DNA from: Candidatus Melainabacteria bacterium 17Bon1m
GTDB taxonomy: Bacteria; Cyanobacteriota; Vampirovibrionia; Obscuribacterales; Obscuribacteraceae
Assembly (NCBI GenBank): GCA_032128875.1
Contig: JAVLKG010000007.1
Location: 32,001 to 96,000, forward strand
Direction of reading: 5' to 3'
Length of the DNA stretch: 64,000 nucleotides
The notes below the pieces were generated by a model. The model was given only the letters and a program-made list of their open reading frames with translations. It made no database searches and had not been told where the DNA came from. Of this stretch, positions 1 through 64,000 are shown in pieces. How positions within the stretch are numbered: position 1 is the first letter of the stretch; each line of letters starts with the position of its first letter. A program made the translations under genes and the position numbers.

Positions 1-1
1 G

Positions 2-919
2 GAAGATCCCAAGCCGGCTAACCCCGTGCAGAAGGTCTGCGAGGACGGTCGCATCATCATCCAGGTCGGCAATGGTCAGCACTTTGGCCATCGCATCATG
101 GACCTGGTGGAAGTGACGGTTCTCATCGTCGCGGACGAAAACGTCAAGTTCGACTTCAGTTCGCTGGAGAAGGGCGTGATTGGCTTCGAAGGCCAGGACT
201 TCGATCTGGCGAAGCCGTACCCTCTGGGTGCGCTCGCTCCGGGTCAGGCTCCGGTCAAGATTCAGAGTGCGCCTTACAAGAAGGGTCAGACGATCTATCG
301 GATCGATCTCATCGTTCAGAGTTCGGTGCCGAAGAAGGCCATTCCGTTCCAGCTCGACCTGCGCTATGCAGTCGACACCGCAGCCGATGGCAAGTCGCCA
401 AACTGGAAGCGGCTGACTACCCCTGACTTCGTTATCACCACGTCGAATACCGCGGACAACGGCGACGAGCTGCTCGAGGGCGACCTCGAAGCCAAGCCGT
501 CGACGATGCCGTGGATGATGTGGCCGATGCTGGTCGGCGGTATCTTCCTCACCCTCCTCTGGCCGGGGTTGGTGATTGTGCGTCGCATCAACCGCGAGAA
601 GCCGATTCGCAAGAGCCCGCCCAACGAGGTGGCCTGGCGCGTTTACCTGCGAGTTCAGAAGCAGGTGGCCGAAACCGGTTGGCAGGAGAAGCACTACAAG
701 CTCCTGGCCGCTGCCATTCGGCAGTACTTCGGCGTCGATCCTGCCACCATCAACGAAGTTGGTGAGCGGCTCAAGGATCACCCGCAGTTGGAGACGATCA
801 TGTCGGCTCTGGCCAAGTGCGAAGCGGTGCTCTTCCAGCAGCGTGCACTGTCGGAACACGAGATCAACGAGCTGTGCGAACAGTTCGAAGACCTCATTCC
901 GCGCCCGATTCTCCTCTGA
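2..919 (+). CDS. BatD-like single-pass membrane protein, 5' truncated by the window edge; paralog of 8241..9428
   Basis: Frame is open from base 2. One TM segment (WMMWPMLVGGIFLTLLWPGLVIV) is followed by a helical C-terminal domain (AW...HYK..IR..T..E) shared with 8241..9428. Confidence 0.65.
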   Translation, partial: EDPKPANPVQKVCEDGRIIIQVGNGQHFGHRIMDLVEVTVLIVADENVKFDFSSLEKGVIGFEGQDFDLAKPYPLGALAPGQAPVKIQSAPYKKGQTIYRIDLIVQSSVPKKAIPFQLDLRYAVDTAADGKSPNWKRLTTPDFVITTSNTADNGDELLEGDLEAKPSTMPWMMWPMLVGGIFLTLLWPGLVIVRRINREKPIRKSPPNEVAWRVYLRVQKQVAETGWQEKHYKLLAAAIRQYFGVDPATINEVGERLKDHPQLETIMSALAKCEAVLFQQRALSEHEINELCEQFEDLIPRPILL

Positions 920-1213
920 GAATCGTAATCGAGGCTACTCGGCACCGCACAGTCACAGCAATGTGGCTGTGCGGCATGCCGTGTGAGCCACGTCTTCAAA
1001 GTACTGCAAAACACTCGCTTAGAACCTCCCTGCTGGCCGCCACCACATGCGGTGACTGGTCAGTAAGGCAGTTCTCCTTCGGCACTAGCTGATTGTGCGG
1101 GAAGTTCGTTGCGTGCTGAGACGAATGCAAATGAATGAAGACTGCCCGAGCGCATGGAATGCGCTCCATTGCAGGATCTCCTGCGGATGCATGGGCAGCA
1201 AGGAGTCCTACCC

Positions 1214-2728
<1,515 letters not shown>

Positions 2729-2876
2729 TTCCTCAAACGCAAAAGAAGCAGTGCTGTTGGTCTTGCACCACCGGCACTGTTTCGCGTTTATGCGCTTGCC
2801 GAAACAAGCGTACATCTGAATCGGCATTACGCGCCGTTCGCAAAGGCGCGTGCCTAACTCTAACTGGAGAACACAA

Positions 2877-4523
2877 ATGCGCAAGATTCTCACGAGTCTG
2901 CTTGTGCTGTGCTTCACGCTTGCCGGTCCCCTGGGCATCGCTCAGGCTGAGACCACGAGCAAGCCGGCCAAGCAGGTGAATCCGATCATCATCATCATGG
3001 GCGCCGATTCCGGGACGCAGGTTCCGGACCCGAATGCCCCTGTCCAGGCGGTTCCTGATGAGAAGGCCAAGCCGGTCAACCCGCTCGATAACGGCGGGCC
3101 GATGCCGGCGGACCTCCAGGAATTCTTCCAGCATCTGTTCGGTCAGATGCAGGCGCAGGTGGCACCACCCACGCCCAAGCAGCTGGAAGACGTCTATAAG
3201 AGCGTCTGGTATCGCATCAACGCCACGTACTACGACCACGACGCGCTGAAGAATTTCGGTCAGTGGAAGAACAAGTACGACGGCAAGCTGACCACGCCGG
3301 CCGAGCTCGAGACTGCCATCAAAGAGATGGCCGGATCGCTGAACGACCGCTGGACCAGCTACACCACTTCCGAAGAGATCAAGCAGTCGATGAGCCAGCA
3401 CAACGCTGGTCTCGAGCCGCTCGGCATGATGTTCAAGCAGCATCAGGACGGCTCCTACGTCATCGATTTCATGGTCTACGGAACGCCCGCGCAGAAGTCG
3501 GATCTTCGCAAAGGCGACACCGTCAAGTCCATCAACGGCAAGGACCTGACCGGACTGACTGCCACCGAGGTCGAGAAATTGACTCTGGTGAAAGCCGGTG
3601 ATGAAGCGACCATCGTCGCTGTCATCGACGGCAAGGACGTCACCGTCACGCTCAAGTCGGCTCCCGCCGACGCGCCGGATTTCGCGGCCAAGCTCCTGCC
3701 GGGCAACATCGCCTACGTGCGACTGCCGAGCTTCGAGAGCGAAGAGATGGTGGCTGGGCTGGTCGGCAATCTGCAGGAGCTCTACAAGGCTTCCGGCGGC
3801 AAGCTCAACGGCCTCGTCCTCGACCTGCGCGGAAACCCTGGCGGCGTCTTCGATTACGCGCGTCAGGTTGCTTCGCTCTTCCTCTCGCAGGGCGTCATCG
3901 TGACCAGCACCACCCGTCAGGGACTGGAGCTTCACGAAGAGCGCTTCAGCGTCGTGAAGGCATGGCCGCATGACTTCGGTGATGCGCCGCCTGAGGCCAT
4001 CGCATTTCTCCACACCCTGGAGACTGTGCCGATGACCGTCCTCACGGACGGCAGCTCTGCCAGCTGCTCTGAAATCTTGACCGGTGCCCTCAAGGACAAC
4101 GGTCGCGCAGTCATCGTCGGTCAGACCACTTACGGCAAGGGCGTCGGATACCAGTCCGGTCGTCACCGTGCCGGTGGCTGGCTGTCCGTGACGTCTTTGA
4201 GCTATCTGACTCCGTCGGGCTACAACCTGGCCAACAAGGGTATCGACCCCGATATCCCGGTTGCTCAGCCGCGTGGCGCTGCTCTGGACGTTCAGCTTGA
4301 CGCTGCCGTGAAGGCGGTGAAGTCGCAGCAGATGACGCCTGCTAAGCCCCAGGGCCAGCAGAGCTCGCCGCTCGCCTTCATCGATCCGAATGGCGTTGTC
4401 GTCAAGGCGGCAATGATTGCTGTCTTCTTCCTGGCCATCGTGCTCTTTGGTGTGCACCTGCACATGCGGGCGCAGGCTGAGGAGAAGAAGAAGAATCCGC
4501 CGCAGAAGAAGGACGGCAAGTAA
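2877..4523 (+). CDS. S41 carboxy-terminal processing protease with signal peptide and C-terminal TM anchor
   Basis: Signal peptide ending AQA, PDZ, DLRGNPGG, SASCSE and YGKG. C-terminal hydrophobic helix plus a Lys-rich tail. GGAG precedes ATG 2877. Confidence 0.95.
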   Translation: MRKILTSLLVLCFTLAGPLGIAQAETTSKPAKQVNPIIIIMGADSGTQVPDPNAPVQAVPDEKAKPVNPLDNGGPMPADLQEFFQHLFGQMQAQVAPPTPKQLEDVYKSVWYRINATYYDHDALKNFGQWKNKYDGKLTTPAELETAIKEMAGSLNDRWTSYTTSEEIKQSMSQHNAGLEPLGMMFKQHQDGSYVIDFMVYGTPAQKSDLRKGDTVKSINGKDLTGLTATEVEKLTLVKAGDEATIVAVIDGKDVTVTLKSAPADAPDFAAKLLPGNIAYVRLPSFESEEMVAGLVGNLQELYKASGGKLNGLVLDLRGNPGGVFDYARQVASLFLSQGVIVTSTTRQGLELHEERFSVVKAWPHDFGDAPPEAIAFLHTLETVPMTVLTDGSSASCSEILTGALKDNGRAVIVGQTTYGKGVGYQSGRHRAGGWLSVTSLSYLTPSGYNLANKGIDPDIPVAQPRGAALDVQLDAAVKAVKSQQMTPAKPQGQQSSPLAFIDPNGVVVKAAMIAVFFLAIVLFGVHLHMRAQAEEKKKNPPQKKDGK

Positions 4524-4533
4524 AACTCAAAGA

Positions 4534-4570
4534 CAGGAGCGCTCTCTTTCGAGGAGCGCTCCTGCTCTTC
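4534..4570 (+). terminator. Hairpin after the second S41 protease (possible intrinsic terminator)
   Basis: CAGGAGCGCTC (4534-4544) pairs with GAGCGCTCCTG (4554-4564); U-tract is weak. Confidence 0.5.
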
Positions 4571-4639
4571 GAGTATCTCTGAGAACCGCTGCGTATGCGG
4601 TTCGAGCTCGGCCAACCGAACAAAACGGAGGGCATAGAA

Positions 4640-4836
4640 ATGGTCAACACGAAAGGAGATCCCATGAAGCTAACTAGGTAGAGGCGCCGGCGCGCGCTAA
4701 TGTTTTTTGCACAGGACATGCGGCATCTAGCAAATGCTTCGGTCTGTGAAACACGCTCGTCTGCGTGTTTCTAATTCTGTGTGCGAACAGTCACCCTTCA
4801 ACAACTGCGCCGGTGCCTCCTACCAAAGGAGGCATC
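4640..4836 (+). promoter_or_regulatory. Leader with short uORF (MVNTKGDPMKLTR) and mutually exclusive SD-sequestering / anti-sequester helices
   Basis: uORF at 4640-4681. Helix 4812-4821/4827-4836 covers AGGAGG; the alternative helix is 4677-4693/4807-4824. Confidence 0.55.
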
Positions 4837-5139
4837 ATGGGCAAATCCCACCGTCACAGCTACAAGAGCTACGATCGCGACGACCACGAAAACCGTGGCA
4901 CCATCTTCGTCAACCTCTCTGAGGTCTACATCACCGACTCCACCGTGCAGAAGCTCCTCGATCGCGATGGCGGTCAGATCGAGCAGATGCGCCGTGACTT
5001 CGAGGATGGGCGTGAGATGTTCCGCTGCGTTCTGCGTCCCCGCGTTGGCGGCGGCTACAACATCGAAGACGGCCGTCACCGCATCATCGCCGCGAAGCTC
5101 GCTGGCGTGTGCTTCATCGAAGCGCTCGTCATCGGCTAA
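4837..5139 (+). CDS. Stand-alone ParB/Sulfiredoxin-like N-terminal domain protein
   Basis: YNIEDGRHRIIAAK matches the ParB/Srx DGxHR..AA motif. 100 aa, no HTH, strong AGGAGG RBS. Confidence 0.75.
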   Translation: MGKSHRHSYKSYDRDDHENRGTIFVNLSEVYITDSTVQKLLDRDGGQIEQMRRDFEDGREMFRCVLRPRVGGGYNIEDGRHRIIAAKLAGVCFIEALVIG

Positions 5140-5149
5140 CCAGAAAGAG

Positions 5150-5198
5150 AAAGCCGCAGGGACAACTCAGCATCACCGCTGAATCCCTGCGGCTTTTT
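5150..5198 (+). terminator. Intrinsic terminator
   Basis: AAAGCCGCAGGGA (5150-5162) pairs with TCCCTGCGGCTTT (5184-5196), followed by T residues. Confidence 0.7.
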
Positions 5199-5293
5199 CA
5201 CCTTTTTGCTGCGGTTTTTGCCGAGCAAAAAACAGTCTTCATAAATCTCATCGCGTTTCCAAAAACAGAAACGCTACAAACAGGAGTTTCCCT

Positions 5294-5611
5294 ATGAATC
5301 GCGGAACACTGCTGACAGTCATCGGCACCATCCTCAGCGTTGGTGCGCTTGCCGCCTGGGCGTTCGTCGCTCCGGCTGCCGGTTCGGGCTGGATTCTCTT
5401 CGTCGCCTTCATCGGCGCGATGAACCTGCTCAACTCCATCAACAACAGCACGCTCGCCACCATCTCCGGTGTCGTGATCGCAGCTGCATCGGGCTTCATC
5501 TGGTTTACGCACCAGACGCTGCCGGACGTCGGTTGGGTCGGCTTTCTGGCCATCCTTACGGCGCTCGGTGCGCTCAATGCGCTGAACTCGGGCGTCAGTC
5601 GCAACACGTAA
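5294..5611 (+). CDS. Small 4-TM membrane protein with internal two-fold repeat
   Basis: AGGAG RBS; hydrophobic; both halves end GW....F...GAxNxLNS. Confidence 0.75.
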   Translation: MNRGTLLTVIGTILSVGALAAWAFVAPAAGSGWILFVAFIGAMNLLNSINNSTLATISGVVIAAASGFIWFTHQTLPDVGWVGFLAILTALGALNALNSGVSRNT

Positions 5612-5648
5612 CTAGCGTTACAAGTTGCGCTCACCCAGGGAGATAACA

Positions 5649-5954
5649 ATGGACCTTTTCCTCTACATCTTTCTGATCGCCTTTGCGGGCGGTGTTGGGT
5701 TCTTTCTCGGCAGCGGCAATCGCCGTGGACTTCAGGGTTCTCTTCTGCCTGGGCTGATTCCCGGCGTGATCATCAGCTTTCACTTCTGGACGGACGCAAT
5801 GTACCTTCCGGCAGCGCTGATGATCGTTTCGGCAGTAGTCGGCTCGATTGTCTCCAGCCTGACACCCGACTCGAACCGCCTCAAGCGGCTCAGTCGCGAG
5901 CAGTCCGGCTTGAACATCAAGGTCGGATCGTATCGACTGGGCAGGAAAGCCTGA
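5649..5954 (+). CDS. Small membrane protein (about 3 TM), hypothetical
   Basis: GGGAG RBS, ATG 5649, hydrophobic segments. Confidence 0.65.
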   Translation: MDLFLYIFLIAFAGGVGFFLGSGNRRGLQGSLLPGLIPGVIISFHFWTDAMYLPAALMIVSAVVGSIVSSLTPDSNRLKRLSREQSGLNIKVGSYRLGRKA

Positions 5955-6063
5955 GCGTCTGAAACCGGCGAGGTGGCTGGGATTGTTGCGCTTAAGCGTG
6001 CACACAATCTCAGTCACTTCGTTTTTGGAAATTTTATACTATCTTTTATAGTTTCTCAAATCG

Positions 6064-6105
6064 AAAAAGTGAACGGCTCAGGGCGTCGCGCCAAGAACCG
6101 TTCAC
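6064..6105 (-). terminator. Probable terminator of the minus-strand MoxR/Bat-rhomboid operon
   Basis: GTGAACGG (6069-6076) pairs with CCGTTCAC (6098-6105); the A-run at 6064-6068 reads as a U-tract on the minus strand. Confidence 0.5.
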
Positions 6106-6235
6106 CTTCGCAATCGATGGAAGGCCCGCACGCATCCACCCATTGGTGAAAGTCGCGCGCGAGCCTTCGCAGGTTCTCTCAGATAATGCGGCCATTTTGT
6201 CGGGTCAGGTAGCCGCAACCGTTGTCGGCTCCCCA

Positions 6236-7651
6236 TCACACGCTCGTGACGGAAAGCCGGTTTCTCAGGCGGTCATAGCCGACGAACAACCGCTTGCCCA
6301 GAACATCGAGCCTGAGCAGACGAGCCAACTTCAGCATCAGCACCAGGTAGCCGACGACCAGGAACCAGACGAACTTCACCAGTCCGCCCAGCACCGTCTG
6401 CACACGCGCGGGCGTATATTGCCGGTAGCCGGAAGCCACCGCCGCACCGCCCACACCGAGCCAGCCCCAGATGTAGCGGCCGCCCACGACAGCGAGGTCG
6501 CGCGCAGCCACGAACTTGGATGCGACCAATCGGAAGAAGCCAACCAGAAGGTCAGCAACAACTTCCGACAACAGCCGGTCTTCGCTCTTCGGCTGAGGCA
6601 CCGTCACCGACAACTTCTTCACCACCGGCAGTCGCCTTGCGGCAATAGCGATGACGACCGACGCCAGCATGACGAGCATGCACACGCCGTAGAAGTTGAG
6701 GCTCTGGATGAAACCGTTGTTGCGCTGCAAGGCCGCTACGAAAAGCTGCCCGGCAGTCAGCGACATTGCCGCCACGATGGTGGTGACAATCGGCGTCCAG
6801 AGACGTTTCCACCAGCTACTCACCGACGACTGGAAGAAGAACATCCAGATGGCGCAGACGACAGCCAGCGAACAGCTGAAGCGCACCGGATAGCTGCCGA
6901 TGCCGGAAGCCATGGTGACAAACGCCATTGCGCAGAACGCCAGAGCGTAGAACGCACCATCACGCCAACGCAGCCGCCCGACATCGCCGAGCAGCATCAG
7001 TGCCGCCACGGCAAGACCGAAGGCCATGCCGCCGATGTGAGCGGAGAACGCCACACCTGCAGCTTCCTCGGCACCACCGAGCTGCGCCCAGAGCGACATC
7101 CACTGCATGACCATGTACTCACCCAGGAAGAACACGCTCAGGGTGGTGATCAGGTTGAAGGTCGGCGTCATCCCGTCCACGCGAGCGCGCGGATAGTACA
7201 GGACATAGGCGCCGAGCACTCCACCGATGGCACCGGAAGCTCCCAGAATGTGCCCGGTTCCCGACGTGTCGGTAGCCAGGAAGGTGAGCGTCGCCGCAAT
7301 ACCCGAGAGCAGGTAGAAGGCGGCGAACCGGCCGTGACCCATCCTCGCTTCGAGCGCGGGCGCGAAGCAGAAGAAGAACCACATGTTGCCGAAGATGTGC
7401 GAGAAGCTGCCGTGCAAGAACATCGCCAGGAAAACGGCGATGATGCTCCTGCCGATCAGCCACGGATCGCCTGTGGCGATGCCGGTCGTGAGCACGTCAC
7501 GAACGGGCAGCCAGCTGGTGATGGTGGTGTTCATCACGCCGCTGGTGTCGAGAGTGATCTGCCCGATGTACATCAGCACATTGAGCGCGAAGATCGTCAC
7601 CGACACCCAGGCGAACTTGGTATAGCGCAGATTGTCCTTGAGAGGAATCAT
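6236..7651 (-). CDS. Rhomboid intramembrane serine protease with long C-terminal multi-TM extension
   Basis: MIPLKD start, MFLHGSFSHIFGNMWF, catalytic GASG and AHIGG. Confidence 0.92.
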   Translation of the reverse strand: MIPLKDNLRYTKFAWVSVTIFALNVLMYIGQITLDTSGVMNTTITSWLPVRDVLTTGIATGDPWLIGRSIIAVFLAMFLHGSFSHIFGNMWFFFCFAPALEARMGHGRFAAFYLLSGIAATLTFLATDTSGTGHILGASGAIGGVLGAYVLYYPRARVDGMTPTFNLITTLSVFFLGEYMVMQWMSLWAQLGGAEEAAGVAFSAHIGGMAFGLAVAALMLLGDVGRLRWRDGAFYALAFCAMAFVTMASGIGSYPVRFSCSLAVVCAIWMFFFQSSVSSWWKRLWTPIVTTIVAAMSLTAGQLFVAALQRNNGFIQSLNFYGVCMLVMLASVVIAIAARRLPVVKKLSVTVPQPKSEDRLLSEVVADLLVGFFRLVASKFVAARDLAVVGGRYIWGWLGVGGAAVASGYRQYTPARVQTVLGGLVKFVWFLVVGYLVLMLKLARLLRLDVLGKRLFVGYDRLRNRLSVTSV

Positions 7652-8142
7652 GGCCGCACCTCCTTGCCGTCGGAATCGGCAACGATGCCGAACTCAATTT
7701 CTGCAGCCGAGGGGTGACGATTTTGCTCCGCTTCCAGCAGATTGCGCTGCTGGCGACGGAAGTGATACAGCACGAAGAACGCCAGGAAGATGAGCAGTGC
7801 CGCCGCGCGGAAAGGCGTCCACAACTGCGGCAGGACGGACACGAAAGTGCCGATCCCGGGCAGCTTCTTCAGCCACTCCAACGTCTCCTTGAGGTATTTC
7901 TGCACGGTGGCAGTTTCCTCGTCGATGTCGGCAGTCCGCTCGGCCTTGGGCCGCTTCTTCGCCTGCTGAGCCAGATAGACGTCGGGCTGACTGTCCGACG
8001 CCACCAGATGCGGTGACAGCTCGGTCGCCGAGAGCGCCGGTTGTGCCATCGCGGGAGATGCGATGCCGACCAGCGCAACAGCCGACGCGACCGCCAGTGA
8101 GAGCAAGACCGCTCTCACGCGCAAGACGATTCTGTTGATCAT
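7648..8142 (-). CDS. Hypothetical exported single-pass membrane protein
   Basis: Signal peptide (ASPAMA) and a TM followed by HFRRQQR. Its stop overlaps the rhomboid start (ATGA). Confidence 0.7.
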   Translation of the reverse strand: MINRIVLRVRAVLLSLAVASAVALVGIASPAMAQPALSATELSPHLVASDSQPDVYLAQQAKKRPKAERTADIDEETATVQKYLKETLEWLKKLPGIGTFVSVLPQLWTPFRAAALLIFLAFFVLYHFRRQQRNLLEAEQNRHPSAAEIEFGIVADSDGKEVRP

Positions 8143-8240
8143 TGGAAGCTCCTAACTATGTTCTGAACGGCTACACGCCGCCCGTTTCTGCAACCGGCAC
8201 AATTGCCGATCGCCAGTTGGGACGGCAGGGCTGCCGTCCG

Positions 8241-9428
8241 TTACATCGAATAGGGCCGCTTGATCAGCTCGTCCACCTCCTTGAGGAGCTGGGCTTGCTC
8301 GGCGGCCGACAGAGGACGATCGGTGATCAGCACGCGGTCCAACTTGCGGAACACGCTCTTCACCAGGTTCGCCTGCGGATCATCGGGCAGAGCCTCGATT
8401 TCCGTAAGCGTCATGCCCTCCAGCCCCGGGTAGACCGGCGCCAGGAACGTACGCACGACACTGCTCATCCGCTTGTAGTGCGTCTTGCCGAAGCCGATTT
8501 CCTTGCCGGACTTGACGGCGGAGTGCATGGCCAGCCAGGCTGCCGCTTCACGCGAGATGTTCTTGCGCGCGCGGACCCGGTTGACGTAGCGCACCGTAGC
8601 CATGACAGGCCAGCTGGCGAACAGCAGGAAGCAGAGGATGCCGAGCAGCGGAACCGGCCATGCCGAACGCGGCTTGACCATCTCGGTGTTGCCCATCACC
8701 ATCGGACGCTTCATGTTCTCGTAGCCGCCGTCGATGTTGTTCAGAAGAACGAACTCGGGCGTCACGAAAACCTGATGGCGCGGCGTACCGTCCGGGTTGT
8801 TGTCAACCGAGTACGGCAACTGCATGGTGAAGCGCAGGTGCGGCTTGATGGTGAACTGACGCACCAGGATAGTGACATCATGGGTGGTGACACCGTCCTT
8901 CGTGGTCGTCGTGATGACCGGCTTGCCGGCCAGCTCGAACGACTGCTTGAACGATTCCTCCAGAGCGATCTTGCCCTGACGGAGCGGGTCGAGATTGACC
9001 GTTGAGCCGGACGCCACGATGAACTTGATGTTCAGCGGAATGGCGTCGCCGATCTGCCAGCCGAAGACGCGGGCGGAGATGACCACCTTGATCTTGCCGC
9101 CGCCGCAGTCCGCCTTCATTTCCGGCAACACCACCAGCGGTGGCACGACCGGAACTTCGGGAACGGCTTCCTGATTGGGCTCGGCTTGCGCCTGCCCGTC
9201 GGCAGCCGGCGTCTTGGGAGGCGCCTTGGCCGGATCGGCAGCACCAGCCTGCGCGGGCTTCTTCTCTTCCTGCACGACGCAGAAAGGCGGCGTCACGGTC
9301 GGTGTCGTGTTGACCACGCCGGTGTCCTCACCCGCCTGCGCGTACACCGCAGTCGTGATGGGCATTGCCAGAGTTGCGGTCAGCATCGCGGCCGCCGCGA
9401 AAGTGAGTCTACGATTCAGACGATTCAT
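8241..9428 (-). CDS. BatD-like exported protein with one TM and C-terminal helical domain
   Basis: GGAGA RBS, signal peptide ending AVYA, TM (WPVPLLGILCFLLFASW). Lies directly after DUF58, overlapping its 3' end. Confidence 0.7.
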   Translation of the reverse strand: MNRLNRRLTFAAAAMLTATLAMPITTAVYAQAGEDTGVVNTTPTVTPPFCVVQEEKKPAQAGAADPAKAPPKTPAADGQAQAEPNQEAVPEVPVVPPLVVLPEMKADCGGGKIKVVISARVFGWQIGDAIPLNIKFIVASGSTVNLDPLRQGKIALEESFKQSFELAGKPVITTTTKDGVTTHDVTILVRQFTIKPHLRFTMQLPYSVDNNPDGTPRHQVFVTPEFVLLNNIDGGYENMKRPMVMGNTEMVKPRSAWPVPLLGILCFLLFASWPVMATVRYVNRVRARKNISREAAAWLAMHSAVKSGKEIGFGKTHYKRMSSVVRTFLAPVYPGLEGMTLTEIEALPDDPQANLVKSVFRKLDRVLITDRPLSAAEQAQLLKEVDELIKRPYSM

Positions 9429-10356
9429 GTTCATTCTCCATTGGCCGGTGACCGGAGTAGATAGGCAGAATGGTCTCATTGAGACCGTCGACATCCTGGT
9501 CGGTCCAGAACTCCTGCATGGAGCATCCGAAGTCGACCAGAGTTTTGCGCAGCTCCTGACGCTGAGCGTCGAAGCTTTCACGCCATTGACGGCGGGTCTT
9601 GTCACTGAGGTGAATGCCGGACACACCACCCGTGCCGAGATCCTCGAGATCACGGAAGCCGGAGCCTTCGGGCAATTCGCGCTCACGGCGATCGCCGACG
9701 ACGAGGGCTATCACGTCGTGCATCTCCGCTGCAGCCTCGAGCGCATCCTTGTCGGCGGCGCTGTAGTTCTGCCAGTCGGAGATGATGAAGACGAGGCAGC
9801 GCCGGTCCGTGGGCAGCCGCTCGAGCGACTGAACCAGACCCGACTGCTCCTCGGCATCGAAGCCGTCTTCTTCGGAATCCTCGTCGAGGTATCCGAAAAG
9901 TCCTTGCTGAAGCAGACGTCCCGCCGGACGATGCGAGCGGAACTGATGAATTTTGTTGCCCTGCCAAATCGAGTAGCCGAGCAAGTCGTTGGTGCAGGAC
10001 GTGTTCTGCAACACGGAGCCCATCAGCCACGCGCACAACTCCTTCTTGGTGTGGCGAACGACACCGAAGTCGACCGACTTCGAGTTTTCCACCAGCACGT
10101 AGACGGTGAGGTCGCGGGGCTGTTCGAAGACCAGCGTGTACTTCGTACGCCAGCCGGTTTTCGCAGTGGGGCGGGGCGCCAGCCTGTCGCCGGGTTCCCA
10201 CTCCTTGATGCCTGCCAGGTCAAAGCCGGAATCGCCCAAAGTCTCGCTGTCACGCTCGCTGCCCGAGTAATCGGGAGCGTTCGTACGCCACGGGACTTCG
10301 ATGCCGACCGACATGACCCCGGACAAGATGTCCTGGATTAAGTCTTCGACAGTCAT
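9409..10356 (-). CDS. DUF58 / VWA-like protein of MoxR operons
   Basis: GFDLAGIKEWEPGD, VLVENSKSVDFG, FIISDW, RERELP; adjacent to MoxR. AGGTGG RBS. Confidence 0.88.
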   Translation of the reverse strand: MTVEDLIQDILSGVMSVGIEVPWRTNAPDYSGSERDSETLGDSGFDLAGIKEWEPGDRLAPRPTAKTGWRTKYTLVFEQPRDLTVYVLVENSKSVDFGVVRHTKKELCAWLMGSVLQNTSCTNDLLGYSIWQGNKIHQFRSHRPAGRLLQQGLFGYLDEDSEEDGFDAEEQSGLVQSLERLPTDRRCLVFIISDWQNYSAADKDALEAAAEMHDVIALVVGDRRERELPEGSGFRDLEDLGTGGVSGIHLSDKTRRQWRESFDAQRQELRKTLVDFGCSMQEFWTDQDVDGLNETILPIYSGHRPMENEHESSES

Positions 10357-10464
10357 GATTCTATCCACCTTTGTTTGAGTGAAATTGCCTGTGCCCGCAT
10401 GTCTTGAGCACCGGATTGACCGGGCTCGGTGAAACACGCGGGCAGCACGCTTCATAGACGACCA

Positions 10465-11523
10465 TTACGGCTGGGTGTGGACCAGGATCGAAGTGATCAG
10501 GTCGTCGACCTTCACCTTCTTCTTGCCGAGCGACGCGGTCTGACCCATCTTGGTGTGGGCGCGCGCGACCTCGGGGAAGACGGCCTTGACGTGCTCGGGA
10601 CGCACGGTGTCCTGGTCCATCGCGTGGGCCAGAGCGGCAGCAGCCATCTTCAGGTCCATGGCGCAGCGCGGCGAGCCGCCGACTTCGACCATGTCCTTGT
10701 ACGACTTGCCGTTCGGGGTCTCCCACTTGTCCATGAAACCAACGTAGGGGTTGGTGCCATAGGACAGGCGAGCGATGTACTCGTTCACCGACGAGCCGAC
10801 GCCGACCGCCAGCTCATGCACTTCGCCGCGCATCTTGAGCAGCTCGGTGACGCTGGTGACCGGACGAACCATCTGCTTTTCGCCGCGCGGCATGCGCAGC
10901 ATCTGAGCGTTCTGGACGATCTCGGTCAGACCTTCCAGCGTGGGGTAGCCCCACTGGATGTTGAACATCAGCCGGTCGTAGGCTGCGTTCGGCAGTTCCA
11001 CCGTGCCCTGGCCGGGAGCGGGGAAGTTGCAGGTGATGAGGCCGACGAACAGGTCCGGCATCTCGATGGTGACGTCTTCGACGGTCTTCTCCCGCTCTTC
11101 CAGCATCTGCAGGAAGGCAGCCCAGAGACGGGGCGTGTAGCGAGTGCCCTCGTCGACGAGCAGGAAGTTGGCGCCGTCCGGACCACCGGGGACCTGACCG
11201 TGACGCCACACGCGCGAACCATCGGCGGTGTCAATCGGATAACCGATGACCGTCGACGGCAGCGCATCCGGCGTGCCCTGGCAGCGGGCTTCGCGGCAGC
11301 CCTCGATGATGAGCGGCATGACCTTGGCGATCTTGGTCTTGCCCAGACCGGAGTTGGCCATCAGGATGGCGTGACCGGCGGCGGTGAAGAGCAGGTTGAT
11401 GAGCACCAGCTCGCGCTTGTACCCGACGATGACCTTGCCCTCTTCTTCGAGCAAAGCCCTGTGGACCCGGTTCTTGATCATGTCGATGTCGAAGACCAGG
11501 CGGTGATTGCTATCGAACTTCAT
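10465..11523 (-). CDS. moxR: MoxR-family AAA+ ATPase (divergent)
   Basis: GHAILMANSGLGKT (Walker A), CQGTPDALPS, LLVDEGTR (Walker B), GTVELP..YDRL, GGSPR, DTVRPEHVK. Confidence 0.9.
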   Translation of the reverse strand: MKFDSNHRLVFDIDMIKNRVHRALLEEEGKVIVGYKRELVLINLLFTAAGHAILMANSGLGKTKIAKVMPLIIEGCREARCQGTPDALPSTVIGYPIDTADGSRVWRHGQVPGGPDGANFLLVDEGTRYTPRLWAAFLQMLEEREKTVEDVTIEMPDLFVGLITCNFPAPGQGTVELPNAAYDRLMFNIQWGYPTLEGLTEIVQNAQMLRMPRGEKQMVRPVTSVTELLKMRGEVHELAVGVGSSVNEYIARLSYGTNPYVGFMDKWETPNGKSYKDMVEVGGSPRCAMDLKMAAAALAHAMDQDTVRPEHVKAVFPEVARAHTKMGQTASLGKKKVKVDDLITSILVHTQP

Positions 11524-11642
11524 GGCGATATCCTTTGTTCACTTGTGTCATGAGGAAAGCCGACTCGCCCAGGTTGGCAAAGCTGGATGCTTCCAGCGAT
11601 GTCAGCCTTTGCGAGTGCGGCGGTTTCAGTTGGAAGTCACGT

Positions 11643-12839
11643 CTAAGCGCGACCGTCATGGCCGCGCTTCTTTGCGCCTGTCGCGACGAACGCACGAGCG
11701 CGCGTCACCAGTGGGCCCACCAGCCAGATGAGCATGAGGACGCCAAGCATGCCGGCCACCAGAGGCTGGTACCAGTACTTTTTGGCGACCTCGACTCGCG
11801 AGCCGGCCAGTGACCGGGGCCAGTCGATGTCGACTGACTTGCCCGGCTCAGCGATGACATAGCGACCACCGGTCGCTGCCGCCAGCTCGTTGAGGAACGC
11901 GTCCACACGCACCGTCTGGGCAACCGACCCATCCGACATCATGTGATACGCCCGCTGCCCGTCCTTGTAGATGGGCTTGCCTGCGCCGTCGTAGAGCGGG
12001 ATGTACGACGGTTGGGTCGAGCCGATGCCGACGATGATGAAGACGGTGTTGATCTTCTTCGCCGCATCAATCGCCGCCTGCAATTCCTCCGGCTTGCTGT
12101 GATTCTCGCCGTCGGTGAAAAGCAGGATGACGTTGGTCTCGCCGTTTTCGGCCGGGTCGCGCTCGAACATCTTCACCGCGGCATTGATGCCGTTGTGCAG
12201 ATACGTGCCATCGCCCATCGCCGTGCCCACATCAACCCACCCGTCGTCCAGGATGTAGTTGATCGGGTCGAAGTCGTTGTTGAGGAACGACTTGGTCACG
12301 GGAATCATCGAGTAAACGATGATGCCCAGCTGGTTGCCGGAGATTGCAGGCATGATCTGCTTCTGCAGAATCATGCGCGCCGTCTCAACACGCCTGCCGC
12401 AAGGACCTTCCACCATCGTGCAGCTCCTGCCTCCGTAGAGAGCAGGGTCATCGCGATTCTCCGCGCCCATACTGCGGGACACGTCGAACAACGCCACCAC
12501 ACGAAGCGAGCCTGCCGGCACGCTGACGGCGCCCTGGCTCTGGTACGGCATGGTGGCGGCGGTGAAGCCGAGAACCAATATGAGCACCAGACCAGACAAA
12601 ACGACCGCAGCGGAACCCAGCCTGGGAAGCGTCGTCCAACGCTCCACCAGCTCCGTGGTTCCGTAGTCTTTGATCGCTTGCACGCGCCCGCGATACCACA
12701 ACCACCAGAGGGCGGCCGTGGCACCGATACTGATCAAGAGCAGAAGGCATCCGAAACTTACGGGACTCCTCCACCAAATGAAGTGGGGATTCTCGAAGTG
12801 GATGCTCTGCAAAAACTGCCAGAGTTGATCCATGATCAT
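11643..12839 (-). CDS. BatB-like membrane-anchored VWA protein
   Basis: N-terminal double TM (F.NP..W), MIDAS DVSRS, TDGE, C-terminal TM. Confidence 0.88.
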   Translation of the reverse strand: MIMDQLWQFLQSIHFENPHFIWWRSPVSFGCLLLLISIGATAALWWLWYRGRVQAIKDYGTTELVERWTTLPRLGSAAVVLSGLVLILVLGFTAATMPYQSQGAVSVPAGSLRVVALFDVSRSMGAENRDDPALYGGRSCTMVEGPCGRRVETARMILQKQIMPAISGNQLGIIVYSMIPVTKSFLNNDFDPINYILDDGWVDVGTAMGDGTYLHNGINAAVKMFERDPAENGETNVILLFTDGENHSKPEELQAAIDAAKKINTVFIIVGIGSTQPSYIPLYDGAGKPIYKDGQRAYHMMSDGSVAQTVRVDAFLNELAAATGGRYVIAEPGKSVDIDWPRSLAGSRVEVAKKYWYQPLVAGMLGVLMLIWLVGPLVTRARAFVATGAKKRGHDGRA

Positions 12840-12847
12840 CGCCTCCT

Positions 12848-13546
12848 TCAGATGGCGTCGTTATTGTCCTGACCGGGCTGTTTGCCGGTCTCGTCACCGG
12901 GCATCGGCTGACCCTTTCCGGGCTGACCGGGTCCCTGACCGGGAGGTCCGAGCTTGCCGGGTTCTTCCAGCATCTTGGCCAGTTCCGGATGTTCCGACAG
13001 CAGCGACAACAGGTTGTTGCGCGTGTCGTCTGCCTGCTTCTCCAGGCGGAGCAACTGGCAGTCGTCGCCCGAGACCGGGCGAGCCATGCCCACCTTGTCA
13101 CCCGGCGTCACGCAGAAGTCGCGCGCGTACTGGTGGCTGCCGTCATCACGCGCCGACACGCCGACCAGCATGCGCTGACCGGCATTGAGGCGAAGCGACT
13201 CGACGTAGGCCTTGAGCGCGTCTTCGTTCTTGTTGGCGGCACGCAGCATGTTGCCGACGTGGAACATGGCGAGAGCGGCCATCTCCTGGTCGCCCTGCGG
13301 CAGGATGTAACGCTCCGCCCAGGTCTTGGGTTCGAGACCCTTGAAGGCCTTGTACGACTCCATGAAGGCCTGCAGCGCCTGACCGGCGACATTGGGGTCT
13401 TCGTTGGAAGCCATATCGATGGCCTGGTCGTAGAGGTGGGTCTGCACGTCGGTGTACTGCGCCAACTTGATGACCGTCGGCGTCAGATAGATTGCGATTG
13501 CCCAGGCCACGACGAATGGCAGGGTTCGCAGTGCGAACTTTTTCAT
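12848..13546 (-). CDS. BatC-like TPR protein
   Basis: N-terminal TM, TPR-like FHVGN...ALKAYVESLRLN...DTRNNL, G/P/Q-rich tail; GGAGG RBS. Confidence 0.75.
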   Translation of the reverse strand: MKKFALRTLPFVVAWAIAIYLTPTVIKLAQYTDVQTHLYDQAIDMASNEDPNVAGQALQAFMESYKAFKGLEPKTWAERYILPQGDQEMAALAMFHVGNMLRAANKNEDALKAYVESLRLNAGQRMLVGVSARDDGSHQYARDFCVTPGDKVGMARPVSGDDCQLLRLEKQADDTRNNLLSLLSEHPELAKMLEEPGKLGPPGQGPGQPGKGQPMPGDETGKQPGQDNNDAI

Positions 13547-13562
13547 GTCGTAGTTCCTCCAG

Positions 13563-14621
13563 TTACAGGGTCGAGCGCCGAACGACGCTCAATCCAATCC
13601 ACGTTGCGAAGCTGATCGCCGCCACCATCAGGAGAAACAGCAGAGAGTCCTGCCGCTCCTTTGTGTAGACGGTACGCACGCTCGCGCGAGCGAGCGCATC
13701 GATCTGCGTGAGTGCCTGCTTGAACGCTGCCTCGTCCTGCACGCGGACGACGGTGCCGTCGACCGATTGCGCGAACTTGATGATCGGCTGCAGGCTCGAG
13801 TTGTTCAGGTCCTTCCAGGGAGTGTCGACACCGAATACGAAGAAGTGGATGCCCAGCTCCTTGTACGCGGCGGCGAGTTCCTTCGCGCGATCTTCGTTAA
13901 TGCTGGCCATGCCGTCGGTGACCATGATGTAGATACGCGTGGCGTTGCCGTCCTCTTTGTTGAAGACGCGCAGCGCCCCCTGCAAAGCACCGTCTTCGCC
14001 GGCCCCGTTGACGGGACCATCGAAGTTGGTGCCGCCGCCGTACTTGTCGGTGTACGTGCGAATCTGGTCCAGAACGCTGATAGCGACTTCCGGAGTCTTC
14101 GTCGCCGGGTAGGTGAGGAAGAACTTCGAGTCGAACACCGTGAGACCAACGCGCAGTCCGCCGGCATTCTCGATGAACACCTTAGCGGCGCCGAGTTCGG
14201 CATCGATCGGTTGCACCGCTCGAGCAGCGTCTTCCGGCTTGTCGGTCTTCGGCTTGTATTCCGGATTGGTGCGCGGGTCGAAGTAATACGAGAGATAGCG
14301 CTCGTAGTCGAAGTGCACGCCGCCAGTTTTGGTCGAGCCGGACGTGTCGATCGTCATGTAGATGACGCCGGCCGAGTCCGTACCGACCTTGTTGAACGGG
14401 AAGACCGTGCCCGCCAGACCAAGCACAAGCGCAGAGTAGAGACTGCCCTTGCTGAGCCAGATGAGCGCGGTCAGCGCTGTTCCGGCCTTGGTACTGACTC
14501 TGACGCGCGAAACCTGTGTGTTCTTCAGCGTATGGGAACGACGTCCCCAGAAGAACCAGACCGCGAAGGCTGCAGGCAGCGCCAAAAGCAACCACAGATA
14601 GACTGGGTTCATGAATTCCAT
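13563..14621 (-). CDS. BatA-like membrane-anchored VWA protein
   Basis: MEFMNPVYLWLLLALP (BatA-type N-terminus), MIDAS DTSGS, GGTNF, TDG, C-terminal TM. GGAGG precedes ATG 14621. Confidence 0.88.
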   Translation of the reverse strand: MEFMNPVYLWLLLALPAAFAVWFFWGRRSHTLKNTQVSRVRVSTKAGTALTALIWLSKGSLYSALVLGLAGTVFPFNKVGTDSAGVIYMTIDTSGSTKTGGVHFDYERYLSYYFDPRTNPEYKPKTDKPEDAARAVQPIDAELGAAKVFIENAGGLRVGLTVFDSKFFLTYPATKTPEVAISVLDQIRTYTDKYGGGTNFDGPVNGAGEDGALQGALRVFNKEDGNATRIYIMVTDGMASINEDRAKELAAAYKELGIHFFVFGVDTPWKDLNNSSLQPIIKFAQSVDGTVVRVQDEAAFKQALTQIDALARASVRTVYTKERQDSLLFLLMVAAISFATWIGLSVVRRSTL

Positions 14622-14813
14622 AGTTTCCTCCATGGAAATACGAGTTAGAACACCGCAGGGTGAGCCGCGATGTCACTGGTCATTAAGGGCGGGTACTGTT
14701 TCAACCAACCCTGGAAAAACGCGCTGATTAGCGAAGCTCTCCCACGAACGTCGCGGAAAAACAGAAAGCATCGCGTCGCGTTCTCATGTGTGGCTTACTA
14801 GGTCGCGCAAGCC

Positions 14814-14939
14814 ATCACTGTTTCGGGCAAGTCAGCTCAAGCGTTAAACACGCACCTGGAGAACTGCAGAGAGCGGCTCTTCAAGGACGTGTGCGGCTAA
14901 TCCCTGGGGAAGGGAGGCTAAATTGCCCGAAACAGTGAT
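14814..14939 (-). other. Long structured element in the leader of the Bat operon
   Basis: Perfect 17-bp inverted repeat ATCACTGTTTCGGGCAA (14814-14830) / TTGCCCGAAACAGTGAT (14923-14939) enclosing further stems. Confidence 0.55.
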
Positions 14940-15655
14940 TGTTATGTCGAGTACTGGGAAGAAAATGCCAAAGGAAATCTTAAGGAATGATGAATTCAAC
15001 CTACCTGACACCCATGGATATTCAAAATCGAATGAATTCCATATGTTTCAGACTTTGAAGCAAACCGCTCAGAGAGCTAATTAAGGACAAAGCCCAAATC
15101 GCGCACTACATGACCCTCTTCGAGGGCCGATCTGAATGAGAAAGCGAAGCTTCTCTCTAGTGAACTCCCAAACCGGTTGATGAGTAACGTTTGTAAAGGG
15201 ATTAAGTCCCAACATGATCGATAGCGCAGCTCGTCGAAACCTCGAAACCACCGCCGACAAAGGTAAAATGCAGACAGTTTTTGACCGTCGCTTCCTTTCA
15301 TATCGAGGGAAAAGCCGACCAAAAGCGAAATCACGTAACTTTTGTGACGCTCCTTGGTGGCACATGTGATACCGCAGAAAATCGCGTCAAAAGTGGTCCA
15401 GATCATCTCCGGGGCATGGTGCTAGCCGCGCCAACATTTCCACGCCATGTCGAGAACTCAAAACCTCATGCTAGCCGCGCTTTCCATATCGGCGACGTTC
15501 ACGATCTCTTCACGCAATAGCTTGCACGATTGAGACTACAAAAGAAAAACGTACTCGCGGCTGCAGCAACGAACTGCCAGTCGCCATCAGTGTTTGCCAG
15601 GCAACCCATGAGATCGCACACACTGTTCTGTGCAGTGCTTTTTCTACTTCGTTTT

Positions 15656-16921
15656 CTACTGCGTTTTCTTCTTAGCCGCTTTATTCAAATCAGCACCGAC
15701 ATCATCGAATGTCAGTTCATCGACTTCTTCATCAACTTTCGCTTTTACAGATTTGGCAGCAGCCTGAACCTGCGTTTCGCTTTTTGTGATTTTGCGCGGT
15801 CTCTTTTTAGCCGTTTCTTTCGCTTTTTCGAGCGCCTTTTCCAGCACTTCCTCGCCTTTTCCATCTCCGGCTTCTTCCTGCCTCGACTCGGTTTGCGAAT
15901 TTATCGGCTGCATGCCCGGCACTTCTTCACCCGGCAGCGGGACATAAAGAGTATTGGCAATTGCTTCTGCCTTAGCGGCTCGCGCATCTGCCACTAACTT
16001 ATCGATTGTGCGAGCGCGATTTTCAGACACCTTGCGCATGAGTTCTTCCATAGCCGATTCATCATCGACACCGCGAGAAAAACGCGACCCGGTTCTGACT
16101 TCGATAGAACTAGCATCCGATTCCAACGATTCAGCGATTTTGTCGAGAGAGACCTGATTTTCTTTAAGATGCTGCGCAAGCTGTGCTGTCTCTTCATCAT
16201 GATTGCTGAGTGACACGGGATTTTCGGCCGGCGATCTTTTGTTTTCAATTTTTTCGGCAACAGGCTTTTGATCGCATAGTTCGCCTGGTCCGTGACTGCT
16301 GTGGCAAGATTGCATCTCGACTGGTTTTGCACCTTGCATTGACCTGGCAATTCGCGCTTCGTTTTCGCGAATATCCAAAACTTCGAATTCAATATTCGAG
16401 GGACAGCAATCTTTGATGTCGCGCAAGTGGCTGCCGATGCGATGTGCCGCCTCCCGCAAATGAGTGAGTGCGCGCTTGCTCATCTCCAGCGACTCGCCGG
16501 ATTTCTGCTGCTTTAAGGCCACGACCGACTTGACCAGATTGTCGCAGCCGTCGCACATCTCGGTCAGACCATAGTTGATCTCGCGGACTTCAATCGGGTG
16601 ATCTTCGTAGTACTCACCAAGATCGACAAGCGCATGTCTTATAAGGTTGTAGCTGTCTTCGAAAATCTGCAAAGATCGCAAAAGTTGCGCGTAAGCGACG
16701 CTGTAATTTCCGGCGCGCGTTTCTTCGACCAAACTTTCGACATAGACGAGACCCTGTCTCAGTCCGGTATGTCCCATCATCAATTCCTGAATACCGCTGG
16801 ATCGAACAACCAGCCGATAATCAAAAAAATCGACGTCGGACATTTGATTCACGACGTGTTTGACTTCGCGTGAACGTCCATGAATTCTGTCGTCGTCTGA
16901 GGGCTTTTTGTCGTTGGCCAC
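15656..16921 (-). CDS. Hypothetical protein (helical N-terminal domain, charged low-complexity C-terminus)
   Basis: 421-aa ORF, GTG start with AGGA upstream, protein-like composition; no family recognised. Confidence 0.75.
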   Translation of the reverse strand: MANDKKPSDDDRIHGRSREVKHVVNQMSDVDFFDYRLVVRSSGIQELMMGHTGLRQGLVYVESLVEETRAGNYSVAYAQLLRSLQIFEDSYNLIRHALVDLGEYYEDHPIEVREINYGLTEMCDGCDNLVKSVVALKQQKSGESLEMSKRALTHLREAAHRIGSHLRDIKDCCPSNIEFEVLDIRENEARIARSMQGAKPVEMQSCHSSHGPGELCDQKPVAEKIENKRSPAENPVSLSNHDEETAQLAQHLKENQVSLDKIAESLESDASSIEVRTGSRFSRGVDDESAMEELMRKVSENRARTIDKLVADARAAKAEAIANTLYVPLPGEEVPGMQPINSQTESRQEEAGDGKGEEVLEKALEKAKETAKKRPRKITKSETQVQAAAKSVKAKVDEEVDELTFDDVGADLNKAAKKKTQ

Positions 16922-17071
16922 GCCGGTGTCCTATGGGTTTCCCGCCCAAATAGGTTATACCCACCGGATTCAGCGCGGTTGAAAGCGTGGCGAAATATTT
17001 AAGAAAGCGTCTCTTTTGAAAGCCTCTAAATACGCTGCCGAACAGCTCTTGATAGAAACTTGATGCGAGAC

Positions 17072-17428
17072 TTACCTTATTTGCAAAAGTCTTCTTGCGA
17101 TTCTGGCAATCTTTCTGGTCAGCAATTTTAGTTCGTGACCGAGAGTGACGGTTTGATCGTGGACAAAATTCGGATGTATGCCCGTGCCCTTGTAATGGCT
17201 ATCAGAGGCGGCTGAGAGGGCGGCCAAGGCGGCGGATGTGTCGCCATGGGTAAAAAGTCTATCCGCATCACGGTGATACAACAGCTTGCCGTTAAACCCT
17301 ACGTATTCAACTTCTATTCCGCTGCCGCATGTGGTGTCACGGTCGAACCTTAGTAAGTTGGTTTGGTCGTGAGAGAAAAGATCGGAATTTACTTTCTCAT
17401 TCATTTCGATGGCGATCATGGAGTTCAT
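17072..17428 (-). CDS. Hypothetical protein
   Basis: AGGAG precedes ATG 17428; co-oriented with its neighbours. Confidence 0.5.
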   Translation of the reverse strand: MNSMIAIEMNEKVNSDLFSHDQTNLLRFDRDTTCGSGIEVEYVGFNGKLLYHRDADRLFTHGDTSAALAALSAASDSHYKGTGIHPNFVHDQTVTLGHELKLLTRKIARIARRLLQIR

Positions 17429-17885
17429 CGAGCGCTCCTGCACAAGAATGTGAGTATGACTGGGATGCGTCTATCCGGGAATTGGTGCCAACCAGTTCAT
17501 ACTCGTTACAAACCGGGCTCTTGTCAAGGACCACTTTAAGTGTCGATCCGCAGGCCGCTTGATTAAACACGACTCAGAAAACAGCAAAGACCGAATGGCG
17601 CCCGTGCTTACAAAAAAGCGCAGGCGTCAAAAAACCGCCTGGAGAGCCAGGTTTAACGTGGTTTAAGAGAAGGAGGGCAAGTGTGCGGGTGCAAAAAGCA
17701 GAAAACACGAACGATCGCAAAGCACGCATTTGCGTCCAAGCGAGCATTCGAAGAACGAGTGTTTATCGAACACCACGTAAATCGAATTCAATGAATTCAT
17801 AGGTTTGAATTCAGCAAAATATTTTTTTCGAGTTTAAATCAGGCGCCTTTGACGACACCGTTTCTCCTATCACCTCCTCGGTTGA

Positions 17886-19247
17886 TTATGCCTGTGGATC
17901 GCAGCCCAAGCGCTTCAACGAACGATCGAGAGTTTCCAGCTGTGATACCAATTTTGATACCAGAGCCAGACTGCCTTGACCGCGTACACGCTCGAGATTT
18001 TCGAGAAGCTTCTGCCTCTCCTTCCACAATTTCTTCACTTCGAGTGAATCGTTCTTTCTGGAAATCGCATGTGCATTAGCTGCTTCGGCAGCCACAAAAC
18101 GATTTACACGAACCTTTTCGGCTTGCTCAGCCTTGGCGGACTTCTCGGAGATTTTCTCCGATTCATTCGATTTGAACTTGGTGTTGTTCGCGTCAGAAAC
18201 ATTGGACAAATTGGTAGGATTCGTAAGGTTATTACGCTCCACCATCTCGTTGAACTTCTTGTCTGCTTGACGGCGAGCGTATTCGCTCAGCTCCATCTGC
18301 TGCTGATTTTTCTTGCGCGCCTCAAGAATTGCCGGGTTTTTCTTCCCGCCGGCAAAATTGTCGAATATCGACATTGCAGCGCCCATGCCGAAAAGCATCA
18401 GTGGCGAACAGAACGCAATTGATGTAAGAGACAGTTCGCTGCGGGCAGAGAAAGCTCTGGCCTCCTCATCCTTAGCCAGTTGCTCCGGAGTCTTGGGAGT
18501 GTTCTTAGCCGCATCTTTAGGCGCGTTTGACGCGGCCTTCTTGTCAGTCGCAGAAGGTTCTTTCTCAGTCTTATTGAGCTGCTCGCGCTTGGTTTGCTCT
18601 TGCTTCAGCTGATTGATGCGCTCACGCTCTTCTTTCAAGCGTGCGGCCAGAAGTAATTCTTTTTGATGTTGAACCTTTTGCTGTTCTTCGCGCAACCTCT
18701 CTTGCTGCGCACGATCTTTTTGCATCTGCTCCTGGCGAGCTTTATCGCGCAGTGCTTGTTCTTGTTTCAAACGAGCTTGCAACTGTTGTTCGCGCTGCAA
18801 TTGTTCTTGCTTCAAACGCGCCTGCAATTGCTGATCGCGCTGCATTTGTTCTAAACGACGACGCGCCTGATCCTGCTGATCGCGCTGCATCTGCTCCTGC
18901 TTGAGCTTTGCTTGCTGCTGTTCATACCTTTGAATTTGCTCTTGCCGGAGCTTTGCTTGCGATTGACTGTCGCGCTGCGTTTGCTCCTTGAAAGAACTGA
19001 CATTCTTCGCCTGTTCTTTGTACGCCAGTTCGCTGCGCAACCGTGCTTGTTCCATCTGGTCGCGGATCATTTGATCCTGGTTTTGTTTCACCTGCTGGAT
19101 CAGATCTTTCTGCAGATTGTCCTTTTGCATCATCTGCGATGCGAGTGTCGCTGCTGTCGCGTCGCCAACTTGAGGCGCTTTCGCCAACAACTTTTCTATG
19201 GAAGCTTCAAGAGCCTGGATTTGCTGTGAGGTATCTGGTGAGTTCAT
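17886..19247 (-). CDS. Q/E/R-rich coiled-coil protein with one hydrophobic segment
   Basis: Long ORF with 15-aa repeats (xLKQEQMQRDQQxQA) and the hydrophobic stretch SIAFCSPLMLFGMGAAMSIF. Confidence 0.8.
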   Translation of the reverse strand: MNSPDTSQQIQALEASIEKLLAKAPQVGDATAATLASQMMQKDNLQKDLIQQVKQNQDQMIRDQMEQARLRSELAYKEQAKNVSSFKEQTQRDSQSQAKLRQEQIQRYEQQQAKLKQEQMQRDQQDQARRRLEQMQRDQQLQARLKQEQLQREQQLQARLKQEQALRDKARQEQMQKDRAQQERLREEQQKVQHQKELLLAARLKEERERINQLKQEQTKREQLNKTEKEPSATDKKAASNAPKDAAKNTPKTPEQLAKDEEARAFSARSELSLTSIAFCSPLMLFGMGAAMSIFDNFAGGKKNPAILEARKKNQQQMELSEYARRQADKKFNEMVERNNLTNPTNLSNVSDANNTKFKSNESEKISEKSAKAEQAEKVRVNRFVAAEAANAHAISRKNDSLEVKKLWKERQKLLENLERVRGQGSLALVSKLVSQLETLDRSLKRLGCDPQA

Positions 19248-19485
19248 CAAGTAAATTTGCCGCGTGCGCTTGGGGTGTCTCTCTCTAATTGGCGCACGCT
19301 CGCCCTGGTGACCATATTCTGGGTTTGCCGAGGGTAAAAGTCGATGGGAAAAATACCCTCAGAAGTTTTGACTGGAACGGAGTTTGGGCTTTTTTTCCAG
19401 CTAAAGTGGGGATTTTCCCATGCTATGACACAGAATAGTAGAAACAGTTCGAAATAGAAATGGCTTAAACAGCATCAAATGGCAT

Positions 19486-19557
19486 GAACGGCGCGGAAAT
19501 GCTCTGCGAAACCCACATTCGGGTATCGCTTCTGTATGAGCATATTCCGCGCCGTTC
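19486..19557 (-). other. Long hairpin directly downstream of mgtE
   Basis: GAACGGCGCGGAA (19486-19498) pairs with TTCCGCGCCGTTC (19545-19557), with nested ATGCTC/GAGCAT and ACCC/GGGT. Confidence 0.55.
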
Positions 19558-19578
19558 GCCTACTACTGTCGGGGTCTG

Positions 19579-20832
19579 TCATAGCAGCTTCCCCATAAGG
19601 ACGGCGCTGGCAACGCTGAAGTAGATGACCAGTCCGGTCACATCCACAAGCGTTGCAACGAACGGCGTCGACGCGCTGGCCGGATCGAAACCGAGCCGAC
19701 GCAGCAAGAATGGCAGAACGCTGCCGGTGACGCTGCCCCAGAGGACAACACCAACCAGGCTGACTGCCACGGTGAGCCCGATCAGCACGGAGTGCGGACC
19801 GTAGATGTGGAACATCTGCTCCCAGGCGACGACCCGGACGAATCCGAGCATGCCGAGGATAAGTCCCAGCGAAAGACCCGTGACCAACTCGCGCTTCATG
19901 ACACGGAACCAGTCGCGCAGCTTCACTTCACCCAGCGCCATGGCGCGAATGACGAGCGTGGACGCCTGCGAACCGGCGTTGCCGCCCGACGAGATGATCA
20001 GCGGAACGAAGAGCGCCAGGATTACCGCCTTGGCGATTTCGTCCTGGAAGTGAGCCATCGCGCTCGCCGTCAGCAGTTCGCCGATGAAGAGCATGACCAG
20101 CCAGCCACCACGCTTGCGAATCATCGTGGGCAGCTTGGTGGTCAGATAGGGCATGTCCAGGGCTTCGGAACCACCCATCTTCTGCATGTCTTCGGTGGCT
20201 TCGGAGCGAACGACGTTGACGACGTCATCGGCGGTCACCACACCCTTCATGCAGCCGTTGCCGTCGAGGACGGGAATGGCAATCAGGTGATTGGTCGCGA
20301 AGATATTTGCGACTTCGTCCTGGGCGCAGTTTTCCGGCAGCGTCACGAGCTTGGAGCGCATGATCTGCTGAATTTCACGGCTGCCTTCCACCATCAGAAG
20401 CTCCTTCATGGAAATCACTCCCATGAGCTTCTGCTGGCTGTTGAGGACGTAGACGTAAGACGAAGTGGCCGGATTGGCCGTAACTTGCTTGCGCACGTAC
20501 ATGATCGCTTCTTGAGCGGTCATGTGGGGGCGAACGCGGATGTAGCGGGGATTCATCAATCCGCCGGCGACATCTTCAGCGTATGCGAGCAATGCCGTCA
20601 CTTCCGCACGGGCGCTGAAGTCCAGCAGCGCCAGGAGCTTTCCGCGCTGTGCGTGATCCAGCGACTGCAGCAGGTCGGCCGCATCATCGGGATCGAGCAC
20701 GCGCATGGCGAGACGTTGAGCATCCGGGGAGAACGTGCCGATGAGGTCAGCCTGTTCGCGCACCGAGAGCTCCTCGAATGCCGTTCCGGCAGTGTTGCTG
20801 TGCCGGAAGAGATTGTTTTCAGTGGTGGTCAT
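19579..20832 (-). CDS. mgtE: Magnesium transporter MgtE
   Basis: MgtE_N DDAAD, two CBS domains, FVPLIISSGGNAGSQ, DPASASTPFVATLVDVTG. Confidence 0.97.
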   Translation of the reverse strand: MTTTENNLFRHSNTAGTAFEELSVREQADLIGTFSPDAQRLAMRVLDPDDAADLLQSLDHAQRGKLLALLDFSARAEVTALLAYAEDVAGGLMNPRYIRVRPHMTAQEAIMYVRKQVTANPATSSYVYVLNSQQKLMGVISMKELLMVEGSREIQQIMRSKLVTLPENCAQDEVANIFATNHLIAIPVLDGNGCMKGVVTADDVVNVVRSEATEDMQKMGGSEALDMPYLTTKLPTMIRKRGGWLVMLFIGELLTASAMAHFQDEIAKAVILALFVPLIISSGGNAGSQASTLVIRAMALGEVKLRDWFRVMKRELVTGLSLGLILGMLGFVRVVAWEQMFHIYGPHSVLIGLTVAVSLVGVVLWGSVTGSVLPFLLRRLGFDPASASTPFVATLVDVTGLVIYFSVASAVLMGKLL

Positions 20833-21301
20833 AATTCACCTCCGATTATTTGAGAGGTTGAACAGCGGGCTGCAAGAAAAACGCAACCCAGCGAGAATGC
20901 ACAAGCACAAGGGCGCCGTGTTGATGCGAATTAGTAGAAACCTTTCGACCGAACCTCAGCCAACCAAACGAACCTGCCTTTCGCCGAGCGGAGTCTCTGG
21001 CGATCGCGGCGCGATCAGGTCAAAGACTCTAAGAGCAGACTAGAGAGGAATTTGGGCTTGTGTGAAACGCGGACTGGGTTGGTGAAAAACGGTATGGTTG
21101 CAGCCTTACATAGATGCAAAGAGATAAGCTAATTGAGCTTATTTAAGAACACGCGTCATAGAACTATAAATAGAGAACGTTTGAGGCTAGAACGTTCATG
21201 AGCGTTCTTGAAACGCTCATAGAGCGCTCTAATAGCACTGGTTCGTTTTGATCTATGAAACCGGCCTAGTCTTCGCCGCGAAAAAAATAGACCTCGCGAA
21301 T

Positions 21302-22294
21302 CTATCGCGAGCCGTCTTCCTCTTCGTCAGTGAAAGCTTCGTGGTCAGGCGTGTCACGGTGATATTTCATCACTGATTCCTTTTGCTTTGCCGGCATCAT
21401 GTTGATGGCTTCATCGTGTGATAGCCAGTAGAGATATCCGAGCATGCCCGCCAAACCGAAATATGCAATGCCAATCATCGACTTCTGCGCCAGAGTTGCT
21501 GGAGTTTGAACCTGACCCGCACGCATAGGTCTTTGATCAGGGTTTTTGAACTGACCGACGGCGCTCATGAAGGCAATAATTCCGATGATCGCAAAGATGA
21601 ACGAATGGAAGAAGAAAGCATATGCAAAAACCAGTCCCACTCCCGGAATCAACAACCACTTACTGATTGCGTTGACGACAAAACCGCCGTCCAGTGGCTT
21701 TGCAGGGATGAGCTGCAGTAAGTTCAAGAACAGTCCAACGCTGCCGGCCGCAACAAAGAAAAGATTTTGCGTGGTAGCGCCGTAGTAGTAGAAAGCAGCG
21801 GAAGTGACACCGCCTAACAATGGTCCTGCTAATGAGACCCAAGCGTCAGTAGCTTGATCCGCAGGCATCTTTTCCATCTCGACGTAAGCGCCAAGGAAAG
21901 GAACAAACATCATCGGCTTAGGATTTAAGCCGTTAAACTTCATGCAAATGTAGTGACCAAGCTCGTGGATGATAATCAAACCCACGACAATCACCGCAAA
22001 AATTGGTCCAAAAAGCATCCAATAAGCTGCAAGTGAAACGAAGAGCATGAAAAAGCTTTTGAACAACCAACCTAACTTCAAAAAGCTCAGTCCCTTCAAT
22101 GCAGCGAAGAGGTAGAACTTGCCTTTCAGCAGAAACACACCGAGAAGGCCCAGCCCTCCCCACATCCCGGCTTTGCCTTTTTTCTCGGAACCTTCGTCGG
22201 AAGGCGCTTGCTGTTGGAAGTGTGCCTGCCCATGGTGAGTTTGCTGCTCGGCTCCGATTTCGCGATTGGATTCCGGTTGCTCTTGTGCGGACAT
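21302..22294 (-). CDS. Site-2 protease (M50 family zinc metalloprotease)
   Basis: HELGH, SLAGP, NLLQLIPAKPLDGG, multiple TMs. Confidence 0.92.
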   Translation of the reverse strand: MSAQEQPESNREIGAEQQTHHGQAHFQQQAPSDEGSEKKGKAGMWGGLGLLGVFLLKGKFYLFAALKGLSFLKLGWLFKSFFMLFVSLAAYWMLFGPIFAVIVVGLIIIHELGHYICMKFNGLNPKPMMFVPFLGAYVEMEKMPADQATDAWVSLAGPLLGGVTSAAFYYYGATTQNLFFVAAGSVGLFLNLLQLIPAKPLDGGFVVNAISKWLLIPGVGLVFAYAFFFHSFIFAIIGIIAFMSAVGQFKNPDQRPMRAGQVQTPATLAQKSMIGIAYFGLAGMLGYLYWLSHDEAINMMPAKQKESVMKYHRDTPDHEAFTDEEEDGSR

Positions 22295-22588
22295 TCAACA
22301 TTCCTCGTTTTGGTCGCTCGACCAATAGTTTCCTACCCGATGACTCGACACATATATGAAGCGTATCACCGTTGGAAATCTATCGCAGGGACGCCAAGAA
22401 CCGCACAAGAAGCCAAGTGTTACAACCAACACTTTCGCATCTGTTGGTTTTGGAGGATCATGAAACCCAAATCATGGAACCAGCTGGGGTTTCGAGCGTC
22501 TCAATCTTCTGTGCCAGTGCGTCCCCAACAAAATCTAAAACGCTCTGAACATGTACTGAAGCCCGTTAGTCGCTAAAATATTTGGGTT

Positions 22589-23398
22589 ATGGTTTCATCC
22601 GTTCGTTCTCGCAACAGCATATTTCGCCCCATCGACATCATGGTCGAGCAGTTCGGCAAAGCTTGCCAACTGCTCGGGCAATGCCTGATTCTCCTGTTTC
22701 ACACACTCAAGTACATAGTGCGCGGCGAGATCGACTGGCGCGAAACCTGGCGCCAGAGCTACAAAATTGGCGTCGAGTCTTGCATAGTCGTTTCGCTCAC
22801 CGCTCTATTCACCGGATTCGCTATGTCGCTGCAGATTTCGCGCGAGTTGGTGCTTTTTGGCGCCGACACCGCAATTGGCGGCGTCGTATCGCTGGCGCTG
22901 GTCAGGGAAATCGGTCCAATCACTGCCGGCATCATGGTCGCCGGGCGCGTCGGCTCGTCCGTCGCAGCCGAGCTGACCACTATGATGATTACCGAGCAAA
23001 TCGATGCTCTTAAGGTTATGCGCGTCGATCCCGTTCAATTCCTCGTTGTTCCGCGCTTCGTGGCAGCAATGCTGATGATGCCTGCGCTCACTGTTTACGC
23101 AATGGCGCTCGGACTTGTCGCCGGAATTCTTATCGCTTACTCAGCCGCAAACGTGCCTGCTGCAACCTTTCTCGACTCTGTCAAACAAACCATTCTCGAC
23201 CGCGATTTCGGCACGCACTTCTTGAAGGCGTGGACAAATGCGATTCTTATCATCGTAATTTCCTGTGCAATCGGGTTGAGAACCAGAGGTGGCGCGGAAG
23301 ACGTCGGTATCGCCACAACGCGCACGATCGTGTGGACTATGACGATGCTTTTCGTCTGCAACTACATCATCACCGCTGTCACATACGCGCCGAGGTGA
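22589..23398 (+). CDS. mlaE: MlaE family lipid ABC transporter permease
   Basis: REIGP, AGRVGSSVAAEL, EQIDALKVM..DP..FLVVPR, GGAEDVG.ATT. Confidence 0.95.
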   Translation: MVSSVRSRNSIFRPIDIMVEQFGKACQLLGQCLILLFHTLKYIVRGEIDWRETWRQSYKIGVESCIVVSLTALFTGFAMSLQISRELVLFGADTAIGGVVSLALVREIGPITAGIMVAGRVGSSVAAELTTMMITEQIDALKVMRVDPVQFLVVPRFVAAMLMMPALTVYAMALGLVAGILIAYSAANVPAATFLDSVKQTILDRDFGTHFLKAWTNAILIIVISCAIGLRTRGGAEDVGIATTRTIVWTMTMLFVCNYIITAVTYAPR

Positions 23399-23409
23399 TC
23401 AATTTGCAG

Positions 23410-24162
23410 ATGGTTCGTCAAAAACAGCCTCCGAAAATAGACAGCTCAACTCAACCTATGGTTGAAGTCAAAGACGTGTACAAAGCGTTTGGCGACAAAG
23501 CTATTCTCAAAGGCGTCACCTTCAACGTTTACCCAGGCGAAATCCTTGGCTTGGTCGGCAAATCCGGCTGCGGAAAGTCCACCATACTCAAGATTTTGTG
23601 CGGACTGCTAGAACCAGACTCGGGCACGATCCGCATGCACTCCGACGAAGTCGGGCTTGTATTCCAAGGCTCTGCGCTTTTGAACTCCTATACGGTCAAG
23701 GAAAACCTGGCCATAGCGCTGCGCAGACGCAAATTGAGCAAGCAAGAACAAGAGCGAATTATCGCCGAGAAGTTAGAGCTGGTCGGGCTGCGCGGTTTTG
23801 AAAACAAGTATCCGACCCAGCTTTCCGGCGGTCAGCAAAAGCGGACGAGTTTTGCCCGCGCCATCGTCAACGATCCGAAAATCATTTTTTATGATGAGCC
23901 GACAACCGGACTCGATCCGGTCATCTCGACCGTCATCGAAGACTACATGAACGAGCTGGAAGACAGGCTCAACGCTGCATCCATCGTCGTTACGCACCAA
24001 TTATCCACATGGACGCGCACAGCCGATCGCGTGCTTCTGATGCACGACGGGCGCATCGAGTGGGAAGGAACACCTGATGAGGCGCTGATTTCATCGAATC
24101 CGTACATCCAACAATTTGCGTATGCTAAGCGGGAGGGACCTCTGCTTGATAGCACTATTTGA
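23410..24162 (+). CDS. mlaF: MlaF family ABC ATP-binding protein
   Basis: GKSGCGKS, LSGGQ, YDEPTTGLDP, VTH; lies between mlaE and the MCE gene. Start could be GTG 23395. Confidence 0.93.
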   Translation: MVRQKQPPKIDSSTQPMVEVKDVYKAFGDKAILKGVTFNVYPGEILGLVGKSGCGKSTILKILCGLLEPDSGTIRMHSDEVGLVFQGSALLNSYTVKENLAIALRRRKLSKQEQERIIAEKLELVGLRGFENKYPTQLSGGQQKRTSFARAIVNDPKIIFYDEPTTGLDPVISTVIEDYMNELEDRLNAASIVVTHQLSTWTRTADRVLLMHDGRIEWEGTPDEALISSNPYIQQFAYAKREGPLLDSTI

Positions 24163-24196
24163 ACCGAAGACCAAAGAGAAAGACAGGACAAAGCAA

Positions 24197-25507
24197 TTGA
24201 ATTCAACACCTATTCAGAAGAAGCCCGAGGAGTCCATTCATTATGAATGGCGGGTCGGCTTCTTTGCTTTCGTCGCTTTCTGCCTTTTGACTTTTGGCTG
24301 GGGCTGGCTCAAATCTTTCTCAATGGAAGCGCCTCAGCGTTTCGGCGTCAGATTTGCTGACGTCGCCGGACTGGCGAACAACGCGCCAGTCAACCTCAAT
24401 GGTGTTCGCGTAGGCGTGGTCGAAAAAATCGATCTCAAAGGAAAGAGCGAAGTCATCGCGCACTTGAAGATCACAACAACTGATGTACCGATCACCGAAG
24501 GTTCCAAAGTCACGATTCAAACACTTGGTTTGGTGGGCGCCAAGTACATTGAAATCAACCTGCCCGACATCAAAGAAGGCGAACCTGCACCCCCAGTTAT
24601 TCCCACAGATTCAATCGTCGAAGGTGAAAACCCGGTTCGCACCGAACTTTACCTCAACAAGATCGCGACCAACTTCAGCAGTTTCACAGATGATATTGCC
24701 GCTGAAAAGTCGAGAACAAGCCTTAGAACGGCGCTGGAAAAATCCGGCGCGACAATGACCAATATTCAGTCTGCGGCTGAGAAGCTCGACAAGAACATGG
24801 AAAAGCTCTCCTCCGCTACCGAAAGTTTGAAGGGCACCTCCGACAAATTCGGCCACACTTCGCAGTCTGCAACAAGATTTTTCGACGAAGGCTCAAGCAC
24901 TCTCAAGGACGTGAAGGGCGTATCGACACGCATGAAGAAGATTCTCGACAATCCGGCTCTGACGACCGATTTGAAAGAAACAGCTCAAATGGCGCGCGAG
25001 ACCTCGGAAAATGTCAAAGCGGCCCTCAACAATCTGACCAATACTCTTCAAGACAAGCCTCTGCGCGACGACATGCTTAATATGATGACGAAGCTCAGCT
25101 CTTCGACTGAAAGCATCGCTGTCTCCATGAAGCAGGTCGATAAACTGACCGGCGATCAAGCGCTGCGAAGCGACCTCAAGCAGATTACAGAAAACGCTAG
25201 AGATGCGGTCAACAAAGCAAACAAGCTGGTTAGCGACACTAATTTCGGAGCTGATATCTCGTCGACCATGCAGTCGGTGAAGAAAACATCTAATGACCTC
25301 GATATAGTCGCTAAACAGCTCAATCAGGTACTCAACAAGCGCAATCCTCTTTTCCACTTGATGTTCGGCAAGCCCGGCTACATCAAAGAAACAAAAGTAA
25401 AAGAAGAGAAAACCGAGAAGAAAGAAGGCGCGGAGACGAAGAAGACGGTTGAAACGACCACGACAGAAACTCCCGCGCAGCCTGCCGAGCCACCCAAGAG
25501 CGAATAA
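24197..25507 (+). CDS. mlaD: MlaD/MCE-domain protein with long helical extension
   Basis: RVGFF TM, F.DVAGL..NAPV.LNGVRVG.V, TLGLVGAKYIEI. TTG start chosen from upstream AGGA. Confidence 0.92.
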   Translation: MNSTPIQKKPEESIHYEWRVGFFAFVAFCLLTFGWGWLKSFSMEAPQRFGVRFADVAGLANNAPVNLNGVRVGVVEKIDLKGKSEVIAHLKITTTDVPITEGSKVTIQTLGLVGAKYIEINLPDIKEGEPAPPVIPTDSIVEGENPVRTELYLNKIATNFSSFTDDIAAEKSRTSLRTALEKSGATMTNIQSAAEKLDKNMEKLSSATESLKGTSDKFGHTSQSATRFFDEGSSTLKDVKGVSTRMKKILDNPALTTDLKETAQMARETSENVKAALNNLTNTLQDKPLRDDMLNMMTKLSSSTESIAVSMKQVDKLTGDQALRSDLKQITENARDAVNKANKLVSDTNFGADISSTMQSVKKTSNDLDIVAKQLNQVLNKRNPLFHLMFGKPGYIKETKVKEEKTEKKEGAETKKTVETTTTETPAQPAEPPKSE

Positions 25508-25539
25508 TACCCAAAGCGTGGCGCTCCGGTTCTCTTAAC

Positions 25540-25677
25540 GTAGGGGCGATGCCATGCGTCGCCCGGTTTATTAGGGTAAAATAGTCGGTCCCCAATCGGG
25601 TTATGGTGTCGGCGTAATGTAGAGTCGACGCCATGCGTGGAGTTGACTTAATGTAGGGTCGACGCCATGCGTCGACC
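25540..25677 (+). repeat. Cluster of three GTAG-type REP-like palindromes
   Basis: GTAGGGGCGATGCCATGCGTCGCCC (25540), GTAGAGTCGACGCCATGCGT (25619), GTAGGGTCGACGCCATGCGTCGACC (25653). Confidence 0.8.
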
Positions 25678-25695
25678 GCACAAGAGAGACTGGCT

Positions 25696-27129
25696 ATGAA
25701 ATACGACACAGTTATCGGGCTGGAAGTTCACGCCCAACTGAAAACAAAGACCAAGATATTTTGCTCCTGCCCAACCGAATTCGGGCAGGGTCCAAACGAT
25801 CAAGTCTGCCCAATTTGCCTGGGAATGCCGGGCGTGCTGCCGGTTTTAAATAAGCGCGCACTCGAACTTGCAATTCGCGCGGGTCTCTCTCTAAACTGCG
25901 AGATCGCCGAAACAACTAAGTTTGACCGCAAAAACTATTTCTATCCTGACTTGCCGAAAGGCTATCAAATCTCGCAATACGACAAACCTATTTGCAAACA
26001 AGGGCATCTGACCGTCAAAGGAAAGAAGGTTCGCATCACGCGTGCGCACCTTGAAGAAGATGCTGGAAAGCTCGTTCACGCTGGCGCAGAAGGCTTGCAC
26101 GGCTCCACGCACTCTTGCCCGGACTACAACCGTGCCGGTGTTCCGCTTTTGGAAATCGTCAGCGAGCCGGACATCACATCCGCTGAAGATGCGCGCGAAT
26201 ACTTAACTGAGTTGCGCACACTGCTGCGCTATGTGGATGTTTGCGATGGAAACTTGGAAGAAGGAAGTTTTCGCTGTGATGCAAACGTTTCCATCAAACC
26301 CGCTGGTTCTGCGGAACTCGGAACACGCACCGAAATCAAAAACATGAACAGCTTCAAGGCTGTTGAGCGCGCAATCAACTCCGAAGTGGAACGCCAAATC
26401 CAGCTCGTAGAGGGCGGCGGCAAAGTCGTGCAAGAAACACGCTTGTGGAACGAAGCCACAGGAAAAACTTTTGCCATGCGCTCGAAAGAAGATGCGCATG
26501 ATTACAGGTATTTCCCAGACCCAGATCTAATTCCCTTCACGGTCAGCCGCGACTGGGTGAAAGAAGTTGAAGCCGAGATGCCGGAATTGCCTGAAGCACG
26601 CCGCGCTCGTTATATCGAGAAATGCGGCATGTCAGCGGAGGACGCTTACATTCTTGCAGAAAACAAAGACATGAGCGACTTCTATGATGAGGTTTTGAAA
26701 CTCGGTGCCAACGCAAAAACCGTTGCAAACTGGCTCTTGGGACCAGCTCTCGCTTTCATGAATGAAAACGGGCTTGATTTCACCCAACTCAAAGCAACAC
26801 CGCAAACGATTGCGGACCTCGCTAATGTCGTCAACAAAGGCACAATTGGCACCACGACTGCAAAGCAACTGCTTCCGGAACTCCTTAAAGACGGCGGCGA
26901 TGTGAATCAGATCATCAAAGATAAAGGGCTCGCCCAAGTTTCTGATGAAGCCGGCTTGAAAACTGCAGTAGAAGAAGTTATTTCCAAATTCCCCGATCAG
27001 CTCGCCGAGTTTCGCTCAGGCAAAGTCAAAGTACGCCAATTCTTCTTCGGCGAAACGATGAAATCGCTCAAGGGCAAAGGCAATCCGCAAGTCATCAACA
27101 AACTTCTGGACGAACTTCTCCCCGGCTAA
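25696..27129 (+). CDS. gatB: Asp/Glu-tRNA amidotransferase subunit B
   Basis: VIGLEVHAQL, FDRKNYFYPDLPKGYQISQ, HLEEDAGK, RCDANVS, DYRYFPDPDL. Confidence 0.99.
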   Translation: MKYDTVIGLEVHAQLKTKTKIFCSCPTEFGQGPNDQVCPICLGMPGVLPVLNKRALELAIRAGLSLNCEIAETTKFDRKNYFYPDLPKGYQISQYDKPICKQGHLTVKGKKVRITRAHLEEDAGKLVHAGAEGLHGSTHSCPDYNRAGVPLLEIVSEPDITSAEDAREYLTELRTLLRYVDVCDGNLEEGSFRCDANVSIKPAGSAELGTRTEIKNMNSFKAVERAINSEVERQIQLVEGGGKVVQETRLWNEATGKTFAMRSKEDAHDYRYFPDPDLIPFTVSRDWVKEVEAEMPELPEARRARYIEKCGMSAEDAYILAENKDMSDFYDEVLKLGANAKTVANWLLGPALAFMNENGLDFTQLKATPQTIADLANVVNKGTIGTTTAKQLLPELLKDGGDVNQIIKDKGLAQVSDEAGLKTAVEEVISKFPDQLAEFRSGKVKVRQFFFGETMKSLKGKGNPQVINKLLDELLPG

Positions 27130-27235
27130 AATCGTGGGGGCGCGTTGCACGCCACCTTTTCCAATTTTGATTGGAGCGATGCCATGCATCGTACGGCTTA
27201 ATTTGCCGTGATAGATTGGAGAAACTTCTCTCTCC

Positions 27236-27754
27236 ATGCAAATGCTAAACAACCTCAAAAATTGCTTCACTGTTTCCGTCCTAATGCTGCTGCTTTGCGG
27301 TTCAAATTGTTTCGCAAAAACGCCTGACACCGAGAGTAGAACAAATCAAACCAGTACAAAACCCACTGACTCTAAGCTACGTGAAACGAGCACAAGAACT
27401 GCAAAACAAGCTCACGCGGAGCCTAAGAAAGCGCTCTTGGACGACGAAGCCGCCAAAAGCAGTGTTTCAGATTTTGCAAAAGAATACGCTGCTCTCATGA
27501 AGAAGGCGACATCAGCTATCCATATAAACTGGCCTTTGAAAATGAACGCAGAACAAAAACTTTGGAGCGACTACAAGTCAGGAAAGTATGCGAAGAACAG
27601 AGAGTTCATGCGGAATATGAAACTGGCTGAGCCATATCACAACAGGCTTCGTTCCATCCTGCACATATTCGAAGATCAAAAGCTCGAGAAGCTCGATTTT
27701 TCGCACTCGTCTAACGCGAAGCCCAACGTGAAGAAAAATAGCTCGGTCAGATAA
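27236..27754 (+). CDS. Hypothetical secreted protein
   Basis: Signal-peptide-like N-terminus; 172-aa ORF. Confidence 0.6.
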   Translation: MQMLNNLKNCFTVSVLMLLLCGSNCFAKTPDTESRTNQTSTKPTDSKLRETSTRTAKQAHAEPKKALLDDEAAKSSVSDFAKEYAALMKKATSAIHINWPLKMNAEQKLWSDYKSGKYAKNREFMRNMKLAEPYHNRLRSILHIFEDQKLEKLDFSHSSNAKPNVKKNSSVR

Positions 27755-27832
27755 TTCGATAACAAGTCAGTAACAACGTACCGCCGGATACAAACTACAA
27801 TAGACACCTCTTCGATGTTTGGAGGTTCGTCC

Positions 27833-28747
27833 ATGAAAGCTTTTGGCGCAGTTGCAGCCCTTTTTCTTCTTTGCACTACCGCAAGTTTCGCGCAAATTTC
27901 CGTACAAGGTGAGGACGGAAGCACAATTACCATTGGACCTGGCGGCATCAATATGAATGACCGCAGCTCGGGAAGCAAATCACACGTGCGGATGGGCGCT
28001 GGCGGAATACAAATAGACAGCGCAAATGGCGCAAATCGATCGCGCGTCAACCTCGGACCAGGCATCAATGTTCAAACAAATCGAGGAGTTGGGACTAGCG
28101 TAACCTCGACCACAAAACACATCGGCACAAACACTGTAAAGACGACCACAGTCACACAAACTGCTGGCGGTGCCGGTCAGCAAATTTCACTCATCGAACT
28201 GAAAATCTACGGAAAGACCTTTCCGGCAATGCCTTTGATGGCTCGCGTTGAAAAACTCGAAGTAGACAACCTGGGCAAGAAAGGCGCTGGTCCGCTGAAA
28301 ACTCGAATCAGCATTTTAGCGAAAGAACTCGGCGTTAACCTGGCGTCGACCACAACGACTACCTCCACGACCGTCGTCAATCCCGGCAATACCATACACA
28401 TAAACTCTGGACGACCAGAAGCTGCCACAATCAGCGTCATCGACGGCGCTTCGAGAGGATCAATCATCGCCAATGAGTTGAATGATCTAGTGATTAACGA
28501 AAACAATCAAATTATCAAAGGACACTGCAACGGCAACGCCATTGTGATCAATGGAAACCACTGCCAGCTTCATCTTTCAGGCAAGTTAGGAAGTGTCACT
28601 ATCAATGGTAATCACAATATCGTAAAGTCGGAGCGCATCGAAGAAGTTGTCACCAACGGCAATTTCAACGCAGTCACCTGGGCGCATGGACAGGCAACGC
28701 CGGACATCGCTAATAACGGCAAAGACAACACCATTCGCCAGCAATAA
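27833..28747 (+). CDS. Secreted protein with beta-repeat (DUF3060-like) C-terminus
   Basis: GGAGG RBS, signal peptide ending SFA, repeated IxxGxGGI units, C-terminal INGNH/NGNxN repeats. Confidence 0.75.
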   Translation: MKAFGAVAALFLLCTTASFAQISVQGEDGSTITIGPGGINMNDRSSGSKSHVRMGAGGIQIDSANGANRSRVNLGPGINVQTNRGVGTSVTSTTKHIGTNTVKTTTVTQTAGGAGQQISLIELKIYGKTFPAMPLMARVEKLEVDNLGKKGAGPLKTRISILAKELGVNLASTTTTTSTTVVNPGNTIHINSGRPEAATISVIDGASRGSIIANELNDLVINENNQIIKGHCNGNAIVINGNHCQLHLSGKLGSVTINGNHNIVKSERIEEVVTNGNFNAVTWAHGQATPDIANNGKDNTIRQQ

Positions 28748-28824
28748 AGTAAAAACTCAAAAGCGGCCGTGCATGATAGATTGATTGAAGGCATCCCGGC
28801 TCCCTTGCCTTCAATTTTTCTAGA

Positions 28825-29241
28825 ATGACAAATCCAATATCAGATGGTGAAGGCATTCTCCTCAATCGTCCGCAAAATGCTGCGCGGACGGATGAAGCGG
28901 TCGCAGCCGAACGAAAGAAACTACTGATCATTTACGGATCGTTTGTTGGTGTGCAGCTGGTCGTGTACTTGTGCACTTATTTGACTGTCCCTGGGTTCAT
29001 AACCCCCTTTCTCAACCACCCTATTGCACGCATTGTCATTTCAACGTTTTTTCTTTGGGAAGTTGGTTTGTGCGCACTGCACTTGTTTTTGGCACCCATA
29101 AGCAACTTTGGTCGTGCCGCAACTATTGCCGTGGTTGTGCTGATCGGGATTATTCCGAATATTATGCTTCCCATGCTCGGCCCGGCTTGCATCGTAATTC
29201 TCAGCGCGCTGGGACCAGCTATACTAGCCCCTTTTCTATAA
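28825..29241 (+). CDS. Hypothetical 3-TM membrane protein
   Basis: Hydrophobic; PGFITPFLNH and LPMLGPA motifs are shared with the next ORF. Confidence 0.7.
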   Translation: MTNPISDGEGILLNRPQNAARTDEAVAAERKKLLIIYGSFVGVQLVVYLCTYLTVPGFITPFLNHPIARIVISTFFLWEVGLCALHLFLAPISNFGRAATIAVVVLIGIIPNIMLPMLGPACIVILSALGPAILAPFL

Positions 29242-29249
29242 GACAGGAA

Positions 29250-29684
29250 ATGAAAGAGCGCTTATCCGAGCCTGTTCGCAACGAACTACTAGCAATCCGA
29301 AAAACTTACACTCGCATAGTTTTGGTCCAATGCACTTTTTTCATACTCCTGATCATTGCGTCGCCGTCGTACCTAATTCCCCTGCTGAAACATGAAAAAG
29401 CCATTCCATGGGAAATTGGGATCGTGTGCGCTGAAGCCCTTTTGATTTGGACACACGAAATGTTGAGACCAATCTCGAGATGGAAGCGAATCTCTTGCTA
29501 CGCAATCACACTAATGTTTGGAGTCGCACCCACAAGCCTTATTCCTTTGATTGGGCCTGCCATCGTTACTGTTTCAAACTCTCTCTGTAACGGACTCGTA
29601 GGTGGCGGAAGTCTCCAGTATTTTGAAACCAGCCAGCGAGACAGCGTTTCCAAGACCAGGAAAAGTGGCGGCTCTTCGTGGTAA
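29250..29684 (+). CDS. Hypothetical 3-TM membrane protein, paralog of 28825..29241
   Basis: AGGA RBS, ATG 29250; PSYLIPLLKH and IPLIGPA motifs. Confidence 0.7.
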   Translation: MKERLSEPVRNELLAIRKTYTRIVLVQCTFFILLIIASPSYLIPLLKHEKAIPWEIGIVCAEALLIWTHEMLRPISRWKRISCYAITLMFGVAPTSLIPLIGPAIVTVSNSLCNGLVGGGSLQYFETSQRDSVSKTRKSGGSSW

Positions 29685-29705
29685 GACATATAGTGTCTAC
29701 CTTCG

Positions 29706-30518
29706 ATGCACCGGAGTTTTATAGTGGCATCCCACGGACGCAACCAAATTGCGCATCCGCTTTCAAATTCGAATCGTCGCATTAAGCGGCGATTTTCTGC
29801 GTTTTTGCCAACACTTCTAGCGTTGGTTAGTTTGCCTGCACTTTCGGTTGCAAGCCTTGCTGGTTCCTACACCTCTCCGCACGGACCCGAACCGTTTTAC
29901 CCGCGCTTCCTCGTTTCTCCCATGCGCGACGATATTCCATATTCGCCGGTTGGTATGGGTTTGGTCACATCGAAAGCTGGATTTAGAATTCACCCCGTGA
30001 CAGGGCGTGGCGACTTTCACTCGGGCGTCGACTTGGGCGCGAATCTCAATCAAGAAGTCTACAACTTGCTCGATGGACAAGTGATTCGTGTCGGTTGGCG
30101 AGGCGCGCTCGGATATCACGTCGAAGTCCTTCATCCATATCCTTATCCTGGCATTCGCACAATCTGCGGTCACTTGAACGCATTTTGCGTACGACCCGGA
30201 GAATGGGTTTGTCGCGGTCGCGTTTTGGGATATGCAGGAACGACCGGACGCTCTACTGGCGTACACGTGCACTACACGGTCGTTAGAGCGGACACGAAAG
30301 AATTGATCGATCCGATGGAATATTTACAGCTCGTACCTAAATATGTAAAAGCGCTGAAGACTGCGCAGTATCAAGCGGCGATTGCATTCTACAAACAGAA
30401 CGCGAAGAAAAATCTGGACAAGGTAAAACCTCTTGACTTGGGCGATGAGGAAGAAGAGCCCAAGGAAGAGGAGAAAAAACCACCTAATAAAAAGGAAGAG
30501 CCTTACGAAATTCCGTAA
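29706..30518 (+). CDS. M23 family metallopeptidase
   Basis: RIHPVTG..FHSGVD (HxxxD) and TGRSTGVHVHY (HxH); start uncertain. Confidence 0.92.
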   Translation: MHRSFIVASHGRNQIAHPLSNSNRRIKRRFSAFLPTLLALVSLPALSVASLAGSYTSPHGPEPFYPRFLVSPMRDDIPYSPVGMGLVTSKAGFRIHPVTGRGDFHSGVDLGANLNQEVYNLLDGQVIRVGWRGALGYHVEVLHPYPYPGIRTICGHLNAFCVRPGEWVCRGRVLGYAGTTGRSTGVHVHYTVVRADTKELIDPMEYLQLVPKYVKALKTAQYQAAIAFYKQNAKKNLDKVKPLDLGDEEEEPKEEEKKPPNKKEEPYEIP

Positions 30519-30660
30519 GGTGATTTCTCTAAATTACCGTTGGGTCGCCGTCATGCGTCGACCGTTTTTTAGCACCATGCGTTTTGTCACCAATCTGATC
30601 CATGTCGGCGAGCCGCCGACATATCAATGATCAATGTCGGCGAGACGCCGACACCTATGA

Positions 30661-31974
30661 TCAATTGATCAAATACAGATTGCCGTCTTGCGAACCAACG
30701 AAGACTCCCGAAGATGAAATTGATGGCGAGCTGACGATCGGTCTTTGTGTTTTGTACTTCCATTTGATTCCGCCGTTGCGGCAATCAATCGCGTAAAGGT
30801 TCGCGTCCGAACTTCCGACATACAACATATTACCGGCGATTGCGGGCGACGATGAAAGCAGAGGCACTGGACTATTCAATTGGGTTTTCCAAAGCATTTT
30901 TCCAGTTTGCGCATCGAGACAATACATTTTCAAATCGTCATTGCCGACAAAAACTTTTCCATTTGCACCTACGGGCGAAACGCTGTAACTCTCAGCCCCT
31001 GGCACTTTCCATTTCAACTTGCCCGTTGTTAGATCGACGCAGTAGAAATTTTTGTCCCAGCCGCCAGTGTAAACATGCCCATCCATTATTAGTGGAGACG
31101 AGAAGATTTTGCTCCCTGTCTTGAATTGCCACTCGAGCGTTCCATCATTCATGCTCAATTTATAGATGTATCCTCCGTGCGAAGTGACGATGATCGAATC
31201 ACCGGTCATTCCAGGTGACGACGTAATGCGCCCCTCGCCTTGGAATTTCCACTTCACCGCACCGCTGTGAATATCGACAGCATATACATTTCCATCCCAG
31301 CCACCGACATACGCGACTCCACTAAACACTGAAGGAGAAGATGAGATGCGGTCTTGCGTGTCCATCGTCCACATGATCTTTCCGGTCTTCGCGTTGACGC
31401 CATACAATTTTTTGTCTTCGCATCCAACAACGACCACATCGTCATCGACTGCCGGTGAGGATTTCACCTTGTCGCCCAGTTTTGCTCTCCAGACCAATCG
31501 GCCGGTATTTTCAGCAAGCGCATAAAGGTAGCCATCATCGGAGCCCACATAAACAGCGCCCTTATAGACTGCTGCGGAAGTGTCGACAGCACCCTCGGCA
31601 GGAAAACTCCAACGCAAATTTCCTTTTGGCACAAAAGACATGAGCGAACCAAAGCCGGTATGGTTCGGATTTTGCAGATACATCTGCCAACCGTTTTTAA
31701 AATGCTCTTGCAGATTAACTGACGACTTAGTCACTTGGGCCTTATGAACATCGGCCGGAATAGGACTTGCGGGTTTTGGCTCTGCACCTGCCACAGGGGC
31801 GGCCTTCTTAACTTGTGTGATCGAAGTTTTTGCAGGATCGTTTGAAGGCTTTGCAGACTGGGTAGTCGCAGTCGTTTTATCTTGCGATTGCGCGAATGCA
31901 GCACAGGGACTGAATCCGCAAACTATCGTCACAATTGAAGCGGTGATGATGCGATCAAAATCACAAGTTGTCAT
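30661..31974 (-). CDS. Secreted PQQ-like beta-propeller repeat protein (BamB-like)
   Basis: Signal peptide; eight SSP...VYVGSxDGxLYAxD..TG..W repeats. Confidence 0.92.
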   Translation of the reverse strand: MTTCDFDRIITASIVTIVCGFSPCAAFAQSQDKTTATTQSAKPSNDPAKTSITQVKKAAPVAGAEPKPASPIPADVHKAQVTKSSVNLQEHFKNGWQMYLQNPNHTGFGSLMSFVPKGNLRWSFPAEGAVDTSAAVYKGAVYVGSDDGYLYALAENTGRLVWRAKLGDKVKSSPAVDDDVVVVGCEDKKLYGVNAKTGKIMWTMDTQDRISSSPSVFSGVAYVGGWDGNVYAVDIHSGAVKWKFQGEGRITSSPGMTGDSIIVTSHGGYIYKLSMNDGTLEWQFKTGSKIFSSPLIMDGHVYTGGWDKNFYCVDLTTGKLKWKVPGAESYSVSPVGANGKVFVGNDDLKMYCLDAQTGKMLWKTQLNSPVPLLSSSPAIAGNMLYVGSSDANLYAIDCRNGGIKWKYKTQRPIVSSPSISSSGVFVGSQDGNLYLIN

Positions 31975-32406
31975 GAGAATTTTCCTTCTTCGCGCAGGCA
32001 GATTCGTAGCTGTTTTAGTATCGATTTAGATGTGCATTATAGATCTTCGAGAAATATCTCGCGCTGAATTTTCACCCAAATTCAAAGACTATCAAACCAC
32101 ATGAAAACCAAAGCCCATCATGCTTTCCCAGCGTCGACCAAAAGTGATCCTAATGAACATCTGATGGCTATGTCGTTGCAGGAAATGCAAAATTCTTGTT
32201 GGAGCAAAACAAACCGCCTCATCATAATTTCCGCGAAACGCAAAACTGATGGCACTCTACGATCACCTAATCATCATTGTTTGAACGTGAGGTCGAAAAA
32301 GAATTTTTCGAATTTGCAGGCCAAATCTATTGTGTATTAGATTATGCGGTGTTAGTATTCCGTCTTGTGGGTTGGGATGAGTATTTCCACTAAGGAGGAA
32401 ATCCGA

Positions 32407-32814
32407 ATGAACCGAGCTGAGCTCGTTGAAAATGTAGCTAAGACCACAGGTCAAGCTAAGTCTGAAGTGACCAGAACTCTTTCTGCCTTCATTCACACAA
32501 TCACTGGCGCTCTTTCCAAAGGCGACAAGGTAACCCTCGTCGGCTTCGGAACTTTCGAACGTCGCAATCGTAAAGCACGTACCGGCCGTAACCCGAGAAC
32601 TCTTGCTCCGTTGAAAATCGCAGCAGCACGCGTTCCCGCTTTCCGCGCAGGTAAGGAACTCAAGGACATCGTAAATGGCCGCGCTAAGCAACCAACTTTG
32701 GTTCTTGCTAAGCCGAAAGCTGCTAAGCCTGTTAAGAAGGCAGCTGCTAAGCCAGCTAAGAAAGCCGCTAAGCCAGCCAAAAAGGCAGCAAAAAAGGGCG
32801 GTAAGAGAAGATAA
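32407..32814 (+). CDS. hup: HU family DNA-binding protein with Lys/Ala/Pro-rich tail
   Basis: MNRAELV, VTLVGFGTF, ARTGRNPRT, PAFRAGKELK; AAGGAGG RBS. Confidence 0.96.
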   Translation: MNRAELVENVAKTTGQAKSEVTRTLSAFIHTITGALSKGDKVTLVGFGTFERRNRKARTGRNPRTLAPLKIAAARVPAFRAGKELKDIVNGRAKQPTLVLAKPKAAKPVKKAAAKPAKKAAKPAKKAAKKGGKRR

Positions 32815-32882
32815 GCCTTCTCGATCTGAACCCTACGTATTAAATGGATTAGGTAAGGTAAGGATCATCTCAACCACTTCGA

Positions 32883-32912
32883 AGGGCGCAGGACTTAGGT
32901 TCTGCGCTTTTT
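32883..32912 (+). terminator. Intrinsic terminator after HU
   Basis: GGCGCAGGAC-TTAG-GTTCTGCGCT followed by a T-run. Confidence 0.75.
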
Positions 32913-33282
32913 CATTTGTGGGAAACTTTGGGAAACGTGGAGAAAATTGATTGTGCTTTTCTACTGTGCGAAAAATTTTTCGCGCCACCCAACTACCCTC
33001 AAATCGGCATATGGCCTTTTACTCCGAAAAATCTGAAATTTCGGAGTAGCAAATTCCCGAAGTTCAAACGCACCAAAGGTTTCGAGCGATTTGAACATTC
33101 AAACGCAAAATTGTCCGCAACGCGCCGCCATTACACGTTTTACAGACTTGCCCACTCCGAAAAATTCCGAGTTTTCGGAGTGGATGGAGAGTGCTGAATT
33201 GAGACAGCTATTTTCTATGAGCTGAATTACAATCGATCTCTAACAGAATTTGCCGAACTCCCTTTTGCAGGATTTGAACTCA

Positions 33283-34158
33283 ATGAGTGATGGTAATCAG
33301 GCGCAGTCTAACTTCGACAATATCTGCATTGCGATGCCTTGCAGCGTGGACTGGAACGAAATGAAAGGCGACAACAAAGCTCGTCTCTGTGGCGGCTGCA
33401 ATAAAAATGTCTACAACCTCTCTGAAATGAGCAGAAAGGAAGTGGAGGAAGTGCTTTCGGGACCAACACTTCCCTGTATTCAGATTACTCGAACCGATGA
33501 AGGCAAAATCGTCACGAAAGAACAACCGAATTCGATTCGATACTTTTGGTCCTATGGAAAAACTGCCGTAAGCGCAATCCTGTCGTTGTTTGCGACCCTG
33601 GCGCCACAATGGGCATCAGCGGCTGACGAAAAAAACAAACTAATGCTTCGCGGAAAACCAGCGGTGATAACTCCACAGATCAAACAACAAACAGCGCAAC
33701 CCGTCACTCCTCTACCACCCGGTGTTCCAATCTATGTGCCGCGGAATCAAGGCACTACAGCCTTTTGGCCATCTTCAATAACAGGTTTGGGTTTCACCAG
33801 TGATGATCTGCCTCTGACTATTTCCGAGAAATTTTCTCCAGAACAATTCAAAGCTGTTGATAGACAAACGCTCTCTCTAAAATCTGTGCCGACTCAACTT
33901 GATAAAGAAGCATGGGAGTTGTTTTTCAAAGCTAGAAAACTTCATCTGAAGGCATCGATGCATGCCGTCAATAAGGAGCTTGAAAAAGCACTTCGCGATT
34001 GTCAAGAATCACACAAAATCTATCAGCTTGCTCTTGAGCAGATCGCGAGAGGAAGGCATGACGCTGCTTTTGCCGCCTTCGTCTATCAAGAACAAAACAA
34101 AACCACACAGATAGAATTACAGTGTCGGCAGTGTTTGAATCTTCCGCAGGCAAAGTAG
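33283..34158 (+). CDS. Hypothetical protein with N-terminal Cys-rich domain and one TM
   Basis: PCSVDWNEMKGDNKARLCGGCNKNVYNLSEMS...LPC, followed by a hydrophobic segment. Confidence 0.75.
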   Translation: MSDGNQAQSNFDNICIAMPCSVDWNEMKGDNKARLCGGCNKNVYNLSEMSRKEVEEVLSGPTLPCIQITRTDEGKIVTKEQPNSIRYFWSYGKTAVSAILSLFATLAPQWASAADEKNKLMLRGKPAVITPQIKQQTAQPVTPLPPGVPIYVPRNQGTTAFWPSSITGLGFTSDDLPLTISEKFSPEQFKAVDRQTLSLKSVPTQLDKEAWELFFKARKLHLKASMHAVNKELEKALRDCQESHKIYQLALEQIARGRHDAAFAAFVYQEQNKTTQIELQCRQCLNLPQAK

Positions 34159-34167
34159 GAGCGAAAG

Positions 34168-34214
34168 GACAGAGAAACGATGCAGCGACAGAGAAACGAT
34201 GCGACGACAGAGAA
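34168..34214. repeat. 19-bp tandem repeat, about 2.5 copies
   Basis: GACAGAGAAACGATGC at 34168 and 34187; partial copy at 34206. Confidence 0.8.
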
Positions 34215-34304
34215 GCGCGCTGAACGGAACGATACTTTTTGATCGACTATTCCGATCATTTAGGAACTTCGACAGGATGACCTTGTCGGACAGGCATCTA
34301 TATT

Positions 34305-35411
34305 TTGGCGGAGGACACATCTGTGTTTCAAAACAAACTCGTATTGCTGGGAATCGGCGCAACTGTCTTAAATGCTGCAACAACAGTGAATCGCATGTTG
34401 CGGCGCATTGATTTCAAAGACAAAGTGGTCGTAATCACAGGTGGAAGCAGGGGACTTGGCTTAGTGCTTGCTCGCAGACTGGCGAAAGAAAACGCCAAGC
34501 TGGTTCTGCTCGCGCGCGACAACGAAGAATTAGAACTAGCAAAACAGCAATTGGAAGACAAAGACGCGATGGTGCGGACTTTTCAGTGTGACGTGACGGT
34601 TCAAAACGAAATAGAAGAGACGCTTGCGAAAGTCATCGAAGAAATGGGTGCTATTGACATCTTAATCAATAACGCGGGTGTTATTCAGGTCGGACCACAA
34701 GAGTCCATGACCACCGATGACTACCGAAATGCGCTTGACAGTCACTTCTGGGCGCCACTGTACGCGGCTTTGGCAGTAATTCCACACATGAAAGAAAGGA
34801 AGTTCGGTCGCATAGTGAACATTGCGTCAATCGGCGGAAAGATAAGCGTGCCGCATCTTTTGCCATACAACGCGAGCAAATTCGCTTTAGCGGGGCTTTC
34901 GGAAGGTCTCCGGTATGAACTGATGCCGGACAATGTTTTCGTCACTACAGTGTGCCCAGGCTTGATGCGTACCGGAAGTCATGTGAACGCCAAGTTCAAA
35001 GGGCAACACAAACTAGAATATGCTCTTTTCAGCACGATGAACTCCCTGCCATTTTTGTCGGCAAATGCAGAGCGCGCTGCCGCAGAAATTATCGACGCGT
35101 GCAGATTTGGTGATGCCGAATTGATCATCACGATGCCTGCAAAGCTCGCGACCAAATTCAAAGCACTTTTCCCAGAAACCACAGCCGAAGCGCTGGGAGC
35201 CATCAGTCGTTTCCTTCCGAAGAAAGGAGAAAATGGAAACGAGCTTAAGAGCGGGAAGGAAAGTCAAAGCGAACTTTCGCCCAATGCCTTTACATATCTG
35301 GCTGACAAAGCGGTTCTCAAAAACAATGAGGATAAAGTAGCTGCGAAAGAAGCCGCAACATCAGGTAGTAATGGGAGCGGAAACGGTGATGGAAACGAGC
35401 ATCACGAGTAA
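34305..35411 (+). CDS. SDR family oxidoreductase
   Basis: TGGSRGLG, NNAG, S..., YNASK, VCPG. Confidence 0.95.
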   Translation: MAEDTSVFQNKLVLLGIGATVLNAATTVNRMLRRIDFKDKVVVITGGSRGLGLVLARRLAKENAKLVLLARDNEELELAKQQLEDKDAMVRTFQCDVTVQNEIEETLAKVIEEMGAIDILINNAGVIQVGPQESMTTDDYRNALDSHFWAPLYAALAVIPHMKERKFGRIVNIASIGGKISVPHLLPYNASKFALAGLSEGLRYELMPDNVFVTTVCPGLMRTGSHVNAKFKGQHKLEYALFSTMNSLPFLSANAERAAAEIIDACRFGDAELIITMPAKLATKFKALFPETTAEALGAISRFLPKKGENGNELKSGKESQSELSPNAFTYLADKAVLKNNEDKVAAKEAATSGSNGSGNGDGNEHHE

Positions 35412-35428
35412 CTTGTAGAAAGCGGGCC

Positions 35429-35571
35429 GGAGCGCCGCCATCTTGGCGGCTTCGAATGCGTCCATAAATGCAGTTATAAATGCCGGCTGGAAGCCGGCGC
35501 TCTCATTGAAGAACGGTCGACGCATGGCGTCCTACAGTAAAAAACCGGGCGAGGCATGTCCTCGCCCCTAT
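35429..35571. repeat. Cluster of REP-like palindromes between convergent genes
   Basis: GGAGCGCCGCCATCTTGGCGGC, GCCGGCTGGAAGCCGGCGCTC, minus-strand GTAGGACGCCATGCGTCGACCG and TAGGGGCGAGGACATGCCTCGCCC. Confidence 0.7.
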
Positions 35572-37412
35572 TTTGATTCGAGACTGAACCAAAAAACAGA
35601 ACCGCCGCCGTCTGCATCGCGAACGCCTATTGAGCCGCCGTGCTGCAAGACAATGGCTTTGCAGATTGCCAGGCCAAGACCAAAGCCGAGTTTTGAATCG
35701 CGCTTTTTGTCGGCTTGTTTGTAGCGTTCGAAAATGGAATTCTTCTTTGAAGTGGGAACACCTGGTCCTTGGTCGGCAACTTCAATAATTACGCGCCCAT
35801 CTTCAGTCTTGTTTGAGAGTCGGATCTCCCCACCTTCAGGTGAATATTTCACCGCATTCGATACCAAGTTCATAAGCACTTCTTGAATATAACCGCGGTC
35901 AGCAAACACTGACTGGCTCTCGACTTTGTTCACAATATCGAGCTTTTTGCTTTCCAACTGAGGTGCAATTATTGAAGCGACCTCTTTAGTCAGGTCAGAA
36001 ATGTCAATCTTTTCTTGACTTAGTTCGATATCGCTTGTCGCTATTTGCTCGATTTTCAACACACGATTCACCAGCTCCAGAAGCACGGACGCGCTCTTCA
36101 ATGCAACTTCCAAGCGATCCCGTGTTTCTTTCGCCAAAGCACCATGGGCTCCCTTCAGCTCCAACTGCAAGACACCGCTGATAGTACCAAGCGGAGTGCG
36201 CATGTCGTGACTTATCATAGACAGGAAATCCGACCTTGCTTGTTTCAGACGATAAGATTCTGTTTCGTCAGCAACAACAGTAAGGTACTTTTTCTCCGCT
36301 TCCGCCCCAAAAGAAACAGTTGAAACCTTGACTGGAACTAATTCCTTCTCTGGTGTCAAAGCGAAAAGATCCATTGGAGTGCTTCCAGTCTCGCGCGCAA
36401 GCACAGTAATGAAATTGGTTCGATTTTCAGAATTGAGCTGAAAGAGTTTTGAAAGTTTTTGCTCGTGAAAATAGTTCAAATCAATGTTGAAAAAATCACG
36501 CGCAAACTTATTGATAGATTCTACTCTGCCTTCAGAATCAGTGATGAACAGTGCCGATGGAAGTGCATCGATTACTGTCTGCAAACTGTCGCGCGACTTC
36601 GCGACCTGTTGCATCATTTCCAATTGCGCCTGCCGACCGGCCTCAAGATTTTCAGCCATTGAGCGAAAGCTTTCGTCCAACTCGCCCAGTTCGTCTTCGG
36701 ATTTGGCAGTAGGCAGAAGCGGCTGATGATCAGCCAATCGCTTGTAATTTTCTTGAATAGAGCGAACGCGTCGCACGATTGTTTGCGTAACGTACACGGC
36801 AAAAATGACAGAGATTAGCGAGTTGATTAACAACGCTAAATCGAACACGTTTCGCAACTTGGAACGTGACGCATTCTCAGCAATGACGCCGGTTTCCACA
36901 GCGACCTTCGCCTTGCGATCGATCTCTCGCAATGTTTCAACCATAGCAAGCATGGCGCGTTTCACACGTTGGTTTCGCTCCAGGTCTTCAAAAAACGAAC
37001 CAAACTGATTTTCCTTATCAGGCCTAAAGTCAGACTCCTTCAGAGAATGCAGCAGCTCAGCGTAAAGAAAATGGATCTTCGATGCACCAGCAGGATTGTT
37101 CAATTTATTGGTCAGCAAGGACTCCAGTTCTTCAACATCTTTCGCCATGCGCTCCATGTAGAGCTCATGCTCCTGCTTATCCTTTTCGCTGTGAAACATC
37201 TTGTACTGCATGAGCCCCTGCAGCGCGAATACTTCATTGGTGATGATACTGTTCGCGGTACTGGCTTCAGCCCGTCTGGCGTCTAGCTCTTCGACTTGGC
37301 GCTCAAGTGTTTTCACTTGGCTTTGTGTTTCGGAATACAGGTAAACGTTGACTGCAAGCGGCACAAGAGCAGCGAGCCAGAGCTTATGCGAGAGGGTCAG
37401 TTTTGCAGCCAT
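35568..37412 (-). CDS. Membrane sensor histidine kinase (2 TM, HAMP, PAS, HisKA, HATPase)
   Basis: DELGEL (HAMP), SHDMRTPL, NLVSNAVKYS, DQGPG, GFGLGL. Confidence 0.95.
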   Translation of the reverse strand: MAAKLTLSHKLWLAALVPLAVNVYLYSETQSQVKTLERQVEELDARRAEASTANSIITNEVFALQGLMQYKMFHSEKDKQEHELYMERMAKDVEELESLLTNKLNNPAGASKIHFLYAELLHSLKESDFRPDKENQFGSFFEDLERNQRVKRAMLAMVETLREIDRKAKVAVETGVIAENASRSKLRNVFDLALLINSLISVIFAVYVTQTIVRRVRSIQENYKRLADHQPLLPTAKSEDELGELDESFRSMAENLEAGRQAQLEMMQQVAKSRDSLQTVIDALPSALFITDSEGRVESINKFARDFFNIDLNYFHEQKLSKLFQLNSENRTNFITVLARETGSTPMDLFALTPEKELVPVKVSTVSFGAEAEKKYLTVVADETESYRLKQARSDFLSMISHDMRTPLGTISGVLQLELKGAHGALAKETRDRLEVALKSASVLLELVNRVLKIEQIATSDIELSQEKIDISDLTKEVASIIAPQLESKKLDIVNKVESQSVFADRGYIQEVLMNLVSNAVKYSPEGGEIRLSNKTEDGRVIIEVADQGPGVPTSKKNSIFERYKQADKKRDSKLGFGLGLAICKAIVLQHGGSIGVRDADGGGSVFWFSLESK

Positions 37413-37494
37413 TTGTCCCTTTCGTACAAATTCGGATCGGCATTGGATCGGCTTTAGTGCAGGAAAAGTGCCTAAAGCTACGATAACAGAGTTC

Positions 37495-37677
37495 AAAACC
37501 GGGCGACGCTATGGGTCGCCCCTACGAAAACGGAAAACCGGGGCGCATGCAATGCGCCCCCACGAAAGACAAAAACCGGGGCGCATGCAATGCGCCCCCA
37601 CGAAAGACAAAAACCGGGGCGCATGCAATGCGCCCCCACGAAAAACGGAAAACCAGGGCGCATGCAACGCGCCCACG
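37495..37677 (-). repeat. Five tandem REP-like palindromic units (38-39 bp period)
   Basis: Unit AAAACCGGGGCGCATGCAATGCGCCCCCACGAAAGACA and variants start at 37495, 37534, 37572, 37610 and 37649. The minus strand reads GT(A/G)GGGGCG..CGCCC. Confidence 0.88.
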
Positions 37678-38185
37678 CCCCAGCTGAACAGATCATCACT
37701 GCGCCAACCGTATATGCGCTAGCGATGCTAATTTTAGGCGGTTTCTAAGATGTGACTAAAGCCCGATTGTCAAGCGGCTCGATAGCACCACAATGTCGCC
37801 AAATTTCGGGTTTCCATTACCCCAAATAAAGCTCATTTAAGTACTTCTATTGGCTAAGTGTTCAGTGATTACAAAAACTTATATGCCTGTAATCGCACGG
37901 CCTGTTCATTTACGACGTGCGCGACATTAGAGTCTATGGCACCACCCTCTTTACTTCACACGGAAACAACCAAATAACTTCTCTATCGTTCAACTTCTAG
38001 ACATCAACGTCGCCCGGACTTAAGGCCGTAGTTAACGCTCTTCTGAGCGAAGACAACGACTTTCAATCCGGGCTTTTAGATCTCCTGCGGACCACGCCCC
38101 GTTTCCACCTCCGACCTAGCGCAACAGGCGACAGGCTCAGGTGGGTAGCGACGTTGTTCCTGCATCGGAGAAAGGAGACCTGAAT

Positions 38186-38863
38186 ATGCTCAGTAACCTG
38201 TTCACTGATATCATGGCCAACCCCATCGTGCAGCAGATGCACACGTACATGCCGCATGTTTTGCTGGCAATTGCGTTGGGTGCTGGTATCGGACTCGAGC
38301 GCCGTCATCACAACAAGATCGCCGGTGTTCGTACCCATTTGCTCGTCTGCGTGAGCTCTTGCATCATCACGCTGATGGGCGCACTGATCGTCAAAGCGGC
38401 AGGCATCGGAGACGCCACCCGAATTGCCGGACAAATTCTGCCTGCTCTGGGCTTCATCGGAATGGGCGTGATCAGTCGCAAAGGCTGGACGACTTCCGGT
38501 GTCACCACGGCGGCAACGATTCTCTTCACTGCCGGCGTCGGCATCATGCTGGGTTACGGATACTTTTCTCCGGCCGTCGTCGTGTCCATTGTGACCATGA
38601 CGATGGTTCAGCTCAGCTACTGGATTTTCCCCAACACCGACAGCTGGCATGGGTTGCGGGTCGTTTGTCCGGAGGAGCACTTCCATGAGGTCCGCAAACT
38701 CTTCGGCGAGCGCGCCAAGCTGGAGAGTCTCTCCAAGAACAACGGCAATTGTTCTTTCCTCCTGCTGGCCGAGCTGAGCACCGATGAAATCGATGACCTC
38801 ATCGCGCAGCAGGTGCACAACCCTCACATCATCACGATCGAGCTCGCTGAGGCGAAGGAATAA
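38186..38863 (+). CDS. MgtC/SapB family membrane protein
   Basis: IGLERR..K.AGVRTH.LV, D.TRIAGQI..GFIG.GVI, GVTTAATI; AAAGGAG RBS. Confidence 0.92.
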   Translation: MLSNLFTDIMANPIVQQMHTYMPHVLLAIALGAGIGLERRHHNKIAGVRTHLLVCVSSCIITLMGALIVKAAGIGDATRIAGQILPALGFIGMGVISRKGWTTSGVTTAATILFTAGVGIMLGYGYFSPAVVVSIVTMTMVQLSYWIFPNTDSWHGLRVVCPEEHFHEVRKLFGERAKLESLSKNNGNCSFLLLAELSTDEIDDLIAQQVHNPHIITIELAEAKE

Positions 38864-38960
38864 CCTCGCTCTTCTGTAGTCGAAACAGTGCCCGGACGTC
38901 CTGCGGCTGAGCTTTTGCTCCGTCGCCGGCGTCCGCAGGCACGCAACTTACGAGCAACAA

Positions 38961-39572
38961 ATGAGCCTGAAATCCAAACTGATCGCAGCATTGCTTGCAG
39001 CACTGCTGGTATTCTCAGGTGGCGTCTACACTGGGTATCGCATCCAGCCGGCGCCCATGCAGGGGCAACTCGAGACGGTTTTCACGCCGTACGAGGATGG
39101 TCTGCAAGCCTACCTGCGCTTCCTCGATCGCGCGGAAAAATCCGTGCATATCGCCGTCTACACCTTCACCGACCCGCGCATCTACGACAAGCTCCTGGAG
39201 CTGCATGCGCGTGGGGTGAAGGACATCCACATCTTGATCGACCTCTCGCAAACGCGCGGCTGGTCGGGAGATGACATCGAGAAAGGCATCGGTCGCCTGC
39301 GAGCAGCGGGTATCGAAGTCGTGATCGGGACTTCCGAAAAGAGCAACCAGATCATGCACTCGAAGTACACCATCGTCGATGGTGTCTGGGTCGAAGACGG
39401 CAGCTGGAACTACACCAAGCTCGCCAACAAGCAAGCCAATTACCTGAACTTCAGCTACGACTCAAGGCGTGGCGCGTTGTTCATGGCCAACTGGCAGCGC
39501 ATGTATGTCTTCATGAAAGCGCAGCAAGACGCGCGTGATGCGGCTGAGAAAACCGCACCCCGCAAGCGCTGA
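38961..39572 (+). CDS. Single-HKD phospholipase D/Nuc-family protein with N-terminal anchor
   Basis: IAVYTFT, MHSKYTIVDG, GSWNYT; hydrophobic N-terminus. Confidence 0.9.
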   Translation: MSLKSKLIAALLAALLVFSGGVYTGYRIQPAPMQGQLETVFTPYEDGLQAYLRFLDRAEKSVHIAVYTFTDPRIYDKLLELHARGVKDIHILIDLSQTRGWSGDDIEKGIGRLRAAGIEVVIGTSEKSNQIMHSKYTIVDGVWVEDGSWNYTKLANKQANYLNFSYDSRRGALFMANWQRMYVFMKAQQDARDAAEKTAPRKR

Positions 39573-39605
39573 AGCGTATAAGCACTGTTAAAACAGGAGT
39601 TTGTG

Positions 39606-39836
39606 ATGAAACAAAACAACAAACGCGGTCGATTCGACTTCAAGGTCGGCGACCGTGTCGAGATCACGCGCAAGGACATTGCCTGGGGATCTCGCAAGAA
39701 ACAGCGCTACGGCTACGTCACTGGCATAGACGGCGCCTACCACTACGTGCGCCCGCTGTGGTGGAAGCAAGACGAAGTCTTCGAGCTGTACGCCGGAGAG
39801 ATTCGTCACGCGCCACTCAAGAAGAAGAAGGGCTAA
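39606..39836 (+). CDS. Small basic SH3/KOW-like barrel protein
   Basis: CAGGAG RBS; FKVGDRVEI...YGYVTGI. Confidence 0.65.
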   Translation: MKQNNKRGRFDFKVGDRVEITRKDIAWGSRKKQRYGYVTGIDGAYHYVRPLWWKQDEVFELYAGEIRHAPLKKKKG

Positions 39837-40070
39837 GCATCAGGGACGCGAGCGTTCGCGTTCTTTCCTCAAGCCGCGGCGCCAGCAAGTGCCCAGTGCG
39901 ACCGTCTTTGAGGTTCATGGCCTGTGTCTTTTACGCGCGCTTCGAGCGTGCGGGATACAGGCCGATTTTCATGACTCAGAGGGCGAGAAAGAAAAGAATC
40001 GCTCTCGCAGAGGAAACCACACCGCAGGAGATGGCACTCTTCACTGCGCGCCGGTTTCTGGAGTCTCTTC

Positions 40071-40982
40071 ATGCGACCACGCAAAATCACTATCGTTTTC
40101 AATCCGAAGGGCGGCTCGGCTAAGGTCAACACCGTGACCCAGCTCGCTCAAATCTTCCGCTCTCTCGGCATCGAGACGACTGTTGTTCATACCACCGCAG
40201 AGCCGGGCTCCGCGACAAAACTGGCTCGTCAGGCTGCGCTTGACGGTGCCAATGTCGTGATTCCGTTCGGCGGCGACGGCACTGTTCGTGCTGTGGCTGA
40301 GGGCCTCATCGGCACCGAAGCCGTGCTCGCGGTCTTCCCCGGCGGCACCGGCAACTTGTTTGCCCGGTCGTTCTACGCCAACCCGACCGTCGAGCAGTTC
40401 GCCGACATGGTGGTCAACGGCACTCCCCAGCCCATCGACATGGTCAAACTCGCCTACAGCGATGCGGCCGGTCAGGAGCACACGCAGTATCAGCTCGTGG
40501 CGCTCGGTCTGGGCAAGGTGTCGGATGCGATTTCGGAAGCGAATCCCTTCTTCAAGCGCATGTTCGGGAAGCTCGCTTATGTGGCGCGCGTCATCCGTGC
40601 CTGCCTCTCTCCCAACCCGCTGCGCTTCCGCCTCACGGCGAACGGCAAGGTTCGCGACAGCAGCGCGGCGGCGGTGTTCGTCCTCAATGTGACACCACCG
40701 ATGATGTCAGCACTGAGCCGGGGCGTTTCCGCTTCGGACGGGTTGCTCGACGTCGTCGTCATCAGCGGCGTGAACACCTGGCAGTTGATCGGCTTTGCCT
40801 GCGCAATGAGCTTCGGCCGTCCCGAAGGCAGCCGTCACTACCACAAGTTCCGCACCGAGGAGCTGACGATCGAATCTTCGGGACCAGTTATCCCGAACAT
40901 CGACGGCGACTCCGGCAAGCCCACGCAGTCCTTGCGCGTCACCAACGTCAAGGGCGCAATCAAGGCGATTCTCAGCTACTGA
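40071..40982 (+). CDS. Soluble diacylglycerol/lipid kinase family (YegS/DgkB-like)
   Basis: NPKGG, GGDGT, PGGTGNLFAR, DGLLDV, NIDGD. Confidence 0.93.
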   Translation: MRPRKITIVFNPKGGSAKVNTVTQLAQIFRSLGIETTVVHTTAEPGSATKLARQAALDGANVVIPFGGDGTVRAVAEGLIGTEAVLAVFPGGTGNLFARSFYANPTVEQFADMVVNGTPQPIDMVKLAYSDAAGQEHTQYQLVALGLGKVSDAISEANPFFKRMFGKLAYVARVIRACLSPNPLRFRLTANGKVRDSSAAAVFVLNVTPPMMSALSRGVSASDGLLDVVVISGVNTWQLIGFACAMSFGRPEGSRHYHKFRTEELTIESSGPVIPNIDGDSGKPTQSLRVTNVKGAIKAILSY

Positions 40983-41114
40983 GTGTCGCAAGGCGGAATG
41001 CGTCCTAACGCGTTCTTGCCAACAATGTCCATTCTTCACCGCGCAAGCACCGGCTCTGATTCGCTCAGAGTCCGGTTCTTCGCACAAATACTCCAACTCT
41101 GGAGGTACCAAACT

Positions 41115-42041
41115 GTGAATATCGAAAACATTCTGGCCGTGCTGGCAGACCACTGGGTCTGGCTGGCAGTCGTGCTGGCAGTCGCTACTCTCGGGCTGTA
41201 CGTCGCCAAACGCTACAGCTTCTGGAAGGGCGAAGCCAAAAAGTTGCTGGATGGCGGCTATCTGCCGGCCCCGCCGACTTTTCTGGCGCGCCTCTTCTTC
41301 GCCATGGCTACCAGGTTGATTGTCTTCCTGGTCGTCGGGCCCGTGAAGGTCGTTGGTCGTAAGAACGCCCGCTATGACGGCAGGCTCTTGATCGCACCCA
41401 ACCACACTTTCCAAATGGACTTTGCGGTGACGCGTACGGCTCTGCCGTGCCACTACACGCAAATCGCCAAACAGGCTGAAGTGCAGGGCGCGCGCGCCAT
41501 CTTCGCTGCCTGGGTCGGCACCATCGCCGCCAAGGTCGAAGGCGGTTCGGCAAAACCCGGTCAGGGTGCGGCAGTCGTTAAGGCAGCCGCCAACTACCTG
41601 GCTTCGCGCTCCGACACCCGCCTGCTGCTCTTCCCGCAGGGCAAGCTCGTTTACGACAACGTGCTGCGCCCCGAGGACTTCCGTACGGGAGCGGCTCGCA
41701 CCATGGCTCTGGCTGTCAAACAGCTGGGCACGGACGAGTCTGTTGCACTCCTTCCTGTCGGGCTTCACTACAAGCGCGATCCGAAGCACGCCTCGCTGTT
41801 CCAGCGTGCGGTCGGAGCAATCGCGCGCGTCATACCACCCCTCAAGAAGTTCCGCACGTGGGCTGATGTGACGAAGAACCCCGATGGTTCGAAGAACGTC
41901 AACAAGTTCCGCAATTACGGCGCCACCGTCGTGATCGGGGAGCCCATCCCGTTTTCCTCACTGCCCGAAGATCCCCATGAATGCTCGCAGTTCATGCGAG
42001 CCAAGATTCAGGAGTTGCTGGATCAAGCTGAAAAGCTGTAA
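41115..42041 (+). CDS. Lysophospholipid acyltransferase (PlsC-like)
   Basis: NHTFQMD (HX4D), FPQG, FRTGAAR; GGAGG precedes GTG 41115. Confidence 0.9.
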   Translation: MNIENILAVLADHWVWLAVVLAVATLGLYVAKRYSFWKGEAKKLLDGGYLPAPPTFLARLFFAMATRLIVFLVVGPVKVVGRKNARYDGRLLIAPNHTFQMDFAVTRTALPCHYTQIAKQAEVQGARAIFAAWVGTIAAKVEGGSAKPGQGAAVVKAAANYLASRSDTRLLLFPQGKLVYDNVLRPEDFRTGAARTMALAVKQLGTDESVALLPVGLHYKRDPKHASLFQRAVGAIARVIPPLKKFRTWADVTKNPDGSKNVNKFRNYGATVVIGEPIPFSSLPEDPHECSQFMRAKIQELLDQAEKL

Positions 42042-42084
42042 TTCAGCAGCCCTGCTTCTTGCTAGATAGCAAGGAATCAGGACT

Positions 42085-42915
42085 ATGAGTATCTCAATCA
42101 TCATCGCGATTGCTGCGGTGAGCCTAGTGGCGCTCAGCCTGGTGTGGAAGTATGCGGTGACTCCGCGCGTAAAGCGCTGGAAAGAGTACACCAAGCAGCT
42201 TGCCACCTGCGGGTATCTGGCGCCTCCGCCGACGGACAAAGGGCTGCGTGGACTGCAGCGTTTCTCGCGGTTCATGACCTTCCTCCAGGTCGGCAAAATT
42301 CAGGTTGTTGGGCGGGAAAACCTGGACTCAGTGCCAGGTCCGTTCATGTACTCGTCGAACCATCCCTTCGGTGTTGACGTGGCGGTAATCCCGCTCGTCA
42401 TCAACCGGAAGGCTCGCTACATGGCGCACGAAACCGTGTTCACTTTCGCAGGTGGACTGGGCGCGCACATCGTCGGGCCGTGGGGTGCCTTCGTTGCACA
42501 TGACAGCATCCGCGATGGCGGTGTGCGTGCTCGTGCCGCTGCGACGAAGGTTTTGACGACGGGGCAGAATCTCGTCCTTCTGCCTGAAGGTCTCACCAAC
42601 ATGGAACCAACCATGTTGCCGTTCAAGGACGGCGCAGTTCGTATCATCAAGCAAGCCGCGAAGGAACTGGGTCGCGACGTGTGGATCATGCCTGCTTACA
42701 TGCGCTACGGGGCTTACCCGGGCAAGTGGATTCAGAAGCTCCCGCGTCCGATTCAGTACACCCTGACGATGCTGCTCTTCCCGTTCTACCGCCGCGGCGT
42801 CAAGGTCGTGATCGGCAAGCCGATTGCAGCCAGCCAGTTCTCGGCGGATGACGCGGAAGCGACTCTGCAGCTTCGCGCTGCCATCGAGGCTCTCGACCCG
42901 AAAACGGTCAAGTAA
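42085..42915 (+). CDS. Lysophospholipid acyltransferase (PlsC-like), tandem paralog
   Basis: NHPFGVD, LPEG, PFKDGA; shares GYLxxPP after the N-terminal TM with the upstream paralog. Confidence 0.9.
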   Translation: MSISIIIAIAAVSLVALSLVWKYAVTPRVKRWKEYTKQLATCGYLAPPPTDKGLRGLQRFSRFMTFLQVGKIQVVGRENLDSVPGPFMYSSNHPFGVDVAVIPLVINRKARYMAHETVFTFAGGLGAHIVGPWGAFVAHDSIRDGGVRARAAATKVLTTGQNLVLLPEGLTNMEPTMLPFKDGAVRIIKQAAKELGRDVWIMPAYMRYGAYPGKWIQKLPRPIQYTLTMLLFPFYRRGVKVVIGKPIAASQFSADDAEATLQLRAAIEALDPKTVK

Positions 42916-43005
42916 GAGAGCAAACATCCACAACTTCCCAGGCCGGGGCACGTTGAAGCGACCTATACGGCGACTCTTCGTGCCCCGGTTCTTTCTAGGA
43001 CAAAT

Positions 43006-43329
43006 ATGCGCAAATTCGGAAACCTGCTGTACTGGGTGGCTTTCGCCATCGGTGCAGTCTTCCTCGTGGGCTCGACTTTCCCGCAAGCGCCGACCGGCGC
43101 CGCCTCGGGATTCCACGCCCTGATAGCATTCGGTGCCGCGTTCCTGCTGTCGGTCTTCGAAAAGGGCAACAAGACTGCCCTCCAGAAGATCTTCCTGGCA
43201 GCGTTCGGCGCCTTCGCAACCGGCGCAATCGCATACAGCCTTGGCTGGATCGGTTTTGTCGGCGCCTGCCTCAGCATGTTCATGGTCGCCACCATGAAGC
43301 TGGACGGCGGCGACCGAGACGCTGGTTAA
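43006..43329 (+). CDS. Small 4-TM membrane protein
   Basis: AGGA RBS; four hydrophobic segments. Confidence 0.7.
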   Translation: MRKFGNLLYWVAFAIGAVFLVGSTFPQAPTGAASGFHALIAFGAAFLLSVFEKGNKTALQKIFLAAFGAFATGAIAYSLGWIGFVGACLSMFMVATMKLDGGDRDAG

Positions 43330-43456
43330 CACCGGCGCCTTGCATGTTCTCAAACTACAGCGAAAGCTAGGTGGAGGCGACCGGATCTGAAGTCGGAAAC
43401 GATGGAAGGTCCTGTCGCTTTTCACTTTCTTTGGAGTATCGAAAGGACTAAATGCC

Positions 43457-45283
43457 ATGAGACCCTCAACACTAACGGCCACTGACACGCTGCAGACGAC
43501 GTCAGGCGATGCCCTCGGATATCAACGCCCGCAATTGAGACGCGCATTCTGGCAGTCTCTCAACGGGCTCTGGCAGTTTTCTATCGACCGCGACAATACT
43601 CGCACCCAACCGAATCAGGTCGCGTTCGACCAACAGATCACGGTGCCTTTCGCACCCGAAACAGAAGCGAGCGGCATCAACGACACCGGTCTCTACCGGC
43701 GCGTCTGGTACCGCCGGCGGTTCACAGCTCCGCGCCTTACCAGAGGCGAACGGCTGCTCATCCACTTCGGTGCCGTCGACTACGCTGCGAAGGTCTGGAT
43801 CAACGGCAAGCCCGCCGCCGAACATGAAGGCGGATACACGCCCTTCTCCATCGATGCCACCGACTTTCTCAAGCGCGGCAACGCTGAGCAGGAAATTGTC
43901 GTGCGCGCCGACGACGACCCATTCGATCTTTCCAAACCGCGCGGCAAACAAGACTGGGAGCTGAACGCTCACTCGATCTGGTATCCGCGCACAACGGGCA
44001 TCTGGCAGCCGGTCTGGCTGGAAAAGGTGCCGCAGACCCATATCGTGGCGATCAAATGGACCTCGTCCGTCGAACGCTTCGAAATCGGTCTCACCGTGAC
44101 GCTTTCGGAAGCAACGCGCCCGGGCTCTCGCTTGAGCGTCAAGCTGGAAGCCGACGGGAAGACTCTGGTCGATGACACCTACACCGTGAGCGAAGCGGAA
44201 GCGAATCAGCACGAGCTGTCGCGACGCATCAGCATTCCGGACGGCGGCATCGACGACATTCGTGCGCGCCTGCTCTGGAGCGTTCACAACCCCAAGCTGA
44301 TCGACGCTCACCTGGTTCTTTCCGAACCCGGCGCCAAAAGCGAAAAGTCAGCCGACCGCGTGGAGAGCTACGCCTCGATTCGTTCGATCGAAGTGCAGCG
44401 TAATCGCTTCTGCGTGAACGATCGCCCAGAAACGCTACGCCTCGTTCTCAACCAGGGCTACTGGGAAAAGACAGGCATGACGCCTCCTGACGATGCGGCT
44501 CTGCAGAAGGACATTGAACTGATCAAGTCGATGGGCTTCAACGGCGTGCGCATGCACCAGAAGATCGAATGCCCGCGGTTTCTCTACTGGGCGGACAAGC
44601 TCGGGCTCTACGTCTGGGAAGAAATGCCCAGCGCTTACGCCTACAGCGATAAGACCGTCGAGCGCGTCAGTTCGCAGTGGATCGAAGCCATCAAGCGCGA
44701 TGCGAGCCATCCTTGCATCGTTGCCTGGGTGCCGATCAACGAGTCCTGGGGCGTGCCAAGCCTGTCTCAGGTCGATGCGCAGAGGCGCTTTGTCGCCTCC
44801 ATGTATCACCTGACCAAGTCGCTAGACTCCTCGCGACCGGTCATCGGCAACGATGGATGGGAGATGGTGGAAACAGACATCATCGCCATTCACGACTACC
44901 ACCACAACCCGGATGTACTGGAGGAGCGGTATCGTAATGATGCTGCCACCATCGAGCGCACGCTGCGCTTGGAACGTCCCGGACACCGCCTGCTTTTGCT
45001 CGAAGGGCTGCAGCACGACGAGCGTCCGCTCATGCTTACCGAATTCGGCGGCATCAAGCTGTCCGCAGACGAGTCGGCATGGGGCTATTCGGTGGCACGC
45101 AACGAGGAAGAGCTCAAGCAGCTCTATCTTCGATTGATGACTGCCATCAATCGCCTGCCAATCCTGGCGGGGTTCTGCTACACGCAGTTCACCGACACCT
45201 ACCAGGAAGCAAACGGGCTGGTGAAGATGGACCGCACGCCGAAGTTCGACCTCGAGGAAATGAAACGCGCCACCCGCGGCTAA
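43457..45283 (+). CDS. Glycoside hydrolase family 2 protein
   Basis: LNGLWQF, HFGAVDY, HEGGYTPF, PRGKQ, GFNGVRMHQK, INESW (acid/base), LTEFGG (nucleophile). Confidence 0.95.
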   Translation: MRPSTLTATDTLQTTSGDALGYQRPQLRRAFWQSLNGLWQFSIDRDNTRTQPNQVAFDQQITVPFAPETEASGINDTGLYRRVWYRRRFTAPRLTRGERLLIHFGAVDYAAKVWINGKPAAEHEGGYTPFSIDATDFLKRGNAEQEIVVRADDDPFDLSKPRGKQDWELNAHSIWYPRTTGIWQPVWLEKVPQTHIVAIKWTSSVERFEIGLTVTLSEATRPGSRLSVKLEADGKTLVDDTYTVSEAEANQHELSRRISIPDGGIDDIRARLLWSVHNPKLIDAHLVLSEPGAKSEKSADRVESYASIRSIEVQRNRFCVNDRPETLRLVLNQGYWEKTGMTPPDDAALQKDIELIKSMGFNGVRMHQKIECPRFLYWADKLGLYVWEEMPSAYAYSDKTVERVSSQWIEAIKRDASHPCIVAWVPINESWGVPSLSQVDAQRRFVASMYHLTKSLDSSRPVIGNDGWEMVETDIIAIHDYHHNPDVLEERYRNDAATIERTLRLERPGHRLLLLEGLQHDERPLMLTEFGGIKLSADESAWGYSVARNEEELKQLYLRLMTAINRLPILAGFCYTQFTDTYQEANGLVKMDRTPKFDLEEMKRATRG

Positions 45284-45411
45284 CGCTGGAGGCTCGCATC
45301 ACTCGAGGCTTTAGCCTCAATGGAAGGACTGGGCGCAACCCCAATCCTTCCATTTTTTTCGGCACTTTATACTATACGTTTCAGTATCTCCAAATCTGCT
45401 AAACTCCTATC

Positions 45412-46170
45412 GTGCTTACTTTTCACGTCATTACGCTATTTCCCGATTTGCTCACCACCTACACAGGCGTGAGCGTGATTGGGCGCGGCATAAAAGCTGA
45501 GCGACTAGCGGTTAAAACCTACAATCCACGCGATTTTTGCGCCGACAAGTACAAAAAAGTCGATGATACGCCTTATGGTGGCGGCGCCGGCATGGTTTTA
45601 AAGCCAGAGCCATTCTTCGCTGCATACGAGTCGATTTGCAAGGCTGTTGGAGATGATGAAAAACAGCGTGCAATGCCTGTTTTACTCATGAGTCCGCAGG
45701 GACAACCATTCAAGCAAGCAACAGCGCAAAGCCTGTCTGAGCAAACGGACATCGCGATAATCTGCGGTCATTATGAGGGTTTTGATGAGCGCATCAGAAC
45801 CATCGCCACGCAAGAAATCTGCATTGGCGACTATATTCTCACCGGTGGCGAGCTGGCCTCTCTCGTTGTTATAGACGCGGTCGGCAGGCTTATTCCGGGT
45901 GTACTTGGCAAAATCGCATCAGTGCACGATGAGTCGTTTTCCGATGGCATTCTCGAGGCTCCCCAATACACTAAGCCGCCAGAGTTTAGAGGCATGGAAG
46001 TGCCGGAGATTCTTCGAGGCGGAGACCACAAAGCCATAACGACCTGGCGCCGCAAACAGGCGTTATTGAGAACAATGAAACGCCGCCCGGACTTGTTGGA
46101 AAAAGCGGAATTATCAGCTGCTGACCGCAAACTTCTCGATGAGATTGAATTAGAACTCGAGGGTAACTAA
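45412..46170 (+). CDS. trmD: tRNA (guanine37-N1)-methyltransferase
   Basis: ITLFP, VDDTPYGGGAGMVLKPEP, ICGHYEGFDER, IGDYILTGGE, PQYTKP. Confidence 0.99.
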   Translation: MLTFHVITLFPDLLTTYTGVSVIGRGIKAERLAVKTYNPRDFCADKYKKVDDTPYGGGAGMVLKPEPFFAAYESICKAVGDDEKQRAMPVLLMSPQGQPFKQATAQSLSEQTDIAIICGHYEGFDERIRTIATQEICIGDYILTGGELASLVVIDAVGRLIPGVLGKIASVHDESFSDGILEAPQYTKPPEFRGMEVPEILRGGDHKAITTWRRKQALLRTMKRRPDLLEKAELSAADRKLLDEIELELEGN

Positions 46171-46238
46171 AGAGCTTCAACGAGCCGCATAGTGGCTTTC
46201 CGGGTATAACATCTCGGGGTTCGGGCTTTGCCGTAATC

Positions 46239-48623
46239 ATGGATCAGGACAATAAACTCGATTCAAAACTAAGAGTTGCCGACAATGCACGCATGCAATG
46301 TCCAAAGTGCAAGGCGCTCTATGCGAGCAACGTTGCATTTTGCACGACCGACGGAACCAAGCTTGAGAAAAGCGAGACTTCAAGCGCAACCTCAGCCGTA
46401 TTCGCGGAAAAATACGAAATACTGAATGAAATCGGCAGTGGTGGCATGGGCACGGTTTATCGTGTCCGCCAAATAATGATCAATAAAATCTGCGCTCTCA
46501 AAGTAATTCCAGCCGACTCACTCAATGATGTGTTGATTAGCCGTTTTCAGCGTGAAGCAAAAATGATGGCGTCACTCGACCATGTAAATCTCGGACGTGT
46601 TTTTGACTTCGGTATTTTCCAAAATCAACCATACATGGTAATGGAATATGTCGATGGAATACCGCTCAACAAGCAGATCTCCGAAGGCGTGTTGCAACCG
46701 GAAGAAGCAATCGACATTTTCGGACAAGTACTGGAAGCCTTAGCGCATGCGCATAAGAAAAACGTTTTACACAGGGATGTAAAACCAAGCAATATCATGA
46801 TTATGCAGTTAAATCCGAACGCTCAATCAGAGACATCTCGTGTGCGTCGAGCAATACTTCTAGACTTCGGTATCGCCAAAAAATTTGACACAGAGGAAGA
46901 TGCGAGCATAGCCGAGAAGAGCAAAACACAAGCTCTGACTCGCACCGGTGAAATGATCGGAAGTCCTCTCTACATGAGCCCCGAACAAGCTCACGGAGAA
47001 AAAATGACAGAGCGCTCGGATTTATACAGCGTCGGTTGCTCTCTCTTCGAATCTCTAACAGGAACACCCCCGTTCGTCGGAAAATCAACTGTCGACACTC
47101 TCATTCTGCATATGGAAAAGCCGGCACCCACCCTGAAAGAAGCCTCGCTGGGCAAGGACTTTCCAGCAGGACTAGAACGAGTGGTCCATACGCTGTTGGC
47201 AAAAAATCCTCAAGACCGCTATCAATCAGCAGACGAAGCGAGACGCGCTCTAGCTCTTTGTCTTACAAGCGGCGCCGAAGCATTGGAACCATCCTCAGTC
47301 AAACCTCAACATGCTATTAGTCCCAAACTTATGTTGTTGGGCGCTATGTCAGTGATCGCAACAATTTCAATCGTTGCCTATCTAACAACCCAAGGAGAAC
47401 ATTCACTGAGAAAGTCTGCATTACCACCTGAAGGTGCTGATGCCATCCAACTGGACAAGACAGCGATTGCAGTCGTCAACGGAATTTTCACAGAAGACGA
47501 AAAGAAGCAAAAACTCAAGCGCCAGAAAAGCAAGGAAGATTCGGATACCGATGAAGATGAGTACGAGGACGACGAAAACCCAATCCAATATAAATTAGAA
47601 GACGAAAAACTTTTGAGCGCTGAAAAGATAATCGGCAACGAAAGAGTGCTCACGTTGCGCGGAAGAAAGCTCAGCAGCGAAGACGTTCGCCTGATTGAAC
47701 AGAACAAAAACATTCAAGTGCTGGGCTTGGTAAGCGCAACTTATCCCCATGAGATGCTGGGCCGTCTGTCCAGCAAGGTACGAGTATTGCGCCTTTCCGA
47801 CACTAACTTGACTGATGATGACCTAAAACTTGTCGGTAAAAATATTTATCTCAATGTCCTTCTGACTAACGCAAACCCTGTTACCAACAAAGGGCTTAGA
47901 CATCTGACTCAATTAAGGTTTCTCTGGCTGTTGGACATAGGCAACACTCAAATTGACGCCACTGGAATTCGTGAACTCAGGCAATTACCAAGCCTGGCTC
48001 AGCTTTCGGTAAAAAACAGCATCTTGATGGACGACGACGCTGCCAGAGAAATTTCAGCACTGGTTGGACTACGCTCACTCAACATGAGTCAAACCAAGGT
48101 AAGCGGCAAAGGTATCTCTCAATTGGCTCATATACCAATGCTTGTTACTCTCTTCCTGGTATCAAACAGGCTCGGGTCCAAGGATTTGGCTGGATTGAAA
48201 GATTGCATCGGGCTGAAGACTTTGGTATTAACGCACAATAAAATTTCCGGTGACGGGCTGAAATATCTTCTGCCACTCAAACACTTGGTCAGTCTTGATC
48301 TAGACCGCAATCCAATCACCGATGAAGGCACAAGTCACTTACTGAAAATGCAGCAACTTCAACATCTGAATATATCTGCCACCAAACTGTCCAAGCAAGG
48401 TGTCATGCGCCTTTCCGCGCTGCCTAACTTGAAGGAGATTTTTGTGCGAAACGTCGACGAAATTGACGAAACTTTCGCTCATGAGTTTCTGACCCGTTGC
48501 AAATCGTGCGACAAATTCGTCTACTTGAGACCGAAAGGCGCAGAATATACCCGCAAAGAATGGTTTTTGGACGAGAAGAGAAAGCAGCACGAGCAGAACG
48601 AAAGCGCTCCCAGCGTCGAATAA
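46239..48623 (+). CDS. Hanks-type Ser/Thr kinase: zinc ribbon - kinase - TM - leucine-rich repeats
   Basis: CPKC..CTTDG, GSGGMG.VY, HRDVKPSN, DFG, YMSPEQ, TM, LxxLxLxxN/T repeats. Confidence 0.95.
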   Translation: MDQDNKLDSKLRVADNARMQCPKCKALYASNVAFCTTDGTKLEKSETSSATSAVFAEKYEILNEIGSGGMGTVYRVRQIMINKICALKVIPADSLNDVLISRFQREAKMMASLDHVNLGRVFDFGIFQNQPYMVMEYVDGIPLNKQISEGVLQPEEAIDIFGQVLEALAHAHKKNVLHRDVKPSNIMIMQLNPNAQSETSRVRRAILLDFGIAKKFDTEEDASIAEKSKTQALTRTGEMIGSPLYMSPEQAHGEKMTERSDLYSVGCSLFESLTGTPPFVGKSTVDTLILHMEKPAPTLKEASLGKDFPAGLERVVHTLLAKNPQDRYQSADEARRALALCLTSGAEALEPSSVKPQHAISPKLMLLGAMSVIATISIVAYLTTQGEHSLRKSALPPEGADAIQLDKTAIAVVNGIFTEDEKKQKLKRQKSKEDSDTDEDEYEDDENPIQYKLEDEKLLSAEKIIGNERVLTLRGRKLSSEDVRLIEQNKNIQVLGLVSATYPHEMLGRLSSKVRVLRLSDTNLTDDDLKLVGKNIYLNVLLTNANPVTNKGLRHLTQLRFLWLLDIGNTQIDATGIRELRQLPSLAQLSVKNSILMDDDAAREISALVGLRSLNMSQTKVSGKGISQLAHIPMLVTLFLVSNRLGSKDLAGLKDCIGLKTLVLTHNKISGDGLKYLLPLKHLVSLDLDRNPITDEGTSHLLKMQQLQHLNISATKLSKQGVMRLSALPNLKEIFVRNVDEIDETFAHEFLTRCKSCDKFVYLRPKGAEYTRKEWFLDEKRKQHEQNESAPSVE

Positions 48624-48703
48624 ATTTACCTCGAATTGCACATAGCACAATATCCCTGTATGCCCATGGGCGCGGGGTATAAGAACTATGGGGGTGAATT
48701 CGA

Positions 48704-50935
48704 ATGGAGCAGGATAAAACTGCACACCTGCGATCGGACCAAGAAGAAACATCGCTGCGCAAGTGTCCACAATGCGACACCATATTCAGCGCCATTACAT
48801 ACTGCCCAAATGACGGCACCAAGCTTGAATCTCACCACGCAGAAGGAATCGGCAGTGTCCTTTTCGCGGACAAATATCAGGTTATCGAAGAAATCGGCAA
48901 AGGCGGGATGGGCACAGTATACCGGGTCAAGCAGGTTTTGCTCGACAAGATTTTTGCACTCAAAGTAATTCCTTCCCATTACCTCAACGAACAGCTTGCC
49001 GTGCGCTTCCAGAGAGAGGCGCGTACTATGGCTTCGCTGGATCACCCCAACCTCGCTCGAATCTCGGACTTCGGGATCTGGCTCAATCAGCCGTTTATGG
49101 TCATGGAGTACATAGACGGCAACTCCCTTTCCAAACTGATTTCCGAGCGTGTAATACCACCAGCACAAGCGGTGGAGTTATTCTCACAAGTTTTGGACGG
49201 GCTCACTCATGCTCATGAGAGAGGCGTTCTGCACAGAGATATCAAACCGAGCAACATTATGATTCAGAGCGAAAACGGCGTTAATAAAGCAGTTTTGCTC
49301 GATTTCGGAATTGCAAAAAAGATTGACTCGCAAGATGGAGTTGTTTCAACTCAAGCACTTACACGTACCGGTGAAATGATTGGAAGCCCGCTTTACATGA
49401 GCCCCGAGCAGGCGCGCGGAGACAAGCTAACGGAGCGATCTGATCTATACAGCCTTGGCTGCGCAATGTTTGAAAGTTTGACAGGAACACCACCATTCGT
49501 CGGCAAGACAGCGGTGGAAACCTTCTTCTTGCACATCGAGCAAACGCCCCCGACATTAAAAGAAGCCGCTCTCGGACGCGAATTCACCCCTGGGTTAGAA
49601 ACAGTAATCAGAAAACTGCTCGCCAAAAATCCGGACGACCGCTTCGTTTCAGCAGAAGAGCTGAAGCATGCTCTGGCTCTTTGTTTGCACAGCGAGCCCA
49701 TCCATCGAGAAGTAAAAATCGAGACAATCAAGAAAAAGACTACACCGATTCTGCCCATCGCAATTCTCGCAATCACCTCGATTATCCTTGTAAGCATCGT
49801 GGGTTTGCTCTTAGAACAAGGCGAAAAAACCTCGAAATTGCAAGCCAAGAAGCTGACCTTGCCTCCGGATCCGGCGATCAGGCTATTACCACTAGAAATT
49901 CCGAATGAAGTAATCAACAATGACAATGAAATCTCGCTTCACGCTGAAGCGAACAGAAACGGGCGTGTGACCAGAGGGAATGGCACTCTGATTCTCGACA
50001 GACAAATCATAGACGAGCGCGCTGCTGATGAAATCTCTCACAATCAAAGCTTACAAAAGCTGGGGATAAATTACAGCACTTTTCCAAAACACATGCTTTC
50101 AAACCTGCCGCGCAGGCTTGACTATCTGGAACTGATAGGGTCAGGACTCACCAGTGAAGACTTCAAGGCGATTGCGAAGAACAGGAGCATTCGCGAGCTC
50201 AACGTGCGAGTCAACGCCGTCGATGCGAGGTGCATCCAAAACCTTGCAGGCATGCCCAATTTGGAAGTACTTGATCTCAACGGCACACATATTGACGCAG
50301 CGGCATTGAAGGAATTAAAACTTCTCGAGAATTTGCGCGGGCTGGTTCTATCAGACAATGAGCTTATCGACGACCAGGCAATTATTCCCATAGCTTATCT
50401 GAAGAGTCTTGAATGGCTCGACATCAGCAATACGCGCGTCACTCCAAGAGGGTTGAAAACCCTATCTCGTCTGGAGAATTTAAAAAAGTTAGGCGTGAAA
50501 AAATTAGCACTAGCCGACGACGATGTTCAGGTATTGAACAATTTCAAAAATATAAAAGTACTCAAACTGGCAGGCAATTCGATCTCTTCAGAAGGATTTG
50601 AAACGCTCAAACCAACACCAATTTACACAGAACTCGACCTGAGCGAAACCTTGCTGGAAGACGATGCAGCCCCACATCTACTGAAATTCAAAAATCTAAA
50701 TTCCTTGCACATTTCGAAGACGAGAATAGCTGCAAGCGGTTTTCTCACTCTGCACAAACTGCCACTCACAGCGATATGGTGCAAGAAATGCAACATTTCC
50801 ATCAATCAGGCATACGAGTTTCTCGATAAATGCCCAACCTGCCAAGTCGTGTACTACACCCACAACGATGACGATGCTTTCACGCGCGAAGACTATCTGC
50901 GCGAAAAGGCAAAATTGTTACGTTCCAAACGCTAA
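48704..50935 (+). CDS. Hanks-type Ser/Thr kinase with TM and LRRs, tandem paralog
   Basis: CPQC..CPNDG, GKGGMG, HRDIKPSN, DFG, TQALTRTGEMIGSPLYMSPEQA identical to the upstream kinase, LRRs. Confidence 0.95.
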   Translation: MEQDKTAHLRSDQEETSLRKCPQCDTIFSAITYCPNDGTKLESHHAEGIGSVLFADKYQVIEEIGKGGMGTVYRVKQVLLDKIFALKVIPSHYLNEQLAVRFQREARTMASLDHPNLARISDFGIWLNQPFMVMEYIDGNSLSKLISERVIPPAQAVELFSQVLDGLTHAHERGVLHRDIKPSNIMIQSENGVNKAVLLDFGIAKKIDSQDGVVSTQALTRTGEMIGSPLYMSPEQARGDKLTERSDLYSLGCAMFESLTGTPPFVGKTAVETFFLHIEQTPPTLKEAALGREFTPGLETVIRKLLAKNPDDRFVSAEELKHALALCLHSEPIHREVKIETIKKKTTPILPIAILAITSIILVSIVGLLLEQGEKTSKLQAKKLTLPPDPAIRLLPLEIPNEVINNDNEISLHAEANRNGRVTRGNGTLILDRQIIDERAADEISHNQSLQKLGINYSTFPKHMLSNLPRRLDYLELIGSGLTSEDFKAIAKNRSIRELNVRVNAVDARCIQNLAGMPNLEVLDLNGTHIDAAALKELKLLENLRGLVLSDNELIDDQAIIPIAYLKSLEWLDISNTRVTPRGLKTLSRLENLKKLGVKKLALADDDVQVLNNFKNIKVLKLAGNSISSEGFETLKPTPIYTELDLSETLLEDDAAPHLLKFKNLNSLHISKTRIAASGFLTLHKLPLTAIWCKKCNISINQAYEFLDKCPTCQVVYYTHNDDDAFTREDYLREKAKLLRSKR

Positions 50936-50995
50936 TCAGCGCGCTCTTTGCCTTTACGTCAATGAAAATCGTTTGCCTCTAACCTGTCAGCGCGT

Positions 50996-52318
50996 TTACG
51001 CGGGCTCTTGCGCCTGAGAAGAAGCCTGCGGCTGTTTCCACCTGCGCATGATGTACAGAGTTCCAGCAATTACAAGAATGAGATTCTGCAGCAGAACAGG
51101 AAATGTCCGAATCTGTGTTCCAAAAATCGACAAATTGAAAGTGATGAAACTGACAAGCGGATACAACAACATTGTCATGCACCAAACCCTATAGGCCGGG
51201 TCTTTCTCTTTCATAACGAGCGCTGGGCTGACGGAAGGAATTGTCAAAATTGCAGCGACAGCCAGCAAAAGACAATCGTGAATATGCAGATGCGGTCCCA
51301 AGAAGAGCGCAATCGCAATGGTCACTGCCATTACCCAGTTGTGCAGCTCCGGCATTTTTGCAGACTTAACCCACAGCCAGGCGCTGAGAATAAGCCCCAC
51401 TATCATGCTGACTGTTCCGAACGTTAAGACAAGTTGGGTGGTCGGCAGATGAAGTATGTCGTACATCACGAGCGCTCTAATGTTCACCTGCTCCTCCGGG
51501 GAAATCCCTGTGAAATGCGGAGAAAGATAGACCTGCGAAACGTAGTGCACATAGTCGGGCACGCTATGCATGCCATATCTAAACAGGCTCCAGGCAAATA
51601 ATGCCGAAGCAATTGGTATTGCCGTGGCAAAAACTTTCCACTGCCGCAAAACCAAAATGGGAATCACGAGAAAGAGCGCGTAGTGAGGCTTTGTAATGCC
51701 TATCAAACCGAGCAACACACCCGTGAGCAATTGCCTTTTCTCGAAAAAACTCCAACAATAAAGCGACACAAGCGACAGACCAAAAAAAGAATATTGTCCC
51801 GATCTGAAGGCCATGAGCGCAGGAGTATTGGCGATCAAAGCGACCATAACTGCCAAACGATCGATTTTGCTAAAACGCTTTTGCGCCCAAATAAGCGCTG
51901 CTGAGCCGAGCAAGCCCAAAATCATCGAAGAGAATATCCAGACAGAATAGGCATTACCGAGCGAGAGCAAGCTCAACGGCGCGATAAGAAGATAAAACGT
52001 CGGAGGATAGGGAACCGAAAATGCGATGTCGGTATGCGCTGGAGCGACAATCTGATTGAGTACCGCAAGCTGCGAAGTGAGGCTGTACAAGTCTCCGCCT
52101 GCAAAACCCAACTTCGCTGCTTCGTAATAGCCAACGAAGTCGGACAATCGAAGCGACCCTTCCCCTTTCATAATCAGATCAGGTGGCGAGGTGGCGAAAA
52201 AGAAAAGAACATTGCCGGCCCACGCAAGGATCATCGAGAAATAAGCAAATTGAATTTTGGACGGTTGAAAATCGTTTTTCTTCCCGCTGGGCTTCCCCTC
52301 AGCAGTATCAACTTGCAT
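50996..52318 (-). CDS. GT87/DUF2029-like polytopic glycosyltransferase
   Basis: SDF..YY.AA, YPP, GQ, KPH, HIHD motifs; many TMs. Confidence 0.85.
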   Translation of the reverse strand: MQVDTAEGKPSGKKNDFQPSKIQFAYFSMILAWAGNVLFFFATSPPDLIMKGEGSLRLSDFVGYYEAAKLGFAGGDLYSLTSQLAVLNQIVAPAHTDIAFSVPYPPTFYLLIAPLSLLSLGNAYSVWIFSSMILGLLGSAALIWAQKRFSKIDRLAVMVALIANTPALMAFRSGQYSFFGLSLVSLYCWSFFEKRQLLTGVLLGLIGITKPHYALFLVIPILVLRQWKVFATAIPIASALFAWSLFRYGMHSVPDYVHYVSQVYLSPHFTGISPEEQVNIRALVMYDILHLPTTQLVLTFGTVSMIVGLILSAWLWVKSAKMPELHNWVMAVTIAIALFLGPHLHIHDCLLLAVAAILTIPSVSPALVMKEKDPAYRVWCMTMLLYPLVSFITFNLSIFGTQIRTFPVLLQNLILVIAGTLYIMRRWKQPQASSQAQEPA

Positions 52319-52445
52319 TCTGCGCAGTTCCTCGCTCCATGTGAAAGGCTGCTCTTTCCCCTGCCACCGTTAATGATGGCACAATTTCGAAAAGACAGAT
52401 AATCAATGCGCTGTTTTAGCTAGGTACATATTACTGAAACCCAGT

Positions 52446-52451
52446 TATAAT
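52446..52451 (+). promoter_or_regulatory. Candidate -10 element for 52515..53231
   Basis: TATAAT 64 nt upstream of the ATG in a divergent intergenic region; no clear -35. Confidence 0.35.
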
Positions 52452-52514
52452 GCTGCGTGGCAAGCCCTACGCTCGTATATCGTACAGCTATCAAAGAATA
52501 GCCAAGGAGTAGCA

Positions 52515-53231
52515 ATGCAGATTCACCCACTCGTCCCTATGCGCAAGGCTGCTGATCTTTTGGGTGTTGAGAAAGACCAGCTCAAAGCAAAATTAGTCTC
52601 TGGAGAAATCAGAGGAGAGCAAAGACGAGTCGGCTCCAAGGACAAATGGTTTGTGTACGCAGGCGAAGTCAGCAATCGCATTGATACCGAACGCCTGCCC
52701 GAACTGATGAGACGCACTGACGGACAGTTAGCTCTGGAAGTCGAGACTGTGCTGGAGCCCGATCCAGCGACATTAGAGAACCTAGACACTTTCTTCGAAG
52801 AAGCACGGGAAGAATTGGCTACCCAAGCAGTGCAAAACATCGAAGTGACGCAGGCATCTGCGATGACAAATTCCGATGCCGCTGCAATCACGAACGAAGT
52901 CAAAGCAGGTTTGCCTGCAACTACCGAGTACAATCACATTTTTGAGTCTCTGACAGTCGTCTTCGCGCAGCGCCTTTCCGACGAATATCAGAAGGTTTTG
53001 ACAGCAGAACAAAAGGCAAAAACCGCCGAAACCCGCGTCAAAGCCGCAGAGCAAAGAGCCAAAGCATACGAAGAAAACATCAAGCGCCTTGAAGTTCAAA
53101 GAGACGAAGCGCAGTATTTGGTGGATGAAAGAAACTCAGCAATCGCCGAGATGGAAGCTCAAGTACGGGAATTGCAGCAGCAATTGACGGCGAAAAAACC
53201 GACTTTCTGGCAGAAATTCTTCGGAGTCTAG
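52515..53231 (+). CDS. HTH - coiled coil protein with C-terminal amphipathic helix
   Basis: MRKAADLLGV...GEIRG (MerR/excisionase-like HTH), heptad region, ends KKPTFWQKFFGV; AAGGAG RBS. Confidence 0.8.
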   Translation: MQIHPLVPMRKAADLLGVEKDQLKAKLVSGEIRGEQRRVGSKDKWFVYAGEVSNRIDTERLPELMRRTDGQLALEVETVLEPDPATLENLDTFFEEAREELATQAVQNIEVTQASAMTNSDAAAITNEVKAGLPATTEYNHIFESLTVVFAQRLSDEYQKVLTAEQKAKTAETRVKAAEQRAKAYEENIKRLEVQRDEAQYLVDERNSAIAEMEAQVRELQQQLTAKKPTFWQKFFGV

Positions 53232-53767
53232 CCGAGGACGAAGGCGAGATTCAGAGCCGGCACGAAGATGACGGCGATCACGACCTCCCCCACCGACGGA
53301 ACAGGCGCAAACCAACTACCGACCATCGTAGCACCAGCAAGAAAAAAACAAATGGAAGCGCCCGCTAAAATGCACAGGCTGGACGCTGCCATTTGTTCCA
53401 ATAGGGTGCTGAAATGTCTTTTCCCGCCATTTGGAGTTACCCAAAGCCTGCCAAAAGTGAACGCGCGGTCCAATTCAATTGTCGGAGTTTGCTTGCCGCA
53501 ATCGGAATTGGAACTATGGGTCAGGGTTTTGGGAATTCTCCAAGGGGTCGGGAAAAGATGCTTTTAGCATAGGCGTCGCGAGTTCAGAAATCTGCAGAAA
53601 ACCGCTGCAAATACAGAGAATCAACGATTGTGACTGACGCAAATCTGGCGTTCTTAACGCAAAATGCACTGCAACAGTGTTTCACGACAAGCTATCGCAC
53701 ACTACAAACCGCAGCATTAGCGTTCTTTACGCACTGCGATATGACTGTCTTTTCTATTCATCAAAGA

Positions 53768-54146
53768 GTGAAGTAACGCATAAGCCGGGTTCTGTGTTCG
53801 ACTGTCATCTCTCTGGGAATGTGGTCTCCCACACCCTCTAGCGGCATCGGCAACTTGGGGTGACGGGCCGCCACTTTCCCAAGCTATACCTTCGCCTTGC
53901 ACCTTCAGCGGGGTTTACCTAGCCAAGGCCTCTCGACCTTGCTGGTGCGCTCTTACCGCACCGTTGCACCCTTACCAGATCAGCGATCTTCACTTTCGCT
54001 CAGACCACTCACGAACTGGCGGTCATCATTTCTGTGGCACTATCCTCACGCTCACGCGCACTGGGAATTACCCAGCAACCAGCCCTGCGGTGCCCGGACT
54101 TTCCTCACTTCACCTTGCGGTGAAGCGCGACAGTCTGCGCTACTTC
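53768..54146 (-). ncRNA. rnpB: RNase P RNA, bacterial type A
   Basis: Minus strand carries GAGGAAAGTCCGGGC, AGTGCCACAGAAA, GGTGCAACGGTGCGGTAAGAGCGCACC, GGTAAACCCC and ACAGAACCCGGCTTA; P1 is GAAGTAGCGC/GCGTTACTTC. Confidence 0.98.
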
Positions 54147-54153
54147 AAGAGCC

Positions 54154-54159
54154 ATTATA
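54154..54159 (-). promoter_or_regulatory. -10 element of rnpB
   Basis: TATAAT on the minus strand 7 nt upstream of the P1 5' end. Confidence 0.6.
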
Positions 54160-54168
54160 TGGCATTTT

Positions 54169-54248
54169 GTAAGAGCGGCGCATGCGCCGCCCTGGCAGGG
54201 AGCCGCATGCCGCTCCCCTACGAACGTTGCCGATGCGGCTCCCTTACG
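54169..54248. repeat. REP-like palindrome cluster upstream of rnpB
   Basis: GTAAGAGCGGCGCATGCGCCGCCC, minus-strand GTAGGGGAGCGGCATGCGGCTCCC and GTAAGGGAGCCGCATCGGC. Confidence 0.65.
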
Positions 54249-54921
54249 ACCATTGCGGGCAACAAAAGTGACAAGTGTCTGAACTCGCCGATGCGCCTCG
54301 CTAGCTGTAAGCGATGTGGTCTGCAGCCTCGAAATTGGTTCACGCAATAGGACTTGGCTCGCAAGGGCGCGTTTGGTTCGCGAGGGTGCGATCAGAAACG
54401 CCTTGTGTGACTCGCGGGAATGGTTTCGGGTGAAAATCCCCTTGTTGCGAATCGAGCGAAGCTCGACCAATGTTAAGGGTTTGGCGCCAGTTCGGCCAGG
54501 ATTTCGAACCAAACCTAGCGCAACCTAGCGCTTCAGAAGATGCCACCTGTGGGGGTTTCCCGTCCGCCCATAATTCAATACTAGTGAGAGCCAAAGCCCG
54601 CTCAAAGGGGCAAAAGCCTTTGTACTGCTCCTGTTTATAGATTCAAGACCGTTATTTTCCCGGAAAAATGCCGTTCTTCCGCTAGCTCGGTAACCGAAAC
54701 ATTTGGTTGCTTTTCCCCTTGGCGACCTTCTAGGGTCGACTTATCCACCTTTTAATCCTTTCTGCACAGAGAAGATTCAGTCCCTTAAACCCCTTGCGAT
54801 TCCTCCTTCTTCGAACTTAGACGTCCCGCGCGGGATGTCGGAAGGAGTATTTGCATTGGAATGGGGGGTGGTTCAGTCATGCCCACTGGAACGGGCTTCA
54901 AAAATATCCGTAAGGAGAAGT

Positions 54922-56469
54922 ATGAAAAACATGAATGACACAACCTCTAACGTGTCCGTTCTCGCGAACGGCACCAACTCCAACGTCGACAGCAGCGCTA
55001 GCCAGCCGCTGTCTTTCGAAGCCCTGCTCGCCGCCTATGACGTTCCGCGCCCGGTCGCGTACGGTCAGGTCGTGAAGGGCACCATCCTTCCTGTCGGTGA
55101 CAACGCGCACTTCTACGTGGCCATCGGCCAGAAGTCGGACGCGCTGCTGCCCAAGAAGGACGCTGGCGAACTCAAGGCCGGTGACGAAGCCGAGTTCCTC
55201 GTGGTCTCCGACGGCGAAGACGACGAGTTCACCATGCTCTCGTTCACTCGCCTCCAGCACCAGCGCGAAGTCGAAGGAGCCTGGTCCGCGCTCCTGCAGC
55301 TCGTTGCCTCTGGCGATGTCACGGAAGTGACCGTCATCGGCGTCGAGAAGCGCAAGGACGATGACCGCATCTCCGGCGTGAAGGCTTCCTTCCGTGGGCT
55401 GCTCAAGGGCTTCATTCCGCTGTCGCTCGTCCAGGGCTCGGTGGATAGTCTCATCGGGTCGTCCATCCCGGTCAAGGTGCTCAAGGCGGAAGACAAAGGC
55501 CGCTTCAGCAACATCCTCTTCAGCAACAAGGCTGCCAACGAAGCTCTCGTCGGCAACGCCATCGCCGACCTCTCGGAAGGCACGGTGGTGACGGGCACGG
55601 TCACGAAGATCATGCTCGAGAAGAAGGATGCGCGCAACGAAGGCGCTCCGCGTCGCGAAACCGGTGTGCTGGTTGAGTTCCAGCCCGGCGTCAGTGGTTT
55701 CGTGCACAAGAGCAACATCAGCGACTCGCGTGGCGTCAAGCCCAGCGATGTGCTGAAGCTCGGGCAGGTCGTGCAGGTGAAGATCATCAGCATCGACACC
55801 GAGTCGCAGCGCATCTCGCTGAGTTACAAGGATGTGGAAGCCAACCGCGAGGCGATTGCCGCGCAGCAGGCTGACGCCATCCGCAACCAGCTCGGCTCGC
55901 TGACCGCCGGCGACAAGCTGACCGGTCGCGTGAAGCGCGTGCTGCTCGAGCGCGAAACCAACCCGTCCGCCGAGAAGCGCGAGCTCGGTGCGATCGTGGT
56001 GCTGCCCAACGGCACCGAGGCGTTCTTGCACCGCAACGAGTGCTCCGACAGCCGCCTGGTCTCCATCTCTCACCTGATGAAGGTGGGCGACGAGATCCTC
56101 GTCGAGGTGAAGTTCGTCGACCTGGAAGCCGGTCGCGTTCAGCTCAGCTACAAGAAAGTGGCGGAGAACAAGGAGCGCGTGCAGTCCGTGTCGGACGAGC
56201 TGAAGAGCTCGTTCCGCTCCGGTCTCAAGGTCGGTGACCGCCGCAACGGCACCGTGGCTCGCGTCGTGCCCTTCGGTGTGTTCGTCCGCATCGGCGGCGG
56301 CATCGAAGCGCTGCTCCACGTCAGCGAAATCACCAGCGACCGCTCCCGCCAGGAAGCGGAACTCGCTGCGTTCAAGACGGGCACTCCGTTGGACGTGGTG
56401 ATCTCGAAGACCGAGGAGGACAAGGGTCACACGAAGGTGTGGGTCTCCCTCGCGCCGGAACAGGCCTAA
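54922..56469 (+). CDS. Ribosomal protein S1-like protein with five S1 domains (divergent)
   Basis: FEALL N-terminal helix, GQVVKGTI..IGQKSDA.LP, GFIPLS, GFVHKSNIS, AFLHRNECS, PFGVFV..ALLHVSEI; AAGGAG RBS. Confidence 0.9.
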   Translation: MKNMNDTTSNVSVLANGTNSNVDSSASQPLSFEALLAAYDVPRPVAYGQVVKGTILPVGDNAHFYVAIGQKSDALLPKKDAGELKAGDEAEFLVVSDGEDDEFTMLSFTRLQHQREVEGAWSALLQLVASGDVTEVTVIGVEKRKDDDRISGVKASFRGLLKGFIPLSLVQGSVDSLIGSSIPVKVLKAEDKGRFSNILFSNKAANEALVGNAIADLSEGTVVTGTVTKIMLEKKDARNEGAPRRETGVLVEFQPGVSGFVHKSNISDSRGVKPSDVLKLGQVVQVKIISIDTESQRISLSYKDVEANREAIAAQQADAIRNQLGSLTAGDKLTGRVKRVLLERETNPSAEKRELGAIVVLPNGTEAFLHRNECSDSRLVSISHLMKVGDEILVEVKFVDLEAGRVQLSYKKVAENKERVQSVSDELKSSFRSGLKVGDRRNGTVARVVPFGVFVRIGGGIEALLHVSEITSDRSRQEAELAAFKTGTPLDVVISKTEEDKGHTKVWVSLAPEQA

Positions 56470-56518
56470 CCGCCTGGGAATTCTCCTCTGCTGCTGAGAA
56501 GCATCAGGGCTGAGTTCC

Positions 56519-56561
56519 GGGAGTGGGATTGGAGGCTTCGGCCTCCTTTCCTTCTCCTTTT
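56519..56561 (+). terminator. Hairpin/terminator after the S1-like gene
   Basis: GGAGGC-TTCG-GCCTCC (56531-56546) followed by a pyrimidine tract. Confidence 0.65.
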
Positions 56562-57006
56562 GTCCGGCTTTCTACTACACGAGAACGTAGGCCAATGTGT
56601 TCGCGCCAGTGATGGCAAGCACAAAACAGCTCCGTCCAGGTACAGCGAAAAACTCGAGAATTTCGCTGCATATGGGCGCGCTCGTTTATGCCTGTGAGGA
56701 CCCGCCTGTTTTAGCCGCGCCACCCTGACAACCGGATTCGTTACACCGCTAGTCTTGAAAGTCCCATATCTGGCGCCCTAAGTTTCTAATCCCTATTCTC
56801 TTTTCTTGATTCAGGAATCAAATCTTTCAGCCTCAATAATTGCTTGCCCAAAGCACTCTCACGCCCGTTTCTTTAGCGCTCCTGATGCGCGCGGCGTGCA
56901 ACTGCTTGTGGACTAAGAGGCACTGTCGGCTCCCTGGCTCGGTTTGCGGACAACAATCCAGCGAACTGAAGAACAGGCGCTGAGCCAATGACTACGGAAC
57001 ACTGAC

Positions 57007-57720
57007 ATGAAAACCATGACCGAAGTTGGAATCATGGGCGGTACGTTCAACCCAATGCACATTCGTGAATTGGCTGTTGCGCAGTTTGCCCTCGAACAGC
57101 ATGGTCTCGCCAAGGTGATTTTCGTTCCCAATGGCACGCCTCCGCACAAGAAAGTCGACGTCTTGGACCGCGAAAGCAGGTTTGAGATGGTCAAAGCGGG
57201 CGTCCGGGACAATCCCCTTTTCGAGGCTTCTCGTATCGAAATCGACCGCCCCGGAATCACCTGGACGATCGACACTCTCAAGCGGTTGAAAGAACAGCTC
57301 GGCGACAACGTCCGGCTCAATTTCATCTGCGGCGAAGACGTCATAGACAACCTGGTTCGCTATGACCGGCGCGCAGAGTTTCTCGGACTGGTGAGGCTTC
57401 TCATCTCTCCCCGCGCCAGTGAAGACGCTCAGAAGGCGCTGATCACCTGGCGTGCAACATTGCCAGAGGCGCAGATCGAGCTGATTGACTGCCCACCCAG
57501 CGGCATCAGCAGCACGCTCGTGCGCAAATGGATCCGCGCCGGCAAGTCAATCCGCTACGTGGTGCCTGCCGGAGTCGCTGAAATCCTCGAGCGCAAGGGA
57601 CACTACAAGAGCGAGATTCCTGCCGAAACCACAGCAGAAGCCGCGTTCGGAGGTCGTCAGTTTCACATCACTACTCTCAGGGTCAGCGGTCGCAGGCGAC
57701 CGTTGGCGCAAAAGAAGTAG
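57007..57720 (+). CDS. NadD-like nucleotidyltransferase with altered HxGH motif
   Basis: GIMGGTFNPMH, VP..PPHK, E..R.G..WTIDTL, ISSTLVR, V...I...Y; HIRE in place of HxGH. Confidence 0.85.
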   Translation: MKTMTEVGIMGGTFNPMHIRELAVAQFALEQHGLAKVIFVPNGTPPHKKVDVLDRESRFEMVKAGVRDNPLFEASRIEIDRPGITWTIDTLKRLKEQLGDNVRLNFICGEDVIDNLVRYDRRAEFLGLVRLLISPRASEDAQKALITWRATLPEAQIELIDCPPSGISSTLVRKWIRAGKSIRYVVPAGVAEILERKGHYKSEIPAETTAEAAFGGRQFHITTLRVSGRRRPLAQKK

Positions 57721-57929
57721 GCGGAACCACGGCTCGATAAAACACCAGCTGCGAAGCAGATACTTAGTTGACTCGTCTTGAATGGCTTCCACAGCCTTTC
57801 TCCGACGAGTCAACTTTTTCGCCGGCTTATACTAAAGTTTATAATAAATCAGAGCATCGCAGCAGATTTTCGGTACCACATACGGTGCCGCAATGATGCC
57901 AGCGAATCGCAACTGGATTCAAATATCGA

Positions 57930-58985
57930 TCAAGAGTCTTCAGCCGAAATTTCGTCCACGAGCTTTTTGATGCCGACTATCGAAGTTTCATCGCAGTCTA
58001 TCTCTTCAACCTGTCGCAGGCATTTGTAAGACTCCTCATAGTTTCCATCAAGAGCTTCCGCTCTCGACATATGCAGCCAGGCGTTTACGTAATACGGGTT
58101 TATGTCGATTGCCTTGCGCAGAATCTTCTTTGCTTTACCTACATCACCCAGCTGAATAAAGAGACAGCCAAGATTTCCATAAGGCCATTCAAAGTCGGGA
58201 TACTCTGCAATCAAGGCTTCGAATGTCTCTCTGGCGCCATTCTCGTCGCCACTGCAGAATTGATTGAAGCCATGAATATTCGTCTGCTCTGCGACAAGTG
58301 GGACTGGATGGCGCGGAATTTTGGTTCTTAAATAGGACGCAGCCAGCTTGCCGGACTCGCCATCCGGTTCGATTTCTATTGCAAAAGCGAGTGCATCGCG
58401 GGCTTGTTCGGTCCATCCTATTTCTTTGTACTTCAATCCCAACTCGTAATACTCGGCAGCAGTCAAACCTTCCGGAACATCAAGCGGCGGCGGATCGGAG
58501 TTTTTCAATTCCGTCATTGATTCCAAAAGCTTGTTCAAATACTGGTCTACTTCGCTCTCAGCCACTCCCAGAGCGATCAACTGTTTCCTTATCTCCGCCT
58601 CGGCGTCTCCGTCAGAATCTAAACCCGCTGTAGATTGGAGCGGCCCAGCGTCATAATCAGCATCATCGGTCGCTGCCTTACGCCAGAGCTTTAACAAATT
58701 GAGGCTGAACTTCAGACTCTCGGTCATGGCGCCATCATTATCAGCTTCTTTGCCCTTCTCAGGATCTTCAGCAGAAGCCAGCGCACGCCTCATTTCACTG
58801 GACCGAGTCAAGGCTTCGACAGCCTGCTTCTGGCAGCCCATGAGCATATACAATGCGCCAAGCCGTTTATAGCCCTTAGACGTCAATCCTTCTGGCACTT
58901 CTCTGGGAGGCAGCGGCATGTTTTTACTCGGTGGATTCCAAAGCGACAAACCCAATATCAGGCAAACCAGCTCGCTCCTAAACAT
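57930..58985 (-). CDS. Tetratricopeptide repeat protein
   Basis: Several TPR-like units (PYGNLG..AKKILRKAIDINPYY); repeated VPEGLT motif. Confidence 0.85.
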   Translation of the reverse strand: MFRSELVCLILGLSLWNPPSKNMPLPPREVPEGLTSKGYKRLGALYMLMGCQKQAVEALTRSSEMRRALASAEDPEKGKEADNDGAMTESLKFSLNLLKLWRKAATDDADYDAGPLQSTAGLDSDGDAEAEIRKQLIALGVAESEVDQYLNKLLESMTELKNSDPPPLDVPEGLTAAEYYELGLKYKEIGWTEQARDALAFAIEIEPDGESGKLAASYLRTKIPRHPVPLVAEQTNIHGFNQFCSGDENGARETFEALIAEYPDFEWPYGNLGCLFIQLGDVGKAKKILRKAIDINPYYVNAWLHMSRAEALDGNYEESYKCLRQVEEIDCDETSIVGIKKLVDEISAEDS

Positions 58986-59165
58986 GAAAGATTAAGCGAC
59001 TGAATCTGCTCGCACAGATCACATTTACCCAGTTCGCCTTTCTATAACTATGCAATTTAAGGACATTACCAAAAGTTCTGAAAGAAACATTCAAAATACA
59101 AAAATGGCACCGCATTCGGTGCCACAAACAGTTTCAATCCAAGCGAATCTAAAAGAGAAAAACGC

Positions 59166-59516
59166 CTAGAAAATGGTCATTTCAAAACCGTACGCCAGAG
59201 CAGCGTTGTAATCTTCCTCGCTAAAACCATCGCAACTTTTCGCCAGCTCATCGACGAAAACCCGCTCTTTATCAGGAAGTTCGAACTCAGCGCCTGGAGG
59301 ATTTTCAGTCGTCCACTGGAAAACAAGCTTGCAAGCTTTGTCGAATAGGGCTTCCACCCGGGTGTAAGCAGACACATATTGTGGATCAGAATAGCCAGGA
59401 ATCCTTTCCTTCAATTTAGGCAACAGATTCTTATCCAGACGGCTCTTTTCGCTGAAAAGCTCAACAGCTCCCTGCAGGAGAAGTTTTTCGTCTGCGTCTG
59501 TTTCCGTTTGCTTCAT
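59166..59516 (-). CDS. Hypothetical protein
   Basis: 116-aa ORF with protein-like composition; a PG/DG(Y/F)S...Y..A unit occurs twice. Confidence 0.6.
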   Translation of the reverse strand: MKQTETDADEKLLLQGAVELFSEKSRLDKNLLPKLKERIPGYSDPQYVSAYTRVEALFDKACKLVFQWTTENPPGAEFELPDKERVFVDELAKSCDGFSEEDYNAALAYGFEMTIF

Positions 59517-59758
59517 TACAAGATCTCTGTCCGTCTAGGCAGGAAATCGAGGGCTATTTACCCTCACATCCGACAAGCTTTTATGAGGATCATCTTCCCC
59601 AGAAAGGTATCGATTTATCCCATTAGCGCCTTGCTGAACACAAACTATCACAGTCTAGCCGCGAGCGCCTACCTCGATTTCGAAATTCTCGCAGAAAAGA
59701 GTACCTGTTGAAATCGGCTGCCCCATCACTTATGACACGTTTTAGTAGAAGCAGGTGG

Positions 59759-61613
59759 CCTGAATTATTCATGGACGGGGGATTTTGACTTCTGTGAAAT
59801 ACCCTAAGCCCGCATGCCAGCGGCTTAGTGGCGAAATGAGAGATTGATCAGAATTAAAGCAAAAAAGGCTTTTAAAGAATGGAAAAGGCTCCGAGAACAG
59901 CTCAGAATGCGTGGTTACGAAGCAACACATTTTCAGCTGGAAGGAGCCATTTCTGTGAAAAAGTCTATCGCGAATCCCCGAGTTTCACAACTGAAACTGG
60001 ATTTACTTCCGGTGAAGCCCGTAGTGTTGGGCTTTGAAGGGGAGGACGTGAGTGGAAACGGGGGGTTGCTCTTGGCTGGGCAACTGGAAAAGGCGACTGG
60101 ATTTCTAAAACAGGCAGCTGATCAGTTAGATGACCATCGTACAAGTTCGCTGATCAAGCACAATCTCTTTGAAGAAGTCGCTCAGCGGGTCTTTCAAATC
60201 GTAGCCGGTTTTGCTGCGTGTTCGGACAGCGACGTCATGCGGAATGATCCTGCACTAAAAATGGCTGTGGGACGAGATCCGCTGAGTGGGGAGGCACTCG
60301 CATCGCAGCCAAGCCACTGCCGTTTGGAAAACGGACGCACTTTTAAGGAGCTCTATCGGCTTAGCCAGTGGCTCATCGATTACTACATTCAGAGTCATCG
60401 AAAACCGCCCAAGCACTTGTTTCTGGATTTTGACGGTAGCGCGATTGAAACGCATGGAATGCAGCTAAACGCCTTCTACCGTGGCGGTCCGTACAAGAAA
60501 AACATGTATTTCCCGTTATTCGTATTTGATCAAAATGGCTGGTTGTTAGTCGCAGCCCTGCGTCCGGGAGATCAGGGTGAAATTGAATTGGCGTTACCAG
60601 TGTTGAAAAAACTAGTTAAACGATTGCGGAAAACCTGGCCCCAAGTTCGAATTACGGTGAGGGCAGATGGTGCATTCACGAGCAACGAATTCTACAAATG
60701 GATGGATGAGAACAACGTTCAGTACGTGCTCGGAATCAAAGAAAACCATGCGTTAGCAATCGAGACCAAGTACCTTCGGAGGGAGACAGAGAAAAAGTTC
60801 AAACGAAAACTAGATGAGCCGATGTTCAAAGGAAAGGCTGGAGACAAGCGGAAAAACGCGGCTCAGAAAGAATTGCGATCGATTGTTAACAAAGAGGAGC
60901 GCGGCAGGAAATTGAAGGAGTCGGAAGCCCGCCGAGTCCGATCCTTTGGAGATTTCAGATACGGTGCTAGAAGTTGGGACAAAGAAAGACGCGTAATCGC
61001 GAGATGTGATTACACTGACAAAGGGCTTGAAATGCGCTATATCGTGACGAACATTTCGCATCTGACAGCTCGAGAAATCTACGAAGACATTTATTGCAAG
61101 CGGGCCTTGGCGGAATTGGGAATCAAGAACATCAAAGAAACCAGGTGTACAAGACTTAGCTGCAGCCAGTTCAAAGCAAACATGTTTCGCCTGCTCTTGC
61201 ATGCGATGGTCTACGTGGTCATGCACCAGATTCGAATCAAACTAGCAACACCTAGAATGAGTTTTGAACAGCTTCGCCGGCGCTTTGTGAATGTCGCGCT
61301 GCGGGTGCAGGAATGCAGAAAAGAAGTTTGGGTAACAATATCCAAGAGCTATCACGCAGCAAAAGAGTTTCGACTAGTTGCAAAACGGCTTGGAATGTCA
61401 CCTCACTAAAACTGTGACTTGTATTTCTTTTGGCCGACACGCGGGCAGCCGCAATGGAAGGAAAACTATTTCCGCCCGTTCCGCCTGGCGTTTCGCATGT
61501 TGAAAGGGACTTTTGCAGGGTCGGAACGCCGGTTCAAAGTGCCGAATCACTACATTGCAAGCCAATCCTCATTCAAAATCCCACCCGACAACTATATGTA
61601 TGAATAGAGCAGG
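59759..61613 (+). mobile_element. IS1380-family insertion sequence, complete (1855 bp)
   Basis: Left end CCTGAATTATTCAT; right end ATGAATAGAGCAGG (reverse complement CCTGCTCTATTCAT). Flanked by direct repeat GTGG (59755-59758 and 61614-61617). Confidence 0.9.
59955..61409 (+). CDS. IS1380-family DDE transposase
   Basis: S..GGLLL, LASQPS..RLEN, LDFDGS, LRPG, VRADGAF, Y..R..AE..IK; AAGGAG precedes GTG 59955. Confidence 0.93.
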   Translation: MKKSIANPRVSQLKLDLLPVKPVVLGFEGEDVSGNGGLLLAGQLEKATGFLKQAADQLDDHRTSSLIKHNLFEEVAQRVFQIVAGFAACSDSDVMRNDPALKMAVGRDPLSGEALASQPSHCRLENGRTFKELYRLSQWLIDYYIQSHRKPPKHLFLDFDGSAIETHGMQLNAFYRGGPYKKNMYFPLFVFDQNGWLLVAALRPGDQGEIELALPVLKKLVKRLRKTWPQVRITVRADGAFTSNEFYKWMDENNVQYVLGIKENHALAIETKYLRRETEKKFKRKLDEPMFKGKAGDKRKNAAQKELRSIVNKEERGRKLKESEARRVRSFGDFRYGARSWDKERRVIARCDYTDKGLEMRYIVTNISHLTAREIYEDIYCKRALAELGIKNIKETRCTRLSCSQFKANMFRLLLHAMVYVVMHQIRIKLATPRMSFEQLRRRFVNVALRVQECRKEVWVTISKSYHAAKEFRLVAKRLGMSPH

Positions 61614-61621
61614 GTGGAAAA

Positions 61622-61666
61622 CGAGAAAAGAGAGGAGGAGAAAAATTTCTCCCCCTCTCCTTCTCG
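61622..61666 (-). terminator. Hairpin/terminator after the DUF4139 gene
   Basis: CGAGAAAAGAGAGGAGGAGAAA / TTTCTCCCCCTCTCCTTCTCG, with an A-run on its left. Confidence 0.6.
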
Positions 61667-61737
61667 CGCACGTTATCTAATCAACAACCGATGCGAAACG
61701 GCTGCTGGTTAGGTTGGTGCCTGAGCCGATGAGCGGC

Positions 61738-63390
61738 TTAGTTGATCTTCCAGCGGATGCCGTAGCCGATGGTGACCTGGCCGTTGGCCGGGACGTCGAC
61801 GGTGAAGGTGCCGCTGTTCTCGCTGTCGGTGATCAGCTCGTGGGTCTTGTCGAGGAAGCTGTAGCCGTGCGGCAACTGCTCCTGGACGATGACCTGGACC
61901 GGCGTGTCCTTGAAGTTGTAGACCGTGATCTCGCGCTGCTCCTCGCGGAAGCGCGGCTTCGGCTCCTTCTTCGCCTGCTTACCGGCGCCTTCGGCGACTT
62001 CCTGACGCCGACGCGCATGCTCACCGGGAGTGCCGACGCGCGGGCCGCCCTGGACGGACATACCCATGGTCATGCGCGGACCACCTTCGAAACCGCCTTC
62101 AAAACCGCCTTCGCTGGCGACTTCGTGCTGCGGATAGACGTGGCCGCCCTCCGGAACCGGCTCGACCACGGGCTCCTTCTCCTCGGGGTCCTGATGGAAG
62201 GACACCAGGCGGCGCGCACCCTTCACGTCGGACGACGGAGTGGTGAGCTCGAGCTTGAACGCCTCGCCCTTGGCGACGGCGCCGATGTGGAGCTGCGGGT
62301 CGGTCTTCTGGTACTTGCCGGTGGAATCCGGCTGGAAGACAGCGACTTCGCCGGCGGGAAGAGCGATGCCGAGGTTGTTGTCCTTGTCGTTGCGCAGACG
62401 CAGACGCACGAAGACGGGCAGCTTGCGGTCGTCTTCCTCGTTGGCGGCGAGCTGGTAGTGGTAGGCAGCCGGCAGGTAGAACTCGGCCTTCACCGGCACG
62501 TCCTTGGCGACGACCAGGTAGGGGCGCTTCGTCTCGCCGTTCTTCAGCGTCAGCTTCTCGGGCAGAACGTAGATCTTCTGTTCGCCGACGGAACCGACTT
62601 CGGCGTTGTCCGCGTAGTCAGCGGCACCGCCGAAGGAAGCCGCGGCAGCCATCGGCTGCATGGCGGACTCGAGGCCTTGAGCGCGCATGCGGCCGCGGCC
62701 ACCACCACGCGAGGTGTTGTGCGCAGCCAGCAGCTTCAGCTGGGCGTCATCGAAGTCGGCGCCGGTCTGGTTGGTCAGCTTGACGCGGCAGCGCAGCTTG
62801 GTCACGGTACCGGTCTTGTCGTCGTAGAACACCGCGTAACGCGGCGCCCACGAGAGACCGCCGGTCTCGTACATGGAATTGAGCAGGTAGACGCCGGATT
62901 CGGCAGTCGTGGGCTCGAGCGAGAGCGACGGAGTGGCGCTCAGGCCATCGGGGATCGATTCGAGCTCGAACTTCTGCGTGAGCGGAAGCACCTGGATGCC
63001 GTTGGCGTCCTCGATGACGAGCTGGTTGCCGAGCACGAAGCGAAGCGTGCCGGTGGTGCGAATCTGACCCTGAGAGGTCTGCTCGAGAAGCGTGATCTTG
63101 CGGCCGACCGCCTTCTGCAGCAGAGCTGCCGAGGAGAGGTTCGCCGGCTTGAAGCTGTCGGGACCGAGCTTGAAAGCACCGGGGCCGGAGACGTCGGAGA
63201 CCTCGAAGGAGTCCTCGACGAAGTTCTGGGGCAGTCCCTCGAGCTGGATGGTCACCTTGCCCTTGGGCAGCTCGACCTCGCGCGACTCGTGGACGACGGC
63301 ATCACCGGATTGGTAGACGGTGAGTTCGACAGACGTGGGCTTCTCGGAACGGACGACCTGTCCGTCATTCTTCGTAAGCGAAGTGCTCAT
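61738..63390 (-). CDS. DUF4139 family protein (no signal peptide)
   Basis: LTVY....VHE.R, Y.T.GLSW...Y, LTNQTG.DF..A.L.L.A, LGIALPAGEV.VF; AAGGA RBS. Confidence 0.85.
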   Translation of the reverse strand: MSTSLTKNDGQVVRSEKPTSVELTVYQSGDAVVHESREVELPKGKVTIQLEGLPQNFVEDSFEVSDVSGPGAFKLGPDSFKPANLSSAALLQKAVGRKITLLEQTSQGQIRTTGTLRFVLGNQLVIEDANGIQVLPLTQKFELESIPDGLSATPSLSLEPTTAESGVYLLNSMYETGGLSWAPRYAVFYDDKTGTVTKLRCRVKLTNQTGADFDDAQLKLLAAHNTSRGGGRGRMRAQGLESAMQPMAAAASFGGAADYADNAEVGSVGEQKIYVLPEKLTLKNGETKRPYLVVAKDVPVKAEFYLPAAYHYQLAANEEDDRKLPVFVRLRLRNDKDNNLGIALPAGEVAVFQPDSTGKYQKTDPQLHIGAVAKGEAFKLELTTPSSDVKGARRLVSFHQDPEEKEPVVEPVPEGGHVYPQHEVASEGGFEGGFEGGPRMTMGMSVQGGPRVGTPGEHARRRQEVAEGAGKQAKKEPKPRFREEQREITVYNFKDTPVQVIVQEQLPHGYSFLDKTHELITDSENSGTFTVDVPANGQVTIGYGIRWKIN

Positions 63391-64000
63391 GTGTTTACTT
63401 TTCCTTGCTTGCAGAGTGGACGTCTCCACTCAGGCTGGACCTTGGGTGTGACTTGCAGAATCGCAAGCCGGTGTAGGGAAGCAAGAATGCCTGACCACCC
63501 GCCTCGTAACACTCTCTCCGACCACGTGTTGCAAACCGACATGTGACATCCCTAGCCACCCTTGGGTGGGTTGGATGTTTATCGAGTTCAACTGCGCTGG
63601 AAAAGAGTGTCGGGTGGTATCAGGCAAAAATAGATGGGAATACGAGGTACGCCCACCCTAACAATCGCGATGATTCAGTTGCCATGGAGAAACGTCCAAT
63701 GTTTTACAAACGGCAATCATAAGAAGCGCACGGGCACCCGCAAATCTAATGATCACGGCATCAGCACGTGGAGTTGATTCCAAGAGGTGCGACAAATTTA
63801 GGTTTTCGCAATTGCCAAGCGATCGCGCGAGATACGAAAGGATGATGCAAAGCAGCACATACTGGTATGAGACGCGGCAATACCGGTCTGGCTGCAAAGT
63901 GCTAGCGCAAACTTTTGCACCGGCCGCGCACTTTCACGTCAAGTTCACGAAGCCTGCTGTTATATAGTCCTGTCAGCCCCTTCGATTTGGCAGCCCTATA

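Follow-up and report, generated by a model that had tools for sequence, protein, structure and literature searches.

When base composition varies within a bacterial genome, the usual explanations are foreign DNA of recent arrival and weak gradients. In a stretch of 64,000 nucleotides from Candidatus Melainabacteria bacterium 17Bon1m, which is uncultured and related to cyanobacteria (contig JAVLKG010000007.1, positions 32,001 to 96,000; hereafter the window), blocks of markedly GC-rich genes are interleaved with genes of lower GC content, which raises the question of what this cohort is and what holds its composition. A preliminary description of the locus proposed that structured leaders occlude the Shine-Dalgarno sequence (SD) of the cohort, making its initiation depend on a divergent S1 protein. 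We found that a discrete GC-rich cohort is present, with gene-end features of its own and a second, divergent S1-like protein; ribosome-binding-site occlusion above chance is not a property of the class.

Two gene classes in one genome

ORFs and their starts were called with a simple codon-model caller of our own (5242 ORFs). Clustering over the whole genome, as proposed in the preliminary description, showed GC3 to be bimodal and not unimodal, with modes at 0.51 and 0.75; a two-component mixture (means 0.514 and 0.748, weights 0.90 and 0.10) gave a BIC of -12756 vs -10484 with one component. Genes with GC3 of at least 0.66 were placed in the GC-rich class (H); B denotes the backbone class. 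The H class comprises 477 ORFs in 131 blocks, about one gene in eleven, and 470 of these ORFs and 124 of the blocks lie on 10 of the 35 contigs, which together cover about 1.5 Mb around dnaA/oriC. Several large contigs have no GC-rich ORFs. The position of dnaA and of the cumulative GC-skew minimum is C7:~150k; no H gene occurs in the 50 kb around dnaA itself, and on contigs C3 and C5, each of which joins mosaic and pure backbone sequence, H blocks occupy solely the origin-proximal ends. As in genomic islands, the composition is unlike that of the host: GC3 is 0.72-0.87 in H genes vs 0.51 in the backbone, and spacer GC is 0.56 between H genes vs 0.46 between B genes. Block limits are intergenic, a GC3 jump of more than 0.2 between gene halves being found in 2 of 2986 long genes. 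The cohort is a genuine second class in base composition: some 480 ORFs, grouped in roughly 130 blocks whose limits follow genes, flank oriC on either side in one Obscuribacteraceae genus.

In an origin-to-terminus gradient, GC3 falls smoothly with distance from oriC and all genes are affected. Such a gradient is contradicted by the two discrete modes, by a backbone whose GC3 hardly differs between the inside of the zone (0.52) and the outside (0.50), and by the lack of H genes next to dnaA.

Pfam families were assigned to 61 of 148 H proteins, with no regulators among them, and to 52 of 89 neighbouring B proteins, 14 of which are kinases or regulators. A backbone paralog was identified for 101 of the 477 H genes (median identity 35%). 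Members of the H class are accessory enzymes, proteases and transporters, along with many proteins of unknown function; often they are second, divergent copies of backbone functions.

The window carries GC-rich blocks where the preliminary description had placed them (Table 1), with a GC content of 0.56-0.63 at 1-15k, 0.58 at 20-21k, 0.57-0.62 at 38-45k, 0.585-0.635 at 55-57k and 0.66 at 62-63k, and 0.45-0.52 outside the blocks. Its statement that no integrase was visible agrees with the Pfam search, which detected no integrase family among the 62 window ORFs. One IS transposase (59844-61409) was found in the window; ARAGORN detected no tRNA there, and an Rfam gathering scan of it returned RNase P RNA alone. 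The first block extends about 18.8 kb upstream of the window (24 called genes in total) and is made of two sub-blocks of different history (1-5.6k and 6.2-14.6k). Neither Pfam nor NCBIfam assigned its ParB/Srx-like gene to a family at the score thresholds applied. The H-type mgtE is 28% identical to the backbone mgtE copy on C2, and nadD is present in three genomic copies, the paralogs of the one in the window lying on C11 (backbone, 40%) and C15 (H, 37%).

Table 1. Features of the GC-rich class in the window
Feature	Position	Strand	Description
GC-rich block	1..14633		GC 0.56-0.63, GC3 0.72-0.87; unknown ORF, two S41/PDZ peptidases (Pfam), small ParB/Srx-like gene; rhomboid-MoxR(AAA_3)-DUF58-VWA-BatA operon on the minus strand (Pfam)
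ParB/Srx-like leader hairpin	4811..4837	+	TGCCTCC 4813-4819 pairs with GGAGGCA 4828-4834 (SD); ATG 4838
ParB/Srx-like gene	4838..5139	+	100 aa, H class; label from motif only, not a tool result
Second divergent mgtE (H type)	19579..20832	-	Single-gene GC-rich island; Pfam MgtE/CBS/MgtE_N; GC3 0.77
mgtE leader hairpin	20836..20862	-	GGAGG pairs with CCUCU; 2/200 shuffles as stable
GC-rich block	38141..45283	+	mgtC, PLD-like, small ORF, diacylglycerol-kinase-like, two acyltransferases, small ORF, GH2 (Pfam); GC3 0.72-0.78
Hairpin directly after stop of first acyltransferase	42042..42084	+	Overlaps SD-like AAGGAA of second acyltransferase; 1/200 shuffles as stable
S1-like protein	54922..56469	+	515 aa, five OB folds; SD AAGGAG before ATG 54922; GC3 0.80
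nadD (nicotinate-nucleotide adenylyltransferase)	57007..57720	+	H class; NCBIfam NF000840, 162.9 bits vs cut-off 150
DUF4139 protein	61738..63429	-	Single-gene GC-rich island; Pfam; GC3 0.85

Synteny and divergence among relatives

The same blocks were observed in the same order in four congeneric assemblies (G007, G008, G011 and G003), and H blocks were in place wherever the locus was assembled, which adds G012, G004 and G001. The block at 38141..45283 is syntenic in G007, G012, G004 and G001, with its GH2 gene missing in G004 and G012, and has orthologs in the same order in G018. Contigs from the metagenome run of an independent study bridge the junctions at 38.0k and 45.3k. An assembly or binning artefact mixing two organisms might be suspected from the metagenome-type assembly, its 4.5% estimated contamination and the large contigs devoid of GC-rich ORFs. 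The possibility is hardly credible, since the seven relatives show the same mosaic and order, the independent contigs cross H/B junctions, C3 and C5 join both kinds of sequence, and the codon-position composition of backbone genes does not differ between mosaic contigs and the rest. Contig chimerism at the block junctions is thereby refuted.

In the sister genera G017 and G018, where GC3 is uniformly 0.66-0.79, orthologs of H and B genes are present and syntenic, and their GC3 differs by just 0.04-0.10. This small gap indicates that the large split arose in place in the present genus, in which H genes have a GC3 of 0.77 vs 0.70 in their G018 orthologs. The H blocks are older than the genus, and part of their synteny extends to another genus.

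Divergence was analysed for 22 H and 28 B genes of this window against four relatives. At third positions, H genes have diverged about half as much as their neighbours (0.069 vs 0.160 for G011, 0.192 vs 0.391 for G008 and 0.261 vs 0.398 for G007); positions 1 and 2 are lowered alike against G011 and G008, and ts/tv is unchanged. Identity follows GC across block edges (rho 0.66, p 2.5e-6), the mgtE island included, where identity to G007 and G008 is 0.86-0.91 in the gene vs 0.70-0.80 in the flanks. Fourfold divergence is merely 0.04-0.05 in the ParB/Srx-like gene, and 0.08-0.25 in the DUF4139 gene vs 0.45-0.61 in adjoining backbone genes. Within the genus, the backbone is close to saturated at third positions.

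An in-place replacement of alleles is seen at 6.2-14.6k, where G000 and G008 differ by 0.03-0.14 and G007 differs from both by 0.23-0.37. The G007 distances exceed the backbone range (0.18-0.25) in seven of eight genes, MoxR (0.226) falling within it. The GC4 of a given gene hardly varies from species to species, including cases in which divergence at fourfold sites amounts to 0.36-0.51, and in near-saturated pairs of H alleles both keep a GC4 of 0.71-0.85.

Flanking backbone genes show no lowered divergence; recombination tracts should ignore gene limits, and this would not be expected of exchanged modules. Spacer divergence inside H blocks is not below that of the backbone (0.102 vs 0.074 for G011, 0.173 vs 0.166 for G007), which is likewise unexpected for modules of younger coalescence. 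Polarised fourfold changes in H along the G000 lineage gave S>W:W>S counts of 62:25, 17:7 and 12:2, a net loss of GC. The GC* that these counts imply is 0.50-0.68, whereas the genes now stand at 0.78-0.81, in agreement with decay and not with maintenance, although parsimony is known to overcount common-to-rare changes.

Leaders, gene ends and the S1-like protein

The preliminary description regarded an SD inside a stem as a property of the class, and comparison with shuffled controls did not bear this out. An SD was present in 338 of 477 H genes and 1945 of 4477 B genes. Its pairing in H was 0.653, and shuffling of the flanks gave 0.647 (n=338, p=0.61); in B the values were 0.598 and 0.610 (n=500). 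Occlusion in H is therefore no greater than in the shuffled controls. The mRNA regions of H genes do fold more stably than shuffles; their leaders, however, fold less stably than the coding sequence of the class (-16.0 kcal/mol, compared with -20.9 kcal/mol). Among the six leaders singled out earlier, each compared with 200 shuffles, those of the ParB-like gene (z -3.25), mgtE (z -2.73) and the second acyltransferase (z -2.69) were above chance, whereas those of mgtC (-1.39), the first acyltransferase (-1.33) and GH2 (-0.21) were not. SD sequestration is a matter of a few genes only.

The ParB-like leader places its SD in a stable, conserved local hairpin, as SD-sequestering switches and thermometers do. 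None of 200 shuffles folded as well, and SD pairing was 0.99 vs 0.69+-0.13 in controls; scanning the window at Rfam gathering thresholds matched it to no described RNA family. Its stem shows no change in G007 or G008 and hence gives no covariation evidence. In the mgtE leader, whose hairpin is conserved in the same two genomes, SD pairing was also 0.99, yet controls already reached 0.89+-0.10. The hairpin before the second acyltransferase keeps its inner stem in G007 and has lost the outer one.

The claim that spacers are densely base-paired holds for structure as such, but the structure lies mostly 3' of genes. At stop+1..+60 the mean folding z was -2.24 in H (48% below -2) vs -0.75 in B (21%), with n=260 each; the folding excess of the H class is strongest here and is found also inside coding sequence (z -0.50). 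These stable GC-rich hairpins directly after the stop (48% of H with z < -2) share that trait with Rho-independent terminators and are probably 3'-end or terminator-like elements. The k-mers AAAAAT/ATTTTT were found in 2.5% of H 3' flanks vs 9.0%, and A/T-run k-mers are depleted in H. At the other end of the genes, sigma70-like motifs were detected upstream of 2 of 477 H genes vs 95 of 4477 B genes, ECF-like motifs upstream of 2 vs 110, and no motif common to H genes was found upstream beyond the SD. Characteristic of H genes are a strong SD with an ATG start and, immediately downstream of the stop codon, a hairpin peculiar to each gene; promoters are recognisable for few of them.

Within H 3' flanks no k-mer was common to more than about 10%, and no shared uptake-like or attC-like motif was found; this weighs against exchanged modules, as does a confinement to the origin region for which they would not account. 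From the H 3' flanks and the ORFs themselves, an integron cassette array is unlikely, there being no shared attC-type core, mixed ORF orientations and many large enzymes conserved across genera.

The S1-like protein had been described as a divergent five-domain S1, and its domain structure agrees with this. Pfam detected S1 three times; there are three strong and two degenerate S1 repeats, the first two being the degenerate ones. The AF2 model (pLDDT 79.7; N-terminal 27 residues low-confidence) has five OB barrels, and the best PDB match is E. coli bS1 (9gut chain B; E 3e-32, 496 columns). Like bS1, and like the short S1 paralogs of cyanobacteria, it consists of S1-type OB folds in a row, with helices linking them. 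It differs from bS1 in its low identity (23%), its degenerate first repeats and its scores, which are below every NCBIfam S1 equivalog cut-off (best 178.6, 162.9 and 159.8 bits vs 624, 368 and 524), and a canonical S1 is encoded elsewhere. The paralog count suggested in the preliminary description confirmed that it is not the only S1: the canonical four-repeat protein lies on C3 (365.3 bits vs cut-off 368), with counterparts across the relatives, and the genome has another S1-like gene of the H class besides two further paralogs. Canonical S1, EF-Tu and the ribosomal-protein cluster belong to the backbone or an intermediate class. An identical 515-aa protein is present in a public protein collection, and orthologs of at least 63% identity occur in 8 of 12 other genomes of the genus; the best match outside the genus is 36%, and the family has only 16 clusters at identities of at least 47% among 5.8 billion proteins. 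The protein is a real, divergent five-OB-fold paralog confined to this lineage, and the "S1" annotation at 54922..56469 should not be taken for ribosomal S1.

The S1-like gene sits in the cohort, codes for five OB folds like bS1 and is accompanied by three leaders that pair the SD more stably than chance and by mRNA regions folding above shuffles, all of which would suit an S1-dependent initiation of occluded leaders. The gene was not found, however, in G004, G005, G009 and G012 (82-90% complete), and G004 and G012 carry H blocks, which makes translation of the cohort unlikely to depend on it. Given also the SD pairing equal to shuffled controls, the folding excess within coding sequence and after stops, the less stable leaders and the further paralogs, the model as proposed is very improbable. 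The protein is one of several divergent S1-repeat paralogs and not a dedicated initiation factor for the H class.

Origin and maintenance of the GC-rich class

It is unlikely that selection in situ accounts for the class, that is, that H is a separately expressed (rarely or conditionally transcribed), origin-proximal regulon whose transcripts are kept GC-rich and capped by 3' hairpins, for instance for mRNA stability, while the rest follows AT-ward mutation bias. The split did arise within the genus, as the narrow GC3 gap between syntenic orthologs in G017 and G018 suggests; H genes have distinct start and end signals, few promoter-like motifs and no regulators, and GC4 is stationary between diverged alleles. 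Yet divergence is lowered at all three codon positions, beyond synonymous sites, H spacers are GC-rich too, and no upstream motif apart from the SD is shared. EF-Tu and ribosomal proteins, the most expressed genes, have a GC3 of only 0.51-0.63.

A passive relic, in which H genes retain what they inherited from a GC-rich ancestor or took over from a foreign donor long ago and are only slowly ameliorating, seems improbable as well. The net S>W change, whose GC* comes close to that of the backbone along the shortest branches, and the uniformly high GC3 of G017 and G018 agree with it, as does mgtE: the nearest non-family homologs of the H type (55-61% identity) are found in Eisenbacteria, Myxococcota, Acidobacteriota and other GC-rich (soil) phyla, and the same mgtE has a host-like GC3 of 0.49-0.64 in other Obscuribacterales. 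In a quick tree of mgtE, the sole gene treed, the Obscuribacterales copies cluster (aLRT 91); its pairing of G000 with G017 is disfavoured, not rejected, by backbone genes (AU p 0.065). Under two-state relaxation at half the rate of the nearly saturated backbone, however, most of an inherited excess should be gone, which does not fit H genes standing above their G018 orthologs or near-saturated alleles that stay GC-rich. GC3 is moreover bimodal with a gap, not a tail, the blocks are fixed in every genus member with a readable locus, and the window lacks integrase families and tRNAs.

The explanation that we prefer, if tentatively and at somewhat less than even confidence, is that the cohort consists of exchangeable accessory modules. 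The halved divergence, the in-place allele replacement and a GC4 of about 0.8 in near-saturated alleles point to gene flow combined with a GC-favouring force or with resupply from GC-rich relatives. The blocks behave as modules that species continue to exchange or to replace where they stand. A process that favours GC and is bound up with this exchange would hold H at a GC-rich stationary composition, while the presumably clonal backbone sits at a GC3 of about 0.5; the process would be either biased gene conversion or a supply renewed time and again by relatives richer in GC. A wider proposal, which is possible but rather doubtful, is a two-compartment chromosome. About half of the genes within the 1.5 Mb surrounding oriC would form islands through which genes still flow between species of the genus, and perhaps to and from GC-richer sister genera, and recombination-linked GC bias or transcript selection would hold a second stationary composition, isochore-like at gene-block resolution and arisen in place in one genus.

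Horizontally acquired genomic islands that ameliorate with time are a model reportedly due to Lawrence and Ochman. The H class resembles them in its unusual composition, in limits that fall sharply between genes, in the length of the spacers at its junctions, in its paralogy to resident genes and in the cross-phylum affinity of mgtE. It differs in having no integrase or tRNA in the window, in forming 131 small blocks instead of few islands, in its synteny across the genus and partly across genera, and in a composition that has not relaxed although the backbone has diverged to saturation. For bacterial genes that recombine, GC-biased gene conversion is said to have been described by Lassalle et al. 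in 2015 (see also PMC11879095), and its known effects in bacteria amount to a few percent. Here, too, higher GC3 accompanies signs of recombination and lower between-species divergence, but the amplitude (0.77 vs 0.51) and the bimodality are far larger, and limits follow genes. In Rhizobium leguminosarum, core and accessory components of one genome are reported to differ in composition, giving two GC3 classes with the odd one rich in accessory functions (PMC1557990). Compared with that account, the odd class here is GC-richer, chromosomal around oriC and not on plasmids, interleaved gene by gene and fixed across the genus. Two GC3 modes in one genome are also reported for grass genes, alongside vertebrate isochores (PMC4316631, PMC2895627), in eukaryotic contexts of meiotic recombination. 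No bacterial case of this GC3 form was found in the literature searched.

In the present genus two sharply separated compositions coexist, interleaved by gene; they are fixed in the genus, and their mosaic is limited to the surroundings of the origin. Divergence of the GC-rich class proceeds at half the pace, with alleles replaced in place. If recombination-linked bias or selection maintains the classes, they would provide a natural system for measuring GC-biased fixation in bacteria and might help to explain why some genes stay exchangeable after species have diverged. Composition-based binning and island finders will misjudge these genomes.

GC-rich gene class around the replication origin

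The GC-rich blocks outlined in the preliminary description were recovered when GC was followed along the window, and the two-class composition that it had anticipated was observed genome-wide. The assembly of Candidatus Melainabacteria bacterium 17Bon1m (G000; Obscuribacteraceae, a non-photosynthetic lineage related to cyanobacteria) comprises 7.55 Mb in 35 contigs (~49.5% GC; estimated completeness 93%, contamination 4.5%), and the window corresponds to C7:32001-96000. ORFs were called with our own simple caller, using longest-ORF starts and a codon model with two classes, for which window genes with Pfam support served as training set. GC at third codon positions (GC3) was bimodal over 5242 ORFs, and a two-component mixture (means 0.514 and 0.748, weights 0.90 and 0.10) fitted far better than a single component. 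ORFs with GC3 >= 0.66 (477) were assigned to a GC-rich class (H) and those below 0.60 (4477) to the backbone (B), with the remaining 288 treated as intermediate. Genome-wide, the H ORFs fall into 131 runs, each 1-24 genes long. Ten contigs (C3, C5, C7, C8, C12, C13, C15, C18, C19, and C23) hold 470 of them in 124 runs, and the census detected none on C2, C4, C6, C10, or C11. Class limits are intergenic: a half-gene GC3 jump above 0.2 was found in just 2 of 2986 genes of at least 300 codons. Spacer GC was 0.56 between H genes and 0.46 between B genes; spacers separating the two classes were 265 nt long vs ~125 nt for the others.

An assembly artefact is ruled out as the source of this mosaic. 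Among relatives of the same genus, contig C20 of G007 shows collinearity over almost the entire window (65-93% identity, HSPs of at least 300 bp) and carries GC-rich blocks at matching places, while G011, G003, and G008 agree with the mosaic wherever assembled. One contig of G012 spans backbone, H block, and backbone; in G004 and G001 the block lies on neighboring contigs. The junctions at 38.0k and 45.3k are bridged by contigs from another study's DNA run, and a 16.4-kb contig from RNA libraries covers window positions 37614-54057. Codon-position composition of backbone genes was the same on mosaic and pure contigs. In the assembly of G011, the closest relative, nothing matches window positions 1-20000, and its contig C4 stops at the equivalent of ~45.4k. 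Immediately before the mgtC block, contigs of several runs end, leave loose ends, skip 76 nt, or join to 49388 or 54177, a pattern suggesting that a short element, repeated or variable, lies there.

The dnaA gene lies at the turn of the cumulative GC skew of C7, and its region is the likely oriC, 54 kb past the window end; the window is 54-118 kb from it. Skew is positive throughout C3 and C5, where H runs are confined to the first 125 and 279 kb, respectively, the origin-proximal ends, and a switch resembling a terminus was found on C4. The H zone totals ~1.5 Mb, H genes making up 51% of its H and B genes. It presumably forms one contiguous stretch. Around dnaA (C7, ~110-160 kb) no H gene is present. 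At the level of listings and abstracts, the literature yielded no account of a bimodal, origin-centered gene class in bacteria or Obscuribacter.

Coordinates of features in the window and elsewhere in G000
Feature	Position	Strand	Remarks
ParB/Srx-like gene	window 4838-5139	+	H class
Candidate repeated or variable element	window 37533-37650		
GH2	window 43457-45283	+	
Two tandem Ser/Thr kinase genes	window 46239-50935	+	C-terminal leucine-rich repeats; backbone class
RNase P RNA, bacterial class A	window 53766-54146	-	Rfam 256 bits
S1-like gene	window 54922-56469		515 aa
S1-like to nadD spacer	window 56470-57006		537 nt
IS transposase	window 59844-61409	+	DDE_Tnp_1_4, E 4e-110; backbone composition, adjoins H gene
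dnaA	C7:149467-150981		beyond window
dnaA and gene in usual dnaN place	C7:149467-152753		contig's GC-skew minimum
Three tandem Ser/Thr kinase genes	G000:C8 (L043:1023-8660)		C-terminal leucine-rich repeats; backbone class
Aconitase, H class	G000:C8:211202-213871		890 aa
Aconitase, backbone type	G000:C4:578736-581033		

Gene starts, gene ends, and the S1-like protein

A properly spaced Shine-Dalgarno (SD) word was detected at the candidate start of 338 of the 477 H ORFs and 1945 of the 4477 B ORFs (background 4-5%), and ATG accounted for 299/338 and 1334/1945 of these SD-selected starts, respectively. Folding of the 60 nt 3' of the stop codon was stronger in H (mean z -2.24, 48% below -2) than in B (-0.75, 21%; 260 genes each, dinucleotide shuffles). 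The H 3' flanks have no common sequence motif and few A/T runs, and a search of their hairpins for uptake-sequence or attC-like motifs found none. Downstream of the S1-like stop the 60-nt fold energy is -32.3 kcal/mol. Sigma70-like and ECF-like patterns were found upstream of 2/477 H genes each vs 95 and 110 of 4477 B genes, although the GC-rich H spacers alone would depress counts of such AT-rich patterns by composition. A common promoter or regulon motif was rejected for H: both patterns are depleted, and de novo k-mers returned only the SD and pieces of GAGCGCTC-type hairpins. Riboswitches ahead of mgtE and mgtC were likewise rejected, the only Rfam match in the window being RNase P RNA. 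In two RNA libraries, contigs of this RNA reached a depth of 1224-2274 vs ~44 in the flanks. Contigs of two public RNA runs (X2 and X3) cover the whole window with a single depth value each, which does not separate H from B expression.

It had been proposed that SD-occluding structured leaders and a divergent S1 give the cohort a dedicated translation programme. SD occlusion is not a class property: in [-50,+20] windows, SD pairing probability was 0.653 in H vs 0.647 in shuffled flanks (n=338, p=0.61), and 0.598 vs 0.610 in B (500 of 1945 sampled). The S1-dependent programme failed on this same comparison. Relative to shuffles, mean z of leader folding was -0.86 in H and -0.13 in B (random coding windows, -0.50 and -0.21), and the leaders of H genes fold less stably than their coding sequence does (-16.0 vs -20.9 kcal/mol). 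Among the six leaders named as examples, those of the ParB-like gene, mgtE, and the second acyltransferase were significant in the shuffle test and the other three were not; the hairpin assigned to the second acyltransferase is really one that follows the upstream stop. The ParB-like leader (z -3.25) is the sole convincing SD-sequestering element, and its stem is unchanged in two relatives and hence offers no covariation evidence.

The protein itself was correctly recognized as a divergent five-domain S1. Three of its S1 repeats are clear and two are degenerate, and the AF2 model (pLDDT 79.7) predicts five OB barrels joined by helices, with E. coli bS1 as the best structural match (E 3e-32, 23% identity); it scores below every S1 equivalog cut-off. 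The gene encodes the 515-aa form and not the longer open frame: relatives have stops in the upstream part, and public collections contain the 515-aa form. C3 encodes a 409-aa four-repeat S1 protein (score 365, cut-off 368) with counterparts in relatives; further S1-like genes are two on C19 and one of H class on C8 (GC3 0.91). Relatives of the S1-like protein at >= 47% identity comprise only 16 clusters among 5.8 billion proteins, beyond which identity falls to 24-30% with long-form S1 proteins. Orthologs were detected in 8 of 12 other genomes of the genus, and G018, from another genus, has a homolog (33-36% identity) at the syntenic place. EF-Tu and the ribosomal-protein cluster belong to the backbone class, and nothing beyond composition was found that ties the S1-like paralog to the cohort. 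Against G011, the spacer that separates the S1-like gene from nadD shows faster divergence than the flanking H genes (gap-rich alignment).

Gene content and age of the blocks

On C8 and C13, 61 of 148 H proteins matched a Pfam family at E <= 1e-6 and 87 did not. Among the families are two ClpP-like, FtsH-like, M50, S41, M16, M24, PmbA/TldD, aconitase, malate/lactate dehydrogenase, GlpD-like, NAD kinase, pantothenate kinase, GH14, GH57, GH1, debranching-enzyme-like, serpin, Bax inhibitor, NIF phosphatase, deacetylase, patatin, two T4-RNA-ligase-like proteins, TruD, and several transporters. Pfam identified no transcription factors or two-component proteins among these 148; of the backbone neighbors, 52/89 had a family, 14 of them histidine kinases, response regulators, Ser/Thr kinases, or HTH regulators. 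Full-length backbone paralogs were found for 101 of the 477 H proteins (median identity 35%), including mgtE, nadD, and aconitase. The two aconitases share 67% identity, and in most genera of the family a single copy was seen. Among family-wide best matches of the H aconitase and of ProRS, identities followed a flat profile that pointed to no clear donor.

The blocks are older than the genus: G018 keeps the order of the genes (S1-like, trmD, acyltransferases, DAGK, PLD, HU, BamB-like, M23, gatB, Mla); it also has the complete rhomboid-MoxR-BatA operon and a GH2 ortholog. Orthologs of H and B genes have GC3 of 0.64-0.75 vs 0.55-0.75 in G018 and 0.79 vs 0.69 in G017, a further genus, and all regions sampled in both are uniform at 54-60% GC. 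In G024, of a low-GC genus, the backbone genes are adjacent and most H genes are missing. From these comparisons, H and B genes are old neighbors, and the large split (0.77 vs ~0.52) is peculiar to the genus. G004 and G012 lack GH2 and have ~200 bp between acyltransferase and trmD; G007 and G001 carry it, and G018 alone among five other genera has an ortholog (49%). Judging from these assemblies, GH2 is a presence/absence polymorphism inside the genus. Alignments to G007, G011, and G003 leave out ~59.7-61.6k around the IS transposase, an insertion that seems specific to G000.

Homologs of the H-type mgtE (55-61% identity) occur in Eisenbacteria, Myxococcota, Acidobacteriota, Binatia, Gemmatimonadota, and Planctomycetota (GC3 0.85-0.98). 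In a quick tree the Obscuribacterales copies group together, with G000 and G017 as sisters. This pairing is disfavored, not rejected, by five concatenated backbone genes (AU p 0.065), whose tree is star-like; a single gene such as mgtE does not suffice to place the origin of the class. A general affinity of H genes to genus g6 (G017) holds for mgtE, PLD, and mgtC and fails for DAGK, GH2, and MoxR, which have orthologs in G018.

Divergence within the genus and maintenance of the class

The H genes are a discrete, origin-proximal, genus-wide class with a distinct architecture of gene starts and gene ends, and lower divergence is confined to its blocks. Among window genes, most of the H class had a fourfold divergence from G007 of 0.19-0.38 and most of the B class one of 0.46-0.64; against G011 the values were 0.05-0.13 for H and 0.13-0.27 for B, with one gene at 0.45. 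By site class, third-position differences in H were half those in B. Codon positions 1 and 2 of H genes were lowered by an equal factor against G011 and G008, whereas spacers were not lowered, and the ts/tv ratio was the same in both classes. Identity tracks GC over block edges at 500-bp resolution, including the one-gene mgtE island. Triplet distances are star-like in the backbone (0.18-0.25) and 0.06-0.14 in block 1-5.6k and mgtE. In block 6.2-14.6k, G000 and G008 are 0.03-0.14 apart and G007 is 0.23-0.37 from either, an in-place allele replacement restricted to an H block and at least one such event within the genus.

Several explanations of the high GC can be weighed. High expression was rejected as the source, EF-Tu and the ribosomal-protein cluster having GC3 of only 0.51-0.63. 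Strand bias explains nothing, with 48% of H and 58% of zone backbone genes on the leading strand. Passive retention is less likely, as decay half as fast as in the backbone would, on a simple relaxation argument, have removed most of the GC excess. GC at fourfold sites is nearly equal per gene across species, the near-saturated alleles of block 6.2-14.6k included. In H, polarized fourfold changes run more often S>W than W>S (GC* 0.50-0.68), which could reflect slow decay, young unpurged mutations, or parsimony bias; parsimony is biased where composition is skewed. We infer that ongoing exchange, together with a GC-favoring process or resupply from GC-richer relatives, would keep H genes GC-rich. 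Maintenance by exchange does not account for the gene-precise limits, the undiminished spacer divergence, the net S>W change, and the confinement to the origin region.

The ParB/Srx-like gene shows fourfold divergence of 0.04-0.05 vs 0.19-0.33 in its H neighbors, and the leader shows 94-95% identity to those of G007 and G008.
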